Source: Leucoraja erinacea (lineage: Eukaryota). From it: a stretch of 64,000 nucleotides of DNA. This document shows, piece by piece, positions 1 through 64,000 of this stretch. Each line of letters starts with the position of its first letter. Positions within the stretch are counted from its first letter, which is position 1. Where the stretch lies: contig NC_073409.1 in NCBI RefSeq assembly GCF_028641065.1, positions 1,178,001 through 1,242,000 of the forward strand, given 5' to 3'. Made by a program: the position numbers and the translations under genes. Under the pieces are notes generated by a model, which ran no database searches, was not told the origin of the DNA, and saw only the letters and a program-made list of their open reading frames with translations.

Positions 1-260
1 CATCTGGGGACAAACTCGAAGCAGAGAGAAAGCTGGCAGGTTCGTGTGTGTTGGACACGCCACGAAACGGTCTTTGGCTGAATCGGAATCTCACAGGATA
101 GATTCAGGAAGAGAGCTGGAAGTGTTCTGCCAAAGATGAGACGCAGGCCAATGGCATCAGGTTTTAATTACCAAAGCTAGCCTCCAACCTCTCCAAGATG
201 TGGTCATGTGCTGGGCCGACACAGTCATTATGAGTGGACTCCTTAATCAGCGTTACAGTC

Positions 261-383
261 CGTCTGAAGAAGGGTCTCGACCCAAAACGTCACCCATTCC
301 TTCTCTCCAGAGATGCTGCCTGTCCTGCTGGGTTACTTTATCTTTGGTGTAAACCAAGCATTTGATGTATTCCTTCCTACACA
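261..383 (+). mobile_element. Penelope-derived hammerhead-bearing short element (single arm, GAAA box mutated to AAAA)
   Basis: ctgaagaagggtctcgacccaaaacgtcacccattccttctctccagagatgctgcc... Confidence 0.7.
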
Positions 384-737
384 CCTACAGACTTATATTT
401 ATTATCTCTTAGTTTAGCTTGGGAACAGAGAATATAGAAGCAAAGAACTGCAGAACTGGTTTATATTAAAGATAGACTCAAGGTACTGGAGTAATTCAGT
501 AATTTAGGCTGCACCTTATAGACTGAAACAGTGTGGAAACAGGCCCAACTTGCCCACACCGGCCAACATGTCCCACCTACACTAGTCCCACCTGCCTGCG
601 TTTGGCCCGCATCTCTCTAAACCTGTCCTATCCATGTACCTGTCTAAATGTTTCTTAAATGTTGAATGGGCAACATTCCTTGTTCTTCAGAGATGTTCCC
701 TGACCCACTGAATTACTCCAGAACAGTGTCTATATTC

Positions 738-1017
738 AGCATGGAAACAGGCCCTTCAGCCCTTCTGTGTCCACACCGACCATCGATCATCCGTTCCCTA
801 ATTCCCCGTTATCTCAATGTTGCATCCACTCCCTGCACACTCAGGGGCAATTTTACATCTGCCAATTAATCCACAAACACGCACGCCTTTGGGATGCGAG
901 AGGAAACTGGAGCACCCGGAGGAAACCCACACGGTCACAGGGAAAACGTGCAAACTCCACAAAGAAGTCAGGATTGAACCTGGGCCTCCACACTGTGAGG
1001 CAGCGGCTCTGCCAGCT
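738..1017 (-). mobile_element. HE1-type V-SINE
   Basis: Reverse complement of the V-domain gggtttcctccgggtgctccagtttcc and the gaagggcctgtttcc tail. Confidence 0.75.
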
Positions 1018-2054
1018 ACTTGCAGTATTCTTGAATCTTTCAGTTATCAAGTTATGTGGGGAGAAAGCCGGAACGGGTTACTGATTTTGGATGATCAGCC
1101 ATGATCACAGTGAATGGCAGTGCTGGCTCGAGGGGCCGAATGGCCTACTCCTGCACCTATTTTCTGATTCCACATTTGTCTGATGTATGGCCTCTCAGTC
1201 TCTATTTGGACACCCCTTCTTTTGACACTTAACCTGACAAGCCAATTGGAGATTGATGTGTAGCCCTGGAAGGGACGGGCAGGGTTGATGTGATGGACTT
1301 CAGCCATAATGGAGAGAATAATCTCCCATATTAGGTGTAGTTAACATTTACTAAAGTGCCTACAGATGCAAAATGCATGAAATCTTTTTATAACATCATG
1401 CACAACCAAGATATGTACGATGGCCCTTGTATTCACCGAGCTGTAACTGTATCAACATGCAAAACTAGGTTGCCACATACTGATAGACCACCCAGCAACT
1501 ATCAAAGAATCATATTTGTAGAGGTTTTTCATGGAGATAGTGCAAGATTTAATAAGTATTCAATTTCCAATAAAGATAATTTCCCACTTGGAGCCATGGA
1601 GGCTGAAAACAAAACTCTTTTGTTCATTGATAGAGGCCAAATAGATATGAATGCGGTTAACAGGGAACTGCAGATGCTGGAGAATCGAAGGTTACACAAA
1701 AAAGCTGGAGAAACTCAGCGGGTGCAGCAGCATCTATGGAGCAAAGGAAATAGGCAACGTTTCGGGCCGGGAAAAAAAAAATCGTCTCCGCGCATTCAAT
1801 TCTCTAGGCCCTCACCCCCTCATCTTCAAAAATAAATAAATAAATAAATAAATAAATAACATAAAAAATTCTTAAACACAGATATGAATGTGGCTTAGGT
1901 TCACCAGCTGTAGGCAGGCAGGAAGTATGGACCCATGCATGATCTTTGGTTGAAGTACAACAATTAATAATAAATATCACATTCATCAACACACAGAATA
2001 ATACTTCAGATATGCTCATTAGAGAATTAAAGATACCCTAAAAAGCTAGGCTCA

Positions 2055-2860
2055 TGGGGTAGCACAGTGGTAGAGTTGCTGTCTCACAGCGCCAGAGACA
2101 CAGGTTTAATAGGTGCTGTCTGTACGGAGTTTGCACATTCTCCCCATGACCTGCGTGGGTTTTCTCTGGGTGACAATAGACAATAGGTGCAGGAGTAGGC
2201 CATTCGGCCCTTCGAGCCAGCACTGCCATTCAATGTGATCATGGCTGATCATCCCCAATCAGTACCCCATTCCTGCCTTATTCCCATATCCCCCGACTCC
2301 GGTATTTTTAAGAGCCCTATCTAGCTCTCTCTTGAAGTATCCAAAGAACCTGCCTCCACTGCCTTCTGAGGCAGAGAATTCCACAGACTCACAACTCCCT
2401 GTGAGAAAAAGTGTTTCCTCGTCTCTGTTCTAAATGGCTTGCCCCTTATTCTTAAACTGTGGCCCCTGGTTCTGGACTCCCCCAACATTGGAACACGTTT
2501 CCTGCTTCTAGTGTGTCCAAAACCTTAATAATCTTATACGTTTCAATAAGATCCCATCTCATCCTTCTAAACTCCAGAGTGTACAAGCCCAGCCGCTCCA
2601 TTCGCTCAGCATATGACAGTCCTGCCATCCCGGGAATTAACCTTGTAAACCTACGCTGCACTCTCTCAATAACAAGAATGTCCTTCCTCAAATTAGGGGA
2701 CCAAATTTGAGGTGCTCCGGTTTCCTCCGACACTCCAAGTTTGTAGGTTAATCGGCTTGGTATTAATGTAAATTGTCCCTCGTGGGTGTAAGATAGTGTG
2801 GCGGGATCGCTGGTCAGCATGGACTCGATGGGCCGAAGGGGCTGTTTCTGCGTTGTATAT
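2055..2860 (+). mobile_element. HE1-type V-SINE interrupted by a CR1 fragment
   Basis: SINE 5' part ends ...tttctctgggtg at ~2172 and resumes ggtgctccggtttc at ~2711. Confidence 0.8.
2173..2708 (-). mobile_element. CR1-clade LINE 3' fragment (RT C-terminus and tail)
   Basis: QIWSPNLRKDILVIERVQRRFTRLIPGMAGLSYAERMERLGLYTLEFRRMR; tail gggccgaatggcctactcctgcacctattgtctattgt. Confidence 0.9.
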
Positions 2861-3139
2861 TCTAGCTAGCATATTCTAATCTACAAAGGCCTGCCCCAAG
2901 CACCAATTAAATGCAGAGTAACCTAAACTTGTTCAGTTAACAATAATTACACCTGTATTATTAGAGGTGATTATTTCACCTTAATTATATTACGCAAGGT
3001 AAAATAAGTTTATAAATCAGCCATTGTGTTGTGGTCATAGCTATGCATGACCTGGTACAATTACAATAAACATTTGTGATCGAGAGGTTGTGCTTTGGTC
3101 AATTTGGTCAACAGTCAGATGACATTGTTTATTTTTATT

Positions 3140-3450
3140 CTAGAGAAACAGCGCTGCAAACAGGCCCTTCGGCCCACCGTGTCTGCACCGACCAGCGATC
3201 CCCGCACATCGACACTACCCTACACACTAGGGACAATGTACATTAGGGCCAATTAGCCCACAAGCCTGTACGTCTTTGGAGTGTTGGAGGTAACCGAAGA
3301 TCTCGGAGAAATCCCACGCAGGTCACGGGGAGAACGGGACAATGTACATTAGGGAGAACGTACAAACTCCATACATACAGCACCCGTAGTCGGGTTCGAA
3401 CCCGGGTCTCCGGCACTGCAAGCCAGCAACTCTACTGCTGCGCAAGTGTG
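3140..3450 (-). mobile_element. HE1-type V-SINE
   Basis: tRNA-like head with box B (ggttcgaacc), V-domain and CR1-like tail. Confidence 0.85.
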
Positions 3451-3817
3451 GCTGACTAATAGGTGTGACATATATGGTGGTCGGTTTTTTTGCAATGCTT
3501 TAAGCATTTTCCACAGTGAATTCTCGGTCCATGCAGAAATTCTCTGCTGTAAATTCTTTTGGACGGTTGACTAGCTGTTGCATTTGCTCAATTAAGCCTC
3601 GACTATAAAAGCCAAGAGGCTTGCATACTCGACAACTATAAACCACTTCACCAATGCAGTCTGACACACACTAAATACAAATTGAAATGAACAATAAAAT
3701 GAATACATAGTACATACTATATTATTCCCCAATATAACTTCAACAATTCAATCATTTCAGCTTTCAATTACTGTATTTGTTTTATTGAATTCTTTCACAA
3801 ATCTCTCTATGCCCAGG

Positions 3818-4066
3818 GGTGGCACGGTGGTACAACAGTAGAGACCCGGGTTTGATCCTGATCCTGTACTGAGTTTGTACGTTCTCCCCGTGACCTGCGT
3901 GGGTTTTCTCTGAGATCTTCGGTTTCCTCCCACACTCCAAAGATGTACAGGTTTGTAGGTTCATTGGCTTGGAATAATTGTAAATTGTCCCCAGTGTGTA
4001 CAGGATAGTGTTAATGACTCGGTGGGCCGAAGGGCCTGTTTCCGCGCTGTATCTCTAAACTAAACT
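3818..4066 (+). mobile_element. HE1-type V-SINE
   Basis: ggcacggtgg...gggcctgtttccgcgctgtatctctaaactaaac. Confidence 0.85.
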
Positions 4067-4477
4067 CGAAGGTAGACACAAAATGCTGGAGTAACTCAGC
4101 GGGACAGGCAGCATCTGTGGAGAGAAGGAATGGGTGCCGTTTCGGGTCGAGACCCTTCTTTAGACTTATCCCAGTGGTTCCCCACTAATCACAACTCCCT
4201 AACCCAACATTATTCCTTCTCGCTATTAATCAGTCCTTAATCCAGGGAAATACATCTGTCCCATGTTGAGCATGTTGCCTCACAGCGCCAGAGACCCAGG
4301 TTCGATCCTGACTGCGGGTGCTATATACATAGAATTTGTACATTCTCCCTGTAACCACGTGGGTTTTCTCCAGGTGCTCCGGTTTCCTCCCACACTCCAA
4401 AAACATGCAGGTTTGTAGGTTAATTGACGTCAGTAAAGATTGTAAAGTGTAATCTGTAGGATAGCACTAGTGTAGTG

Positions 4478-4703
4478 TTTCAACATGTTGAAAATCCAGC
4501 GGCGACCAGAACAAGGTACGACTCTTTGGGCGACTACTCACGACCATACAGGCTTCACCCCGCGATATGTCGCCTGTACGGTCGTGAGTCGTCTCCTCAG
4601 TTGCCCAAAGAGTCGTAGCGTCTTTCTGTTCGCCAGCACCTACAACGCCCTATAACGGGTGCCGGCAGTCGCCGAAAAAGTCACGCAAGTGGGACGGGCC
4701 CTT
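4478..4703. mobile_element. Truncated member of the same MITE family (right TIR plus internal palindrome)
   Basis: Ends caagtgggacgggccctt-ta; internal inverted repeat tacgactctttgggcgact...agttgcccaaagagtcgta. Confidence 0.65.
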
Positions 4704-6483
4704 TACTTTGTCAAACTTCTCAAAGTTTAACTAACCACGTCAACTTCATAGCCTCCAGAAAAATCTCTGATGGATTTGTCAAACATGATTTCCCTTTCAG
4801 GTCCATGCTGTTGAGGGATAATCTTCTTACTTATTTAAAGTGCCTTGCTTCTATCTTCTTTAATAACGCATTCAAGCATTTTCAGCACTGTTGATGTCAG
4901 GCTCAGCAGGCTGTAGATTCTCACTTGTTGCTTTGTTATGGAGTTACATTTGCCGAGGTAGAGTTTCATTCAACAGCTACAGGCAGTGAAAATGTGATTA
5001 TTACATTAAGAAGAGAAAAAAAAAAATGCTAGTTTGTTCCCCCGAGTGTTTAGTGATTACTTGGAAGTAATTCAGTCGGAGCTGCTGTCAGGTCAAACAG
5101 CTGTAACAGGGCAGTGAGCTGATCTGAATGGTGTATGCGGGAAACTGTATCTGCCACAAACATTCACTGAAGCTTGGAGTGACGGGGCCATCCATCAAGT
5201 TAAAGCTCACAGCTTCAAAAGAAAAATCTCACGTTTAAAGTAAAAAGATGAAAAATGTTCCACAAAACCTCACATAACTTTGGAGTTACCTGTAAATCTC
5301 TTGAAAAGTGTCAAACGTTTTCAAAATACATTTGATTTTAAAAAAAATTGGCAGTGGTGAAAAGAGAAGTAAAAAGATATTTATTCCCCTTTCAGAGTTG
5401 ACGTATTGCCCTTGCTAGTTTCCTCTCTCACCTGGCCAGCACCCTGGCTGTTTACAGTGGTCGTCAACAAGGTTTGTACCTTGCCAAAGTCACTTGTTGT
5501 GCAAAGCAAAATCGCCACCTTGATTAGAAAAAGGCCTTTGAGACATCACAGGGGGAAGATACAAATATCAATGAGGAGATGGATTTGCAGTTCATTGTCA
5601 GATCAAAGTACGAATGTTTAAATTAAAGACTCACAGATCCATCACCGATTTCCCGGTAATTATACCAAGCCAATTAACCTACAAACTGTGGGAGGAAACC
5701 GGAAATCCCAGTGAAAACCCACGCAGGTCATGTGGATAAACGTACAAACTCCATACAGACGGCACCCGTAGACAGGATTGAACCAGGTTCTCTGGCCTTG
5801 TAAGGCAGTAACTCTACTGCTGCACCACCGTGCCACCCCTTTCCTAAGGTTGTAAGTGAAAGGAGCAAAATTAGGTCATTCGGCCCATCAAGTCTACTCT
5901 GCCATTCAATCATGGCTGATCTATCTCTCCCTCCTAAGCCTATTCTCCTGCCCATTCTCCCCATAATCTTTGACACCCGTACGAATCAATAATCTACCTA
6001 TCTATACCGTAGAAATATCCATTGACTTGGCCTCCAATGAGTCAGATAAAATAAGACAACTGCCCGCAGTCTCGTCAAACCACCATTGCTAACCTTTCCT
6101 AGCAGTTCCCAGTTTCATGACAAGAATCAGCAAGCTAAGGGGAGAAGGCTCCACTCTTCTCATTCACACCGTTATTAAGCTTCAGGCTCCAATACTAAAT
6201 GATCATGGCTGCACAGCGGAGAACACATCCAACAGCCTCCCAGCTACCAGGTGTTGCCTGAACCAATGCTGTAACTGGCCCAGTGGCTAAACTCCAGTCA
6301 CTTCAGTCATGTGGAGGCACATGTCCAAAACTGATGAAAACATTTAAAAACAGATGTCAGGCCCCATTAAAACTCGACACCAACAACCAACTTCACCACA
6401 TGCTTGTATTTTAGTATTTGGTTTAATATCACGTGTGCCGAGGCTTTTGTTGCGTGCCATCCAGTCAGGGAAAGACATAGGTA

Positions 6484-6780
6484 GCACGGAGGCGCAGCGG
6501 GTAGAGCTGCTGCCTTACAGCGCCAGAGACCTGGGTTCAATCCCGACTTCGAATGCTGTCTGTACGGAGTTTGCACGTTCTCCACGTGGGTTTTCTCCGG
6601 GATCTCCAGTTTCCTCTCACACTCCAAAGACGTACAGGTTTGTAGGCTAATTGACTTGGTGTGAATGAATGTAAATTGTCCCTAGTGTGTGTAGGACCGA
6701 GTTAGCGTACGGGGTGATCGCTGGTCGGCACGGACTTGGTGGGCCAAAGGGCCTGTTTCCGTGCTGTATCTCTAAATTAA
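6484..6780 (+). mobile_element. HE1-type V-SINE, near full length
   Basis: Box A-like ggcgcagcgg, box B ggttcaatcc, V-domain and tail. Confidence 0.85.
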
Positions 6781-7186
6781 GCACGATTACAATCAAGCTG
6801 TCCACAGTGTATCTCTAAATTAAGCATGATTATAATCAAGCCGTCCACAGTGAAATAATGTGGATAACATTTAGTGCAAGGTAAAGACCAGTAAAGTCCG
6901 ATAGAAGGTAGTCTCCAATGAGGTAGATGGTAGCTCAGGACTGCTCGCTAGTTGTCAGGATGGTTCAGTTGCCTGATAACAGTGGAGTGAACACAATTGG
7001 TTTTCAATCACTGCTCAAAAAGTAACTCTTCCCCTTTTCTCTAATATGATCCCCTTTTGGGGGGCACGCACGACGATTACTTCCTGAACTGATTATTATT
7101 TCCACCAGATAAAGTCATTTTATTACTCCTGCAATTGAAAACACATTTGTTCAAAATAATGCCAGAACCAGAGGCTATAGATTCAA

Positions 7187-7205
7187 GGGGGGGGGGGGGG
7201 GGGGG

Positions 7206-7238
<33 letters not shown>
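7187..7238. repeat. Poly-G run at the start of a CR1 3' fragment (7225-7615)
   Basis: About 50 G with a single A. Confidence 0.85.
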
Positions 7239-7239
<1 letters not shown>

Positions 7240-8199
7240 ATGTAAACAGGAACCCGAGGGACAATTGTTTTTGCACAAAGTTGGTGGGTTGATGCTGGAG
7301 AAGGGGCATTTGGACAGGTACATGGATTGGATAGGTTTAGGGGGATGTGGGCCAAACGCGGGCAGGTGGACTGGGCATGTTGGCTGGCATGTGGGGAATA
7401 GAAAGGCTGAATGCACAATCTTTTACCCAAGGTAGGGAAATCATGAACCAGATGACATAGGTTTAAGGTGAGATGGGCAAGATTTAATAGGAACCTAAGG
7501 GGCAACTTTTTCCATTCATATATGGAACAAGCTGTGGAAATATAGAACCAGCTTAGATGGGCCATCTTGGTCAGCATAAACTAGATGGGCTGAAGGGCCT
7601 GTACTGTGCTATATGGCACTAATTCACTGGCAAACACCTTTGAAGCCAATGCCGTACTAATTATTTTGTGACAAGCCAACTACAACAATTTTGTAGGACA
7701 TGATTATTCTACATTAAAACAGTTATGTAACGAAAAGCCAAGAAATGTCCACGCTTCTTATGAATATTGGAACAAAATACTATTCAGGAAAAGTCATCAG
7801 CTCCAACGAGCAGCTGTGTAATCTCTGGCAAAGCCAGAAACGTCCACAAAAACCAATGAGGTGTCGCTGGTGTTGAGAGTGGAGAGTGAAACTAGAGAAC
7901 TTGGCATCAAACTCGGCTTGGCCAAGAACTACCAGGATACCACTCTGACCAATGTGTTTATCTCAACAGGAGCTTCACCCATGTTTTAAAATGTTGCTTT
8001 CACTTTCCACATTAACACAATCACAACTTTCCACTGCAGCGTTTAAGTTCACATTTATTTGTCACATGCCCCAATTAAGGTGTGGTGAAATGATTTTACC
8101 ATGCAGTCATCATGACAGTAAAAAGCAACAAAACACTTGTGAATCATGCAGACAACAAAACCTCTCAATCACAACACACTCCCAGTCACCTACTTTACC

Positions 8200-8497
8200 T
8201 TAGTTTAGAGATACAGCGCAGAAACAGGCCCTTCAGCCCACCGAGTCGGCGCCAACCAGCTATCCCCGCTCACCAACACTACCCTACACACACTAGGATG
8301 TTACACTTACACCAAGCCAATTAACCTACAAACCAGTACGTCTCTGCAGTGTGGAAGGAAACCGAAGAAAACCCATGTAGGTCACGGGGAGAACGTACAA
8401 ACTCCGTACAGACAGCACCCGTAGTTGGCATCGAACCCGAGCCTCAGGCACGGAAAGCTCTGTAAGGCAGCGACTCTACCGCTGCGCCACCGTGCTC
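8200..8497 (-). mobile_element. HE1-type V-SINE, near full length
   Basis: Reverse complement of gcacggtggcgcagcggtagag...tgtatctctaaactaa. Confidence 0.85.
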
Positions 8498-8754
8498 CCC
8501 TCGTTCTTCACTATTTCTGCACTTTTCCTATTATTCCAACTTCTTTTAGAACTTTCTTCATTCTTTTGTTATAATGTTTTTACCAGGTTTCTGGTTTGAG
8601 ATACAAAGCAGGAGTATGTTGTGGAGCTGGAGATGACTGCTGCGTGGATCAGCTGGGCAAACATTTCATCTTCTCGTTCAACAATTGCAAAGTCCGTGGA
8701 CCATTTAAACTCTTAGACGGTTGTACATCATTAGCAGAGCCCCTGTCTCTTTAC

Positions 8755-9030
8755 TTTAGACTTTAGCGCGGAAACAGGCCATTCGTCCCACCGAGTCCTG
8801 GCCAACATATAATCACTCCCATGCACTAGTTCTACCCTACACACTAGGAACCATTTAATCAAAGCCAATTAACCCTTAAAACCAAATGTCTTGTGTGGGG
8901 GAGGAAACTGGAACACTCGGAGAAACCCACGCGATCACAGGCAGAACGTACACATACTGTACAGACAGCACCTGTAGTCAGGAACAAACTGGGTCTCTGG
9001 ACTGTAAGGCAGCAACTCTACCGCTGAATC
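8755..9030 (-). mobile_element. HE1-type V-SINE
   Basis: Same consensus, more diverged. Confidence 0.75.
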
Positions 9031-9428
9031 ACTAGAACTCTAAACTCTACAGATAATTAGCTAGGTACAGGGAAAAGCTTTTTTGTTGCTTGCCATCCAG
9101 TCAGTGAAATGACTATACATGATTACAATCTAACCGTCCACAGTTTACAGATACAGGACACAGGGAATAACGTTTAGTGCAAGGATAAAGTCCAGTAAAA
9201 TACAATTAAAGATATATTAAAGGTCTCCAATGAGATAGGTGGGAGGTCTGGACCGCTCTCTAGTTGGTGAGAGGACGGTTCAGTTACCCAACAAGTACAG
9301 GGAAGAAACTGACCCTGAATACAGCATTGTGTATATTTTCACACTTCTGTAAGGTTTATATTCTGCTCCATATATTTATATAACTGTCCAGACAGAGCAC
9401 GTATAATACAAAAGACAATGACCAATTT

Positions 9429-9622
9429 GAAGGTAGACAAAACGCTGGAGAAACTCAACAGGTGAGGCAGCATCTATGGAGCGAAGGAATAGGTAACGTT
9501 TCGGATCGAGACCCTTTTTCAGACTGATGATTTGAAGAAGTGTCTCGACCCGAAATGTCGCCCATTCCTTCTCTCCAGAGATGTTGCCTGACCGGCTGAG
9601 TTACTCCAGCAGTTTGAGTCTA
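9429..9622. mobile_element. Fold-back Penelope-derived element
   Basis: Minus arm ending ...gagaccctttttcagact, followed by plus arm tgaagaagtgtctcgacccgaaatgtcgccc...ttactccagc. Confidence 0.7.
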
Positions 9623-9724
9623 GCCTGAAGAACAACACAGAGATGGGTAGCAACATATCCAAAAGAGCTTCCCTTGTGTTGATTCCAGCAATGTGCTGCT
9701 GTTTTACAATGCCGAGTGGAATAG

Positions 9725-10183
9725 ACCAAGAAACTGCAGCAAATTGTGGACGCAGCCCTGACCACACTAACCAACCTCCCTTCTATTGACTCCATCTACA
9801 CTTCACGCTGCCTCGGCAAGGCCAGCGACATCATCAAGGATCTTCTCTCCTCTCTCATCAGGCAAGAGGTACATAAGTGTGAAAACGCACACCTCCAGAT
9901 TCAGGGACAGTTTCTTCCCAGCTGTTATCAGGCAACCGAATCATCCTACCACAACCAGAGAGCAGCGCTGAGCTACTATCTACCTCTTTGATGATCCTTG
10001 GACTATCCGTGATCGGACTTTGCTGGCTTTACCTTGCACTAAACATTATTCCCTTATCATGAATCTATAGACTGTAAATGGCTCGATTGTAATCATGTGT
10101 TGTCTTTCCGCTGACTGGTTAGCGTGCAACAAAAGCTTTTCACTGTACCTCGGTACACGTGACAATAAACTAAACTAAACTGA
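9725..10183 (+). mobile_element. Rex1/Babar-type LINE 3' fragment
   Basis: LPSIDSIYTSRCLGKASDIIKD...SGKRYISVKTHTSRFRDSFFPAVIRQ plus a (aaact)n tail. Confidence 0.8.
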
Positions 10184-10949
10184 ACACCCTCAGAACAAGA
10201 TTGAAATAAGGAATTAGCGTAGCTATCAAATCCCTGCAGAGAAACAATGAGAAACAAAAATCAGGAAAGAATGCAATAAAAACCGAGGAGGAATTCATAA
10301 TAAAATGGTAAAATAGTCTTAATAAACAAAAATTAAAACATTGGAATAACAAATTGCTTTCTGAGCTATAACATACAAGGTAACTTAACTCCCGATCCCA
10401 CTCAGTTTAATTATGATGGAAGTGGGTTATGCAAAGGGACATTATTGCAAAGGGAGTAAAAACATCACTCACATATCCTTGTGTGACTGCCAAAGGCTTT
10501 GTGTACATTTCACAATTAAATCCTGTTACTGAATCAATGCCCTCAATTAATAATGGCCATACAGTTTGGTTATGTTACAATCAGATTAGTAACTGATACT
10601 TCATAGTAACTCAAACCTTTTGACAAATGAGTCAAAGTTAACTAATTAAACTCCTGGAGTTTCATGTGACTGGTTTGGGAAATATATGTAACTGTGCCAG
10701 ATGAACAATGACCAGAGACGTCCATCTGAGAACTGCATCAGTTTTAGTTTAGATATGAGGCTTGGAAACAGACCCTTCAGTCCACCGAGTTCACACCGAC
10801 CATCGATCACCCATTCACAGGAGTTTTATATTATCCCACTTCCAACCTCCCTACACGAATTACAGAAGACCAATTAACCGACAAACCTTATTCAACATCG
10901 AGAAATTATCATCCTAAAATGTATTTATTCTTCCATATATGTTTCGGTT

Positions 10950-11380
10950 CAGCTGGGTGGTGAAAACCGCGCAATACATCATCGGTGCCCCGCTCCCTGC
11001 CATGGATGCCCTCCACCGAAAACGGTGTCTGAGACGGGCCGGGAAGATCATCAAAGACCCCTCCCACCCCAACCATGGACTGTTTGCCCTCCTCCCATCA
11101 GGGAGGCGGTACAGGAGCCTCAGGTCACGTACTAGTAGGATGAGGAACAGATTCTACAACAATACAATCACATTGCTGAACTCGGAGTCCCGACGATAGA
11201 TTTCTCCGGTCCCTCCGTCCCCATTGTTTAATTATTCTGTATTTTTTGATTATTCTGTATCTTCTCTCTTTGTATTTTTTTAATTTCTTTATGCACAACT
11301 ACTACGGACTGACGCAAAACTGCATTTTGTTGTACTCATACTTGTATTTGTGCAATGACATTAAAGTTGAATTGAATTGA
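10950..11380 (+). mobile_element. Rex1/Babar-type LINE 3' fragment (young, CpG-rich)
   Basis: VVKTAQYIIGAPLP...IIKDPSHPNHGLFALLPSGRRYRSLRSRTSRMRNRFY plus a (attga)n tail. Confidence 0.85.
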
Positions 11381-11542
11381 GATTTGAGTTTTCTGCTTAA
11401 TCCACTCACATTTAATTGTAAATAAACAGGCAAATCTCACAAAAACCTGCATTGATATCATTAACTCTGCCGATGGGTGTCTTCGATGCTTTGCCTTCAG
11501 GCTAACATAATGAACTACAATCAATAACATCAAAAACAACTG

Positions 11543-11800
11543 GGTGGCACGGTGGTGCAGCGGTAGAGTTGCTGCCTCATAGCGCCAGAGACCCGGGTTC
11601 GATCCTGACTACGGGTGCTGTCTGTACGGAGTTTGTATGTTCTCCCTGTGACCGCTTTCCCCATGGGTTTTCTCCAGGTGCTCCGGTTTCATCCCACACT
11701 CCAAAGATGTGCAGGTTTGTAGGTTGATTTGGCTTCAGTAAAAATTGTAAATTGTCCCCAGTGCGTGGGATAATGCTCGTGTACGGGGTGATCGCTGGTC
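11543..11800 (+). mobile_element. HE1-type V-SINE with intact Pol III boxes
   Basis: tggtgcagcgg (box A), ggttcgatcc (box B) and V-domain. Confidence 0.85.
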
Positions 11801-12542
11801 CATGCAGCCCCAGTGGTACAGTGGTAGAGTTGCTACTGACTATGGGTGCTGTCTGTATGGAGTTCCACTCATCACTTTATTTTCATGTTTCATGTATTTT
11901 GTGTTTCTATGACAGATCACTTTCCCTCCTGGGACAAATAAAGTTCTATCATATCGTATTGTTTCATCTTGTCAGATTGCAGATATGGCAGTGGTGTTTT
12001 AGAGGCTTTCAGATAGGCACACGGAGGTGTAAGGAATGGAGATATCGATCACATGCAAACAGAGGACATTAGTTCAACTTGGCATCAAGTTCAGCACAGA
12101 CATTGTGGGCTGAAGGGCCTGTTCCTATTCTATACTATTTGTATAAACTCTGATTCTTTCCTCTGCTTTGTTTCAGACAGGTCCACCCAACACACCTGAC
12201 ATTCAGAGAGAGGACCTAATCTAGGGTAAAAAGTTAATGGCTTAAAATAAGTTAATGTTCAAAGACAGCATCAGCTATAAATTTATTTCTCCGATTTCCA
12301 CAATGGGATCTGAAGCCACAAAAGATACATGCTGTTAAATAAATTAGCTACAGATGTGGTCTGTTCTCTTCTGAGGCCAGAGCACCGCAAAACCACAACA
12401 AAGTTGAGGATGAAAACAGCCAGCATAATGTAGAAACCTCGAGCAATATCTAATACGTAGACACACTTCAGAATACCCACACGTTATTTCAAGTTACTGC
12501 CAACTAATTTAAAGTGACCACTAATAAGCAAACAGGTCTTGT

Positions 12543-12786
12543 CGGCACGGTGGCAGAGCTACTGCCTTACAGCACCAGAGACAAGGGTTCAATCCTGACT
12601 ACGGCTGCTGTCTGTACGCAGTTTGTACCTTCTCCCTGCGTGGGTTTTCCACAAGATCTTTGGTTTCCTGCAAAGACGTGCAGGTTTGTAGGTTAATTGG
12701 CTTGGTATAAATGTAAATTGTCCCTAGTGTGTGTAGGATAGTGTTAGTGTGCGGGGATCGCTGGTTGGTGCGGACTAGGTGGGCCA
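12543..12786 (+). mobile_element. HE1-type V-SINE
   Basis: Consensus match. Confidence 0.8.
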
Positions 12787-13327
12787 ACTGCCCAAGAGTA
12801 CTGGACATGACTAGAATACAACTCATCAACAGCTTCTGTTTGATGCAGTAGCTTGTGACACAGTCAGTACATCTGGTCCAAGACCAAACAAATAAATCTG
12901 TGTCTTTCCACAGAGAAAAGAATACTTCTGCCTTGTAATATTCTTCCAGTGAAATTGTCACGGTGCATTGATATTTAAATGTTCTATTTTATATACGAGG
13001 TCTATAGTTGCTTAAATTGAGACATAAAAACCTTGAATGATAAAAATGATAGATAAAAGTGATCAACGCAAAAGTGTCAAGTTGGTTTAGTTGTCGCATG
13101 TACTATCAACTTCATTGGTGACCCTCAGACTATCCTTGATCGGACTTTGCTGGCTTTACCTTGCACTAAACATTATTCCCTTATCATGTGTCTATACACT
13201 GCTAGCGGCTCGATTGTAATCATGTATTGTCTTTCTGCTGACTAGTTAGCACGCAACAAAACCTGTTCACTGTACTCCAGTACACATGACAATAAACCAA
13301 GTATGAAACAGAACAATGAATTTCTTA

Positions 13328-13537
13328 GTGTTCAAGAAGGAACTGCAGATGCTGGAAGATCGAAGGTACACAAAATTGCTGGAGAAACTCAGCGGGTGCA
13401 GCAGCATCTATGGAGCGAAGAAAATAGGCGACGTTTCGGGCCGAAACCAAGGGTTTCGGCCCGTAACGTTGCCTATTTTCTTCGCTCCATAGATGCTGCT
13501 GCACCCGCTGAGTTTCTCCAGCAATTTTGTGTACCTT
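13328..13537. mobile_element. Young fold-back (inverted dimer) copy of the Penelope-derived element with a 14-bp flanking direct repeat
   Basis: Arms of about 85 bp are near-perfect inverses meeting at ccgaaacc-aa-gggtttcgg; caatgaatttctta occurs at 13314-13327 and 13538-13551. Confidence 0.85.
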
Positions 13538-13954
13538 CAATGAATTTCTTACTTGCATCAGCATTACAGACAGGTCCGTAAACACACTCAGACATACATA
13601 AGAAGCAAAGAAAATGTCAATGGATTATAAATGCCTACAATAGTACAAAAGTGTTCTTCACGCAACCCGGACAGGTCATAGCTCCTAGCTTCATCTAATT
13701 TATTATCATGTTTACTGAAGTACAGCGAACAGCTTTATGTTGTGTGCTACCCAGTTAGTGAAAATACATCGTGCAAATACATATGTATGCCAAGATGTTT
13801 CAGAAATGGAGAATAAAAGACAATGATAATTCCTGGTAAATAGGCAGTCAAGTGGATGAATGGTCCCAAACATGGATTTTGAACAGAGTCCCATTAATTG
13901 TACACTATCAAAATAACATGTCAGACACATTTGATAAATAATTTTATGGAGCCG

Positions 13955-14535
13955 CAAGGAATTGCAACTGCTGGAATCTTGCGTAGAGTAGTAACTGTGC
14001 TGGGGATAACTCAGCGGGTCAGGCAGCATCTGTGGAGAACATGGATAGGTGACGTTTCACAGAGTGCTGGAGTAAGTCAGTGGGTCAGGCAGCATCTGTG
14101 GAGAACATGGATAGGTGACGTTTCACAGAGTGCTGGAGTAACTCAGCGGGTGCAGCAGCAGCTATGGAGCTAAGGAAATAGGCAACGTTTTGGGCCGAAA
14201 CCCTTCCGGGTTTCGGCCCGAAACGTTGCCTATTTCCTTCGCTCCATAGATGCTGCTGCACCATAACTCAGCGGGTCAGGCAGCATCTGTGGATAACAAG
14301 GATAGGTGACGTTGCACAGAGTGCTGGAGTAACTCAGTGGGTCAGGCAACATCTGTGGAGAACATGGATAGGTGACGTTTCACAGATTCCTGGAGTAACT
14401 CAGTGGGACAGGCAGCATCTATCGATAGAAGGAATGGGTGACGTTTCGGGTAGAGAGAAGGGTCTTGATCCGAAACGTCACCCATTCCTTCAATCCAGAG
14501 ATACTGTCTACTCCAGCATTTTTTTTTGTCTATCT
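13955..14535 (-). repeat. 66-bp tandem array derived from the Penelope short element, with an embedded fold-back unit
   Basis: Unit gagtgctggagtaactcagcgggtcaggcagcatctgtggagaacatggataggtgacgtttcaca; atggatagg recurs at 14041 and 14107. Confidence 0.85.
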
Positions 14536-16524
14536 TAGGATCGGATTAACTATTTGTTGAAAACATTGCAAAGCTCTCGCTTGAACTGAAACTTATTTTG
14601 TTACTTTTCCTCTGACAGACACTGAAGAAACAAACTTGACTTTAAAAACAAAACCGGCAAAGTGCAGAATATTAATCAACTTCAGCAAGGAGCACTCACT
14701 GTCAGCACAGAACTCAACGCTTCACTGCAACTTCACACCTGATGACTCTTGGCCCTGTACACGTGACAACTTGGGAACAATTGTTAGCCTCGTTGATAAG
14801 AGTGGGTTTGACATTTTGTACACAGTGATCCTAAACCCCAGGAAATGAGTCGGGTCAACAGGAAGTAATTTGATGTTATTAAGATGCATGGGCGAGCTGT
14901 ACAAGTCTTCAGAAAGATTTACTTCTGAAATAAATCAGATTTAAAAAAACAAATGGTGCAGTATACAAATACAACACATTCATTCAAACAATCGGATTAA
15001 TTCAGTTTGCTTTCTGGACTCATTTTCAGTTTGTTGTTAAAAACACAAAACTATTTTCAAATAAAAATCAGAACCGTATCAATATTATAAAGGAATATAA
15101 AGTACACACCACATGACTGGTCAATGATATCAGCACAGGTCTGAACACATTTGTGTTTGCCCTGTAGTTTGGTTTAGGTTATTGCAATTGAGCCACCCTA
15201 TCGTTCCAGATTCAAGCTCAGTCAATGCAGGGAATTACTTTGCAGATTTGTTTGGGTTTCGAATGCATTTCACTGGCATCTGGCTGGGCTGCTCAAACAC
15301 CATCCATTGTTCATTGGCTCAACTAAATCCACTGGGCGGAGCGTCACCTGTATTCATGCAACGCAAGATAGAAGCAGCAAGCTGCAGTAACTCAGCGGGA
15401 CAGGCAGCATCGCTGGAGAGAAGGAATGGGCGATGTTTCAGGTCGAGACCCTTCTACATGCGAGAGAGCGTGTGCGTGTGCGTGTGCGTGTGCGTGTGTG
15501 TGAGAGAGTGCAAGTGCCTGTGTGACCACCCTTGTAAAACAGCAGGTACACAAAAATGCTGGAGAAACTCAGCGAGTGCAGCAGCATCTGTGGAGCAAAG
15601 GAAATGGGCAACATTTCGGGCTGAAACCCATCTTCAGACTGTCCAATTCCAGCTGCAGACAACTCAAGTAGCTTATTTGAAGATATCTTTGACCAATTTT
15701 AGTGGGAGATACTTAGTCATCAGAACTGCATCTAAAGAACGTCTGAATTCAATTTCTGGCAACTGTGTCAATTCCATTTCCTGATTTATAAAGTGAGTTA
15801 GCGTTCCCTCACAGACCCACCTCGAAATTGGATCCATTCAACATGAGTTTTATCCACAAACCATTTTGTATCCATTTCCTATTGAAATCTTGCCCGTTAA
15901 TGAATTGGACCGGATAATGCCTGATGCAACTTAACTTTTCCACGTTTCCTTATTCCATCCCATATCATGTGCACAATGATATCAGCAAAGTGCACGTCAT
16001 TGACACAGTGCTAACATTCCATCCAAGCTTCTGCACTGCAGATTTCTGTGAAGGTCTTGGCCAAGCTGAGCCGATACCCAACCCATCCGACTATCTGTCT
16101 GCTAAGCCGACAAGTGGACCTGCAATCACCCATTACAATCGCCCCACTCTCTTATCCCTCGACTCCAACAGCAGCATTTCTTACTTGAACCAGCCCCCCC
16201 CCCAATGTATTACAGGTTGTCCATCAGCCACAGTGCACCAACCAGTGAGTCGGGGGTGGGGAAGGGACTGGGACTCTGAGTAACAGACTATCGTACAGCA
16301 TTAAAAATCTATTTGCTTCAAAAACAAAAGGATCGATTGAAGAAATTGTCTGAAGGGTCTCGACCCAAAATGTCACTTATTCCTTCTCTCCAGAGATGCT
16401 GCCTGTCCCGTTGAGTTATTCCAGCTTTGTGTCTAAACACGCATCTGCAGTTCCTTCCTACAAATTTTCCAAAGCATGGTTAATTCTCATATTATTTATT
16501 ATGTTCTAAATAGGTATTGGGTAA

Positions 16525-17015
16525 GTCTGTAGAAGGGTTCCAACCACCTATCCATGTGCTCCACAGATGCTGCCTGACCCGCTGACCAGCACTCTGTGAA
16601 ACGTCCATGTTCTCCACACAGATGCTGCCTGACCCACTCAGTTATGGTGCAGCAGCATCTATGGAGCTAAGGAAATAGGCAACGTTTCGGGCCGAAATCC
16701 TTCTGGAAATAGGCAACGTTTTGGGCCGAAACCCTTACGGGTTTCGGCCCGAAACGTTGCCTATTTCCTTAGCTCCACAGATGCTGCTGCACCCGCTGAG
16801 TTACTCCAGCACTCTGTGAAACGTCATCTATCCATGTTCTCCACAGATGCTGCTGCACCCGCTGAGTTACTCCAGCACTCTGTGAAACGTCACCTATCCA
16901 TGTTCTACAGAGATGCTGCCTGACCCGCTGAGTTACTCCAGCACTCTGTGAAACGTCACCTATTCATGTTCTCCACAGATGCTGCCTGACCAGCTGAGTT
17001 ACTCCAGCACTCTTG
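16525..17015 (+). repeat. 66-bp tandem array, reverse orientation to the 14-kb array
   Basis: ttactccagc at 16801, 16867, 16933 and 16999 (period 66). Confidence 0.85.
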
Positions 17016-17069
17016 TTTCTATGTTCTAATTGAAGAAATCAATATTGATTGGATGATACGTGAAGGTTT

Positions 17070-17653
17070 GATGCTTGAAAGGAAACGGACCTTTCTCAGG
17101 TCACCGAGTCGACATCAACCATCACTCACATTGCTGCCAAGTTATCCTACTTTCCCGCACACTAGGGACTATTTCACAGAGGCCAATTAATCAACAAACT
17201 TGCACGACTTTGGGCTGTGGGAGGTAACCAGAGGAAACTCGGATGAAATTCATGTAGGAACGTGCAAACTCCACACAGGCAGCATCCGAGGTCGGCATCG
17301 AACCCGGTCTCTGGCGCCGTGAGGCAGTGATTCTACCCGCTGGAGAATGGAGGAAACAGAAACTACAGCAGCAGCTTCCAGCAAAAACAATAATTTCTAC
17401 ATAATTAAAAAAGTACATCTTACATTGCTGTCTGTACGGAGTTTGTACATTCTCCCTGTGACCGCGTGGGGTTTCTCCAGGTGCTTCGGTTTCCACCAAC
17501 ACTCCAAGCATGTAGATTAATTGGCTTTGGTAAATTTTCTAAATTGTCCCTAGTGTGTGTGTGTGTGATAGTGTTAGTGTGCGGGGATCGCTGGTCGGCA
17601 CGGACTCGGTGGGCCAAAGGGCTCATTTCCATGCTGTATCTCTAAACTAAACT
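17070..17653. mobile_element. Two HE1-type SINEs (17070-17342 minus; 17426-17653 plus)
   Basis: Consensus matches in opposite orientations. Confidence 0.75.
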
Positions 17654-18524
17654 CAATATTTGAAAAAACTCAATCACTAACACCACCAAATGATTGTTGG
17701 GGAATTAACAAATCAGCTCCACTTTTGGTGGCTATCGGCAGATTATATTTTCCATGGCCCTGGGTGATCCATCATCTGTCGTGGCAAGTGATTCTTTTGT
17801 ACATGACCCTACTCGGGAGTACCACTCAATACGTTAATCATTCAGCAAATATATCTTCCTGAAGTTGCCTTCTGAAGTCAGGCCTCCTGGAAAAACTGTC
17901 CATGCCAAACTGAAATAACGCTCAAGATTAACTTCTCCGCCTTGAAAAACCTCCACATGAACTCTGAGGAAAGTTACTGGATTAGAATAAAAGTGACAAA
18001 CACTTGGAGAATAGGAACAGCTTGGAACATTTGTTAAGGAGAGGCCATATCTCCCTGGTCTCACATTTTCTAAAGGACCATTAACGTCACAAACAGAACA
18101 TTCACAAATATCATTTTTACGGATTGCTGAAGGCATTTCTTAAATGGTTTTTTTCCCCAAAAAAAATGTAGTTAACAGGAAACAGAGTAAGCATGAATTA
18201 ATCTTGTTCACATTGAGAAGATGTAACCAACATACACAATGTTAAAATGAATGTACCATTGATAAATGGAGCAGAGGTCCAGTCACTAAATTTGCTGTTA
18301 ACACAAGATATGCAGAAATGTTGAGGGGAAAACATGAGCCACAAGGGGATAGAAATACATTGAAAGATTACGGATCTGGTAAATACATTATAATGTTGGA
18401 AATAGGCTAAATTATCCATTTTGGCAGTAAATATTAAAATAGCAAGTCATCTAAATGGTGAGAGTTCTATCAGTCCTCATGTACTCCTTACTAATGTTCA
18501 GTCGGTCCTCATTATTATGGACCT

Positions 18525-18896
18525 TTAGACACAGCATAGAAACAGCCCTTCCATGCTGACCTTAATGCATTTCGTTGTCTCTGTACTGTACACTGACAAT
18601 GACAATTAAAATTGAATCTTGAATCTGAATCTGACCAGCAATGACCCCACAAGCACGAGCACTATCCTACACAACAAGGACAATTCATAATTTTTTTTTT
18701 GTTTAATACCAACGCCAATTAACCTACAAACTTGTACATCTTTGGCATGTGGGAAGAAACCAGAGCACCCAGAGAAAACCCACACAGGTCATAGGGGGAA
18801 CGAACAAACTCTGCACAAACAGCACCCTTAGTCAGGATTGAACCTGGGTCTCTGGTGCTGGGAGGCAGCAACTCTACCGCTGCGCCACCGTGCTGC
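18525..18896 (-). mobile_element. HE1-type V-SINE with an inserted LINE tail (~18565-18632)
   Basis: Reverse complement of gcacggtggcgcagcggtagag; the insert ends attgaatcttgaatctgaatctga. Confidence 0.75.
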
Positions 18897-19440
18897 CTCT
18901 TTATAACTGACTTTGGCAGATGAGACCCAGTGTAAACGAGGCGTCTGTTTGAATCGGGTTTGAGGACCGAGTATGTTATTTCACGACTCGAGGATCAGAA
19001 TAAGGCCATTCAGCCCATCAAGTCTATTCTGCCATTCAATCGTGGCTGATCTATCTTACAACAAGATACAACAAGATACATTTAATTGTCATTTGGACCT
19101 CTTGAGGTCCAAACGAAATGCCGTTTCTGCAGCCATACATTACAAACAAATAGACCCAAGATACAACATAATTTACATAAACATCCATCACATTGCTGTG
19201 ATGGAAGGCCAAATAAACTTATCTTTCCCTCTCAACCCCATTATCCCGCCTTTGCCCCACATTACCCGACACCTTCAGGTGGTTGGAGTAAATATAGTCT
19301 CAGTCTATCTTTTCCTTTCCTGTTCATTATGTGCCTTGTTCAGCGTGTACTGTTGGGCTGTTTTTCCATTGCTGATAACATTTCCCCCCCACCATGCTCA
19401 GTTCTCAAGAGGGTTGTGTGTACACAAATTAGACTGCCAG

Positions 19441-19850
19441 AATAGGAGTTTAGAAGAATGAGGGGGGGACCTCATTGAAATGTACAGAATAGTGAAAGGC
19501 TTGGATAGAGTGGGTGTGGAGAGGATGTTTCCACTTGTGGGAGTGTCTAGAACCAGAGGGCACAGCCTCAGAATTAAAGGATGTTCTTTTAGGAAGGGGA
19601 CGAGTAGAAATGTATTTAGTCAGCGGGTGGTGAATCTGTGGAATTCTCTGCCACAGGAGGCAGTGGAGGCCAAGTCAGTGGATATATTTAAGGCAGAGAT
19701 AGATAGATTATTGATTATTACAGGTGTCAGAGGTTATGGGGAGAAGGCAGGAGAATGGGGTCAGGAGGGAGAGATAGATCAGCCATGATTCAATGGCAGA
19801 GTCGACTTGATGGGCCGAATGGCCTAATTCTACTCCTATTCTTTATGACC
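19441..19850 (+). mobile_element. CR1-clade LINE 3' fragment
   Basis: YRIVKGLDRVGVERMFPLVGVSRTRGHSLRIKG...SQRVVNLWNSLPQEAVEAKSVDIFKAEIDR plus tail. Confidence 0.9.
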
Positions 19851-20286
19851 TAATATTATTGCTATTATCAGAGGAAATTAATACAAAAAACTGGAGGGTT
19901 TGCTTCCATGTTATAGAATCTTGGTGACACAACGTGTGGAATAACTTTATACACTATTGGTCTTATTTAAGGAAGGATGTTATTATATCGGAGAGAATCG
20001 GACGTGGTTTGCTAGACTCGTAAGTGGAATGGGCAGGTTGTCCGAGGATGAAAGGTTAGGCTGGATTGGCTTGGATCCCTTGGGGCAAGCGAGACCTTGA
20101 TTGAAACAGACCCAGAGTTATCCTGACAAGATGAATGTTGAGAACATGTTTTCTCTTGTGCAGGAAGGAACTGCAGATGGTGGTTTAAACCGAAGATAGA
20201 CAAAATCCTAGAATAACGCAGTGGGACAGGCAGTATCTCTGGAGAGAAGGAATAGGTGACGTTTCGGGTCGAGACATCGAAATATA

Positions 20287-20545
20287 TAAACATAGAAAAT
20301 AGGTGCAGGAGCAGGCCATTCGGCCCTTCGAGCCAGTACCATCATTCAATATGATCACAGCTGATCATCCAAAATCAGTACCCCGTTCCTGCTTTCTCCC
20401 CTTATCCATCGGTTCCATTAGCCCCAAGAGCGAAATTAAATTCTCTCTTGAAAATATCCAGTGAATTGGCCTCCACTGCCTTCTGTGGCAGAGAATTCCA
20501 CAGATTCACAACTCTCTGGGTGAAAACGTTTTTCATTATCTCAGT
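20287..20545 (-). mobile_element. CR1-clade LINE 3' fragment
   Basis: Reverse complement of the TQRVVNLWNSLPQKAVEA region and tail. Confidence 0.85.
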
Positions 20546-21804
20546 CGTAAATTACCCATTTAAGGCCAGTTTTCTCTTGTGGCAGAATCTGGAACCAGGG
20601 ATTTTATTTTTTTAAACAGAGAAAGTAGGGTTGTTGAATATTCTTAAGTAGATGGATAATTGAAAAGTAAGGAGTTCAAAGGTCTCGGCACTTAAACAGA
20701 ATGCAGAGTTTATATTCAGATCAGTCATGAAGTTATTAAATGGCAGAGCAGTTTGATAGAGACCTGCCTCTGCTCCTAATTCTTATAACTGTTAGCAGAA
20801 TGGATAAGGTTGGTCATAAATGATGAATTAGGCCATTCGGCCCATCGTGTCTACTCTGCCATTCAATCATGGCTGAACTAGCTCTCCTAAAGGACAGGTT
20901 TGGAGGGATTTTAGCTTGCATGTGTTTGGTTCATTTGCCAGAAATATTCAATATAAAACGTTATCAAAGGTGCAAATAATAATTTTCAAACACCACTTTC
21001 CCTCCTCCAGCCAAGTAACAAACAATGCAAAGTATCCCAAGCATTTGTACGGATGAGATTTATGGGCGAGATTTAACATGCGCTCTGACAAGCCTGAAAG
21101 CTCCAGCAGGAAATGTGAAATCACCCATGGTCTTGGCATCATGTCCACAGGGCTGGACAGTAAATTCTCCAACTCTGTCAGCGGGTGGCAGGTTCCATTT
21201 CAAACAGAAACCTATCACTGTCACCACTCCAGCCCTTTAACAACAGTGTATTGTCTGGCTGACAATGGCAACAGAACACACACTGCAAGCAACATGCAAA
21301 CACTGCGTCTAAAGTAGAAGAGAGACACAAAATGCCGGAGTAACTCAGCGGACAGGCAGCATCTCTGGAGCATATGGATGGATGAAGTGTCAGGACATGA
21401 CCCTTCTTCAGACGTTTTTCTTCCAACTTCAAAGCTGGAGTTTAAAGATGTACATTTGGAAGTGAAGGGCAACATGGAAAAATAGAGACACGGGTAATAC
21501 TGCAAAAACATGATACAGGGTAGTGCATCCTTAGAAAGCAAGTATTGTGGAAAATAGCTTCACAAAAACAGGTAATTCCCCCCCCCCCTTCTCACCAGCC
21601 TGGGTATTGGTTTTGCAGGGCAGCATCAATTAACAATTGTAACGTTTAATAGTTTCTGATCAAAACCACCTTAAAACTATAGTTTGTTTGGTTGTTTGTT
21701 TGCTTGTCTTTTTGCCAAATGTCCGCGAGCATTGCCACTTTTCATTTCACTGCACATCTCGTATGTGTATGTGACGAATAAACTCGACTTGGTTTGGTAT
21801 AAGT

Positions 21805-22082
21805 TTTTGCCTCACAGCACCAGAGTCCCGGGTTCGATCCTGACTACAGGTGATGTCTGTACTAAGGTTGTACATTCTCCCTGTGACCATGTGGGTTTTC
21901 TCCAGATGCTCCGGTTTCCTCCCACACTCCAAAGACGTGCAGGTTTGTTGGTTAATTAGCTTGGTATAATTGTAAATAGTCCCGAGTGGGTAGGATAGTG
22001 TTAAGGTACAGGGATCGCTGGTCGGTGCGGGCTCTGTGGGCCGAATGGCCTGTTTCCGCGCTGTATCTCTAAACTAAACTAA
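21805..22082 (+). mobile_element. HE1-type V-SINE
   Basis: Box B ggttcgatcc, V-domain and ctaaactaaactaa tail. Confidence 0.85.
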
Positions 22083-22287
22083 GGGCAGAAAATGTTAGTG
22101 GGTTTGACTGTACACATTAGGAGTGATACAAGACAGGAGTATTCGCCAGGAAACTGAAGGTATAGCAAGGACCATAGAATAATCACAGGAAACTATCATC
22201 TGTATGAAGACTGTGTGTAATAGTGCAGTAGATGAACCAATGGAGAATATAAACCTGTTTTCAGGATCATTTGTCCAGTATTAGTCC

Positions 22288-22915
22288 TTTATAAATCAGA
22301 GCATTGAGTATAGAAGCTGGGATGTAATGTTAAAATTGTACAAGGCATTGGTGAGACCAAATCTGAGGTATGGTGTACAATTTTGGTCACCCAATTATAG
22401 GAAGGATGTCAACAAAATAGAGAGAGTACAGAGGAGATTTACTAGAATGTTGCCTGGGTTTCAACAACTAAGTTACAGAGATAGGTTGAATAAGTTAGGT
22501 CTTTATTCTCTGGAGCGCAGAAGGTTGAGGGGGGACTTGATAAAGGTCTTTAAAATGATGTGAGGGATAGACAGAGTTGACGTGGACAAGCTTTTCCCTT
22601 TGAGAATAGGGAAGATTCAAACAAGAGGACATGACTTCAGAATTAAGGGACAGAAGTTTAGGGGTAAAATGAGGGGGAACTTCTTTACTCAGGGAGTGGT
22701 AGCGGTGTGGAATGAGCTTCCAGTGGAAGTGGTGGAGGCAGGTTCATTGGTATCATTTAAAAATAAATTGGATAGGCATATGGATGAGAAGGGAATGGAG
22801 GGTTATGGTATGAGTGCAGGCAGGCAGGTGGGACTAAGGGGAAAAAAAAAAAAGTGTTCGGCACGGACTTGTAGGGCCGAGATGGCCTGTTTCCGTGCTG
22901 TAATTGTTATATGGT
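22288..22915 (+). mobile_element. CR1-clade LINE 3' fragment (young, one internal stop)
   Basis: MLKLYKALVRPNLRYGVQFWSPNYRKDVNKIERVQRRFTRMLPG...TRGHDFRIKG...NFFTQGVVAVWNELP. Confidence 0.92.
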
Positions 22916-23282
22916 TATTAGGCAATGAGAAAAAGGTTCAATGTTAATGTTGTGGTTCACAAACCTGGAGGAAAGAATAATCATTATACAATAGAATTGT
23001 ATATAAAGATTGCAAGCGAATTATCTCAAAATGTAGCCAGAGATTTAAACCAAAACAGAGGCATGAGTTGGCTGTGGTGGATTGGGAAAACTATAAAAGA
23101 TATTATAGTAAACAAGCAGTGGTTAATATTTCATTACATAATTCGTTTAAAAGCAACATGTACCTTGTTAAAGAAAGTAAACAATGAAAATTGCCCCGCC
23201 ATGACTAACATAAGTCAATGCAAGTTGACTAAAAATGTGCTATATAAATAAGATTATTATTATATATATTATTATTAAGTCA

Positions 23283-23797
23283 TGTTTAAGAAGGAACTGC
23301 AGATGCTGGAATATGAAAGATAGTCAAAAATGCTGGAGTAACTCAGCGGGTGCAGCAGCATCTATGGAGCGAAGGAAATAGGCAACGTTTCGGGCCGAAA
23401 CCCTTTCGGGTTTCGGCCCGAAACGTTACCTATTTCCTTCCGGGTTTCGGGCCGAAACGTTGCCTATTTCCTTCACTCCATAGATAGAAACATAGAAATT
23501 AGGTGCAGGAGTAGGCCATTCGGCCCTTCGAGCCTGCACCGCCATTCAATATGATCATGGCTGATCATCCAACTCAGTATCCCGTACCTGCCTTCTCTCC
23601 GTACCCTCTGATCCCCTTAGCCACAAGGGCCACATCTAACTCCCTCTTAAATATAGCCAATGAACTGGCCTCAACTACCCTCTGTGGCAGAGAGTTCCAG
23701 AGTTTCACCACTCTCTGTGTGAAAAATGTTCTTCTCATCTCGGTTTTACGGGATTTCCCCCTTATGCTGCTGCACCCGCTGAGATTCTCCAGCATTT
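23283..23797. mobile_element. Fold-back Penelope-derived element interrupted by a CR1 3' fragment (23485-23764, minus)
   Basis: The right arm ...ccatagat resumes at gctgctgcacccgctgagattctccagcatttt after the CR1 insert. Confidence 0.75.
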
Positions 23798-23989
23798 TAA
23801 TTATTATAAAACCAGTCTACAACATCACACAAAAAAAAAGCATGAGCATGGGAAAATTATTAGCATTCAACATCGAAAGGCCAGGGTAATGATTAGAATA
23901 CAAAACATAGAATATCACTCTAATCTATCAAAGTACCAAAACTACTGCAAAGATTTCCATGGGCACATAGAGGGGAAAAGATTAGCAAA

Positions 23990-25630
23990 AGTTAATCTGG
24001 AAGAAATTATGTTGGGGGATAAAGGAAATGGCAAGAAAATTAAATAATTATGCTTCAGTGGGAACAACAGATCTACAGTGAATGAGCTGAAAGAAATCAG
24101 CATTAGGAAAGGAAATCATATTGAAAAAATTAATAGGATTGAAAGCCAATAAATCCTCAGCATCTGTTGACCTGCATGTTAAGAATAGTGAAAGGCGTGG
24201 ATGTGGAGAGGATGTTTCCACTCGCGGGAGAGTCTAGGACTAGAGGTCACAGCCTCGGAATTAAAGGACATTCTTTTAGGACGGAGATGAGTAGGAATTT
24301 GTTTAGTCAGGGAGTGGTGAATGTGTGGAATTCTTTGCCACCAATGGCTGTGGAGGAAAAGTCAGTGGATATATTTAAGACAGAGATAGATAGATTCTTG
24401 ATTAGTACGGGTGTCAGAGGTTATGGGGAGAAGGCAGGAGAATGGGGTCAGGAGGGAGAGATAGATCAGCCATGAGTGAATGGCGGAGTAGACTTGATGG
24501 GCTGAATGGCCTAAATCTACCATCACTTATGATCTTAAGGTACGGAGGGATGCGATTAAGATAATGCATGCACCATACAGCTTTAAAATGTCCACCAATT
24601 CTGGATTGGAAGAACGTTTGTATAATCCCACCACCTAACAAGTCAGGAGAAGAAAAGCAATGGGAAACTATAAACAAATTAGACGTGGTAACTGAACATT
24701 TAGAACATATTAGACTTGGATAGGGTCAACATGGATTTCCACAAGGAAAACAACATTTCACAAATCAGTTAGGCCTTGAAGATAGTAACCAGTAAAATGG
24801 ATAAGGAAAAAAGGTTGTGTGTCTAGTGGAGTTGTAACTTCAGGAGATTTTCAATGCAATGCCAGACAAGGATATTATCTTGTGGGTGAGGGAACTGCAG
24901 ATGCTGGTTAAAACCGAAGAGACACACAAAATGCTGGAGCAACTCAGCGGGACAGGCAGCATCTCTGGAGAGAGAGGATGGGTGACGTTTCAGGTCGAGA
25001 CCCTCTTACATGGTGGCGCAGTGGTAGAGCTGCTGCCTTACAACACCAGGGACCCAGGTTCGATCCTGACTTCGGGTGCTGTGTACGGAGTTTGTACGTT
25101 CTCCCTGTGACCATGCGAGTTTTCTCCGGGTGCTCCAGTTTCCTCCCACATTCCAAAGACGTGCAGGTTTGTAGGTTAATTGGCTTCTGTAAATTGTCCC
25201 TAATGTGAAGGATAGAACTGGTGTACGGGCGATCGCTGGTCAACGTGGACTAGGGCCGAAGGGCCTGTTTCCACGCTGCATCTCTAAATCTAAAAAAAAT
25301 GTTCACACTTGAAGATTGTAACCAGTATAATGGATAAGAAAAAGTGTGTCTGGTAGATTTGTGAGTTCAGGAGAAATTCAATGCAATTCCAGACAAGGAT
25401 ATTATACAAATTTACAGCTCGAAGTGGAGGATACTATATTGGCAAGAGCTAAGGATTACACGGGGTCAAGATAAAAAACCATGAATAGCAAACAGTAGGA
25501 ATAACTTTGGAATGGGAGTTTGCAAAGGGGAGGGGAGGGGGGGTGCTGTGGTTTTTTTGTGCCAAGGAGCCAGCTATTCCGTGATTTGGATGAGGATGAT
25601 GAAATGTAATATATCCAAGCTTACTGATAC
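23990..25630 (+). mobile_element. Old, highly decayed CR1 ORF2 relic interrupted by younger CR1 (24180-24530), Penelope-derived and HE1 inserts
   Basis: Residual motifs KEMARKLNNY (~24020), LKKLIGLKANKS (~24120), QHGF (~24727) and KCNISKLTD (~25600). Confidence 0.6.
25010..25292 (+). mobile_element. HE1-type V-SINE, full length
   Basis: tggcgcagtgg, ggttcgatcc, V-domain and tail. Confidence 0.85.
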
Positions 25631-27149
25631 TCAGTGGACATTTAAGTCCAATAAAGTTCAAGTAAAGATAGTTCAAGAGATCTCCAATGCGGTAGATGGG
25701 AGGTCAGGATCGCACTCGAGCTGGTGAGAGATCCATTCAGTTGCCCGATAATAGCGGGGATGAAACTGTCCCCGAATCTGGAGGTGTGCATTTGACTTAC
25801 CTAGTTTAACTTGCCTCGCTGAACATTTTTGGGTATGATTTGCATTGCATAATGTAGCATTCTTCCAGAGAGTTACTTTAATAAAAAGTTTAGTCTCTAC
25901 TGGAATAGCATCTGTGTCTTATTCCCTGCTTCCTGAGATGCATGCATCACTTACAAGAGGAAACCAGTGTTCATTAGTCTGACTCCCAATTCACAATTGA
26001 GGCTTAACCAGCGCAAGCAAAAAGCTAGCTGTCCACTTCCGTCAAATTAAATTTACAGGAAGTTGATCATTTTGTTCCACTCCTTGAATAATTTGCTTCA
26101 TATATCAGTACCCCACGCAGGACATCTCCAATAAACGCTGACGGGAACGTTGACGACGACTTATAATAACCATATATTTTCAACAATAGGCATGTGGAAC
26201 CAAGACGGGGAAATAAGAATGTAATCTTATTTAACCAGCTGCATAACTGAAAGAAAGAAAATTACAATAGCAATAGCCATTTCCTTAGCTATACCTCAGA
26301 TGTATGATGTATCATTATTGCCCGGCATAATCACAATAATTGGAGTCTTCTTATCGATAATACACTTCTTAGAATAATTGCTTTGCTTGCTACAAGAGTT
26401 GCCAAGAAACAACATTGCAACCCAAACCCAAATCTTGACCCTTACTTATATTAAGCCAATTACATTCATATTTTCATTACCCTAGCACACAATGTCACGT
26501 AAATATGTAGAGTCTACCGCAGAGCTTTCCAGATATTAAATGCTGTTAGAAAGTAAGTATAAAGTCCCAGTGAGACATTATTTGAACATTATTTAATTTT
26601 ATGGTGAAGTTAGTTGTGAAATATCGAGAGCCCATAACATCAGTAAAATACATAAAAGTCGCACCATCTACATCTACACCAAGGATCTGGAGGTTAATTG
26701 AGCAAGGCATTCCAAGCTCATTTTGTCACAATTATTTGAACAATCATCGAGTGTATTTAATGACCAATTCAGAACCACTGCCGTGTACTGATGAGTGATT
26801 TCTCAGTTCCTGGCACAATCATTCTGAAGCTTGGCCGACGTGTTGACTGGAAAATAAATTCCCAGTATTATTTTATTTTTACAGTCATGGCCCAAAATAA
26901 TTTAGTGGATGGTTTTAAAGAAAAACTCATGGTAATCAAAAATCCATCCTCGGTCAGATCCATGGACAACATTGTGGCCTTTGCATTCAGCATCCCATGT
27001 CTGTGCATTCCAGAGTTTTATTGATTATTTTCAATTTTGGTTACTAATCAGTGTAGGAAGAAACTGCAAATGCTGGTTTGCTGATAGGACAGACATAAAA
27101 TGCTGGAGTAACTCAGCGGGTCAGGCAGCACCTCTGGAGTTTCAATGTC

Positions 27150-27445
27150 AAAGAAAATAGCGATTTAAAAAAATGAAATTTGAGATCCCATTATGACGTC
27201 AAACACAGCTGATGGGCAGGGCAAATGGAAAAGTGGTTTGAAAAGTGATTTTTGTAAAGTTTAAAATGTCAATAACTTGTAAAATATACCATCAATGTGA
27301 ACAAAATATGTTTCATTTACATCACAGGACAATGGTGAGTAAGGTGGGCCAAAATTGTAGCACTATTGTGTACCGTTTTGGCGGAGTTTCAGGATCTCAC
27401 GCACACATACAATCAAACAAGATGAGAATTTTAGTAATATATAGA
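27150..27445 (-). mobile_element. Probable 5' end of a non-autonomous Helitron
   Basis: Minus strand reads A|TCTATATATTACTAAAATTCTCATCTTGTTTGATTGTATGTGTG...AACTCCGCCAAAACGG, the typical Helitron 5'-TC terminus after a host A. No 3' CTRR end was found. Confidence 0.5.
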
Positions 27446-27516
27446 TTGCAGATCAGGCTTCTATCACATAGCTTCTTGTTGACATGGACTGCTGTTTGAG
27501 ATAACCATGCACTGAC

Positions 27517-27636
27517 CTGATCATCGTAACGGTATGTCAGGGCCTGCTCTCCCGTCGTATCTTCCAAAAAGCTTCCTTGTGGAGAAAGTGCAAATTCAGG
27601 AACAAAGTAGACAGTGTCCGATTGGTCCCCATTTCC
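27517..27636 (-). CDS. ADAMTSL3: ADAMTS-like protein 3, second coding exon (GNGDQSDTVYFVPEFALSPQGSFLEDTTGEQALTYRYDDQ)
   Basis: 120-bp phase 0/0 open exon with a strong acceptor (ttattctttccttttattttctag) and a CAG|gtcagt donor. The peptide is nearly identical to the recalled human ADAMTSL3 segment YFLPEFALSPQGSFLEDTTGEQFLTYRYDDQ. Confidence 0.95.
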
Positions 27637-27845
27637 CTAGAAAATAAAAGGAAAGAATAAACAAAATTTTCCCTTTTCCTCCCGTGAAGGATCTACATAC
27701 AAACAGTGGCCGTTAAACCGATTTCATTCTAATCGCTCCCATTTTCCAGCGACTTCAGACTAATTCCTCTGTATATAATCCATCATTTTTAGCATGTTTT
27801 CCTCTTGTATCTTTAAATTAACAAGCTTTTTGCTATTTACAACTT

Positions 27846-28145
27846 GGCGTCACGGTGGCACAGTGGTAGAGCTGCTGCCTCAATGCCAGAGACCCGGTTT
27901 CCATCCTATCTGTGTGGAGTTTGTAGTTCTCCCTGCGACCTTGTGGGTTTGCTCCAGGTGCTCCGGTTTCCTCCCACAACGCTAATACATGTTGGTTTGT
28001 AGGCTAATTGCCTTCTGTAAATTTCCCCTAGTGTGCGGGATTTAAAAGCGGGACAACTTAGAACTAGAGTATGGTTAATTGCTGGTCGGCACGGATCTCA
28101 ATGGGCCAAAGGGTCCTTTTCACAGTGCATCTCCAAACTAAACTA
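27846..28145 (+). mobile_element. HE1-type V-SINE
   Basis: Consensus match. Confidence 0.8.
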
Positions 28146-29019
28146 GTCTCTCATTGGAGATTAAATTGGAAGCTCACACTGGTTTTGAACTTTGAATTCC
28201 ATCAACCACAGCCTTGCATTCTATTAACTTCATCAACATCCCTGTGGAACATGCAAGCATTACACTCACAAACACAATGGTGCCAGCAAAAGTTGGACAC
28301 ATGACATTCAACTCCTTCATTCAAACCATTAACAAATGTAATGGCAGCTGCAGTCCCTACCCAGGACACAGGGGACAATGCTGCCACATCATGCCAATTT
28401 AAGTTCAAAACCATCATCCCTATTCTCCATCTACTAACTCCTGCCAAGGATGCAAGGTCATCTCCAATTCCATGTGCTCTCATTTTGCTTAACAGATTCT
28501 TGCATTGTATTGTCAAATTCCTTCTAGAAGTCCACATAAATAACATCACTCCCTCATGCACACCCCAACCAAATGCTGGTGTCAAGTGCGCAAACCAAAC
28601 CCAGAAACTGCCTTTGGGACCCGGCTGTTTCATTCTTAAAGTAGCTGCATCCTTATTGCCTTCACACTGGAGAACTTGAGTGTATTAAATACCGCCTCAA
28701 AACAAAAATACAACCAGCTTTACAACTTTTGAACCATTGCCTGTATACTTGCTGTATAACAATGTCAGATCTGCCTGCTTCACCACCACACAAATGTCCC
28801 ACATCTCATGGCTTTACCCTCTGGACCTCTACACCCTGGAGAAAAATGGTTCTGGCTGTTTACCCAATACATGCCCCATGATTTTATACACTTTTAACAA
28901 TCTCCACTCAACTCCCAACATTTCCCATGACTATATAGACAGTCAGAACTCTAACACCATCCCTGTTATCCCTGCTGTTGGACAAATGGAGCACAGGAGG
29001 GTGATCAGTAATCAATCTG

Positions 29020-29860
29020 ATTGAATCTTGTTCTCCATGTTAACAAGACTAATGGGCCTGTCCCACTTAGGTGATTGATTGGGCGGCTACGATTTCAATG
29101 TCATAGGTTGTCGCCAGGTGTCTCCAGGTGTCGCCAGGTGTCGCCAGGTGTCTCCAGGTGTATTCCATTAAAACTAGTCCCTGGCAGTCGCCTAAGTGGG
29201 ACAGGCCCTTAGGAGTTGATTGTTGACTTCAAGAGGAAAGCAGAGTTTTCATTGAAGGGATTGCAAGTGGAGGGAGTGCCTGGTTGACTGTTTCTCCAAA
29301 GATGTGTTCTGGCCCCAACAGCAGGAAAGCTGATCAATGCCTTTACTTCCTCAGAGGTTTGGGGAGATTGGGCATATCACTGAATATTCTATCGAACGTC
29401 ACCAGGTGTGTGACAGAGAACATACTGAGAGGTTGGGTCAAGGTCTGGTTGAGTAACTGGAATGCCCAATGATGAAGGTTGCAGGAAGTGGTGGACATTG
29501 CCCCGGCTCAACACAGGTATCGAACTCACCACCGTCAAAGACAATCCAAGGAAACATTGTCTTACAATAGCAACCAACATCAAAGACCCAGGAACCCGAG
29601 AACTGTGACCACCAGCGTCCAGAACAGCTTCGTCCATCAACCATCAGGTTCTTGGGGCACAATCCTAACCACAAGCCTACCACACCAAACTGGTTGGACT
29701 TTACTGGCTTAAACTTGCACTAAACGTTATTCCCTTATCATGCATCTATACACTGTAAACGGCTCGATTGTAATCATGCATTGTCTTTCCGCTGACTGGT
29801 TATCACGTGACAAAGCTTTTCGCTGTACCTCAGTACACGTCAATAAACTAACTGAACTAT
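29020..29860 (+). mobile_element. Decayed Rex1/Babar-type LINE fragment carrying a nested MITE
   Basis: NLVLHVNKT[MITE]ELIVDFKR and KADQCLYFLRGLGRLGISLNILSNVTRCVTENIL. Confidence 0.75.
29053..29209. mobile_element. PIF/Harbinger-like MITE with ~18-24-bp TIRs and an internal 10-bp tandem repeat
   Basis: gggcctgtcccacttagg...cctaagtgggacaggccc, flanked by TAA/TTA-like bases; (tc[gt]ccaggtg)x5 inside. Confidence 0.75.
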
Positions 29861-30197
29861 GTTGTTTGTTTAGGTTTCATCACAACAAACAGTACAGGCA
29901 TCTCGCTTTGTACATGGGGGTTAGGCACTTTGAAGGCTGTGCTTAATTCAAAAACCAGTAAATCACACATATATTTGCTGCCGGCAGTAAATCCGAGCAC
30001 TTTATTCATAAAATACCAGTAGCTAAATTAAGCTTTGGCATTAAAGGAACAAGCAGAGCATTTCAACAATCCACAAATCAAGCATCGTGCGATGCCTGTA
30101 CTTCAGTTTGCATGATCATAGCCCAGTCACCTAGTCTAATTGATCAATTATTGATTATTGATTATTGTGTGATTGTTTGTCGTATAGGTACATTAAC

Positions 30198-30470
30198 GTC
30201 ACGGTGGCGCAGCGGTAGAGTTGCTGCCTTACAGCGAATGCAGCGGGTCCAATACTGACTACGGGTGCTGTCTGTACGGAGTTTGTACGTTCACCCCGTG
30301 ACGTTTCTCCAAGATATTCAGTTTCCTTCCACACTCCAAAGACGTACAGGTTTGCAGGTTAATTGGCTTGGTAAATGTAAAAAGTGCGATCGTGTTAACG
30401 TGTGGCGATCGCGGGTCGGCATGGACTCAGTGGGCTGAAGGGCCTGGTTCCGTGCTGTATCTCTAAACTT
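30198..30470 (+). mobile_element. HE1-type V-SINE
   Basis: Consensus match. Confidence 0.8.
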
Positions 30471-32357
30471 GCATCGATGCAGTTAGAAAGATTCTCATTG
30501 CTCACCTTGCCCCTGCCTATGACAATTAAGCTTCTAGATTCTCTTGAAATTAACAAAAAGGACCTTAGTTTAAGGAAGAACATGATTATATATGACAAAG
30601 GTTTTCTTGGCGTGTACATGGAATGTTGACTGCATGATCTTGCCATGAAAAGGCAACAACTCAGGAACATTACAACTTCATCGTGTTGGTTTGCATTTGC
30701 TATTAATATTTTGTGTGTGCGTGTTGCCTTCTTGAACATGGATCCCAGGCCTTGTTAATAGAGTTCTCACAAGGCCATCCAGTCAGCAGAAAGACTATAG
30801 ATACATCCACAAATGATTACAGTCGAGCCATCCAGTGCACAGATACAGGTGAAGGCAATAACATCGAGTGCAAGGTCGTCCAGTCAAGATCGAATAAGGA
30901 TAATACAAAGCATGTTCCCCTCAATCCTGAGGGATTATGACGGGAGACGAGAAGAAAGATCCTCAATCCAAGATTGGAGAATAACAGGCTGGATAGAGCA
31001 ATGATTACCATTGAAGAGACGTAGTTACTTCACAACAACTTTTGTTCAATCGACTTCAGATCGCTCAGGTCACTGAGGTGGAACAAGAACTCTTAAGCTG
31101 CAGTAAATGTGTGCGACTTAAGGGACAGTGCCTTCCTACATTCTTGGATAGGTCATAGCATGAAAGGAACTGATCTCTGAACTACCAGAACGTGTACATC
31201 TGGAAAAACATTTGAGAGTAATGTTTGGCTCAACAAGCCATCATGAGATTTGCGTTAAGTAGGGTGGTTATAGCAAGTTTGGAAAGCGTGGTGGAAATCA
31301 GTTATATTCCTGGAAGAAACAGAAATAGTTTCAACTTTTGAAAATTCTACTCCAGAGGCACAAATTGTCTTTTGGCCTCCACCAACCACAGGAGTGTTAC
31401 CCAGAATGGCACATACTGGAAATTCAGTCACGTGCCCCACTCTGTTTTCTCCTCATTAAATGTTTAAAAAAAAACACAATTGTAAGCTCCAACTTAAAAA
31501 CCTGCAGCTTGCATTACAGCAATGATTCACCTCAGACCATTTCCATGGGTTCAAATAGTGATAGACTCAAATAACTGCTCACCCACCCCAAGAAAGGTTC
31601 CAGCAACTTTGGAGGTGGGACATAACTAAACCCATTGCAAAATGTCACAAATGTCCTTCTTAAGGTTACATCTGAATAGTTTCACATTGCTGGCTATACC
31701 ATGGAATAAGTTCATGTACAGCCCTGACTTTATTTGACAATGCTCCCATGAATATTCTACAATGTTAAAGACATTGTTATTGACTGATGATGTGTCTGTT
31801 GTAGTGGGACATCACTTGGCAGATTTTAATTCTGCTCTCGGACACCACAAATGGTCCGATTACCTCCCAACGTCTACGCGAACCTCCCAGCTTCGAACGT
31901 TATTGATGGTGCGTTCCTCTATTTTAGGGGGACCAGATGTCAAGGAAATTGTCTGCTCCATTGATTCACACCACCTCGCACATATTCCCTCTGAACTCGA
32001 GTGCAAACCCCAGCTGCGATCAAGACCAAGTGCATCGTGACAGCGTCAGCTTTAACTGACTGTACGGAACATCGACAGATAATGACGGCTGTTTGCAGTG
32101 TGCACGAGAGCAAGAGGCTACAGGCTGAACCTGGAATACTGAGGGACATCTGCTGGCAACAACGATAAATCCAGTCAAGCAGAAAATCACATGCAAATTA
32201 TTAAACGAGGAGAGGAATATGTTGCCTCTGCATTGATCTACTGCCCAGACAGCTTTACAAAGTTTTAAAAAAAAAAGATAAGTCTGGCCCTTCCAAGGAT
32301 TTTCACGTCACAGAAGGTCAGTGGGGCAATTAATCCAAATTATTGACGGGAAGGTTG

Positions 32358-32960
32358 AGTGAGACCAGATGCTAAGTGGATGAACAGCACCTCCATGTTC
32401 CACTTGGGTAGCTGCCGACCCAACAGTGCGAACATTGAACATCCCCCATTCCTGTAAGCTCACGTTCCTTCAACTACCTGTCCCCTATTTCTTCACCCCC
32501 TCCTTGCCCCTATCCCCCCCGACACTCCTTCCCCTGGCTTCACATCTCATTCCTCTTCTCTCCTTATCTATCTCCGGTTCAACTCTCGCTTTTGATCGGC
32601 AGATGATTGAAGCAAGGGGCAAAGTCCCCATCGCTTGTACTCACCTCATCTGAAGAAGGGTTCCGCCCTGAAACGTCAACCATCCCTTCTCTCCAGAGAC
32701 GCTGCCTGTCCCGCTGAGTTACTCCAGCATTTTTTCTATGTATGTTCCACTTGCTAAGATCTGCCATGCACCCTTCCCCCCCTCTCTTGTCTAGTTTCCC
32801 CCCCCCCCATCCCCCCCACTACAATCACTGAAGAAGGGTCCCGACACAAAACACCACCCATTCATTCATTCCCTCCCCGATTCTGCCCGACCCATCGAGT
32901 TACTCCAGCACCTAGTGTTGTGTTTGCGGTTCCAGCATCGCCATTCCTTGTATCTCTATT
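32358..32960 (+). mobile_element. Penelope-like retroelement 3' fragment: degenerate GIY-YIG endonuclease C-terminus, pyrimidine-rich 3' region and two tandem hammerhead-bearing repeats
   Basis: 32358-32457 translates (one stop, one frameshift) to SETRC*VDEQHL/MFHLGSCRPNSANIE, resembling the Penelope ORF end motif EEQHLIFRLGxLxPxGxNxxF. It is followed by CTGAAGAAGGG motifs at 32650 and 32829. Confidence 0.7.
32650..32677 (+). ncRNA. Minimal hammerhead ribozyme motif (Penelope type), best-preserved core in the window
   Basis: CUGAAGA-AGGG-UUCCG-CCCU-GAAA-CGUC has both core boxes, a 4-bp stem II, a palindromic ACGU for a dimeric stem III and a GUC cleavage triplet. Stem I pairing is weak. Confidence 0.6.
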
Positions 32961-33344
32961 TTGATACATGGCCTTTAGCTGGATGTAAACTTACAAATAA
33001 CTGCAGAAAGGATGCAGATTTGATGCTAGGGGTTTTCTAAATATCCCCAAACTGCTTTTAAATTCCCTGTCCCGGTTGGGACATGGTTTATGTCAATTCA
33101 TGTGCATTATCTTCACCATTACTGCTTCTGCCATTAGAAATTCCCAATAGGAATTCCTGCTAACTGACTGACATGCCTGGAAGACTGGGAATGCTCATGG
33201 AGGGATGTCAGGTTGAATAAAGGGCATTGTGTGTCTGTGTAATGGTACCTGTGTTTGCAGAATACTTCATTTGAAAAGTTATGGCTAATTTTATTTTGCA
33301 ACTTATATCCACTTTTATTGTTAATGTTGATACTTAACATGTCA

Positions 33345-33818
33345 NNNNNNNNNNNNNNNNNNNNNNNNNNNNNNNNNNNNNNNNNNNNNNNNNNNNNNNN
33401 NNNNNNNNNNNNNNNNNNNNNNNNNNNNNNNNNNNNNNNNNNNNNNNNNNNNNNNNNNNNNNNNNNNNNNNNNNNNNNNNNNNNNNNNNNNNNNNNNNNN
33501 NNNNNNNNNNNNNNNNNNNNNNNNNNNNNNNNNNNNNNNNNNNNNNNNNNNNNNNNNNNNNNNNNNNNNNNNNNNNNNNNNNNNNNNNNNNNNNNNNNNN
33601 NNNNNNNNNNNNNNNNNNNNNNNNNNNNNNNNNNNNNNNNNNNNNNNNNNNNNNNNNNNNNNNNNNNNNNNNNNNNNNNNNNNNNNNNNNNNNNNNNNNN
33701 NNNNNNNNNNNNNNNNNNNNNNNNNNNNNNNNNNNNNNNNNNNNNNNNNNNNNNNNNNNNNNNNNNNNNNNNNNNNNNNNNNNNNNNNNNNNNNNNNNNN
33801 NNNNNNNNNNNNNNNNNN
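33345..33818. other. Assembly gap
   Basis: 474 N. Confidence 1.
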
Positions 33819-33924
33819 CTTCATGTATGTTCGGCCGAGGAATTTTTGCCAGGAAACTACAATCGTGTTTAAGCTGCATTTCCATTCCTTTGGATCATTA
33901 ACCAATACGAAATAGAAAAGTTGA

Positions 33925-34172
33925 GTTTAGAAATATAGCACGGAAACAGTCCATGTCGACCAGCGATCTCCAGACACCAGACACAATTTACAATTTTTAA
34001 CAAAGCCACTCAACCTACAAACCTGCACGTCTTTGGAGTGTGGGGGGAAACCAGAGCACCTGGAAAAAACCCACGCGGTCAAGGGGAGAAGGTACAAACT
34101 CCGTTCGAGCTGCACCCACAGTCAGGATTGAACCCAGGTCTCTGTCGCTGTGAGGCAGCAATTCTTCCGCAG
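33925..34172 (-). mobile_element. HE1-type V-SINE
   Basis: Consensus match. Confidence 0.75.
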
Positions 34173-35137
34173 AGCCCTACAGAACTAGGCTTTCTCCATT
34201 AAACATAAGAGTTTGATTTGATGACTTCATGCAGTTTAAGAGACTTTCCCGTCCCGTCGCCATGAAGCCGGATAATCAAGAGCAATCTTTTGATAAGTTA
34301 GTCCCTTCCCGTCTCCAACCGCCTTTATATTTAATTAGTTACCATTCTGGAGACACAAAAGATGGCAGATGTTGGGATCAGGAGCAAAAAAAAAAAAAAA
34401 AAAAAAAAATCTGGTCAGGCAGCATGATGGAAAAAAGACAAACTTAATCAATGGACAACCCAATCAACAGTTCGAGGGGCATTGATTCTACACAGAGATG
34501 CTGATGAAGGCTTGTGCGGTCAAACCAATCACCTTTCAGCACGTTATAAGTGCCATAAAGCCAAACACTTCAATTATCACCAAAGTCTCAGCATGTTACA
34601 CCATGCCCAAAACAAGATGCATGGAGTAGCATCTAGGAGAGAGAGCTTGGTAGCTGAAGCACAGAGGAATCGCCACCACAACTGAGAAATCATGGAGGAT
34701 AAACAAGCCACTTGTATCAGCAAAATATCGTGACTGTGCGTTGTTGCCAGAGTACAAGTCTATTGAAGCCCTGTGGGAAACACAGTTGAAGCGGTCTTTA
34801 AGATTCAATAAATACAAGTTTTGTTGAAGACAATCTAAAAAGGGACTGCTTGTTGCCTTTCAAGTATTCAGAAGGGACACAAGAATGCCATTGAGACCAG
34901 TGACGTGATCATTGCATGTCCGGGCTTGCAGAGAGAACAGAAAGGGAGAGTCTGTTATAGGGAGGAAGACGTGACAGATGAAGTGACTAAACACAACGAT
35001 ATTCCATGGCCAAAAGTAAGCGGTATTAGTTTACAAGATGTTAGTCTTGGGGAGGTGTGATGCAGGATAGTTGTTTACAATGACCCAAGGAAACCCGAAT
35101 CACAGAACCTGCTTCAAATTCATGGTCCATATATAAA

Positions 35138-35549
35138 ATTGTAAAATTATAAGTGGGAGAGAGAAAGAGTTAGTTACAATTCTGTCACTTTTGCCAAAGA
35201 AATGAAACACATCCGGATGTCAGGCAACACTGAAAGGCTGGCAACAGAATAACCCTTTCTGGGCCTGTTCAAATTTCTATTATTCTTGGTAAGACAAGAG
35301 GAGAATTTGGGTTAGATCGTACTGGCGGCAGTTTTCGTGTTTACACTCTGGCTAAAGTCTTGCAGGTAGATTCATCATCTCCGACATAACAGAATAACAT
35401 TCTCAGTTCAGCACGAATCCTGTAAAACCACACGGAGCCCGCAGAGAAGGAATAATGAATAATGAAAGAATGCCTTCTTATTGAGAGCTTGCAATTCTGT
35501 CAAAAGTGACAGAATAACTCTCCTCTGCCAGAGCTCGAGATTTTACAAT
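35138..35549. mobile_element. Old MITE-like element with ~60-bp degenerate terminal inverted repeats
   Basis: attgtaaaat..agagaaagagtta..attctgtcacttttgcc versus gtcaaaagtgacagaataactctcctct..attttacaat. Confidence 0.5.
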
Positions 35550-35629
35550 GCAAGCACCTTTAAAAAAGAAACATTACAACAAAGTAGTCAAAGAAAATAT
35601 ACGACAGATTAACACAGATAAGGAAATAG

Positions 35630-36040
35630 CATAGAAACGTGTAAAATATGCAGAGTAGACCATTTGGCCCTTCAAGCCAGCATCGCCATCCAATATGATC
35701 ACGGCTGATCATCCAACATTAGCACCCTGTTCCTGCTTTCTCCCCATATCCTTTGATTCCGTTAGCCCTAAGAGCTAAATCTAACTCCCTCTTGAAACAT
35801 CCAGTGAATTGGCCTCCACTGCCTTCTGTGGCAGAGAATTCAACAGATTCACAACTCTCTGGGTGAAAAAGTTTTTCCTCATCTCAGTCCTAAATGGCCT
35901 ACCCCTTATTCTTAAACTGTGACCCCTGGTTCTAGACTCCCCCAAAGTGGAGAACATTTTTTCCTGCATCTAGCCTGTCCAATCCCTTACGAATCTTACA
36001 CATTTCTATACGATCTCCACTCATCCTAAATGTCAGTGAA
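35630..36040 (-). mobile_element. CR1-clade LINE 3' fragment
   Basis: GESRTRGHSLRIRGRPFRTEMRKNFFTQRVVNLLNSLPQKAVEA. Confidence 0.9.
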
Positions 36041-37626
36041 GGATTCTTGTTTACTGGGACCAGTAGAATCCAGTTGGAACAAATGGCTTGTTGCTGCCCT
36101 GGTGTGAACCATTGGTTGTAAAAACTGAAATAGTGCTGAGAATATTGACGAGGATGTTGCCAGGACTTGAGGGCCCGAGCTATAGGAGGAGGTTGGGCAG
36201 GCTAGGACTTCATTCCTTGGAGCACAGGAGGATGGACAATGATCTCAGAGATGTACAAGGTCTGTACGGAGTTTGTACGTTCTCCCTGTGATGCAGTGGA
36301 TGTTCAACGGGTGCTCCAGTATCCTCCCACCTTCCAAAGATGTGCAGGTTAATTTGCATCTGTAAGTTGTCACTAATGTGTAGGATAGAACTAGTGTTTG
36401 GTCGGCATGGACTTGTTGGGCTGAAGGGCCTGTTTCCACGCTGTATCCCTCAACTAAACACAGTAACGGGTGGCTTGGCCCAACTAGTCCATGCTGATCC
36501 AAGATTCCCCATTGAAACTAGTCCCATTTGACCCATCACATTGCAAACCTTTGTCCCTTTCCCTGCCCAAATGTCCTTTAAATGCTGGGATAGTGCCTAC
36601 CTCAACTACCTCCTCCGGCAGCTCGTTCCATATACCGACCACCCTCTGAGTGGAAAATATTGCCGCAATATTTGGAATTAGTATACGGGTGATCGCTGAT
36701 CGGTGCGTACTCCTTTGGCCGAAGGGCCCGTTCCCACAACTAAATGAGGCAACGGTCCTATATTTGTGTACCTTGGTTCCTCATTTTGTGTATCATGGTT
36801 CCTCAAAGTCCATTTCAATTTAACAAATCTACTACAGGTTTAAGAAATCCATGGCAAGTGCTCAATTCCAGGAACAGCACTTTTGTCCAAATTCTTCTCC
36901 CTCACACATAAGCAACCAATTTCTGATGAGAATTCCCCAGGCACAGTCAGTAGTTTTGCATTTAAGCTCATTTTGAAAATTGGCAGCAAAATCTCGTACG
37001 GGAGGCCAAAATCCAATGAGATTTGGACAACAGAACATCGAGAAATGTGGAAACATTTTTACGCTCGGCTCGGCACATGTTGCAGGATTTTGGTTTAAAG
37101 AAATGAATGAAAAATGTCCTTCACTAATGTGACCAAATAATGGTGTATCTGCAAGGACCTCTCTCTCTCTCTAGCTGATGAATCAATGTAACACCTGTCT
37201 GGTTAACACAGATCACGTGTTTTATCCGTGTATGCACTGAAATACACAGATGGCAATTCCCTTGTTGTAGTCTACTGAACAATACATTTTAAACATTCCT
37301 CATCTATGACCAGAACAAGCTAACTTTATTTTGAAATGCAGGAGACGTGTTCTCCTGTTCCAGTTTTCACTGGAAGTCTACAGTCAAAACTCGTCCATTC
37401 TGTGACCAAGTGAAGATGATGAGTTACCTTGCAGCTGTGGAGCGGTTTCTTCCCAAAACATTTAAGTACTAAGGTTTTGTTTTTTTTTTTGGTTTAAAAA
37501 AAAAAAAAAAAATGAATTAAATTTTTTTTATAGAGTGAATGGTTTAGAGTTATATATATTATATATATATATATATATATATGGGGGCAAATGCAGGCAA
37601 ATCAGAGAAACATACATGGGACATCT

Positions 37627-37875
37627 TTAGTTTCGTTTTTTTTTCAGTTTAGATTTACAGCACAGAAACAGTCCCATGGAGTCCTATCCGACCTGCGATC
37701 ACCACACTCTAGGGACAAATTACATTTATACCAAGCCAACTAACCTACAAACCTGCACGTCTTGGAAACCGAAGATCTCGGAGAAAAACTACATCCGAGG
37801 TCAGGATTGAACCTGCGTCTCCGACACTGAAAGCGCTGTAAGGCAGCAACTCTACCGCTGTGCCATCGTACCGCC
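37627..37875 (-). mobile_element. HE1-type V-SINE
   Basis: Consensus match. Confidence 0.75.
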
Positions 37876-38339
37876 CTTTGTTAGCAAGGACAAGTTGGGC
37901 CGAAGGGCCCGTCTCCATGCTGTATGACTCCAGATAGATTTAAAAACCATTAAATCAATTTTATGATTTGCAAAACATAATAATTCAATCATTAATCTGC
38001 ATGAAACTATAATCACCAATTGCACTTGGAAGTTGCAAATTTTAAATCGGTTTCTAATGTCAAATCTTTTCTTATACAAAACTATGTATAATAACTGTTG
38101 TAATTTTTCCAGAATTTGTTTTAAAACGAGTAAATGTCTGACTTTAGTTTTAGTTTCATTCTGCTCTTTCCAACAATCATATATTATTTTTAAATCTATT
38201 TGACAAATATTTTCTGATTTAGGTTTATTATTGTCATGTGTACTGAGGTACAGTGCAGAGCTTTGTCTTGTTTGCTATTTCATCATCAAATCAGATAATA
38301 CTGGACATGAATACAATCAGTCCAAACTCAAGTACAACA

Positions 38340-39070
38340 GTAGAAACATGGAAGAATAGATGCAGGAGTAGAGGCCATTCGGCCCTTCGAGCCAGCACCG
38401 CCATTCAATATGATCATGGCTGATCATCTAAAATCAGTACCCCATTCCTGATTTTTCCACATATCCCTCGATTCCATTAGCCCGAGAGCAAAGGGAAGAT
38501 ACAGAGTGCAGAATATAGTTCTCACCATTCTTAGGTTAATGGTCATACATTCTAGAGCAGAATTAGGCCATTCGGCCAATCAAGTCTACTCTGCCATTCA
38601 ATCATGGCTGATCCATCTCTCCCTCCTAACCCCATCCTCTTGCCTTCTCCCCATAACACCCGACAACCGCACTAATCAAGAATCTATCTATCACTGCATT
38701 AAAGAATTCCACAGATTCACCGCACTCTGACAAAATAAATTCCTCCTCATTTCCTTCCTAAAGGAACGTCCTTGAATTCGGAGGATATGACCTCCGGTCG
38801 AAGACTCTCCCACTAGTGGAAACATCCCCCTTTCACTACGTTTCAATGAGGTTCCCCCTCATCCTTCTAAACTCCAGCGAGTACAGGCCCAGTGTCGTCA
38901 AACGCTCATCATATGTTAACCCACTCATTGCTGGGATCATTCTCGTAAAGCTCCTCTGGACCCTCTCCAGAGCCAGCACATTCTTCCTCAGATATGGGGC
39001 CCACAATTGCTCACAACACTCCAAATATGGTCTGACTGCGTGTTATAGAGCCTCAACATTACATCCCTGT
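38340..39070 (-). mobile_element. CR1-clade LINE fragments
   Basis: QLWAPYLRKNVLALERVQRSFTRMIPAMSGLTYDERLTTLGLYSLEFRRMRG plus two tails. Confidence 0.85.
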
Positions 39071-41929
39071 TTTTGTTTTCTTGTCCTCCGAATGAAAACC
39101 TAGCGTACCAGCTCCGTTGACAAAGTCCAATGGTGAATTGGGCAGTACTCTAGCTGATGGAAGAACCATTCAGAAACATAACAGATCAGTACAGGTGATT
39201 AGTACAGGATGAGTTATAGGGAGAAGGCAGGACAATGGGTTTGGGAGGGAGAGATAGATCAGCCATGGTTGAATGGCGGAGTAAACTTAATGGACCAAAT
39301 GGCCTAATTCTTCTCCTATCACTGTTGACCTTATGAATAGACTTCCTATTTTCACACATGCAAATTAATTGCACTAAACGGGTCAGGTTGTGGCCTCTTC
39401 AGAAAACATAACATCTTTCTATACGAGTACATAACATTACACTTGTAAACGCTTTCCAATGCAACTTTAAGATGACTGGTTGGAATTCCACTGATGAAGA
39501 GTTTGAACCAGACTGGAGGATGATGAATAATTAAATACCCTCACAGAACAGATTCATTTTCCTGTTTGTAGATCCCCCTTACATATTTTGCTGCCTCCAC
39601 TGATTCTGCAAACATGCCCATCTCAGGAGTACAACGGGAATGTTTAACATTGCTTCCCTGATGTTAAAATCGTGCAACGTTTATGTTTTAACTGGGAGGA
39701 TTGGAAGGGAGAAAGAGAGTGAAACATGAACAGGTCCCCTGTTATACCCCATGAGGAAGTTATTTTTTAGTAACCACAAACGTAAAAAAATGACCCCTGA
39801 CTAAGTGATCAGTCAGGTTATCTGCACATTGCGATCCCTGGGAGGAAGCAAGAAGGAGCAAGGTGTAAGGGTAGGGAGAAATAATGAAAAGTAGAATGGA
39901 GCTAATGGGACTGTTCCTCTAGGGGCCAGCATGGACTTGATGGGCTGAATGGCCTTCCCCTGCGTCCATACCAGATGCCAGGTTTGCCAAAGAGATGACC
40001 AGCTCCCCAAAGATGTCAATCTAGTCATTTATAAATAACATATCTGCATTCAAGAAGAACTCTTGCTGTATTTATGTCACCTCCTGTTCCATGTGAAGTT
40101 TTTATTGATATGTCCAACTTGTTTTGCACCTATAAGCTTAAAATCTAAACGTGGCCTGTAGCTTTTGGCACTGTGCCAGATATTCCTATTAGGTTGAGGA
40201 AAGCATTCTGATACAGCACACTGTGTAACTTAAACAAGTCTTGACAATATTTCAGAATGTATTTTCTCATCCTGGACATGAATCATTAGACATTCAAGAC
40301 AAACTCTGTATCTAAACTGTCACCACTAATGTGTCCTTGCCACGACTCCCTTCAATATGAAAGTATCAAACTAATGCTGTGTGCCGGGATCAGAATTAGA
40401 TTTTATATCTAAACATTTTAAACGTTTTACAGTATTAGCCTGAAGCACACAGGCACTCCAAGTACTTGCTCTTCCAAAGAACAGCAGCTGTTAAAACATG
40501 TTAGCACACTTCTACCGATTCCAAATAGTAGTAGTGAGTGCAATTATACACGTGTTAAGTGCACGTCTAGTGGTTCCATACAGGACCTTCAAAACCAAAT
40601 TACATTCTGGCACAGTTCACAAATCATTTCTAATTTTACACATCTTAAAATACAATGCCACTTGCCATTTGTCAGCAATGGGAATGTTTGCCGGCACAAA
40701 TATGGAGATGGAACAAGAATCTAATAATCACCAATGAGATTCAGTTGATGGATTGAAAAACACAGCATGGGAACAGGCCCTTCAGCCCACTGAGTCTATG
40801 CTGACCATCGATCACCTGCACACTGGGGGAAAGTTATACAAGCCAATTAACCTACAAATCCACATGTCTTTGGGGTGTGAAGGAAGAAGGAAGCAAGATT
40901 GTAGAAACATTCTTTGGGTCCTGAAGAGCCTCGACCCAAAACGTCACCTATCCAGGTTGTCCAGAGACACAAAGTGTTGAAATAACTCAGCGGGTCAGGC
41001 AGCATCTCTGGAGAATGAGGATGGGTGATGCTTCAGGTCGGGATCCTTCCTGTCCGAGCAGCTGGGTTACTCTAGAACTTAGCGTCCGGACAGAGAAGGG
41101 AACTCACCTCCAGTTTCCTGTAGGCAACAAGGGTCGGGTAATACAAGGTGGAACCAACACCAATTCCCCGTCAAAGCCAAACGTCAAAGTCACATGTATT
41201 CGACTGTTCCCAGACACAGTCCTGAGAACACATCAATGATTTTAATCTGCTGGGCAGGGTCAGCCATGTCTACATGGAAGCTTATGTTCAGGAAACCCTT
41301 GTCTCAGAGACTGTAATTCATTAGGACCACAACACAGTGGAAAATTCAAAGCAGAAATGCAGAACAAGTTAACCATTCACACCTGCAGACTGACAACACA
41401 CACACACACACCTCCAGCAGCTTCACTTGGACCCACACACAAAGGTGTCAGAGATTCGCTGCTTTTGCCCAAAACATTCCAGATTTCATCATCTGCTCCA
41501 ACTATCCCCTCAGGCTACTGGGAAGCAAAGAACTTCCCACTACTTAGCACCACGCTCTCTGTGATCACAGCAGCACTTTATCCCTCTCATCACTATCAAA
41601 GCCAAGTATTCATCACCTTGAGGCACTGATGTAGCTAACCTCAACACACTAAAGTTAAAGCTTCGTAAACAATATAGCAAAATGCAATCAAAACATCTCA
41701 AATATTCTAAACTGCCCATGGAGTCCCCATATTCCATTTATAGTTGGAGATACAAGGAACTGCAGGTGCTGCAATCTACCTCAAACTCAAAGTGCTGGAG
41801 GAACTTAGCAAGTCAGGCAGCATCTGTGGAGGGAATGGACAGGCAACGTTTCAGGTTGGGTCAGGTGAAGTCGGGTTCCGATCCACAGATGCTGCCTGAT
41901 CCGCTGAGTTACTCCAGCACTTTGTGTTT

Positions 41930-42155
41930 CGGTGCAGCAGTAGAGTTGCTGCCTTACAGCACCAGAGACCCAGTCTGTATTGAGTTTGTACGTTCTCCCC
42001 GTGACCACGTGGGTTTTCTCCGGGTGCTCTGGCTTCCTCCCACATTCCAAAGACGTGCAGGTTTGTAGGTGAATTGTCCCTCGTGTGTAGGATAGTATAT
42101 CGGCATGGACTCTGGGGCCGAAGGACCTGTTTCCACACTGTATCTCTAAACTAAA
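41930..42155 (+). mobile_element. HE1-type V-SINE
   Basis: Consensus match. Confidence 0.8.
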
Positions 42156-44724
42156 TGACACTGAAGACTGCAATGACCAGGTTCAGGAATAGCTACTTCC
42201 CCACAGCCATCAGGCTATTAAACCTGGCTCGGACAAAACTCTGAACATTAATAACCCATTATCTGTTATTTGCACTTCATCAGTTTATTTATTAATGTGT
42301 TTTGTTGTCAATGCCGACTATGTTCTGTTGTGCTGAAGCAAAGCAAGAATTTCATTGTCCTATCAGGGACACATGACAATATACTCACTTGAACTTGAAC
42401 TAAACTATTGTGCATACGAACACAACCTTGCTGTTGAACGCCCGACTTGTCCAAATGTTGTGTCAGTATTAAAAAGAGAGGACATTTTCCAGCCCCAGAG
42501 GTGAATCAGAGAGACTGTGGTGGAGTTAGCCAACATCCTCACGGACCAAACTCATTGGAGACACCAAGGCTGGACTTCACCAGTAAAGTCATACTCCCAA
42601 GAAGGGTCTTGCCAAAGGGCGGGAAAATAATTTATACAACCGATCGGTTCTCGAGAGAACTGCAGGCAACATTTGAAGTCGTGCATCCAATTACACATAC
42701 GTACTTATAGCAAGAAAAACATTATTAGTATGCCTGGATAATGTTCATTTAATGACATACTGGATAGATAAATGCCAGCCAAAGGCATGGCAAGATCAAT
42801 GGCCAAATAATGGAATGATGCAGTATTTACTTGTACATAGAGCCTGGCAAACCCGATGAGACTTTGGCTTATTGCATTAGTCTCAGAGATGCAGTGTGGA
42901 AACTCGTGCTTTGGACAACAGAGTCCATGCAATTACCCATATATCAGTTCTATTCTACACACCAAGGGCACTTCACACAAGCCGATTAACATACACATTT
43001 GTATGGCTTTAGAAATGTGGGAGGAAACCGAGGTGACAAGGAGACTCCACACCGACAGCAGCCGAGATCAGGGTTGAACTCAGGTCTCTGGCGCTATGAG
43101 GCAGCGACTCTACCGTTGCTCTGATGTGCTAGTGATTGTCCAATGTTGGCATCACAGGCACTCCCCCTGCAGGACAATATTGTAGCAGTCGGCTAAAGAT
43201 GGTGGCGAACAGATCCATCCCTACGCTACTGGACAGGCACGACTTGACAGGAAACCAAGCTGCAAGATTAGACCACTGTAACCCATGAAGTGTCCACCTG
43301 CCCCAATGCTAGCCTACACTAATCCCTCAAACACTTACCTCAGTTAGATCCACATGTAGGGTCCACCTTCAACATGTAGGGTCCACCTTCAACATGCAAT
43401 GTCCACCAGAATATTGGAAGGTTTTCCCTTATGAAATTGAAAGGCCTAGATGAAGTGGATGTGGAGAGGATGTTTCCACTAGTGGGAGAGTCCAGGCCCA
43501 GAGTGCCCAGCCTCAGAGCAAAAGGACGTACCTTATGGAAGAATCTCTTTAGTCAGAGGGTGATGAATCTGTGGAATTCATTGCTACAGAAGGCTGTGGT
43601 GGTACACTCTTTGCTTTTAAATTTCATTTTTTCTGCACTTTTTCAGGTTAATTGGTTTCCTAATGCATTAGTGAACATTTATCTCCAATGATGGTCAGAA
43701 AGGTACCGGTTATTACAAAGCAAATCCAACTGCAAAACTAAAAATGTAAACTAACTGATTAAGCACTGCCAAACAGGGTAAAAGATTAAGTTCTGTAGAC
43801 ATGCACTTCCTACCAGCTAATTTCTAAGAGCAGAAAGATCACCACACATTACAGTCTTGCCAAGACAGATAGGAAAATGCACTGTGCCCAATTCAAATAT
43901 CAGGTTTACTATAATATTTAATCAGGAACCATAAACAAACCACAATTCACAATGTGGTGACCTTTCACAAGCCTAATGCAACCTCACCCAGCTATTTTGG
44001 CTACTACCGAATCTGAAACATCACTTTAAGACCGCAAAAGCAACAGGTGACATTAACCTGAAATTTACCGGTCCTCAGGGAAATTGCAAAATAAATTAAG
44101 GATTAACTTGGGACATAATCTTGGCTTGGTTTTCCTTTTCAATTTCCATGGTTATGAAGTTCCTTTATGTCTCAAACCTTAAATTTTGGATATGTAAAGT
44201 AAAACACCATGATTGTACAATAGAATTAGCCCAAAACATCTCAATAGAATGTGCCACTCATGCAGGAGACATATGGGATGGACTTAATAAGCACTGAAAA
44301 GTTAAATACCAAAATCCTTGGGTTGAATTTCCCTTTAACATTGAGCTTTATATTTGGATGGTGGTTGCTTGCAATATCGCTATTCATTGAAAAGGCTGGA
44401 TGGTCTCTGAAGATGTACCTCATTTCAATTGATGCGGTCAACACATTCTTCTGTTCAACAATCAGTTCCATGAGGTGCAACCCAGAATTAAACACTCTTG
44501 GAGAACTTAACACTAGTGGTTCCATTCACAATGCTATGGTTTACAGTCTGAACATTTTAACTCTGTAGGGATACGTATGGATAAATGCACCGCTATTCTT
44601 GCTGTTACAGTGATTTGAATTTCAGTAACTTACATTCTGCCATATCTCTTCCATCAGCATCAATTGCATCAAAACAACTCACATTCCACTGCCAAAACTG
44701 CAATTGCTAATCACTTGGCTGGTT

Positions 44725-44928
44725 TATGTCATAGGTGTGATCATAGGTGGATGTCCTAATGGGTCGGCGGTTGTCAGTAGCTTGCCGTTGCTTGATGTGG
44801 ACTAGGTGGTAGGTTGTCATACACATTGTTGTAGGGAAGGCCAGTCGCCAGGTTTTTGGTGACCTGCTACAACTATGACAGTTGCCAGCAGTCACTGAAA
44901 AAAAAATCGCCTTAGTGGGACAGGCCAT
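44725..44928. mobile_element. Truncated member of the same MITE family (right TIR only)
   Basis: ...cagtcactgaaaaaaaaatcgccttagtgggacaggcc. Confidence 0.6.
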
Positions 44929-45254
44929 TGACCAGTAATGCATCTTCCATGGAACTTTCTACTTGTAATCCTTGATCCTTACTCTAACACACTTCCCAGC
45001 ACAGGATCCAGAAACCCACTCAATCTGCAGAAGGTTCCTTTACTAAACCCAATAAAGTGTTTTGAACTTCTAGCCTTTTATTTTAAGCTTTCCAATTTAC
45101 GTAAAGTTGTTGAATGCCCTTATGGTTTTGACAGCTGGCAGAGCTGGGCAGGGCTGTGCCAGCTGTTAAAGGCTTCAGGATATTTCTGGGGCAGGGGTCC
45201 CTTGATGCACTGTTGGAGGTCCAGTGACACTCGGGTCATGGTGCTCAGTGATTT

Positions 45255-45660
45255 AGAAACCAACCTCCCTTCCATTGACTCCATCTGCACCTCACGCTGC
45301 CTCAGCAAGGCCAGCAGTGTAATCAAGGACGCATCGCACCCTGGTCACTCCCTCTTCTCCCATCGGGCTAAAGGTATAGAAGTGTGAAAACGCACACCTC
45401 CCGATTCAGGGACAGTTTCTTTCCAGCTGTTATCAGGCAACAGGACTATCCTACCTCAACTAGAGAGCAGTCCTGAACTGCTATCTACCTCATTGGTCAT
45501 CCTCGGACAATGTTTGATAGGACTTTACCTTGCACAAAACATTATTCCCTTACTATGTATCTAGATACTAATGGCTCAATTATACTGCTTTATCATTTTG
45601 CTGACTGGTTAGCACACAAGATTTTCACTATACTCCAGTACACTGGACAATAAACCAAAA
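45255..45660 (+). mobile_element. Rex1/Babar-type LINE 3' fragment
   Basis: TNLPSIDSICTSRCLSKASSVIKDASHPGHSLFS. Confidence 0.8.
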
Positions 45661-47767
45661 ATGAAAGTGAAAACTGGCAGGGCTTCCCCCTGCAACAACA
45701 CCAAGTATATTGGGGGCACGAGAAGAATGTACAGGCCCGTTTAGGATTATCTATAGGATTAGAAAAATTGTAAAATAGATGCTTGCTCTGTTCACATTGG
45801 TCTGAAATCCCTTAGCGAGGAAGCCGTGAGATTTTGACTCCCTGATTTACAGAAAGCTCCTGTGTACAATCTCACAGACCATCTGTAGTCAAGTGTAAAT
45901 GCAATGAAAGCAGACGGGGTGAAAAATCTGCTTAATGGTTTTGACTGTTCCAATGCAAATCCCAAAGGGTGGTGGAGTCATTTAAACCCAGCAATGCAAG
46001 GAAAAATGTCCATACCCAAAAAAAACTTGCAAAGTTTAAGAGACAGATGCTCATAATCTGTGTCTTGTGCACACAGACACCGATAATAAAATGATATATT
46101 GATTTAAAAATAACTTTAGTGAAAGTCCTTATGAACGTTATCTTTTTTCCCCCCCTGAGGAAAGATACTTTCTAATATTACTTTGACTAATTGCTAGGCA
46201 AAAGATTCTTTCTACCCAATTTATTCCATCTCAAACTCTGTATTCTTCTATCAAATTCCCCCCCAACCTCCTACATACCAGAGAAAACAATCCTCATCGA
46301 TTCCACCTCTCCTCGAAACTAAACCCCTCTAATCATGACCTCGGGTGCTGTCATAGTGGAGTTTGTACGTTCTCCCTGTGGCGTTTCCTCCGGGTGCTCC
46401 GGTTTTCTCCCACACTCCAAAGATGTGCGTGTTTGTAAGTTAATCTTCCCTCGTGTGTAGGGAGTGGATGAGAAAGTGAGAGGACGTACTTCGAACGAGT
46501 GCGAATGGATGATCAACATGGGTACTGTGGGCTAATGGGCCCATTACCATGCTACACATTGTAGCAGTCCCTGAAATGAACAGTCAACCTCCTTACTCTG
46601 TACTAAAAATAATTTAGGCTTACTTCAGCCAAAGTAGACTTGGAATGTGTATTACAATCAGCAAACCAAAAAATAAAAAATAAAATGAATCACGGTGCAC
46701 TGTGTCTCCAAGCACTTCAATCCTTCGATGTAAACTGCAGCTCGAAGATATCAAAGTAAGAAGAGGAAAAATTTAAAAAAAAGTTAGCAGTTTTAAGTTA
46801 CAACTATTGGTACATGCAGATATTTAATATTGCATGTTCCAAATGTTGAATAGAGACTGCAACACAAGTATCTACTGTTACTTTGCTCTTCCACGGTTAC
46901 CTGTGTCGGGTAACGAAGGAATCAAAGCACAGCGGCTTTCACAGGCAGGACATTATAAACATGGTGGCCACACGGCAATGTTAATGTTACAACAGATCGA
47001 ATATAAAATCCCCCGTTTCTATTATATCTGCTTCGAGCATGAACATTATTAACGTCAAACAGTTGGAAGGAAATTTAAAACAATATTACAACAAAAAATT
47101 AAACTCAGTGCCACTTCAATAAATAGCTAATCATTAATATTACCAAAAGAACAGCTTAAGTTTACAGGTTTAAATGATGCATATGAAGTCCAACACACAT
47201 TAACTTTAATGAGTTCCTGCTGTTTCTTGGAATTTACAAGCAACAAGCCAACAAGCCAATAGTGTTTCACATCAACAAACTTTTTTCTCGAAGAAAGTCA
47301 AGATAAACCATATATATCAAATGTTACAGATCTAGTGAGGGCTACCGAGCTACCATGTGATTGAAGACATCCTTCACATTTTTACGTTTGCACTTAAAAT
47401 AGTCGTTGTAATTTAAGCGGCAGTCTCAGTGAAAAAATGTGCTTAAAAAATAAACAACTAAAAATTTATTTCCTCAAGACGTTCTTGTTGAAACAAGATG
47501 TGATCAGGGAAATCCAAAATGGGAACAGCAACAGAGATAGCAATGGGAAAAAGCTGAATGCACATAAATATTATCGTTCCCCAGATGCTGCAGAAATCAC
47601 ATCATATGTGTGTTAAATTAGATGCATCATAACTTTCCTAATAGCATTAATATTTCCCATACAGAGCACTTACAGATGTTGATCATAATTTCACCATACA
47701 ATCATTACTACCATTGGTAAGAATTTTTAAAGATTGTTTCTTTCTGTATCTTCCACAATCTCGATAT

Positions 47768-48100
47768 AGTTTAGTTTATTGTCACGTGTACTGAGGTACA
47801 GTGAAAAGCTTTTGTTGCATGCTAACCAGTCAGCGGAAAGACTATACATGATTACAATAGAGCCATTTACAGTTTATGGATACATAAGGGAATAATGTTT
47901 AGTGCAAGGTAAAGGCAGGAAAGTCTGATCAAAGATAGTCGAGGGTCACTGAAGGGGTAGACAGTAGCTCAGCACTGCTGTCTGGTTGTGGTAGGATGAT
48001 TCAGTTGCCTGATAACAGCTGGGAAGAAACTGACCCTGAATCTCGAGGTGTGCGTTTTCACACTTCTGAATCTCTTGCCTGATGGGAGAGGGGAGAAGGG
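47768..48100 (-). mobile_element. Rex1/Babar-type LINE 3' fragment
   Basis: Reverse complement of the same family as 9725-10183. Confidence 0.8.
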
Positions 48101-48724
48101 AGAGCATGCAACTCATCATTGAATATAGAGGGTTGAGTGAAGGTGGAACAGGAGCCGGGTTGGGCAGTTGGTGATCCATTGCCAAGGAGGAGGTCACCTT
48201 GAAGCCAGCTCTATAGGTCAGGAATATAGTAACACTGAATGTTATTCTTCTCAATAAATTTATGTTCATTAGTCATCAGCAGAATTAGGCCATTTGGCCC
48301 ATCAAGTCTACTCCACCATTCAATCATGGCTGATCTATCTTTCCCTCTCAACCCATTTCTCAAGCCTTCTCCCCGTAGCCTTTGACACCCGCACTAGTGA
48401 ACAGCCTAGACATCTCCACTTTAACAATATCTAATGACATGGCCTCCACAGCCATGTGTGGCAATGAATTCTACAGATTCACCACCCTCTGGCTAAAGAA
48501 ACTCATCATCTTCTTTCTAAAGGTACATCTATTGCATGCGAGTTTAACTTGATTGTATCTATGTAGAGTATTATTTGATCTGATTGGAAGGCATGCAAGA
48601 CAAAGCTGTTCAGTGTACCTGAGCACACGTGACAATGATAAGCCGAAACTTACTTCCATTGGCTGAAACTTCCTTTCTTGACCTCAGTCCACCATCAAAG
48701 TGGTTTACTCGAGTCACTGACTCA

Positions 48725-49130
48725 AAAAGACAGCCGGCATCATCATCAGAGACCCACACCACCCTGACCACACACTCACTCCACTCCCACCATCGGGAAG
48801 AAGGTCCAGGAGCCTGAAACCTGTAATGTCCAGTTTCGGGAACGGCTTCTTTCCTACAGCTATCAGGCGATTAAACACAACAACCTCCAAATAAGCTCTG
48901 AACTCCATACAATATTATTGCACAATTATAGATGGTTTATGTGTATATTTGTGTATGCATACATAGATATCTAATTATATATGCATACATGTGAGTATCC
49001 ACACACTGAACTGTTTTTTCTTGTTTATTATATTGTTTAAAGTGTACTAGGTTTACATATTCTATTGTGCTGCTGCAAATAAAAATGTCATTGTTCTCTC
49101 TGTGGGACATATGGCGATAAAACACTCTTG
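48725..49130 (+). mobile_element. Rex1/Babar-type LINE 3' fragment (different subfamily)
   Basis: IIRDPHHPDHTLTPLPPSGRRSRSLKPVMSSFGNGFFPTAIRRLN. Confidence 0.75.
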
Positions 49131-50074
49131 ACTCGTGTCCCGAAGCTTTGCATACATTCCAGAATATATTGCATCATTTTTGGCCCTTGCAAGAACATAC
49201 GTCTGGACCCCTGCATATTCTACAAGTGCAGTGCTGCATTATATGTACGTAATAAAACAGCATGTAGTCACTTTTATATCATGCGGCTGTCACCTCCCAC
49301 TATTCAAAGCGCAGGTGCTGAGGAGGGTGCAGAGCATCAGATCAAAGTAACATATGAAGCCTTAAAATTATGACAGGCACGGAACTGATCAAAACGAGAT
49401 GTGATGCTGCAAAAACATTTTTAAATGATTAATTACCTTGCAGCAGATTTATAGCCGAGTTTACATGTTAAACTTCTCGAGCAAACTAATATTGTTTTAG
49501 GATTAGGGGGCGTAACAAAATTGGAAACAGATTAATAGGAGTGAAGGAAATAACGGTGGCAAAGTGGTCCAAATCTCCAAAGCAGGCCGTGTACATCTGC
49601 AGATATTAAAGGTTCAAATTAAAGAAAAATTAAAAGCAAAGCTAAAAATTAAAGGAAGATTAGAGGCAAGCTATTTGCAAAGTTGACTAGATTTGGCAAC
49701 TTGTTCCAGCATTCTGCTTTGAAAGTGAAAGAGGGGCAGAGAAATCAGGGAATTATAAACCAATTAGTCCAACATCTGCCATCAGGAAATGACCAGACTA
49801 TGTAATTAAGGACAGGGTAACTGGACACCTTGAGAAAGTGTTCACCTGATCACAAAAAGCCAGCGTGGATTTGTAAAGGTTAGGCCTGGCCTAATACACC
49901 TGATTAACATACAAAAAAAAAAAAATCAGTGACTAAACCAATAGCTGAGCATATGTCTGGATGTTATTTATAAAGACCCCCTAAAGGCATTTCATAAAGT
50001 CTGACATAGATGTAAAAGAACTAAAAGCTGTGGCTGGTGAAACTGAAGGCAAGTTCTCAGAGTTGGACCAGACT

Positions 50075-50090
50075 GAGGGCCACCTAGTGG
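50075..50090 (-). promoter_or_regulatory. Candidate CTCF-binding site
   Basis: Minus strand CCACTAGGTGGCCCTC matches the CTCF core CCASYAGRKGGC exactly. Confidence 0.45.
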
Positions 50091-50284
50091 TTTCATAGAG
50101 AACCACAGCAGGCGCTCACCATCACAAGTCCATGCATCCGACCTCTCGCTGCACCCCTGGATTGTCCACCCAGTCTTGGGGCACTCCATGGTGGACAGAG
50201 GTGACAGATGCAGTTCATATCTTCCCTCTCTGTGGTACCCCAGGCAAACCTAGCCCCTCCACAGAGCTACATTACATTCAGAAG

Positions 50285-50730
50285 GATAAACACAAAACAC
50301 TGGAGTAACTCGAAGATAGACACAAAAAAGCCAAGTAGCTCACAGTCAGGCAGCTCAGTGGGTCAGGTGACGTTTCTGCTGGAGTAACATGGTGGAGAAC
50401 AGGATGGTGACGTTTCACAGAGTGCTGGAGTAACTCAGCGGGTCAGGCAGCATCTGTGGAGAACATGGATAGGTGACGTTTGAGTGCGTCTCAGGGGTCA
50501 GGCAGCATCTTCAGACATGATAGACGTTTCAACCTGCAACGCCAGGCCTATCTGTGTCCTTTCCAGAGATGGTAACTCAGCCACCAGCAGAACATGGAAG
50601 GTGACTCTCGGCACTTCTTGATCCCAACCTGCAACGTTCCTATCTGTGTCTTCAAATTTAACCAGGGTCACTGACCTTCCAGCAGCTCTGCAGCTCCTGG
50701 TCTTCAAATTTAAAGGGGTCACTGACCTTC
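50285..50730 (-). repeat. Scrambled array of the same 66-bp unit
   Basis: One intact unit (~50410-50480) among shuffled fragments. Confidence 0.6.
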
Positions 50731-51240
50731 TTGAACAGATAAAACTAATTTTCATTTATGATATTTTTAAGCATAGTTCTATTAATGAATATTGTTTTGA
50801 AATTATATGCACTCCCCCCCCCAAATTGGTTCCAATGATGACCATTGACATTGGGAACTAGTGTGAGCTGTCAGATAGAGGGGACCAAGACAGGGATTTT
50901 GTTTCCCACTGCCTAGGTGATCTGCTTCACATCTCAGAATGTGCAGCTGCAGAATGTTACTGTAACACGATGGGGGTAAGAACCAGGGGAGAACAGTAAT
51001 GTGTTGTGTCAGTACCTTGCTCCAGCAAAACAAAATGTGTCTGTTTTCAAAAGGCTGCAAGTGGCAGGAGAAAGAATATAATGATAATGCTAAACCCTCC
51101 TAAAGAAGGGGAATGGGCCCAGTAGTGACATGGAAGAGGCTCTGCTGATCCTCCACCATTCACTTGCTTTATAAATGACATCTAACCAGAACACCTCATA
51201 CCCAAATTTGCCAATGACAGAGGTGGACAACATTTCTTAT

Positions 51241-51597
51241 GGGTGGCAGTGATAGAGTTGTTGCCTTACAGTGTCAGAGACCCAGGTTTGAGGGCTGTCT
51301 GTACAGAGTTTGTACATTCTCCCTGTGACCTGCATGGGTTATTCCCAGGTGCTCCAGTTTATCCCATGTTCCAAAGACATGCAGGTCAATTAGCTTCTGT
51401 AAATTGTGCCATGAGTGTAGGATGGAACTGATATACAGGCGATCGAGGGTTAGCACAGACTCAGTGGGCTGAAGGGCCCGTTTCCACACGATCTTCAAAC
51501 TAAACATGGGTAGATGATGTAAATTATCCCGAGTCTCTGGTCAGCACAGACTCAGTGGGTCGAAGGGCCTGTTTCCATGATATATCTGCAAACCAAA
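51241..51597 (+). mobile_element. HE1-type V-SINE with duplicated 3' end
   Basis: agcacagactcagtggg..gaagggcc.gtttcca occurs twice (~51452 and ~51543). Confidence 0.7.
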
Positions 51598-51689
51598 CGC
51601 TGCACGCAGTACAAAACGACAATCACAAGAGGTTAGTAAGTGAATGATTGAATCTCAGACCACTGGATTATACTGTACAAACACAAGCT

Positions 51690-52260
51690 GGGTTTCAGTT
51701 GTACATAGCCCAGCATGAAGCTGGAGTACAGTGAACAATCCTGACCATCACACCTCAAGGGTTGAGGACCTTTAACGGGTTGCAGCATAGATGATACCAG
51801 GTTAATTCATGGGATGTTGGGACTGACATATGATGGAAGAATGGGTCGACTGGGCTTGTATTCACTGGAATTTAGAAGGATGAGAGGGGATCGTAGAGAA
51901 ACATATACAATCCTTAAGGGATTGGGCAGGGTAGATGCAGGAAGAATGTTTTTGATGTTGGGGGGCCATGGGTCACAGTTTAAGAATAAGGGGTCGGCCA
52001 TTTAGGACTGAGATGAGGGATCTTTTTTTCACCCAGAGAGTTGTGAATCTGTGGAATTATCTGCCACAGACGGCAGTGGAGGCCAATTCATTGAATGTTT
52101 TCAAGAGAGAGTTAGATATTGCTCTTAATGCTAAAGGAGTCAAGGGATATGGGGAGAAAGCAGGAACGGGGTACTGATTTTGGATGAACAGCCATGATCA
52201 CATTGCTGGCTCGAAGAGCCAAATGTGCTACTCCTGCACCCATTTTCTGTGTTTCTATGC
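51690..52260 (+). mobile_element. CR1-clade LINE 3' fragment
   Basis: GLTYDGRMGRLGLYSLEFRRMRGD...GHSLRIRGRPFRTEMR..FFTQRVVNLWN. Confidence 0.9.
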
Positions 52261-52302
52261 CAGATATTGAATCACAAAGAAACTATCCAAACCATGCTGG
52301 AG

Positions 52303-52445
52303 GAACTCAGTGAGTGAGGCAGCATCTATGGAGCGAAGGAATACACAACGTTTCAGGTCGAGACCCTTCTTCACCTCACCCGCTGAGTTCCTCCAGCATT
52401 TCTGTCTCCCTTCGATTTTTCCAGCATCTGCAGTTCTTTCTTAAA
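52303..52445. mobile_element. Fold-back Penelope-derived element with a 15-bp flanking direct repeat
   Basis: caaaccatgctggag at 52288-52302 and 52446-52460 flanks a minus arm followed by a plus arm. Confidence 0.75.
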
Positions 52446-52901
52446 CAAACCATGCTGGAGTCACTCAAATTCAAAAGGTGAAGAGAAGTCTTGAACAAGG
52501 GTTTTCATTACATGAAGGAAGTAGGTAGAACAGCTGGAGAGAAAACCTTTGTCGTTGGGTAGGAAAGGGTTAAAGACTAGCTCGACAGAAAGGAAAATGG
52601 GAAATATTTCTGCTGGTAAACTTTGAAACTCTATTCCACCAATGACAAATCGATGAAAGGTAAATTGTTTATTTAAACACTGAGATGGATTGGTCTTCCA
52701 GCAAATTCATGAAGGAAATGAAGGAGCAGCAGTTAATCAGAATTAGGTCAAAAGATTAGTCAGGAGCAGAGTGAATGGCAGGACAGACACAAGGGGCTAG
52801 GTCCTTCAAAGGCACCTGACTGACACCAGCGGTTGTGTATGGTAGAGTAAACCCTTCAACTCAACACCCTTCAGAAAAATAGACACACAGCACTGCAGCT
52901 G

Positions 52902-53143
52902 GCCGGCACGGTGGCGCAGCGGTAGAGTTGCTGCCTTGCAGCGCCGGAGACCCGGGTTCGATCCTGACTACGGGTGCGGTCTGTACATTCTCCACGTGAC
53001 CGCATTGGTTTACTCCGAGATCTTTGGTTTCATTCCACGCTACAAAGATGTAGATTGATTGACTTGGTTGCCCACAATGTGTGTAGGATATTGCTGGTCT
53101 GTGCAGATTCGGTGGGCCAGTTTCAACAATGTATCTCTAAACT
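52902..53143 (+). mobile_element. HE1-type V-SINE
   Basis: ggcacggtggcgcagcggtagagttgctgcc...ggttcgatcc. Confidence 0.8.
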
Positions 53144-54008
53144 GAGCCCAATTAAAAAGATGCTGGCTTATACCAAATGATCGGCACAAAAGTGCTTCTT
53201 TGAAGAAGGGTCCCAACCCATCCTTTTCCTCCAGAGATGCTGCCTGACCCCTCGAGTGACTCCAGCACTTTGGGTCACTCTTCAGAAAATACCATTTATA
53301 TTGAGTATTCCCAAATCACAGAACAATACAGCACAGAAACAGGCCCTTCGGCCCACGTGCTGAACATGATGCCAAGATGAACTAATCTCCTCGACCTGCA
53401 GTGATCCAAATCCACAAGTGCCTGTCTAGTGCCCCCTCTGTATGTGTATCCACCACCACTCCTGGCAGCGAGTCCCAGGCATCCACCACCCTCTTTGTAA
53501 ATCCATCAAACAAGTCTTAATATATCCCAATCCTGGAAAAGATACAACACATTGAAAGATTATTCCAGTCCCAAGCTTTCCCTCAGACAACCCACACGCT
53601 TCGTTTGTTTCCTCAGATTTGCTTTAGATGATCGTGACTTTAGGACGGAGAGAAAGATCAGCCATGATTGAATGGCGGGGTAGACTCGATGGGCCGAATG
53701 GCCTAATTCTACTCCTATTCCGTAGGACCTTGTGACAACAACAGCTGGCCAGGGGGACATCTGCCTGGAACACTAGCACCCAATCTGGCATGTACATCAT
53801 TTGCAGCGTGCTGGTGTAATGAACAAGGGCAATGTAAATACACAGAGCAGTTACAATGCAACACGCTGAGACAGACCCAAAACGCTGGAGTAACTCAGCG
53901 GGACAGGCAGCATCTGCGGGGAGAAGGAATGGGCGAGGTATCGGATCGAGAGCCTTCAGTGACAGTGACATGCATCTTCTCACCAGAGCTTAAACTAACA
54001 TGTCTTAC

Positions 54009-54071
54009 CTGTACCAGGGGAAACACACACGTTAGGAGCGCAGACAAGTAGACCTGCCGGAGCAGCTTCAT
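54009..54071 (-). CDS. ADAMTSL3: ADAMTS-like protein 3, first coding exon (signal peptide MKLLRQVYLSALLTCVFPLVQ); the exon including 5'UTR spans 54009-54097
   Basis: Minus strand reads ttttttaatatatttaattgtag|ATTACCTGG...AGC ATG AAG CTG...GTA CAG|gtaagaca. This gives an acceptor, 21 codons with a basic N-terminus and hydrophobic core, and a phase-0 GTAAGA donor that splices in frame to the 120-bp exon at 27636. It matches the recalled human layout of a short signal-peptide exon ending in Q. Confidence 0.85.
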
Positions 54072-54169
54072 GCTGAAAGCTCCACGCTCCAGGTAATCTA
54101 CAATTAAATATATTAAAAAAACATTTCAGCATTCACACGCCGACCAGTCCCCCTTCCCCGAATTGAGAA

Positions 54170-54452
54170 GGGTCTCGACCCGAAACGTCACCCATTCCTT
54201 CTCTCCACAGATGCTGCCTGTCCCGCTGAGTTACTCCAGCATTTTGTGTCTGTCTTCGGTTAAACCAGCATCTGCAGTTCCTTCCCACACTCCGGACAAG
54301 ATGGGACCTGCCAAACTTTGTATTTTGTGCTGGAACTAAGGAACTGCAGATGCCGGTTTAAATCGAAGATAGACACAAAATGCTGGAGTAACTCAGTGGG
54401 ACAGGCAGCATCTCTGGAGAGAAGGAATGGGTGACGTTTCGGGTCGAGACCC
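54170..54452. repeat. Inverted pair of Penelope-derived arms (54170-54283 and 54338-54452) in ADAMTSL3 intron 1
   Basis: Arms of about 115 bp, highly complementary, with a 54-bp spacer. Confidence 0.85.
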
Positions 54453-54539
54453 CTCGTTTGTATTTTACCGTGCCCGGATCACACAGATAATTAAGTTGGC
54501 GGAAAACAAAACACACATTTGTTGTCAAAAGCTGGTGGA

Positions 54540-55290
54540 ACAATCAGGAAGGGGCGCTCCTTCTGTGCTCGTTCACACCAAGCCGAAGGTGGGCTGGACC
54601 CGCCCGTAGAGTAGCTACAACGCTGCAACAACCTCCCGATGCATTGAGAGCAGCCCGCTTAGCACACAATCTCTGCACAGGTCTAACGCCCAGCGGCTCC
54701 AGCAACGAATGCCCGGTCTACCGGCTGCAGAGAGAACGGCTGTGTATTCTAGACACCGGTCTCTGAACCGTGCAATCAACACACACACACGACTGATTAA
54801 GATCTCACCCGTCAATGCCGTTAGGACTTGTCCCCACTAATGTACTGACTCTCGCAGCTTCGCCGCGTAGAATAAGCTGCAAATTGGCCACCGCATCAGA
54901 ATTCTCCAGCCGAGATAGAGCGAGTGTTGAAGGTAGTCAAGCCACCGGCGCTGTCAGTTCTACACTGCTCACTCCAGCTAGCGAGCGGTCAACACACAGC
55001 ACTAGACTGGCAGCCCCCGGAGCGCGTCCACACTCACTCACCCCCACACCCACACTCACAGAGAGAGAGACAGAGAGCCAGCGCCGCAGAACTCGCAGAG
55101 GCTGGGCTGTGGGAGTGTGTTACACGGCTCAGAGCCGGCCCCCTCTGCTTGCCGCCAGCTCCGATATACAGGGGAAAGCGTAGCCCCGATACAACTCCTC
55201 TCCAAACTGCGAAAGGACAAGTATTCAGATTCAGAGGCAGCCAGCCAGCAGCGAGGCGGACCATTCTTACTCTGTGGCCGTGGCTGAGTT
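54540..55290 (-). promoter_or_regulatory. CpG-island-like promoter region of ADAMTSL3
   Basis: The main extended non-repeat CpG-rich stretch in the window (cgccgcg, gcgagcgg, gcgccgc, gccggcc), immediately upstream of the first coding exon. Confidence 0.6.
54809..55130 (-). other. ADAMTSL3: Putative non-coding exon 1 of ADAMTSL3 (5' boundary uncertain)
   Basis: Unique GC/CpG-rich sequence about 700 bp upstream of the ATG exon, ending in GACGG|gtgagatc (donor after 54809). Alternative GTGAGT donors lie near 55042 and 55060. Confidence 0.55.
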
Positions 55291-55999
55291 AAGGCATGAA
55301 AACTATATTAATGTGTAGGAAGGAACTGCAGATACGGGTTTACACCGAAGATAGACAAAGTGCTGGAGTAAATCAGGCAGCATCTCTGGAGGGAACGAAT
55401 GGGTGATGTTTCGGGTCGAGACCCTTCTTCACCTAAAAAAAAGTATTCATGCTCGGTTGTAATCAAGGTTTCAAGGTGTCCTTATATCATGTATAGTCTT
55501 TCCGCTAGTAAGCAGGAAAAAAACTTGGCACTAAATGTGACGATGATCGCTCATCTAAACTCCAAAAATAACTTTAATAAAACTGTAGGAAGGAACTGCA
55601 GATGCGGGTTTATACCTAAGATAGACACAAAGTGCTGGAGTAACTCAGCGGGTCAGACAGTATCTCTGGAGAACATGGATAGGTGATGTTTCTGGTTGGA
55701 ACCAATTTTCAAACGGTAATAATCAATAACTGTTGTGCAACTTGTGTTGTCTCATCAACACTAGTCCCACCTGCTCGTGTATGGCCCATATCCCTCTCAA
55801 CTATGTACCTGCTCCAATAAAACATGGTGACCAGGGGGAAAGTAATTAGTCCTTACAACATCATAAATCAGTTACCGGTCTATGATTAGTGGGTTTTTTA
55901 TTCATGACTTAATTCTTTTTTTTTTTACTGTTTTAAGATCATTAATTTATTGTCCTACTGAAATAGTTTGGAATGAAGAGCAACTAGTTACCACATGTG

Positions 56000-56196
56000 T
56001 CTCTCTCTCCCCCCCCCTTTCTCCCCCCCCCCCCCTCCTCTTCTCTCCCCCCCCCCCCCCTCTCTCTCCCCTCCCCCCCTCCCTCTTTCTCTCTCCCCCC
56101 TCCCTCTTTCTCTCTCCCCCCCTCCCTCTTTCTCTCTCCTCCCCCCCCCCCCCCTTTCTCTCTCCCCCCCCCCCCCCCCCTCTCTTCCCCCCTTCC
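56000..56196. repeat. Pure C/T low-complexity tract (~200 bp)
   Basis: Only C and T on the plus strand. Confidence 0.9.
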
Positions 56197-57034
56197 AATA
56201 AAAACACACACACAACTTATTGCATTCATGCAAAACTGCCATCACAGAGTTGGATATAATGCACACACCACAAACCAGATCCTACACACATCCAACACAT
56301 TAGTTCTTCCTGATAATTGCTCGCTCCCGTTCAGATACGACACAGATTGTGAAAGGCCCGTTAACAATAGTTTGTTGCGGCTTTAGAAACATAGAAAATA
56401 GGATAAGGAGTAGGCCATTCGGCTATTCGAGCCTGCACCGCCACTCGATATGATCATGGCCAAAGATCATCTTTGATCAAGGCTGACTATCCAGAATCAG
56501 TACCCCGTTAATGCGTTCTCCCCACGATCCCATTATCCACAAGTGCTATATCTAACTCAACGCTGCCACGTTGAAGGGGTTATAAGAACAGAGGGACCAG
56601 TGTGCGTATTTGCAAAATCGCAAGGTGGTCGGGCAAGTTGATAAGCTGATAAAGTGAACATAGTATTTGGATATTCAAAGTGGGGTATTGAACACAAAAG
56701 CATGGAATTTGAGTTAATCTTTACAAATCTCCAATTTCATCTCACCTTGAGCACCCTGCACAGTTCAGGAGGGGTTTAGTAAGATGATCATCGTGGATGA
56801 GAGAATCTCATTATCTGGAGACGCTCAAGAAACGAGGAGTGTTCTCCTCAAGTTACAAAGATTAAGGTGAGACGTGGATTTGTTATGACTGGACTTGATG
56901 AGAAATGATTATTTCTGACAAATGGAAAAATAACCACAAGGCATGGACTTGAAATAATTGGAAAATTAAAAATGGAGTGATGATGATGAGGTATTCATAG
57001 CAGTGCATTTAAATTTGGCACACATCATCTAAAA

Positions 57035-57285
57035 CAGTAGACAATAGGTGCAGGAGTAGGTCATTCCGCCCTTCCAGCCAGTGCCACCATTCAATGTGAT
57101 CATGGCTGATCATCCCCAATCAGTACCCCGGTCCTGCCTTCTCCCCACATCCCCTGACTCTACTATTTGTAAGAGCCCTATCTAGCTCTCTCTTGAAAGT
57201 ATCCAGAGAACCAGCCTCCACCGCCCTCCGAGGCAGAGAATTCCACAGACTCACAACTCTCTCTGTGAAAAAGTGTTGCCTCACC
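57035..57285 (-). mobile_element. CR1-clade LINE 3' fragment
   Basis: Same subfamily as 2173-2708. Confidence 0.85.
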
Positions 57286-57520
57286 TGTCATGTTTAATAG
57301 ACACTTGGACAAGTACGTAAATAGGAAAAGTTAAGTGGAATATGGGCCAAATGGAACTGGCTCGTGGCAATGTGATTGGCATGATGGGCAAGTTGGGCCA
57401 AATGGTCTGTTCTCCTGCTGTTTAATTCCAAGAATGATAGAATCAGAAACCAGGAAACTTGTGCATGAAATTGGAGTGCAAACTTAAAATGTTATGGGAG
57501 AGAGGTGGGACTGAACTGTG

Positions 57521-57752
57521 NNNNNNNNNNNNNNNNNNNNNNNNNNNNNNNNNNNNNNNNNNNNNNNNNNNNNNNNNNNNNNNNNNNNNNNNNNNNNNNN
57601 NNNNNNNNNNNNNNNNNNNNNNNNNNNNNNNNNNNNNNNNNNNNNNNNNNNNNNNNNNNNNNNNNNNNNNNNNNNNNNNNNNNNNNNNNNNNNNNNNNNN
57701 NNNNNNNNNNNNNNNNNNNNNNNNNNNNNNNNNNNNNNNNNNNNNNNNNNNN
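57521..57752. other. Assembly gap
   Basis: 232 N. Confidence 1.
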
Positions 57753-58522
57753 CCATTATTAATTGGCTTTTCTCCAGGTGCTCCGGTTTCCTCCCACACT
57801 CCAAAGCCCTACAGGTTTGTAGGTCAATTGGCTTGGTATAATTGTAAATTGGCCCTGGTGTGTAGGATGGTGCTAGTGTATGGGATGAATGCTGGTCAGC
57901 ATAGACTCGGTGGGCTGAAGGACCCATTTCCACGCTGTATCTCTGAAGTGTAAATTGGACAGTTCTTCCGCCCCAGCGAGTTGGCATTAAATTTATCAAA
58001 AATCTGTTCAAATCCACTCAGGTCCATGCATTCACCAAATGCCACCAAAACAGATTTACTGGCTCCATCTGACTAACTATTTGTGAAGTTACAATGCAAA
58101 CATAACTCTTAAGTTGCATATTTACAGTCCTTTGCAAAGCTCCTGACATTTCTGTTGATAAACCTATTATGAATGCAAGATGCCACTTTCCAATCAAAAC
58201 CAGTACAGCCCTCCAGACTCAATTTTAGATAAAAATTAATTGCACCCTTCGTTTACCACCTTTCCAGCATTTACAATTTCCAATTATATCCGTATCTTGT
58301 TTACACTGCCTACAGACCACTTCACCATAATCCGTCACTAAGCTAACTCACGGTTGGCCTTCTCTCTGCTGTATTCCATCTTATCTCACACGCTTCTTCT
58401 GTTCTCTTCTCCCAGCTTAGTCTGCGCCCTGGAATTTAATTGACGTTTTCATAGCTATGAAAAAAGATCAACCCAAAACATTAATTGTCTTCATAAACGC
58501 CACTGAACTACATATTTTCCTT

Positions 58523-58868
58523 AGTAGTCACAAAATGCTGGAGTAACTCAGCGGGTGAGGCAGCATCTATGGAGAGAAGGAATGGGTGACGTTTTGGGTT
58601 GAGACCATTCTTCAGACAATTTCTTCAATCAATTATTTTGTTTTTGCTGCCGAGATCCTTCTTCAGACTGATGTCGGGTGGGATTGGAGACCCTTCTTCA
58701 GACTGATGGCGGGGGGATTGGAGACCCCCTCCTGACATCAGTCTGAAGAAGTCTCGACCCAAAACTTCACCCATTCCTTCTCCCCATAGTTGCTGCCTCT
58801 CCCGCTGAGTTACTCCAGCATTTTGTGTCTACCTTTGATTTTATCCAGCATCTGCAGTTCTTTCTTAG
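58523..58868. mobile_element. Fold-back Penelope-derived element with an internal ~31-bp duplication
   Basis: Minus arm 58527-58617 and plus arm 58741-58868, both with degenerate hammerhead cores; flanked by atattttcctt and atatttccctt. Confidence 0.7.
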
Positions 58869-59478
58869 ATATTTCCCTTTCCCTCTACCCCCTTCCATTA
58901 TCTCTCTCCCACCCCCCCACCATCTTGCTTGACATTTCCCTCTTATCTCCTCATCTGACACCCTTTTGTCTGGATTTCATATCAAGCTATTGTCCACCCT
59001 CTGTTTTATCAAACTCCCTCTCACTTGTATCCATGTCTTTTCCAGATCTCTATTCCCCACCCCCCCCCCCCCCCCCACCCCCTAACCCCCACTACAATCA
59101 GCCAGGAAATTGGTATCCACAGTTCTTTGTGACAGCCCTTTAATAAACCAACACACAAGGAACTGCAGATGTAAGAATCTTAAACACTTCAGTCTGAAGA
59201 AGGGTCCCAACCCAAATCAGCACCTATCCATGTCCTCCAGAGATATTGCCTGACCCACGGAGTTACCCCAGCACTAGATGTCATTAAATATTTCCAGCAA
59301 TGCTTTAATTAATCTATACATTCTGGACAGCTCATTTGTAATCATGTATTGTTGTTACACTGACTGGTTAGCATACACAGGTTTTTCACTGTACCTCGGT
59401 ACACATGACAAAAAACTAAACTAAACTACTCATGTCCGAGGTCTCAAAGTCTGTGTGGATGCAGACAATACCAAGGAC

Positions 59479-59752
59479 AGCATGGTGGCGCAGGGGTGGA
59501 GTTGCCAGAGACACGGGTTCGATCCTGACCACGGGTGCTGTCTGTACGTTCTCGCCGTGACAGAGTGGATTTTCTCCAGGTCCTTCGGTTTCCTCCCACA
59601 CTCAAAAGACGCACAGGTTTGTGGGTTAATTGGCTTTGGTAAGAAATGTAAGTTGTCCGTAGTGTGTAGGATAGTGCTTGTGTGCGGGGATCTCTGGTTG
59701 GTGCGGACTCGATGGGCCGAAGAGCCTGTTTCCATGCTGTATCTCCAAACTA
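59479..59752 (+). mobile_element. HE1-type V-SINE
   Basis: Consensus match. Confidence 0.8.
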
Positions 59753-59834
59753 GGTATTTGGACATAACAGCCTCCCCAGTATATTGGTTTCACTATGAAC
59801 CAACACTGCTGACCTATTTTCTGCAGATATAAAA

Positions 59835-60150
59835 CTGGAAGTCCAGAACTAGGGGGTCACAGTTTAAGGATAAGAAGGAAATCTTTTAGGACCGAGGTGA
59901 GAAAATCATTTTTCACACAGAGAGTGGTGAATCTGTGGAATTCTCTGCCACAGAAGGTAGTTGAGGCCACAGTTCATTGGCTATATTTAAGAGGGAGTTA
60001 GATGTGGCCTTTGTGGCTAAAGGGATCAGGGGGTATGGAGAGAAGGCAGGGATGGGATACCGAGTTGGATGATCAGCCATGATCATATCGAATGGCGATG
60101 CAGGCTCGAAGGGCCGAATGGCCTACTCCTGCACCTATTTTCTATGTTTG
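59835..60150 (+). mobile_element. CR1-clade LINE 3' fragment
   Basis: SRTRGHSLRIRRKSFRTEVRKSFFTQRVVNLWNSLPQ-like region plus tail. Confidence 0.88.
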
Positions 60151-61277
60151 ATCTTCAGCATATTCCCCACCAGCTGACAAAACAATCGTTACAACAGCCC
60201 GCTCTGTCATTGCAAAGTGAGCAAGGTGTTGGGCTGATTCACCTACAACTCCTCAAGGTCATATCATTCCTCAATTAACCCGTCTGCCCAACAGTAGATG
60301 AATGGCACACAAAAATTACATTCCTGCAACCTCGAGCCTCTTTGCCATCCTTTCTGTCTCCTGTGCTTTTGTTAAATGTTCAGAAGCCGAGACTAGCTTG
60401 AAGTGAAGTGAAGTGAACGGGAACAAAAAAAATACCTGAAGGTGAAAGAAAATTGCCAGGGTTCAGGAAAGAATAAAACAGTACTAACTCCAACCCTATT
60501 GAATTCTCCGCCTCAGAGGGCGGCAGAGGCTAGTTGTCTGGATGCTTTCAAGAGAGAGCTCTTAAAGATAGAGGAGTCAAGGGATGTAGGGAGAAGGCAG
60601 GAACAGCGTATTGATTGTGGATAATCAACCATGATCACATTGAACGACAGTGTTGGCTCAAGGGGCTGAATGGCCTACTTCTACACCTATTGTCTATTGA
60701 ATGGGTCAATGCCTTCCTTATCTTGGGACTACAGTTGCAAGAATTATTCTCCACATTACACCCTCTATACTATATGTATAATGGCTTCAACCATCATCTC
60801 AGTGTGATCTTTGTAATTCATATCATTGATGTAACGTGGAAGACACACATAAGAAGATTCAGATATCTGCCTTCCTTTGTTAGTCAGCAAAATCTTATCG
60901 CGGTGGATAAGAATGATAGTTTTAACTGCCTTGCTCCTGGGGAAAGCGTAGGAACACAGACAATATGAACAAGAGAGACAAACAAGGAACTTCAGATGTT
61001 GGAATCCTGTACGAAAATTGCTGGAGAAACCCAGGTGATCAGGTAGCACCTGCAAAGGGAAAGGACAGGTCGCATTTCAGGCCAGGACCCTTCTTCAAAT
61101 TAGAATTGTCGAAATGTTTCCAATTCTGTAATTAAAAACATTAACCTGCTCTCTATATATAAAACAATTCGAGGCTAGAATCTGTTGTAGCAGTAATTCC
61201 AATGACATGTTAGGATTTAGATTTGCCCTTGCACTCCAGTTCAAAATATCTTTTGCACAATAAGTCATTGGAAGGGT

Positions 61278-61550
61278 TTAGTTTTTTGAGATCCAGTGCA
61301 GAAACAGGCCCTTCAGCCCACATAGGTCACCAACCAATGATCCCTGTACACCAGTACTATCCTACAGACTAGGTACAAATTACAATTCTACCAAAGCCAA
61401 TTTAACCTGTACGCCTTTGGAGTGTGTGTGGAAACTGGAGCACCCGGAGAAACCCCACGCAGTCACAGGGAGAGCGTACAAACTCCGCACAGACAGCACC
61501 TGTAGATAAGATCGAACCCGGGTCTCTGGCGCTATAGTGCATCGACTCTA
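61278..61550 (-). mobile_element. HE1-type V-SINE
   Basis: Consensus match. Confidence 0.8.
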
Positions 61551-62569
61551 ACACCAAGCTGCCCAGATGTTGGAATATCAACAGTGGGAAGTCAAAATGC
61601 AGTTATTTCATGGATTCAGTAAAAAACTAAATCCATATCAGGAAATGGAAATTAATTGCACATCTCCTTAACCAATGAGATTAAAAGATTAAGAATTAAA
61701 TAGGAGATTAGAAATCAATAGGTTTGAAAAGGAAAATAAATTTAGTCAAAATGAAAAAGCAAGAAAATTACAATCTGTTAAAATAATTGACAATTTGAAA
61801 GAATAGAGGTTTGTTTTGTAGCACTAGAGTCGACTGGAAGTTATTGACACTGCTTGTAATTCTGGCACCAAATAGCCAAGGCAGTGTTGCCTCATATCAC
61901 ACACAGCACAGTATTGACTTTGCAGGAACACGAGGGAGAAGTCAGATAACAAAATGTCCTTTTTACAAGCAAGCTACCAACACAAGAATGCTAACCAGAG
62001 AACAAACTTAAATCATTTCGGGTTCAAATAATCGAGCCTAAATCCAATTACTTGCAAAAATAATTTAGATAATGGAATCCATCTGAAGACCATCGTCACT
62101 TATGCAGAAACAAATGGTGTGATATTGATGGCAAATACTGGCCAATCATCCTTCAACTTTCTCACCTTAGTTCTGGAAAGTCTATTTATTTTGCTTTTCC
62201 CAATTGTCCTGTAAATGAGGACTAAATTGTGTGCCTGCTTTATGAGTGAGCATTTTCAATTGGGATTCCAAGCCTTGTTAATTTAATGAGAGGCCGTTAA
62301 GAGATAAACATGCAGAGCGTCATTAGTAGATTGGATGCAACAGATCCCATGCGCATCCAACCATGCAGCAGTTTAAGGTTTTGTGCAATCATCAGCTAAC
62401 TCACAAATTTCTTTAGTCAGCAGGTGGTGAATCTGTGGAATTCATTGCCACAGATGGCAGCGGAGGCCAAGTCATTGGGTATTTTTAAGGTGGGGATTAA
62501 TTGACAAATTCTTGATTAGTAAGGGTCTCTAAGATTATGGGGAGAAGGCAGGAGAATGGGGTTGAGAAT

Positions 62570-63085
62570 AGGGAAGAGGATCAATAATGAGGTCTCAATA
62601 TACACAGGTGAAATGATTGCAATATTGTTAGCAGTACAGTGGGTCGAGGATACTAGGCCTTTAAGGACAGTTATTTGTTCAATCAAGTCAGCAATAAAGA
62701 GTTTACAGCACAGTCATTCAGACAAATTTGATAGAAATAGTCAGATGGGGCGGGTACCAGGGCATCTGTGGATTTAAGTTTAACATAGGTAAAACTGCAA
62801 AGACACAAAGATGAAGTGGCAAAAGCAATGGGAGGAAGGAGGTTCCACAGTCATTGGAAAGTGGGATTTTTGCAAAAGAACAGTGGGGATGATTTCAATT
62901 TAGATTTGGACACACTTCTTGATTAGTAAGGGTCTCTAAGAGAGGTATGGGAGAGAGAGAACGGATGAGAGCATGGAAGGAGTACAATTTGATTTGGTAG
63001 ATATTTTGCAAGGGAGTTCAAATAAGTGCTATCAAATCCTGATGCTTTTTCTTAGGGTAACCAATTTGTTCGGAAGGATATAGGT
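62570..63085 (+). mobile_element. I-group (Nimb-like) LINE 3' fragment with RNase H domain, heavily deleted
   Basis: GKRINNEVSIYTGEMIAILLAVQWVEDTRPLRTVICS...VPGH resembles the I/Nimb RNase H motifs (SvyTaE.iAi.lAl; iCSDS; WVPaH.Gi). A later FRFGHT motif and C-terminus ...TNLFGRI* fit the same ORF. Confidence 0.75.
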
Positions 63086-63197
63086 TATTAGAATGAATGG
63101 CGGAGATAGACTCTATGGGCCAAAAGGTTTGTCAACTAATTGTGTTACTAAAGGTGGCTTATTGAATGGCGGAGTTCTAGGGCCAAAAGGCCTACAG

Positions 63198-63492
63198 CGT
63201 TTAGAAATACAGCGCAGAAATAGGCCCTTCAGCCCACTGGGTTTGTGCTAATCGGGCAATCCCTGAACACTAACACTATCATAAACATGAGGGATAATTT
63301 ACAATTATACCAAGCCTATTTAACCTACAGGCCTGTACATCTTTGGATTGTGAGAGGAAACCAGAGCACCCGGAGAAAACCAAAGTGGTCACGGGGAGAA
63401 CATACAAACTGCGTACATACAGCACATTGGTGAAGATTGAACCCGGGTCTCTGGCGCTGTAAAGCAGCATCTCTACTGCTGTGCCACCATGC
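63198..63492 (-). mobile_element. HE1-type V-SINE
   Basis: Consensus match. Confidence 0.8.
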
Positions 63493-64000
63493 TGCGCTTC
63501 TAAACATAAACATTTATTGAGGTCAATAACATTCGAAGCTACTATATTCCTGGCCTAACTATTCCAGACTAGTCACCCATTCCTTCTCTACAGTGATGCT
63601 GCCTGACCTGCTGAGTTACTCCAGCTTCTATCTTCATCTATATGTTTCTATCTTTGGTGTAAGCCAGTGTCTGCAGTTCCTTCCCACACATCACAATTTG
63701 GATGTAGATCGGTATATGAGCTAGTGCTGTTTAGAGATACAGCACAGAAACAGGCCCTTCGGCCCACCGAGTCCACAACCAACCAGCGATCCCCGCACAC
63801 TAATCACACTAATCACACACACACACACACACACACACGACAGTTTTACATTTATACCAATTAACCTACAAACCTGTACGTCTTTAGAATGTGGGAGGAA
63901 ACTGAAGATCTTGGAGGCCAAGTCAGTGGACATTTTTGAGGCAGAGATAGATTCTTGATTAGTCAGAGGTTATGGGGAGAAGGCAGGAGAATGGGGTTAC

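What the first reader, a model, noticed from the sequence alone, without database searches (positions are those of the whole stretch)
261..59290. Abundant short mobile element built around a minimal hammerhead ribozyme (Penelope-derived, retrozyme-like)
Seen: more than 20 copies of a ~130-bp element whose 5' end reads CTGAAGA-A-GGGTC-TC-GACCC-GAAAC-GTC (plus strand at 264, 9532, 16350, 32650, 32829, 40921, 53201, 58743, 59194; minus strand near 4165, 9524, 15640, 21412, 52373, 55432, 58617). Stem II varies while staying paired: GGGTC/GACCC, GGGTT/GGCCC with G-U pairs, and AGGG/CCCT. Known: CUGANGA, stem II, GAAA, NUH is the hammerhead core, and Penelope-like elements carry minimal hammerheads with a palindromic stem III that work as dimers. 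Inference: this is a non-autonomous, ribozyme-processed family mobilised by a Penelope RT/GIY-YIG protein. It is about as abundant here as the HE1 SINE, and I do not know whether it has been characterised in elasmobranchs.
Basis: partly seen in the sequence, partly recalled or inferred. Interest (0 to 1): 0.8.

Follow-up and report, generated by a model that had tools for sequence, protein, structure and literature searches.

The report
Truncated ends of Penelope retrotransposons
The short repeat is the leftover end of a known kind of jumping gene (a Penelope-like retrotransposon) in a cartilaginous fish, and its built-in ribozyme motif is real but does not appear to be what cuts the copies out.

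Summary
The repeat is real: 54-57 hits in the window, roughly 0.4-1.3 million fragments genome-wide. It carries a minimal hammerhead motif. It is not a separate ribozyme-processed or retrozyme family. It is the pseudo-LTR (5' UTR plus optional 35-nt 'tail') of an autonomous Penelope-like element with RT and GIY-YIG, Neptune-type by motif. It follows the endonuclease stop in 19 of 20 loci and flanks young 3.9-kb elements. Copies keep the core instead of starting at the cut site: 106 of 127 begin at -19..+22, and 3 near the cut at +28. None of 15 anchored window copies has an intact hammerhead. Stem II variation is subfamily difference plus CpG decay, and helix I is only 2 bp. Copies sit singly or head-to-head inside 11-18-bp target duplications; 16 of 18 short pairs and 8 of 8 long ones carry exactly one tail, fitting priming from both nicks. 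A young 66-bp minisatellite without the ribozyme core has spread inside older subtelomeric copies. Hammerheads in Penelope ends, inverted ends, tails and TE-derived subtelomeric minisatellites are all published. New details are the sharp 5' stop at the hammerhead edge and the one-tail count. Cleavage is untested.

The parts
259..364 (+). family A end copy (C3 of CUGA at 264; GAAA decayed)
441..517 (-). old 3' part with tail
671..763 (+). old 3' part, weak hit
1653..1771 (-). young family B arm with tail, 5' end inside stem II; one insertion with the next part, inside an 11-bp duplication (1643 and 1880)
1782..1828 (+). 47-bp piece of the RT ORF, 100% identical to the young full-length element, inverted against the arm above
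4061..4177 (-). family A end copy without tail (GGC in place of GUC)
9419..9629 (.). head-to-head pair, family A, neither arm with tail
13322..13545 (.). young head-to-head pair, family B, joined in stem II, one tail, 14-bp duplication (13314 and 13538)
13940..14540 (-). old family A head-to-head pair whose one arm holds 66-bp units and the recurrent inverted family B insert, ending in an old tail
15361..15459 (-). family A end copy
15532..15642 (-). family B end copy
16347..16462 (+). family A end copy with tail
16522..17027 (+). old end copy (10-bp flanking match) holding 66-bp units, a 34-bp duplication and the recurrent inverted family B insert
20159..20275 (-). family A copy with tail, starts in stem II
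21306..21414 (-). old end copy
23282..23485 (.). young family B head-to-head pair with a 34-bp duplication at the junction
23764..23799 (+). family B fragment
24888..25010 (-). family A copy with tail
27052..27139 (-). 3' half with tail
32357..32460 (+). decayed, frameshifted C-terminal end of the endonuclease ORF (74% to L007 over 82 bp)
32648..32746 (+). family A end copy, probably nested in the 3' UTR of the older element (inferred)
32823..32942 (+). old end copy after a pyrimidine-rich UTR, probably the end of the 32357 remnant (inferred)
40923..41051 (.). two fragments, tail-to-tail
41753..41930 (.). old head-to-head pair, one tail
50259..50516 (-). degenerate copy with a 66-bp-unit junction
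52288..52460 (.). head-to-head pair inside a 15-bp duplication (52288 and 52446)
53200..53290 (+). old end copy, GAAAC-GUC deleted
53866..53957 (-). family A end copy
54160..54288 (+). family A copy with tail
54338..54455 (-). family A copy with tail
55313..55431 (-). family A copy with tail
55584..55714 (-). old end copy with tail
58497..58619 (-). family A end copy
58727..58869 (+). family A copy with tail and about 15 nt of upstream UTR; next to a 35-bp tandem of inverted heads (58652-58727)
59186..59286 (+). old end copy
63567..63689 (+).

Best explanation
The repeat is the pseudo-LTR end of an autonomous, endonuclease-bearing Penelope-like retrotransposon (PLE; Neptune-type by motif). SHOWN: the unit is about 3.9 kb. 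Numbering from C3 of CUGA, it runs hammerhead motif (+1..+28), 5' UTR, ATG near +165, RT, zinc linker, GIY-YIG, then an 80-120-nt pyrimidine-rich 3' UTR back to the motif. Insertions end at about +95 or about +130 (the tail) and are bounded by 11-18-bp target duplications. INFERRED: the element's own protein nicks both target strands about 13-16 bp apart and starts reverse transcription inside its RNA at these two sites. When both nicks prime, one uses each site, giving head-to-head insertions with exactly one tail; the palindromic stem II often forms the joint. About nine in ten arms stop at the hammerhead, most near its 5' edge (-5..+10). The likeliest reason is that the template RNA begins there, at an initiator-like YYAGT, so RT runs off as a 'strong-stop' product (about 50%). 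The alternative is stalling at the folded or protein-bound hammerhead (about 40%). The RNAs that were copied were not cut at GUC/GUU. The motif is under selection in the active lineage and may cut weakly, as a protein-assisted dimer, at another step (about 50%). Inserted copies decay neutrally. A 66-bp piece later became a subtelomeric minisatellite that spreads among old copies, most likely by recombination or gene conversion.
For: The element starts about 80-120 bp after the endonuclease stop in 19 of the top 20 endonuclease loci (the 20th is interrupted by an insertion). Young full-length and tandem elements have it at both ends, 99.6% identical in L101. The ORF has RVT_1 (E 1e-6) and GIY-YIG (E 0.006) matches, both under Pfam's cut-offs, plus YIDD, a C-x4-C-x2-C linker and CCHH. 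5' ends: 106 of 127 lie at -19..+22 and 3 at 23..32; only 8-10 of 127 run on into UTR or ORF. DNA contigs of a relative show loose ends at -2 and -1. Tail: 61 of 148 copies. Exactly one tail in 16 of 18 scorable short pairs (24 found; 2 have none, 0 have both; p=5.5e-4) and in 8 of 8 long inverted insertions, with 13-18-bp duplications. Short arms share a duplication with ORF pieces (window 1653-1828, L084, L111, L074, L115). The motif region is 32/36 identical between subfamilies A and B, against 62% in the 3' UTR and 24/37 at fourfold sites. 21 of 80 distant relatives give 23 sense-strand minimal hammerheads, 2 antisense, and 0-1 in each of 10 shuffles. Published basis: PMC11167929 (two internal RT starts define the tail; uncut RNA is the substrate), PMC4209133, PMC3846280.
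Against: No tree against named Neptune/Nematis/Poseidon references was built; the clade call rests on motifs. None of the 20 long loci fetched has one frame from ATG to stop. The 5' ends are ragged over about 15-25 nt rather than one base, and profile ends are imprecise. RNA reads showed no pile-up of starts at the proposed start site, nor at the cut site; they are swamped by passive copies and come from a related, coded organism. 46 of 71 rows for long arms had no inverted partner, so double priming is not universal. The evidence that long arms pair with long arms is small: 6 events against 6 long-short, two of the six chosen for that look. All four A/B differences in the motif are one-sided or unpaired; no two-sided compensation is seen within this genome.
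Confidence: 0.9

Rival explanations
1. An independent non-autonomous family: short copies are transcribed on their own and re-copied in trans by the PLE protein, without ribozyme processing.
For: Short copies outnumber long ones more than ten to one. pLTR sequence alone sufficed for trans mobilisation in a rotifer (PMC3846280, passages). One cluster of 15 copies had no member with a pyrimidine-rich upstream UTR.
Against: The other 6 of 7 clusters contain UTR-linked copies, and 0 of 15 is expected at an 8% rate. Short arms share target duplications with ORF pieces. 5' ends vary. No shared-flank subfamilies were noticed, but they were not searched for genome-wide.
Confidence: 0.07
2. A retrozyme: hammerhead-cut monomers or circles are reverse-transcribed and inserted.
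For: A PLE-type minimal hammerhead is present and conserved. Tandem arrays made from the same end exist and are subtelomeric, as reported for retrozyme multimers in Xenopus (bioRxiv 10.64898/2026.07.22.740005).
Against: Copies begin upstream of the cut site and end 70-100 nt downstream of it, not cut-to-cut. The 66-bp and 34-bp tandem units lack CUGANGA. Helix I is 2 bp (+0.9 to +1.2 kcal/mol as modelled) against -0.2 to -8.1 in 14 relatives. 0 of 15 window copies are intact.
Confidence: 0.02
3. Same element, but head-to-head insertions arise by fold-back self-priming (at stem II, or on an antisense template as proposed in PMC3846280), not by priming from both nicks.
For: 19 of 40 adjacent hit pairs are head-to-head, and many joints fall in the palindromic stem II.
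Against: The two arms end at different RT start sites, each abutting one copy of the target duplication with 2-3 nt of overlap. Arms differ in length and can be joined far from any palindrome in long insertions. A simple fold-back would give a mirror copy without the extra tail.
Confidence: 0.2

Closest known systems
Minimal hammerheads in PLE pseudo-LTRs (Cervera and de la Pena 2014, PMC4209133; parts 1-2 of 4 read, 2 of 3 supplements searched)
   Same: CUGANGA, extra base between positions 9 and 10.1, G10.1-C11.1, palindromic 15.2-16.2; thousands of solo motifs from truncated PLEs; nearby pairs on opposite strands.
   Different: Helix II is 4 bp rather than the 7-8 bp described for Schistosoma. 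Helix I is 2 bp (as in D. virilis) rather than 4-5. Cartilaginous fishes are not named in the text read or the supplements searched.
Anole Poseidon PAc (Frangieh et al. 2024, PMC11167929; parts 1-2 of 4 read)
   Same: Two internal RT start sites about a tail apart, both in AC-rich sequence; both strands cut and extended; cleavage not needed for insertion; no RNA ends at the cut site.
   Different: Here the ORF starts about 165 nt after the core, not at stem II. There is a zinc linker (Neptune-type). The two sites are used once each per inverted insertion.
Neptune-clade PLEs (Craig et al. 2021, PMC8557442, passages; Arkhipova et al. 2013, PMC3846280, passages)
   Same: C-terminal GIY-YIG with CCHH, CX2-5CxxC linker, partial tandems, inverted 5' copy, 30-40-bp tail at one end, target duplications.
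   Different: Very high number of ultra-short copies with a preferred 5' stop; duplications of 11-18 bp against 8-10 bp in the rotifer. Clade not tested by tree.
Non-LTR retrozymes (PMC7229834, passages; bioRxiv 10.64898/2026.07.22.740005, parts 1-3 of 5 read)
   Same: Derived from PLE ends; multimers near chromosome ends; reported in one chondrichthyan.
   Different: Retrozymes have a whole hammerhead in each tandem unit. Here tandem units have none and the main copies are not tandem.
Subtelomeric 52-bp minisatellite inside frog SINE/tRNA-V (PMC10794172, passages)
   Same: A short internal piece of a dispersed retroelement expanded in subtelomeric copies.
   Different: Here the source is a PLE end, units are near-identical between chromosomes, and a composite insert recurs at many loci.

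Membership tests
EN+ Penelope-like element | RT plus C-terminal GIY-YIG in one ORF | tested here: met
   755-aa frame with RVT_1 and GIY-YIG matches just under curated cut-offs and YIDD; 1,193-aa frame in L102
EN+ Penelope-like element | CCHH motif in the endonuclease | tested here: met
   CxxC between LIY and YIG, then EH...HF
EN+ Penelope-like element | Pseudo-LTRs, partial tandems, inverted 5' copy, optional tail, target duplication | tested here: met
EN+ Penelope-like element | RT groups with PLE/telomerase RTs in a tree | not tested
   no named reference sequences were available from the tools
Neptune clade | CX2-5CxxC linker between RT and endonuclease | tested here: met
   C-x4-C-x2-C; also in 97 of 105 homologues with a GIY-YIG. 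Nematis has a reduced linker, Poseidon none (PMC8557442)
Neptune clade | Phylogenetic placement | not tested
   no tree built
Minimal type-I hammerhead of PLEs | Core CUGANGA/GAAA/UH, extra base, helix II, palindromic helix III | tested here: met
   met in subfamily consensuses and 25 of 46 family B copies; 0 of 15 window copies
Minimal type-I hammerhead of PLEs | Helix I of 4-5 bp (2 bp in the D. virilis variant) | tested here: inconclusive
   2 bp, possibly plus 2 bp beyond a 2x2 loop
Minimal type-I hammerhead of PLEs | Self-cleavage | not testable with these tools
   no RNA end pile-up, which could not have shown a rare cut
Non-LTR retrozyme | Tandem units each with a complete hammerhead | tested here: not met
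   66-bp and 34-bp units lack CUGANGA; main copies are solo or inverted
Non-LTR retrozyme | Cut-to-cut monomers or circular RNA | tested here: not met
   DNA copies do not start at the cut site; circles not testable
Non-LTR retrozyme | Independent of a coding element in cis | tested here: not met
   continuous with the ORF; short arms co-inserted with ORF pieces

The most novel reading that the evidence does not exclude
The several hundred thousand short copies are 'strong-stop' products. The element's RNA starts at an initiator a few bases before the hammerhead core, so RT primed at the tail sites of the 5' repeat runs off after 95-130 nt. A protein dimer assigns one start site to each target nick. 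The ribozyme, with a 2-bp helix I, would then be a cap-proximal switch rather than a processing step. This would explain tail, inverted ends and solo pLTRs of PLEs with one mechanism.
Probability: 0.4. Interest if true: 0.6.

Novelty: new member of a known kind. Interest (0 to 1): 0.33.

Why it matters
It corrects the annotation of a very large repeat load (about 4% of sampled DNA) as PLE ends rather than a SINE-like or retrozyme family. It shows a recently active PLE lineage in a cartilaginous fish. The many young insertions give counts that bear on an open question, how PLEs make tails and inverted ends: the one-tail rule and the 5' stop are predictions that the published in vitro system could test. 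As a ribozyme finding it is ordinary, because minimal hammerheads in PLE ends of fishes are described.

Tried and rejected
Rfam: no hammerhead model hit; the miRNA hits are inverted pairs. Splice acceptor: all upstream UTR types end in a pyrimidine tract and YAG just before the core, like the D. virilis intron end. No RNA joint to that site was among the 15 joints shown (189 not shown), a branch-like motif is too close, and splicing would not explain a stop; left open. A GGC (non-cleaving) subfamily: 16 such copies are an artefact of my query. MFE folding of the end gave no significant z-score (-1.8 to +0.2); it puts the core in an alternative helix, not pursued. PDB sequence search: no hits. 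Host gene: 150 of 279 non-repeat frames scanned against Pfam gave nothing credible. Run search: no RNA holder listed on record. A simple flank test found a match of 7 bp or more in 10 of 51 solo copies (control 5%); most old copies have none left. One search gave 54 rows, at least 6 of them tandem or chance; no denominator was kept. Segmental duplication as the source of the 66-bp arrays: only 2 flank pairs matched among the array loci tested, not examined further. Literature searches found no description of this family or its hammerhead in cartilaginous fishes. PLE expansion in whale shark introns is reported (10.1101/443036, passages). Repbase and Dfam could not be searched, and the supplements of the 2026 retrozyme preprint, which lists one chondrichthyan, could not be seen; either may already hold it. 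The spiny dogfish and little skate genome papers do not contain 'Penelope' in the main text (passages).
Full report
Observation. The window is G000:C33:1178001-1242000 in a 2.19-Gb genome. The nearest named protein relatives are from sharks and rays at 65-73% identity, so the host is a cartilaginous fish by inference. All 16 quoted sites are copies of one repeat. Profiles find 57 hits, or 54 hits covering 5,374 bp. The 28-nt core occurs 14 times at up to 4 mismatches and never in 20 shuffles. Twenty 10-kb stretches at round-number positions on 19 large contigs gave 3.65 hits per 10 kb, or 0.42-1.33 million fragments by bootstrap, covering 4.3% of the bases. These are fragments, not insertions. 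A tRNA-type SINE is about as frequent. No quoted site has the quoted string exactly, and 0 of 15 anchored window copies keep all hammerhead features. Losses concentrate at CpG sites. Stem II is 4 bp plus a tetraloop.

What it is. Several genomic copies continue upstream into a pyrimidine-rich UTR and a GIY-YIG reading frame. A search with that domain gave 107,669 first-look candidates, 150 scored. In 19 of the top 20 loci the repeat begins about 80-120 bp after the stop codon. An RT search gave many near-identical hits with long open frames. Twenty such loci show a young 3.9-kb unit with the repeat at both ends, tandems 99.6% identical, and an ATG about 165 nt after C3. None has a single frame from ATG to stop; breaks fall in low-complexity sequence. 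The RT-EN frame matches RVT_1 and GIY-YIG just under the Pfam cut-offs. It has YIDD, a C-x4-C-x2-C linker and CCHH, the features given for Neptune in PMC8557442 (passages). I built no tree. Inside the window, 1782-1828 is a 47-bp piece of the RT, identical to the young element, co-inserted with a short arm in one target duplication. At 32357-32460 lies a decayed endonuclease end. The repeat is therefore the pLTR of the autonomous element.

The hammerhead motif. Two main subfamilies, A (older, GUC) and B (young, GUU), are 32/36 identical over -5..+30, against 62% in the 3' UTR and 24/37 at fourfold sites. All four differences are compatible with the fold, but none is two-sided. In 80 metagenome loci with related proteins, a minimal descriptor found 23 sense hits in 21 loci, 2 antisense, and 0-1 in each of 10 shuffles. 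The closest relatives share CUGANGA-A-stem II-GAAA-CG-UC. So the motif is real and selected. Helix I, however, is 2 bp here, the weakest of 17 modelled (three from this genome, 14 relatives). Published minimal PLE hammerheads cut weakly as dimers (PMC4209133) or only with protein (PMC11167929).

Boundaries. If cut RNA were the template, copies would start at +29. Of 127 hits in 264 kb, 106 start at -19..+22, 3 at 23..32, 11 later and 7 further upstream. Sorted by context: 51 solo at -19..+22, 38 in head-to-head pairs, 19 with a tandem neighbour, 8 long, 2 with another UTR type, 9 solo later. Among 64 solo copies the boundary is spread from -5 to +8 with a peak at -2/-1. DNA contigs of a relative show loose ends at the same two positions. 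The 3' end is at about +95 or about +130; 61 of 148 copies have the tail. Of 24 short head-to-head pairs, 18 could be scored: 16 have one tail, 2 none, 0 both (p=5.5e-4). All 8 long inverted insertions among the 20 fetched have one tail and 13-18-bp duplications overlapping the element ends by 2-3 nt. Long arms had a long inverted partner in 6 events and a short one in 6; 9 rows had an internal or cut partner and 46 none. Two of the six long-long loci were chosen for that look. Against a base rate of 8 in 127, this suggests that the stop is a property of the template rather than an independent stall, but the sample is small and biased.

Mechanism. From PMC11167929 (established for the anole element): the protein cuts and extends both strands, starts inside the RNA at two sites that define the tail, and uses uncut RNA. 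Inferred here: each nick primes at a different site. Most templates end, or block RT, at the 5' edge of the hammerhead. The two cDNAs are joined head-to-head, often through the palindromic stem II, or one is lost. An RNA start at the initiator-like YYAGT (motif recalled; PLE internal promoters are shown for D. virilis in PMC2377424, passages) is my first choice (about 50%), and stalling is second (about 40%). RNA reads did not decide it: depth was about 3,300 per direction over the motif and 1-10 over the ORF start, with no end pile-up at the start or cut site and no splice joint among those shown.

A derived minisatellite. The 66-bp tandem in the window is positions about +21..+87 of the end. 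It has about 40 scored look-alikes at 90-97% among 909 candidates, with one shared junction. 26 of 31 loci on large contigs lie within 3 Mb of a contig end, against 6 of 38 for plain copies (Fisher p=1e-8; 12% expected by length; self, duplicate and unplaced-scaffold rows dropped). Inner units differ by 2.2% (76 units; biased low by the search). 13 of 26 arrays start with an old degenerate head (chance 0.3%) and 8 of 26 end in a tail. An inverted family B insert recurs in 7 of 26 other loci and twice in the window, and in none of 729 kb of other loci. So young array interiors sit in older, unrelated host copies. This fits conversion among subtelomeric copies, as reported for a SINE-derived minisatellite in frogs (PMC10794172, passages). 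RT-driven homing is not excluded. The units lack CUGANGA, so this is not a retrozyme.

Verdict. The architecture is published (PMC4209133, PMC3846280, PMC8557442). Two unchecked notes of this scan describe the same pattern in other shark genomes. My searches found no description of this family in cartilaginous fishes, but repeat databases and one preprint's supplements were out of reach. It is a new member of a known kind, with two testable details: the 5' stop and the one-tail rule.

Noticed in passing
window 13940-14540, 16522-17027, 50259-50516; L220-L255: Young 66-bp minisatellite made from the PLE end, sitting inside older copies, strongly subtelomeric (26 of 31 vs 6 of 38), with a recurrent inverted family B insert.
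   Followed up: yes
window 16671-16736, 23402-23474, 58652-58727; L139: 34-35-bp tandem duplications of the stem II-GAAA-cut-site segment at head-to-head joints; similar go-back joints appear in a relative's DNA contigs.
   Followed up: partly
just upstream of the core in UTR-linked copies, e.g. window 58727-58742, L101:5300-5315: At least six different pyrimidine-rich UTRs all end in YAG before TCTGAAGA, readable as a splice acceptor or as an initiator; no splice joint was seen in RNA.
   Followed up: partly
L101:5480-6883: The young ORF has a roughly 470-aa N-terminal region, proline-rich in its later part, with no Pfam match.
   Followed up: no
L101:5316-5450: The purine run of the core can pair with the conserved UUCCUUC after the cut site, and the tail can pair with AGAUGCUG, so alternative folds may switch the motif off (not significant against shuffles).
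   Followed up: partly
L111 (G000:C438:31000-39543): Contig end made of many rearranged tandem pieces of the RT N-terminus; possible assembly artefact or satellite.
   Followed up: no
   Followed up: partly
L140-L219: Related elements in marine metagenome contigs carry varied minimal hammerheads (helix III CG, TA, GC, CCGG) with 3-5-bp helix I in most.
   Followed up: partly
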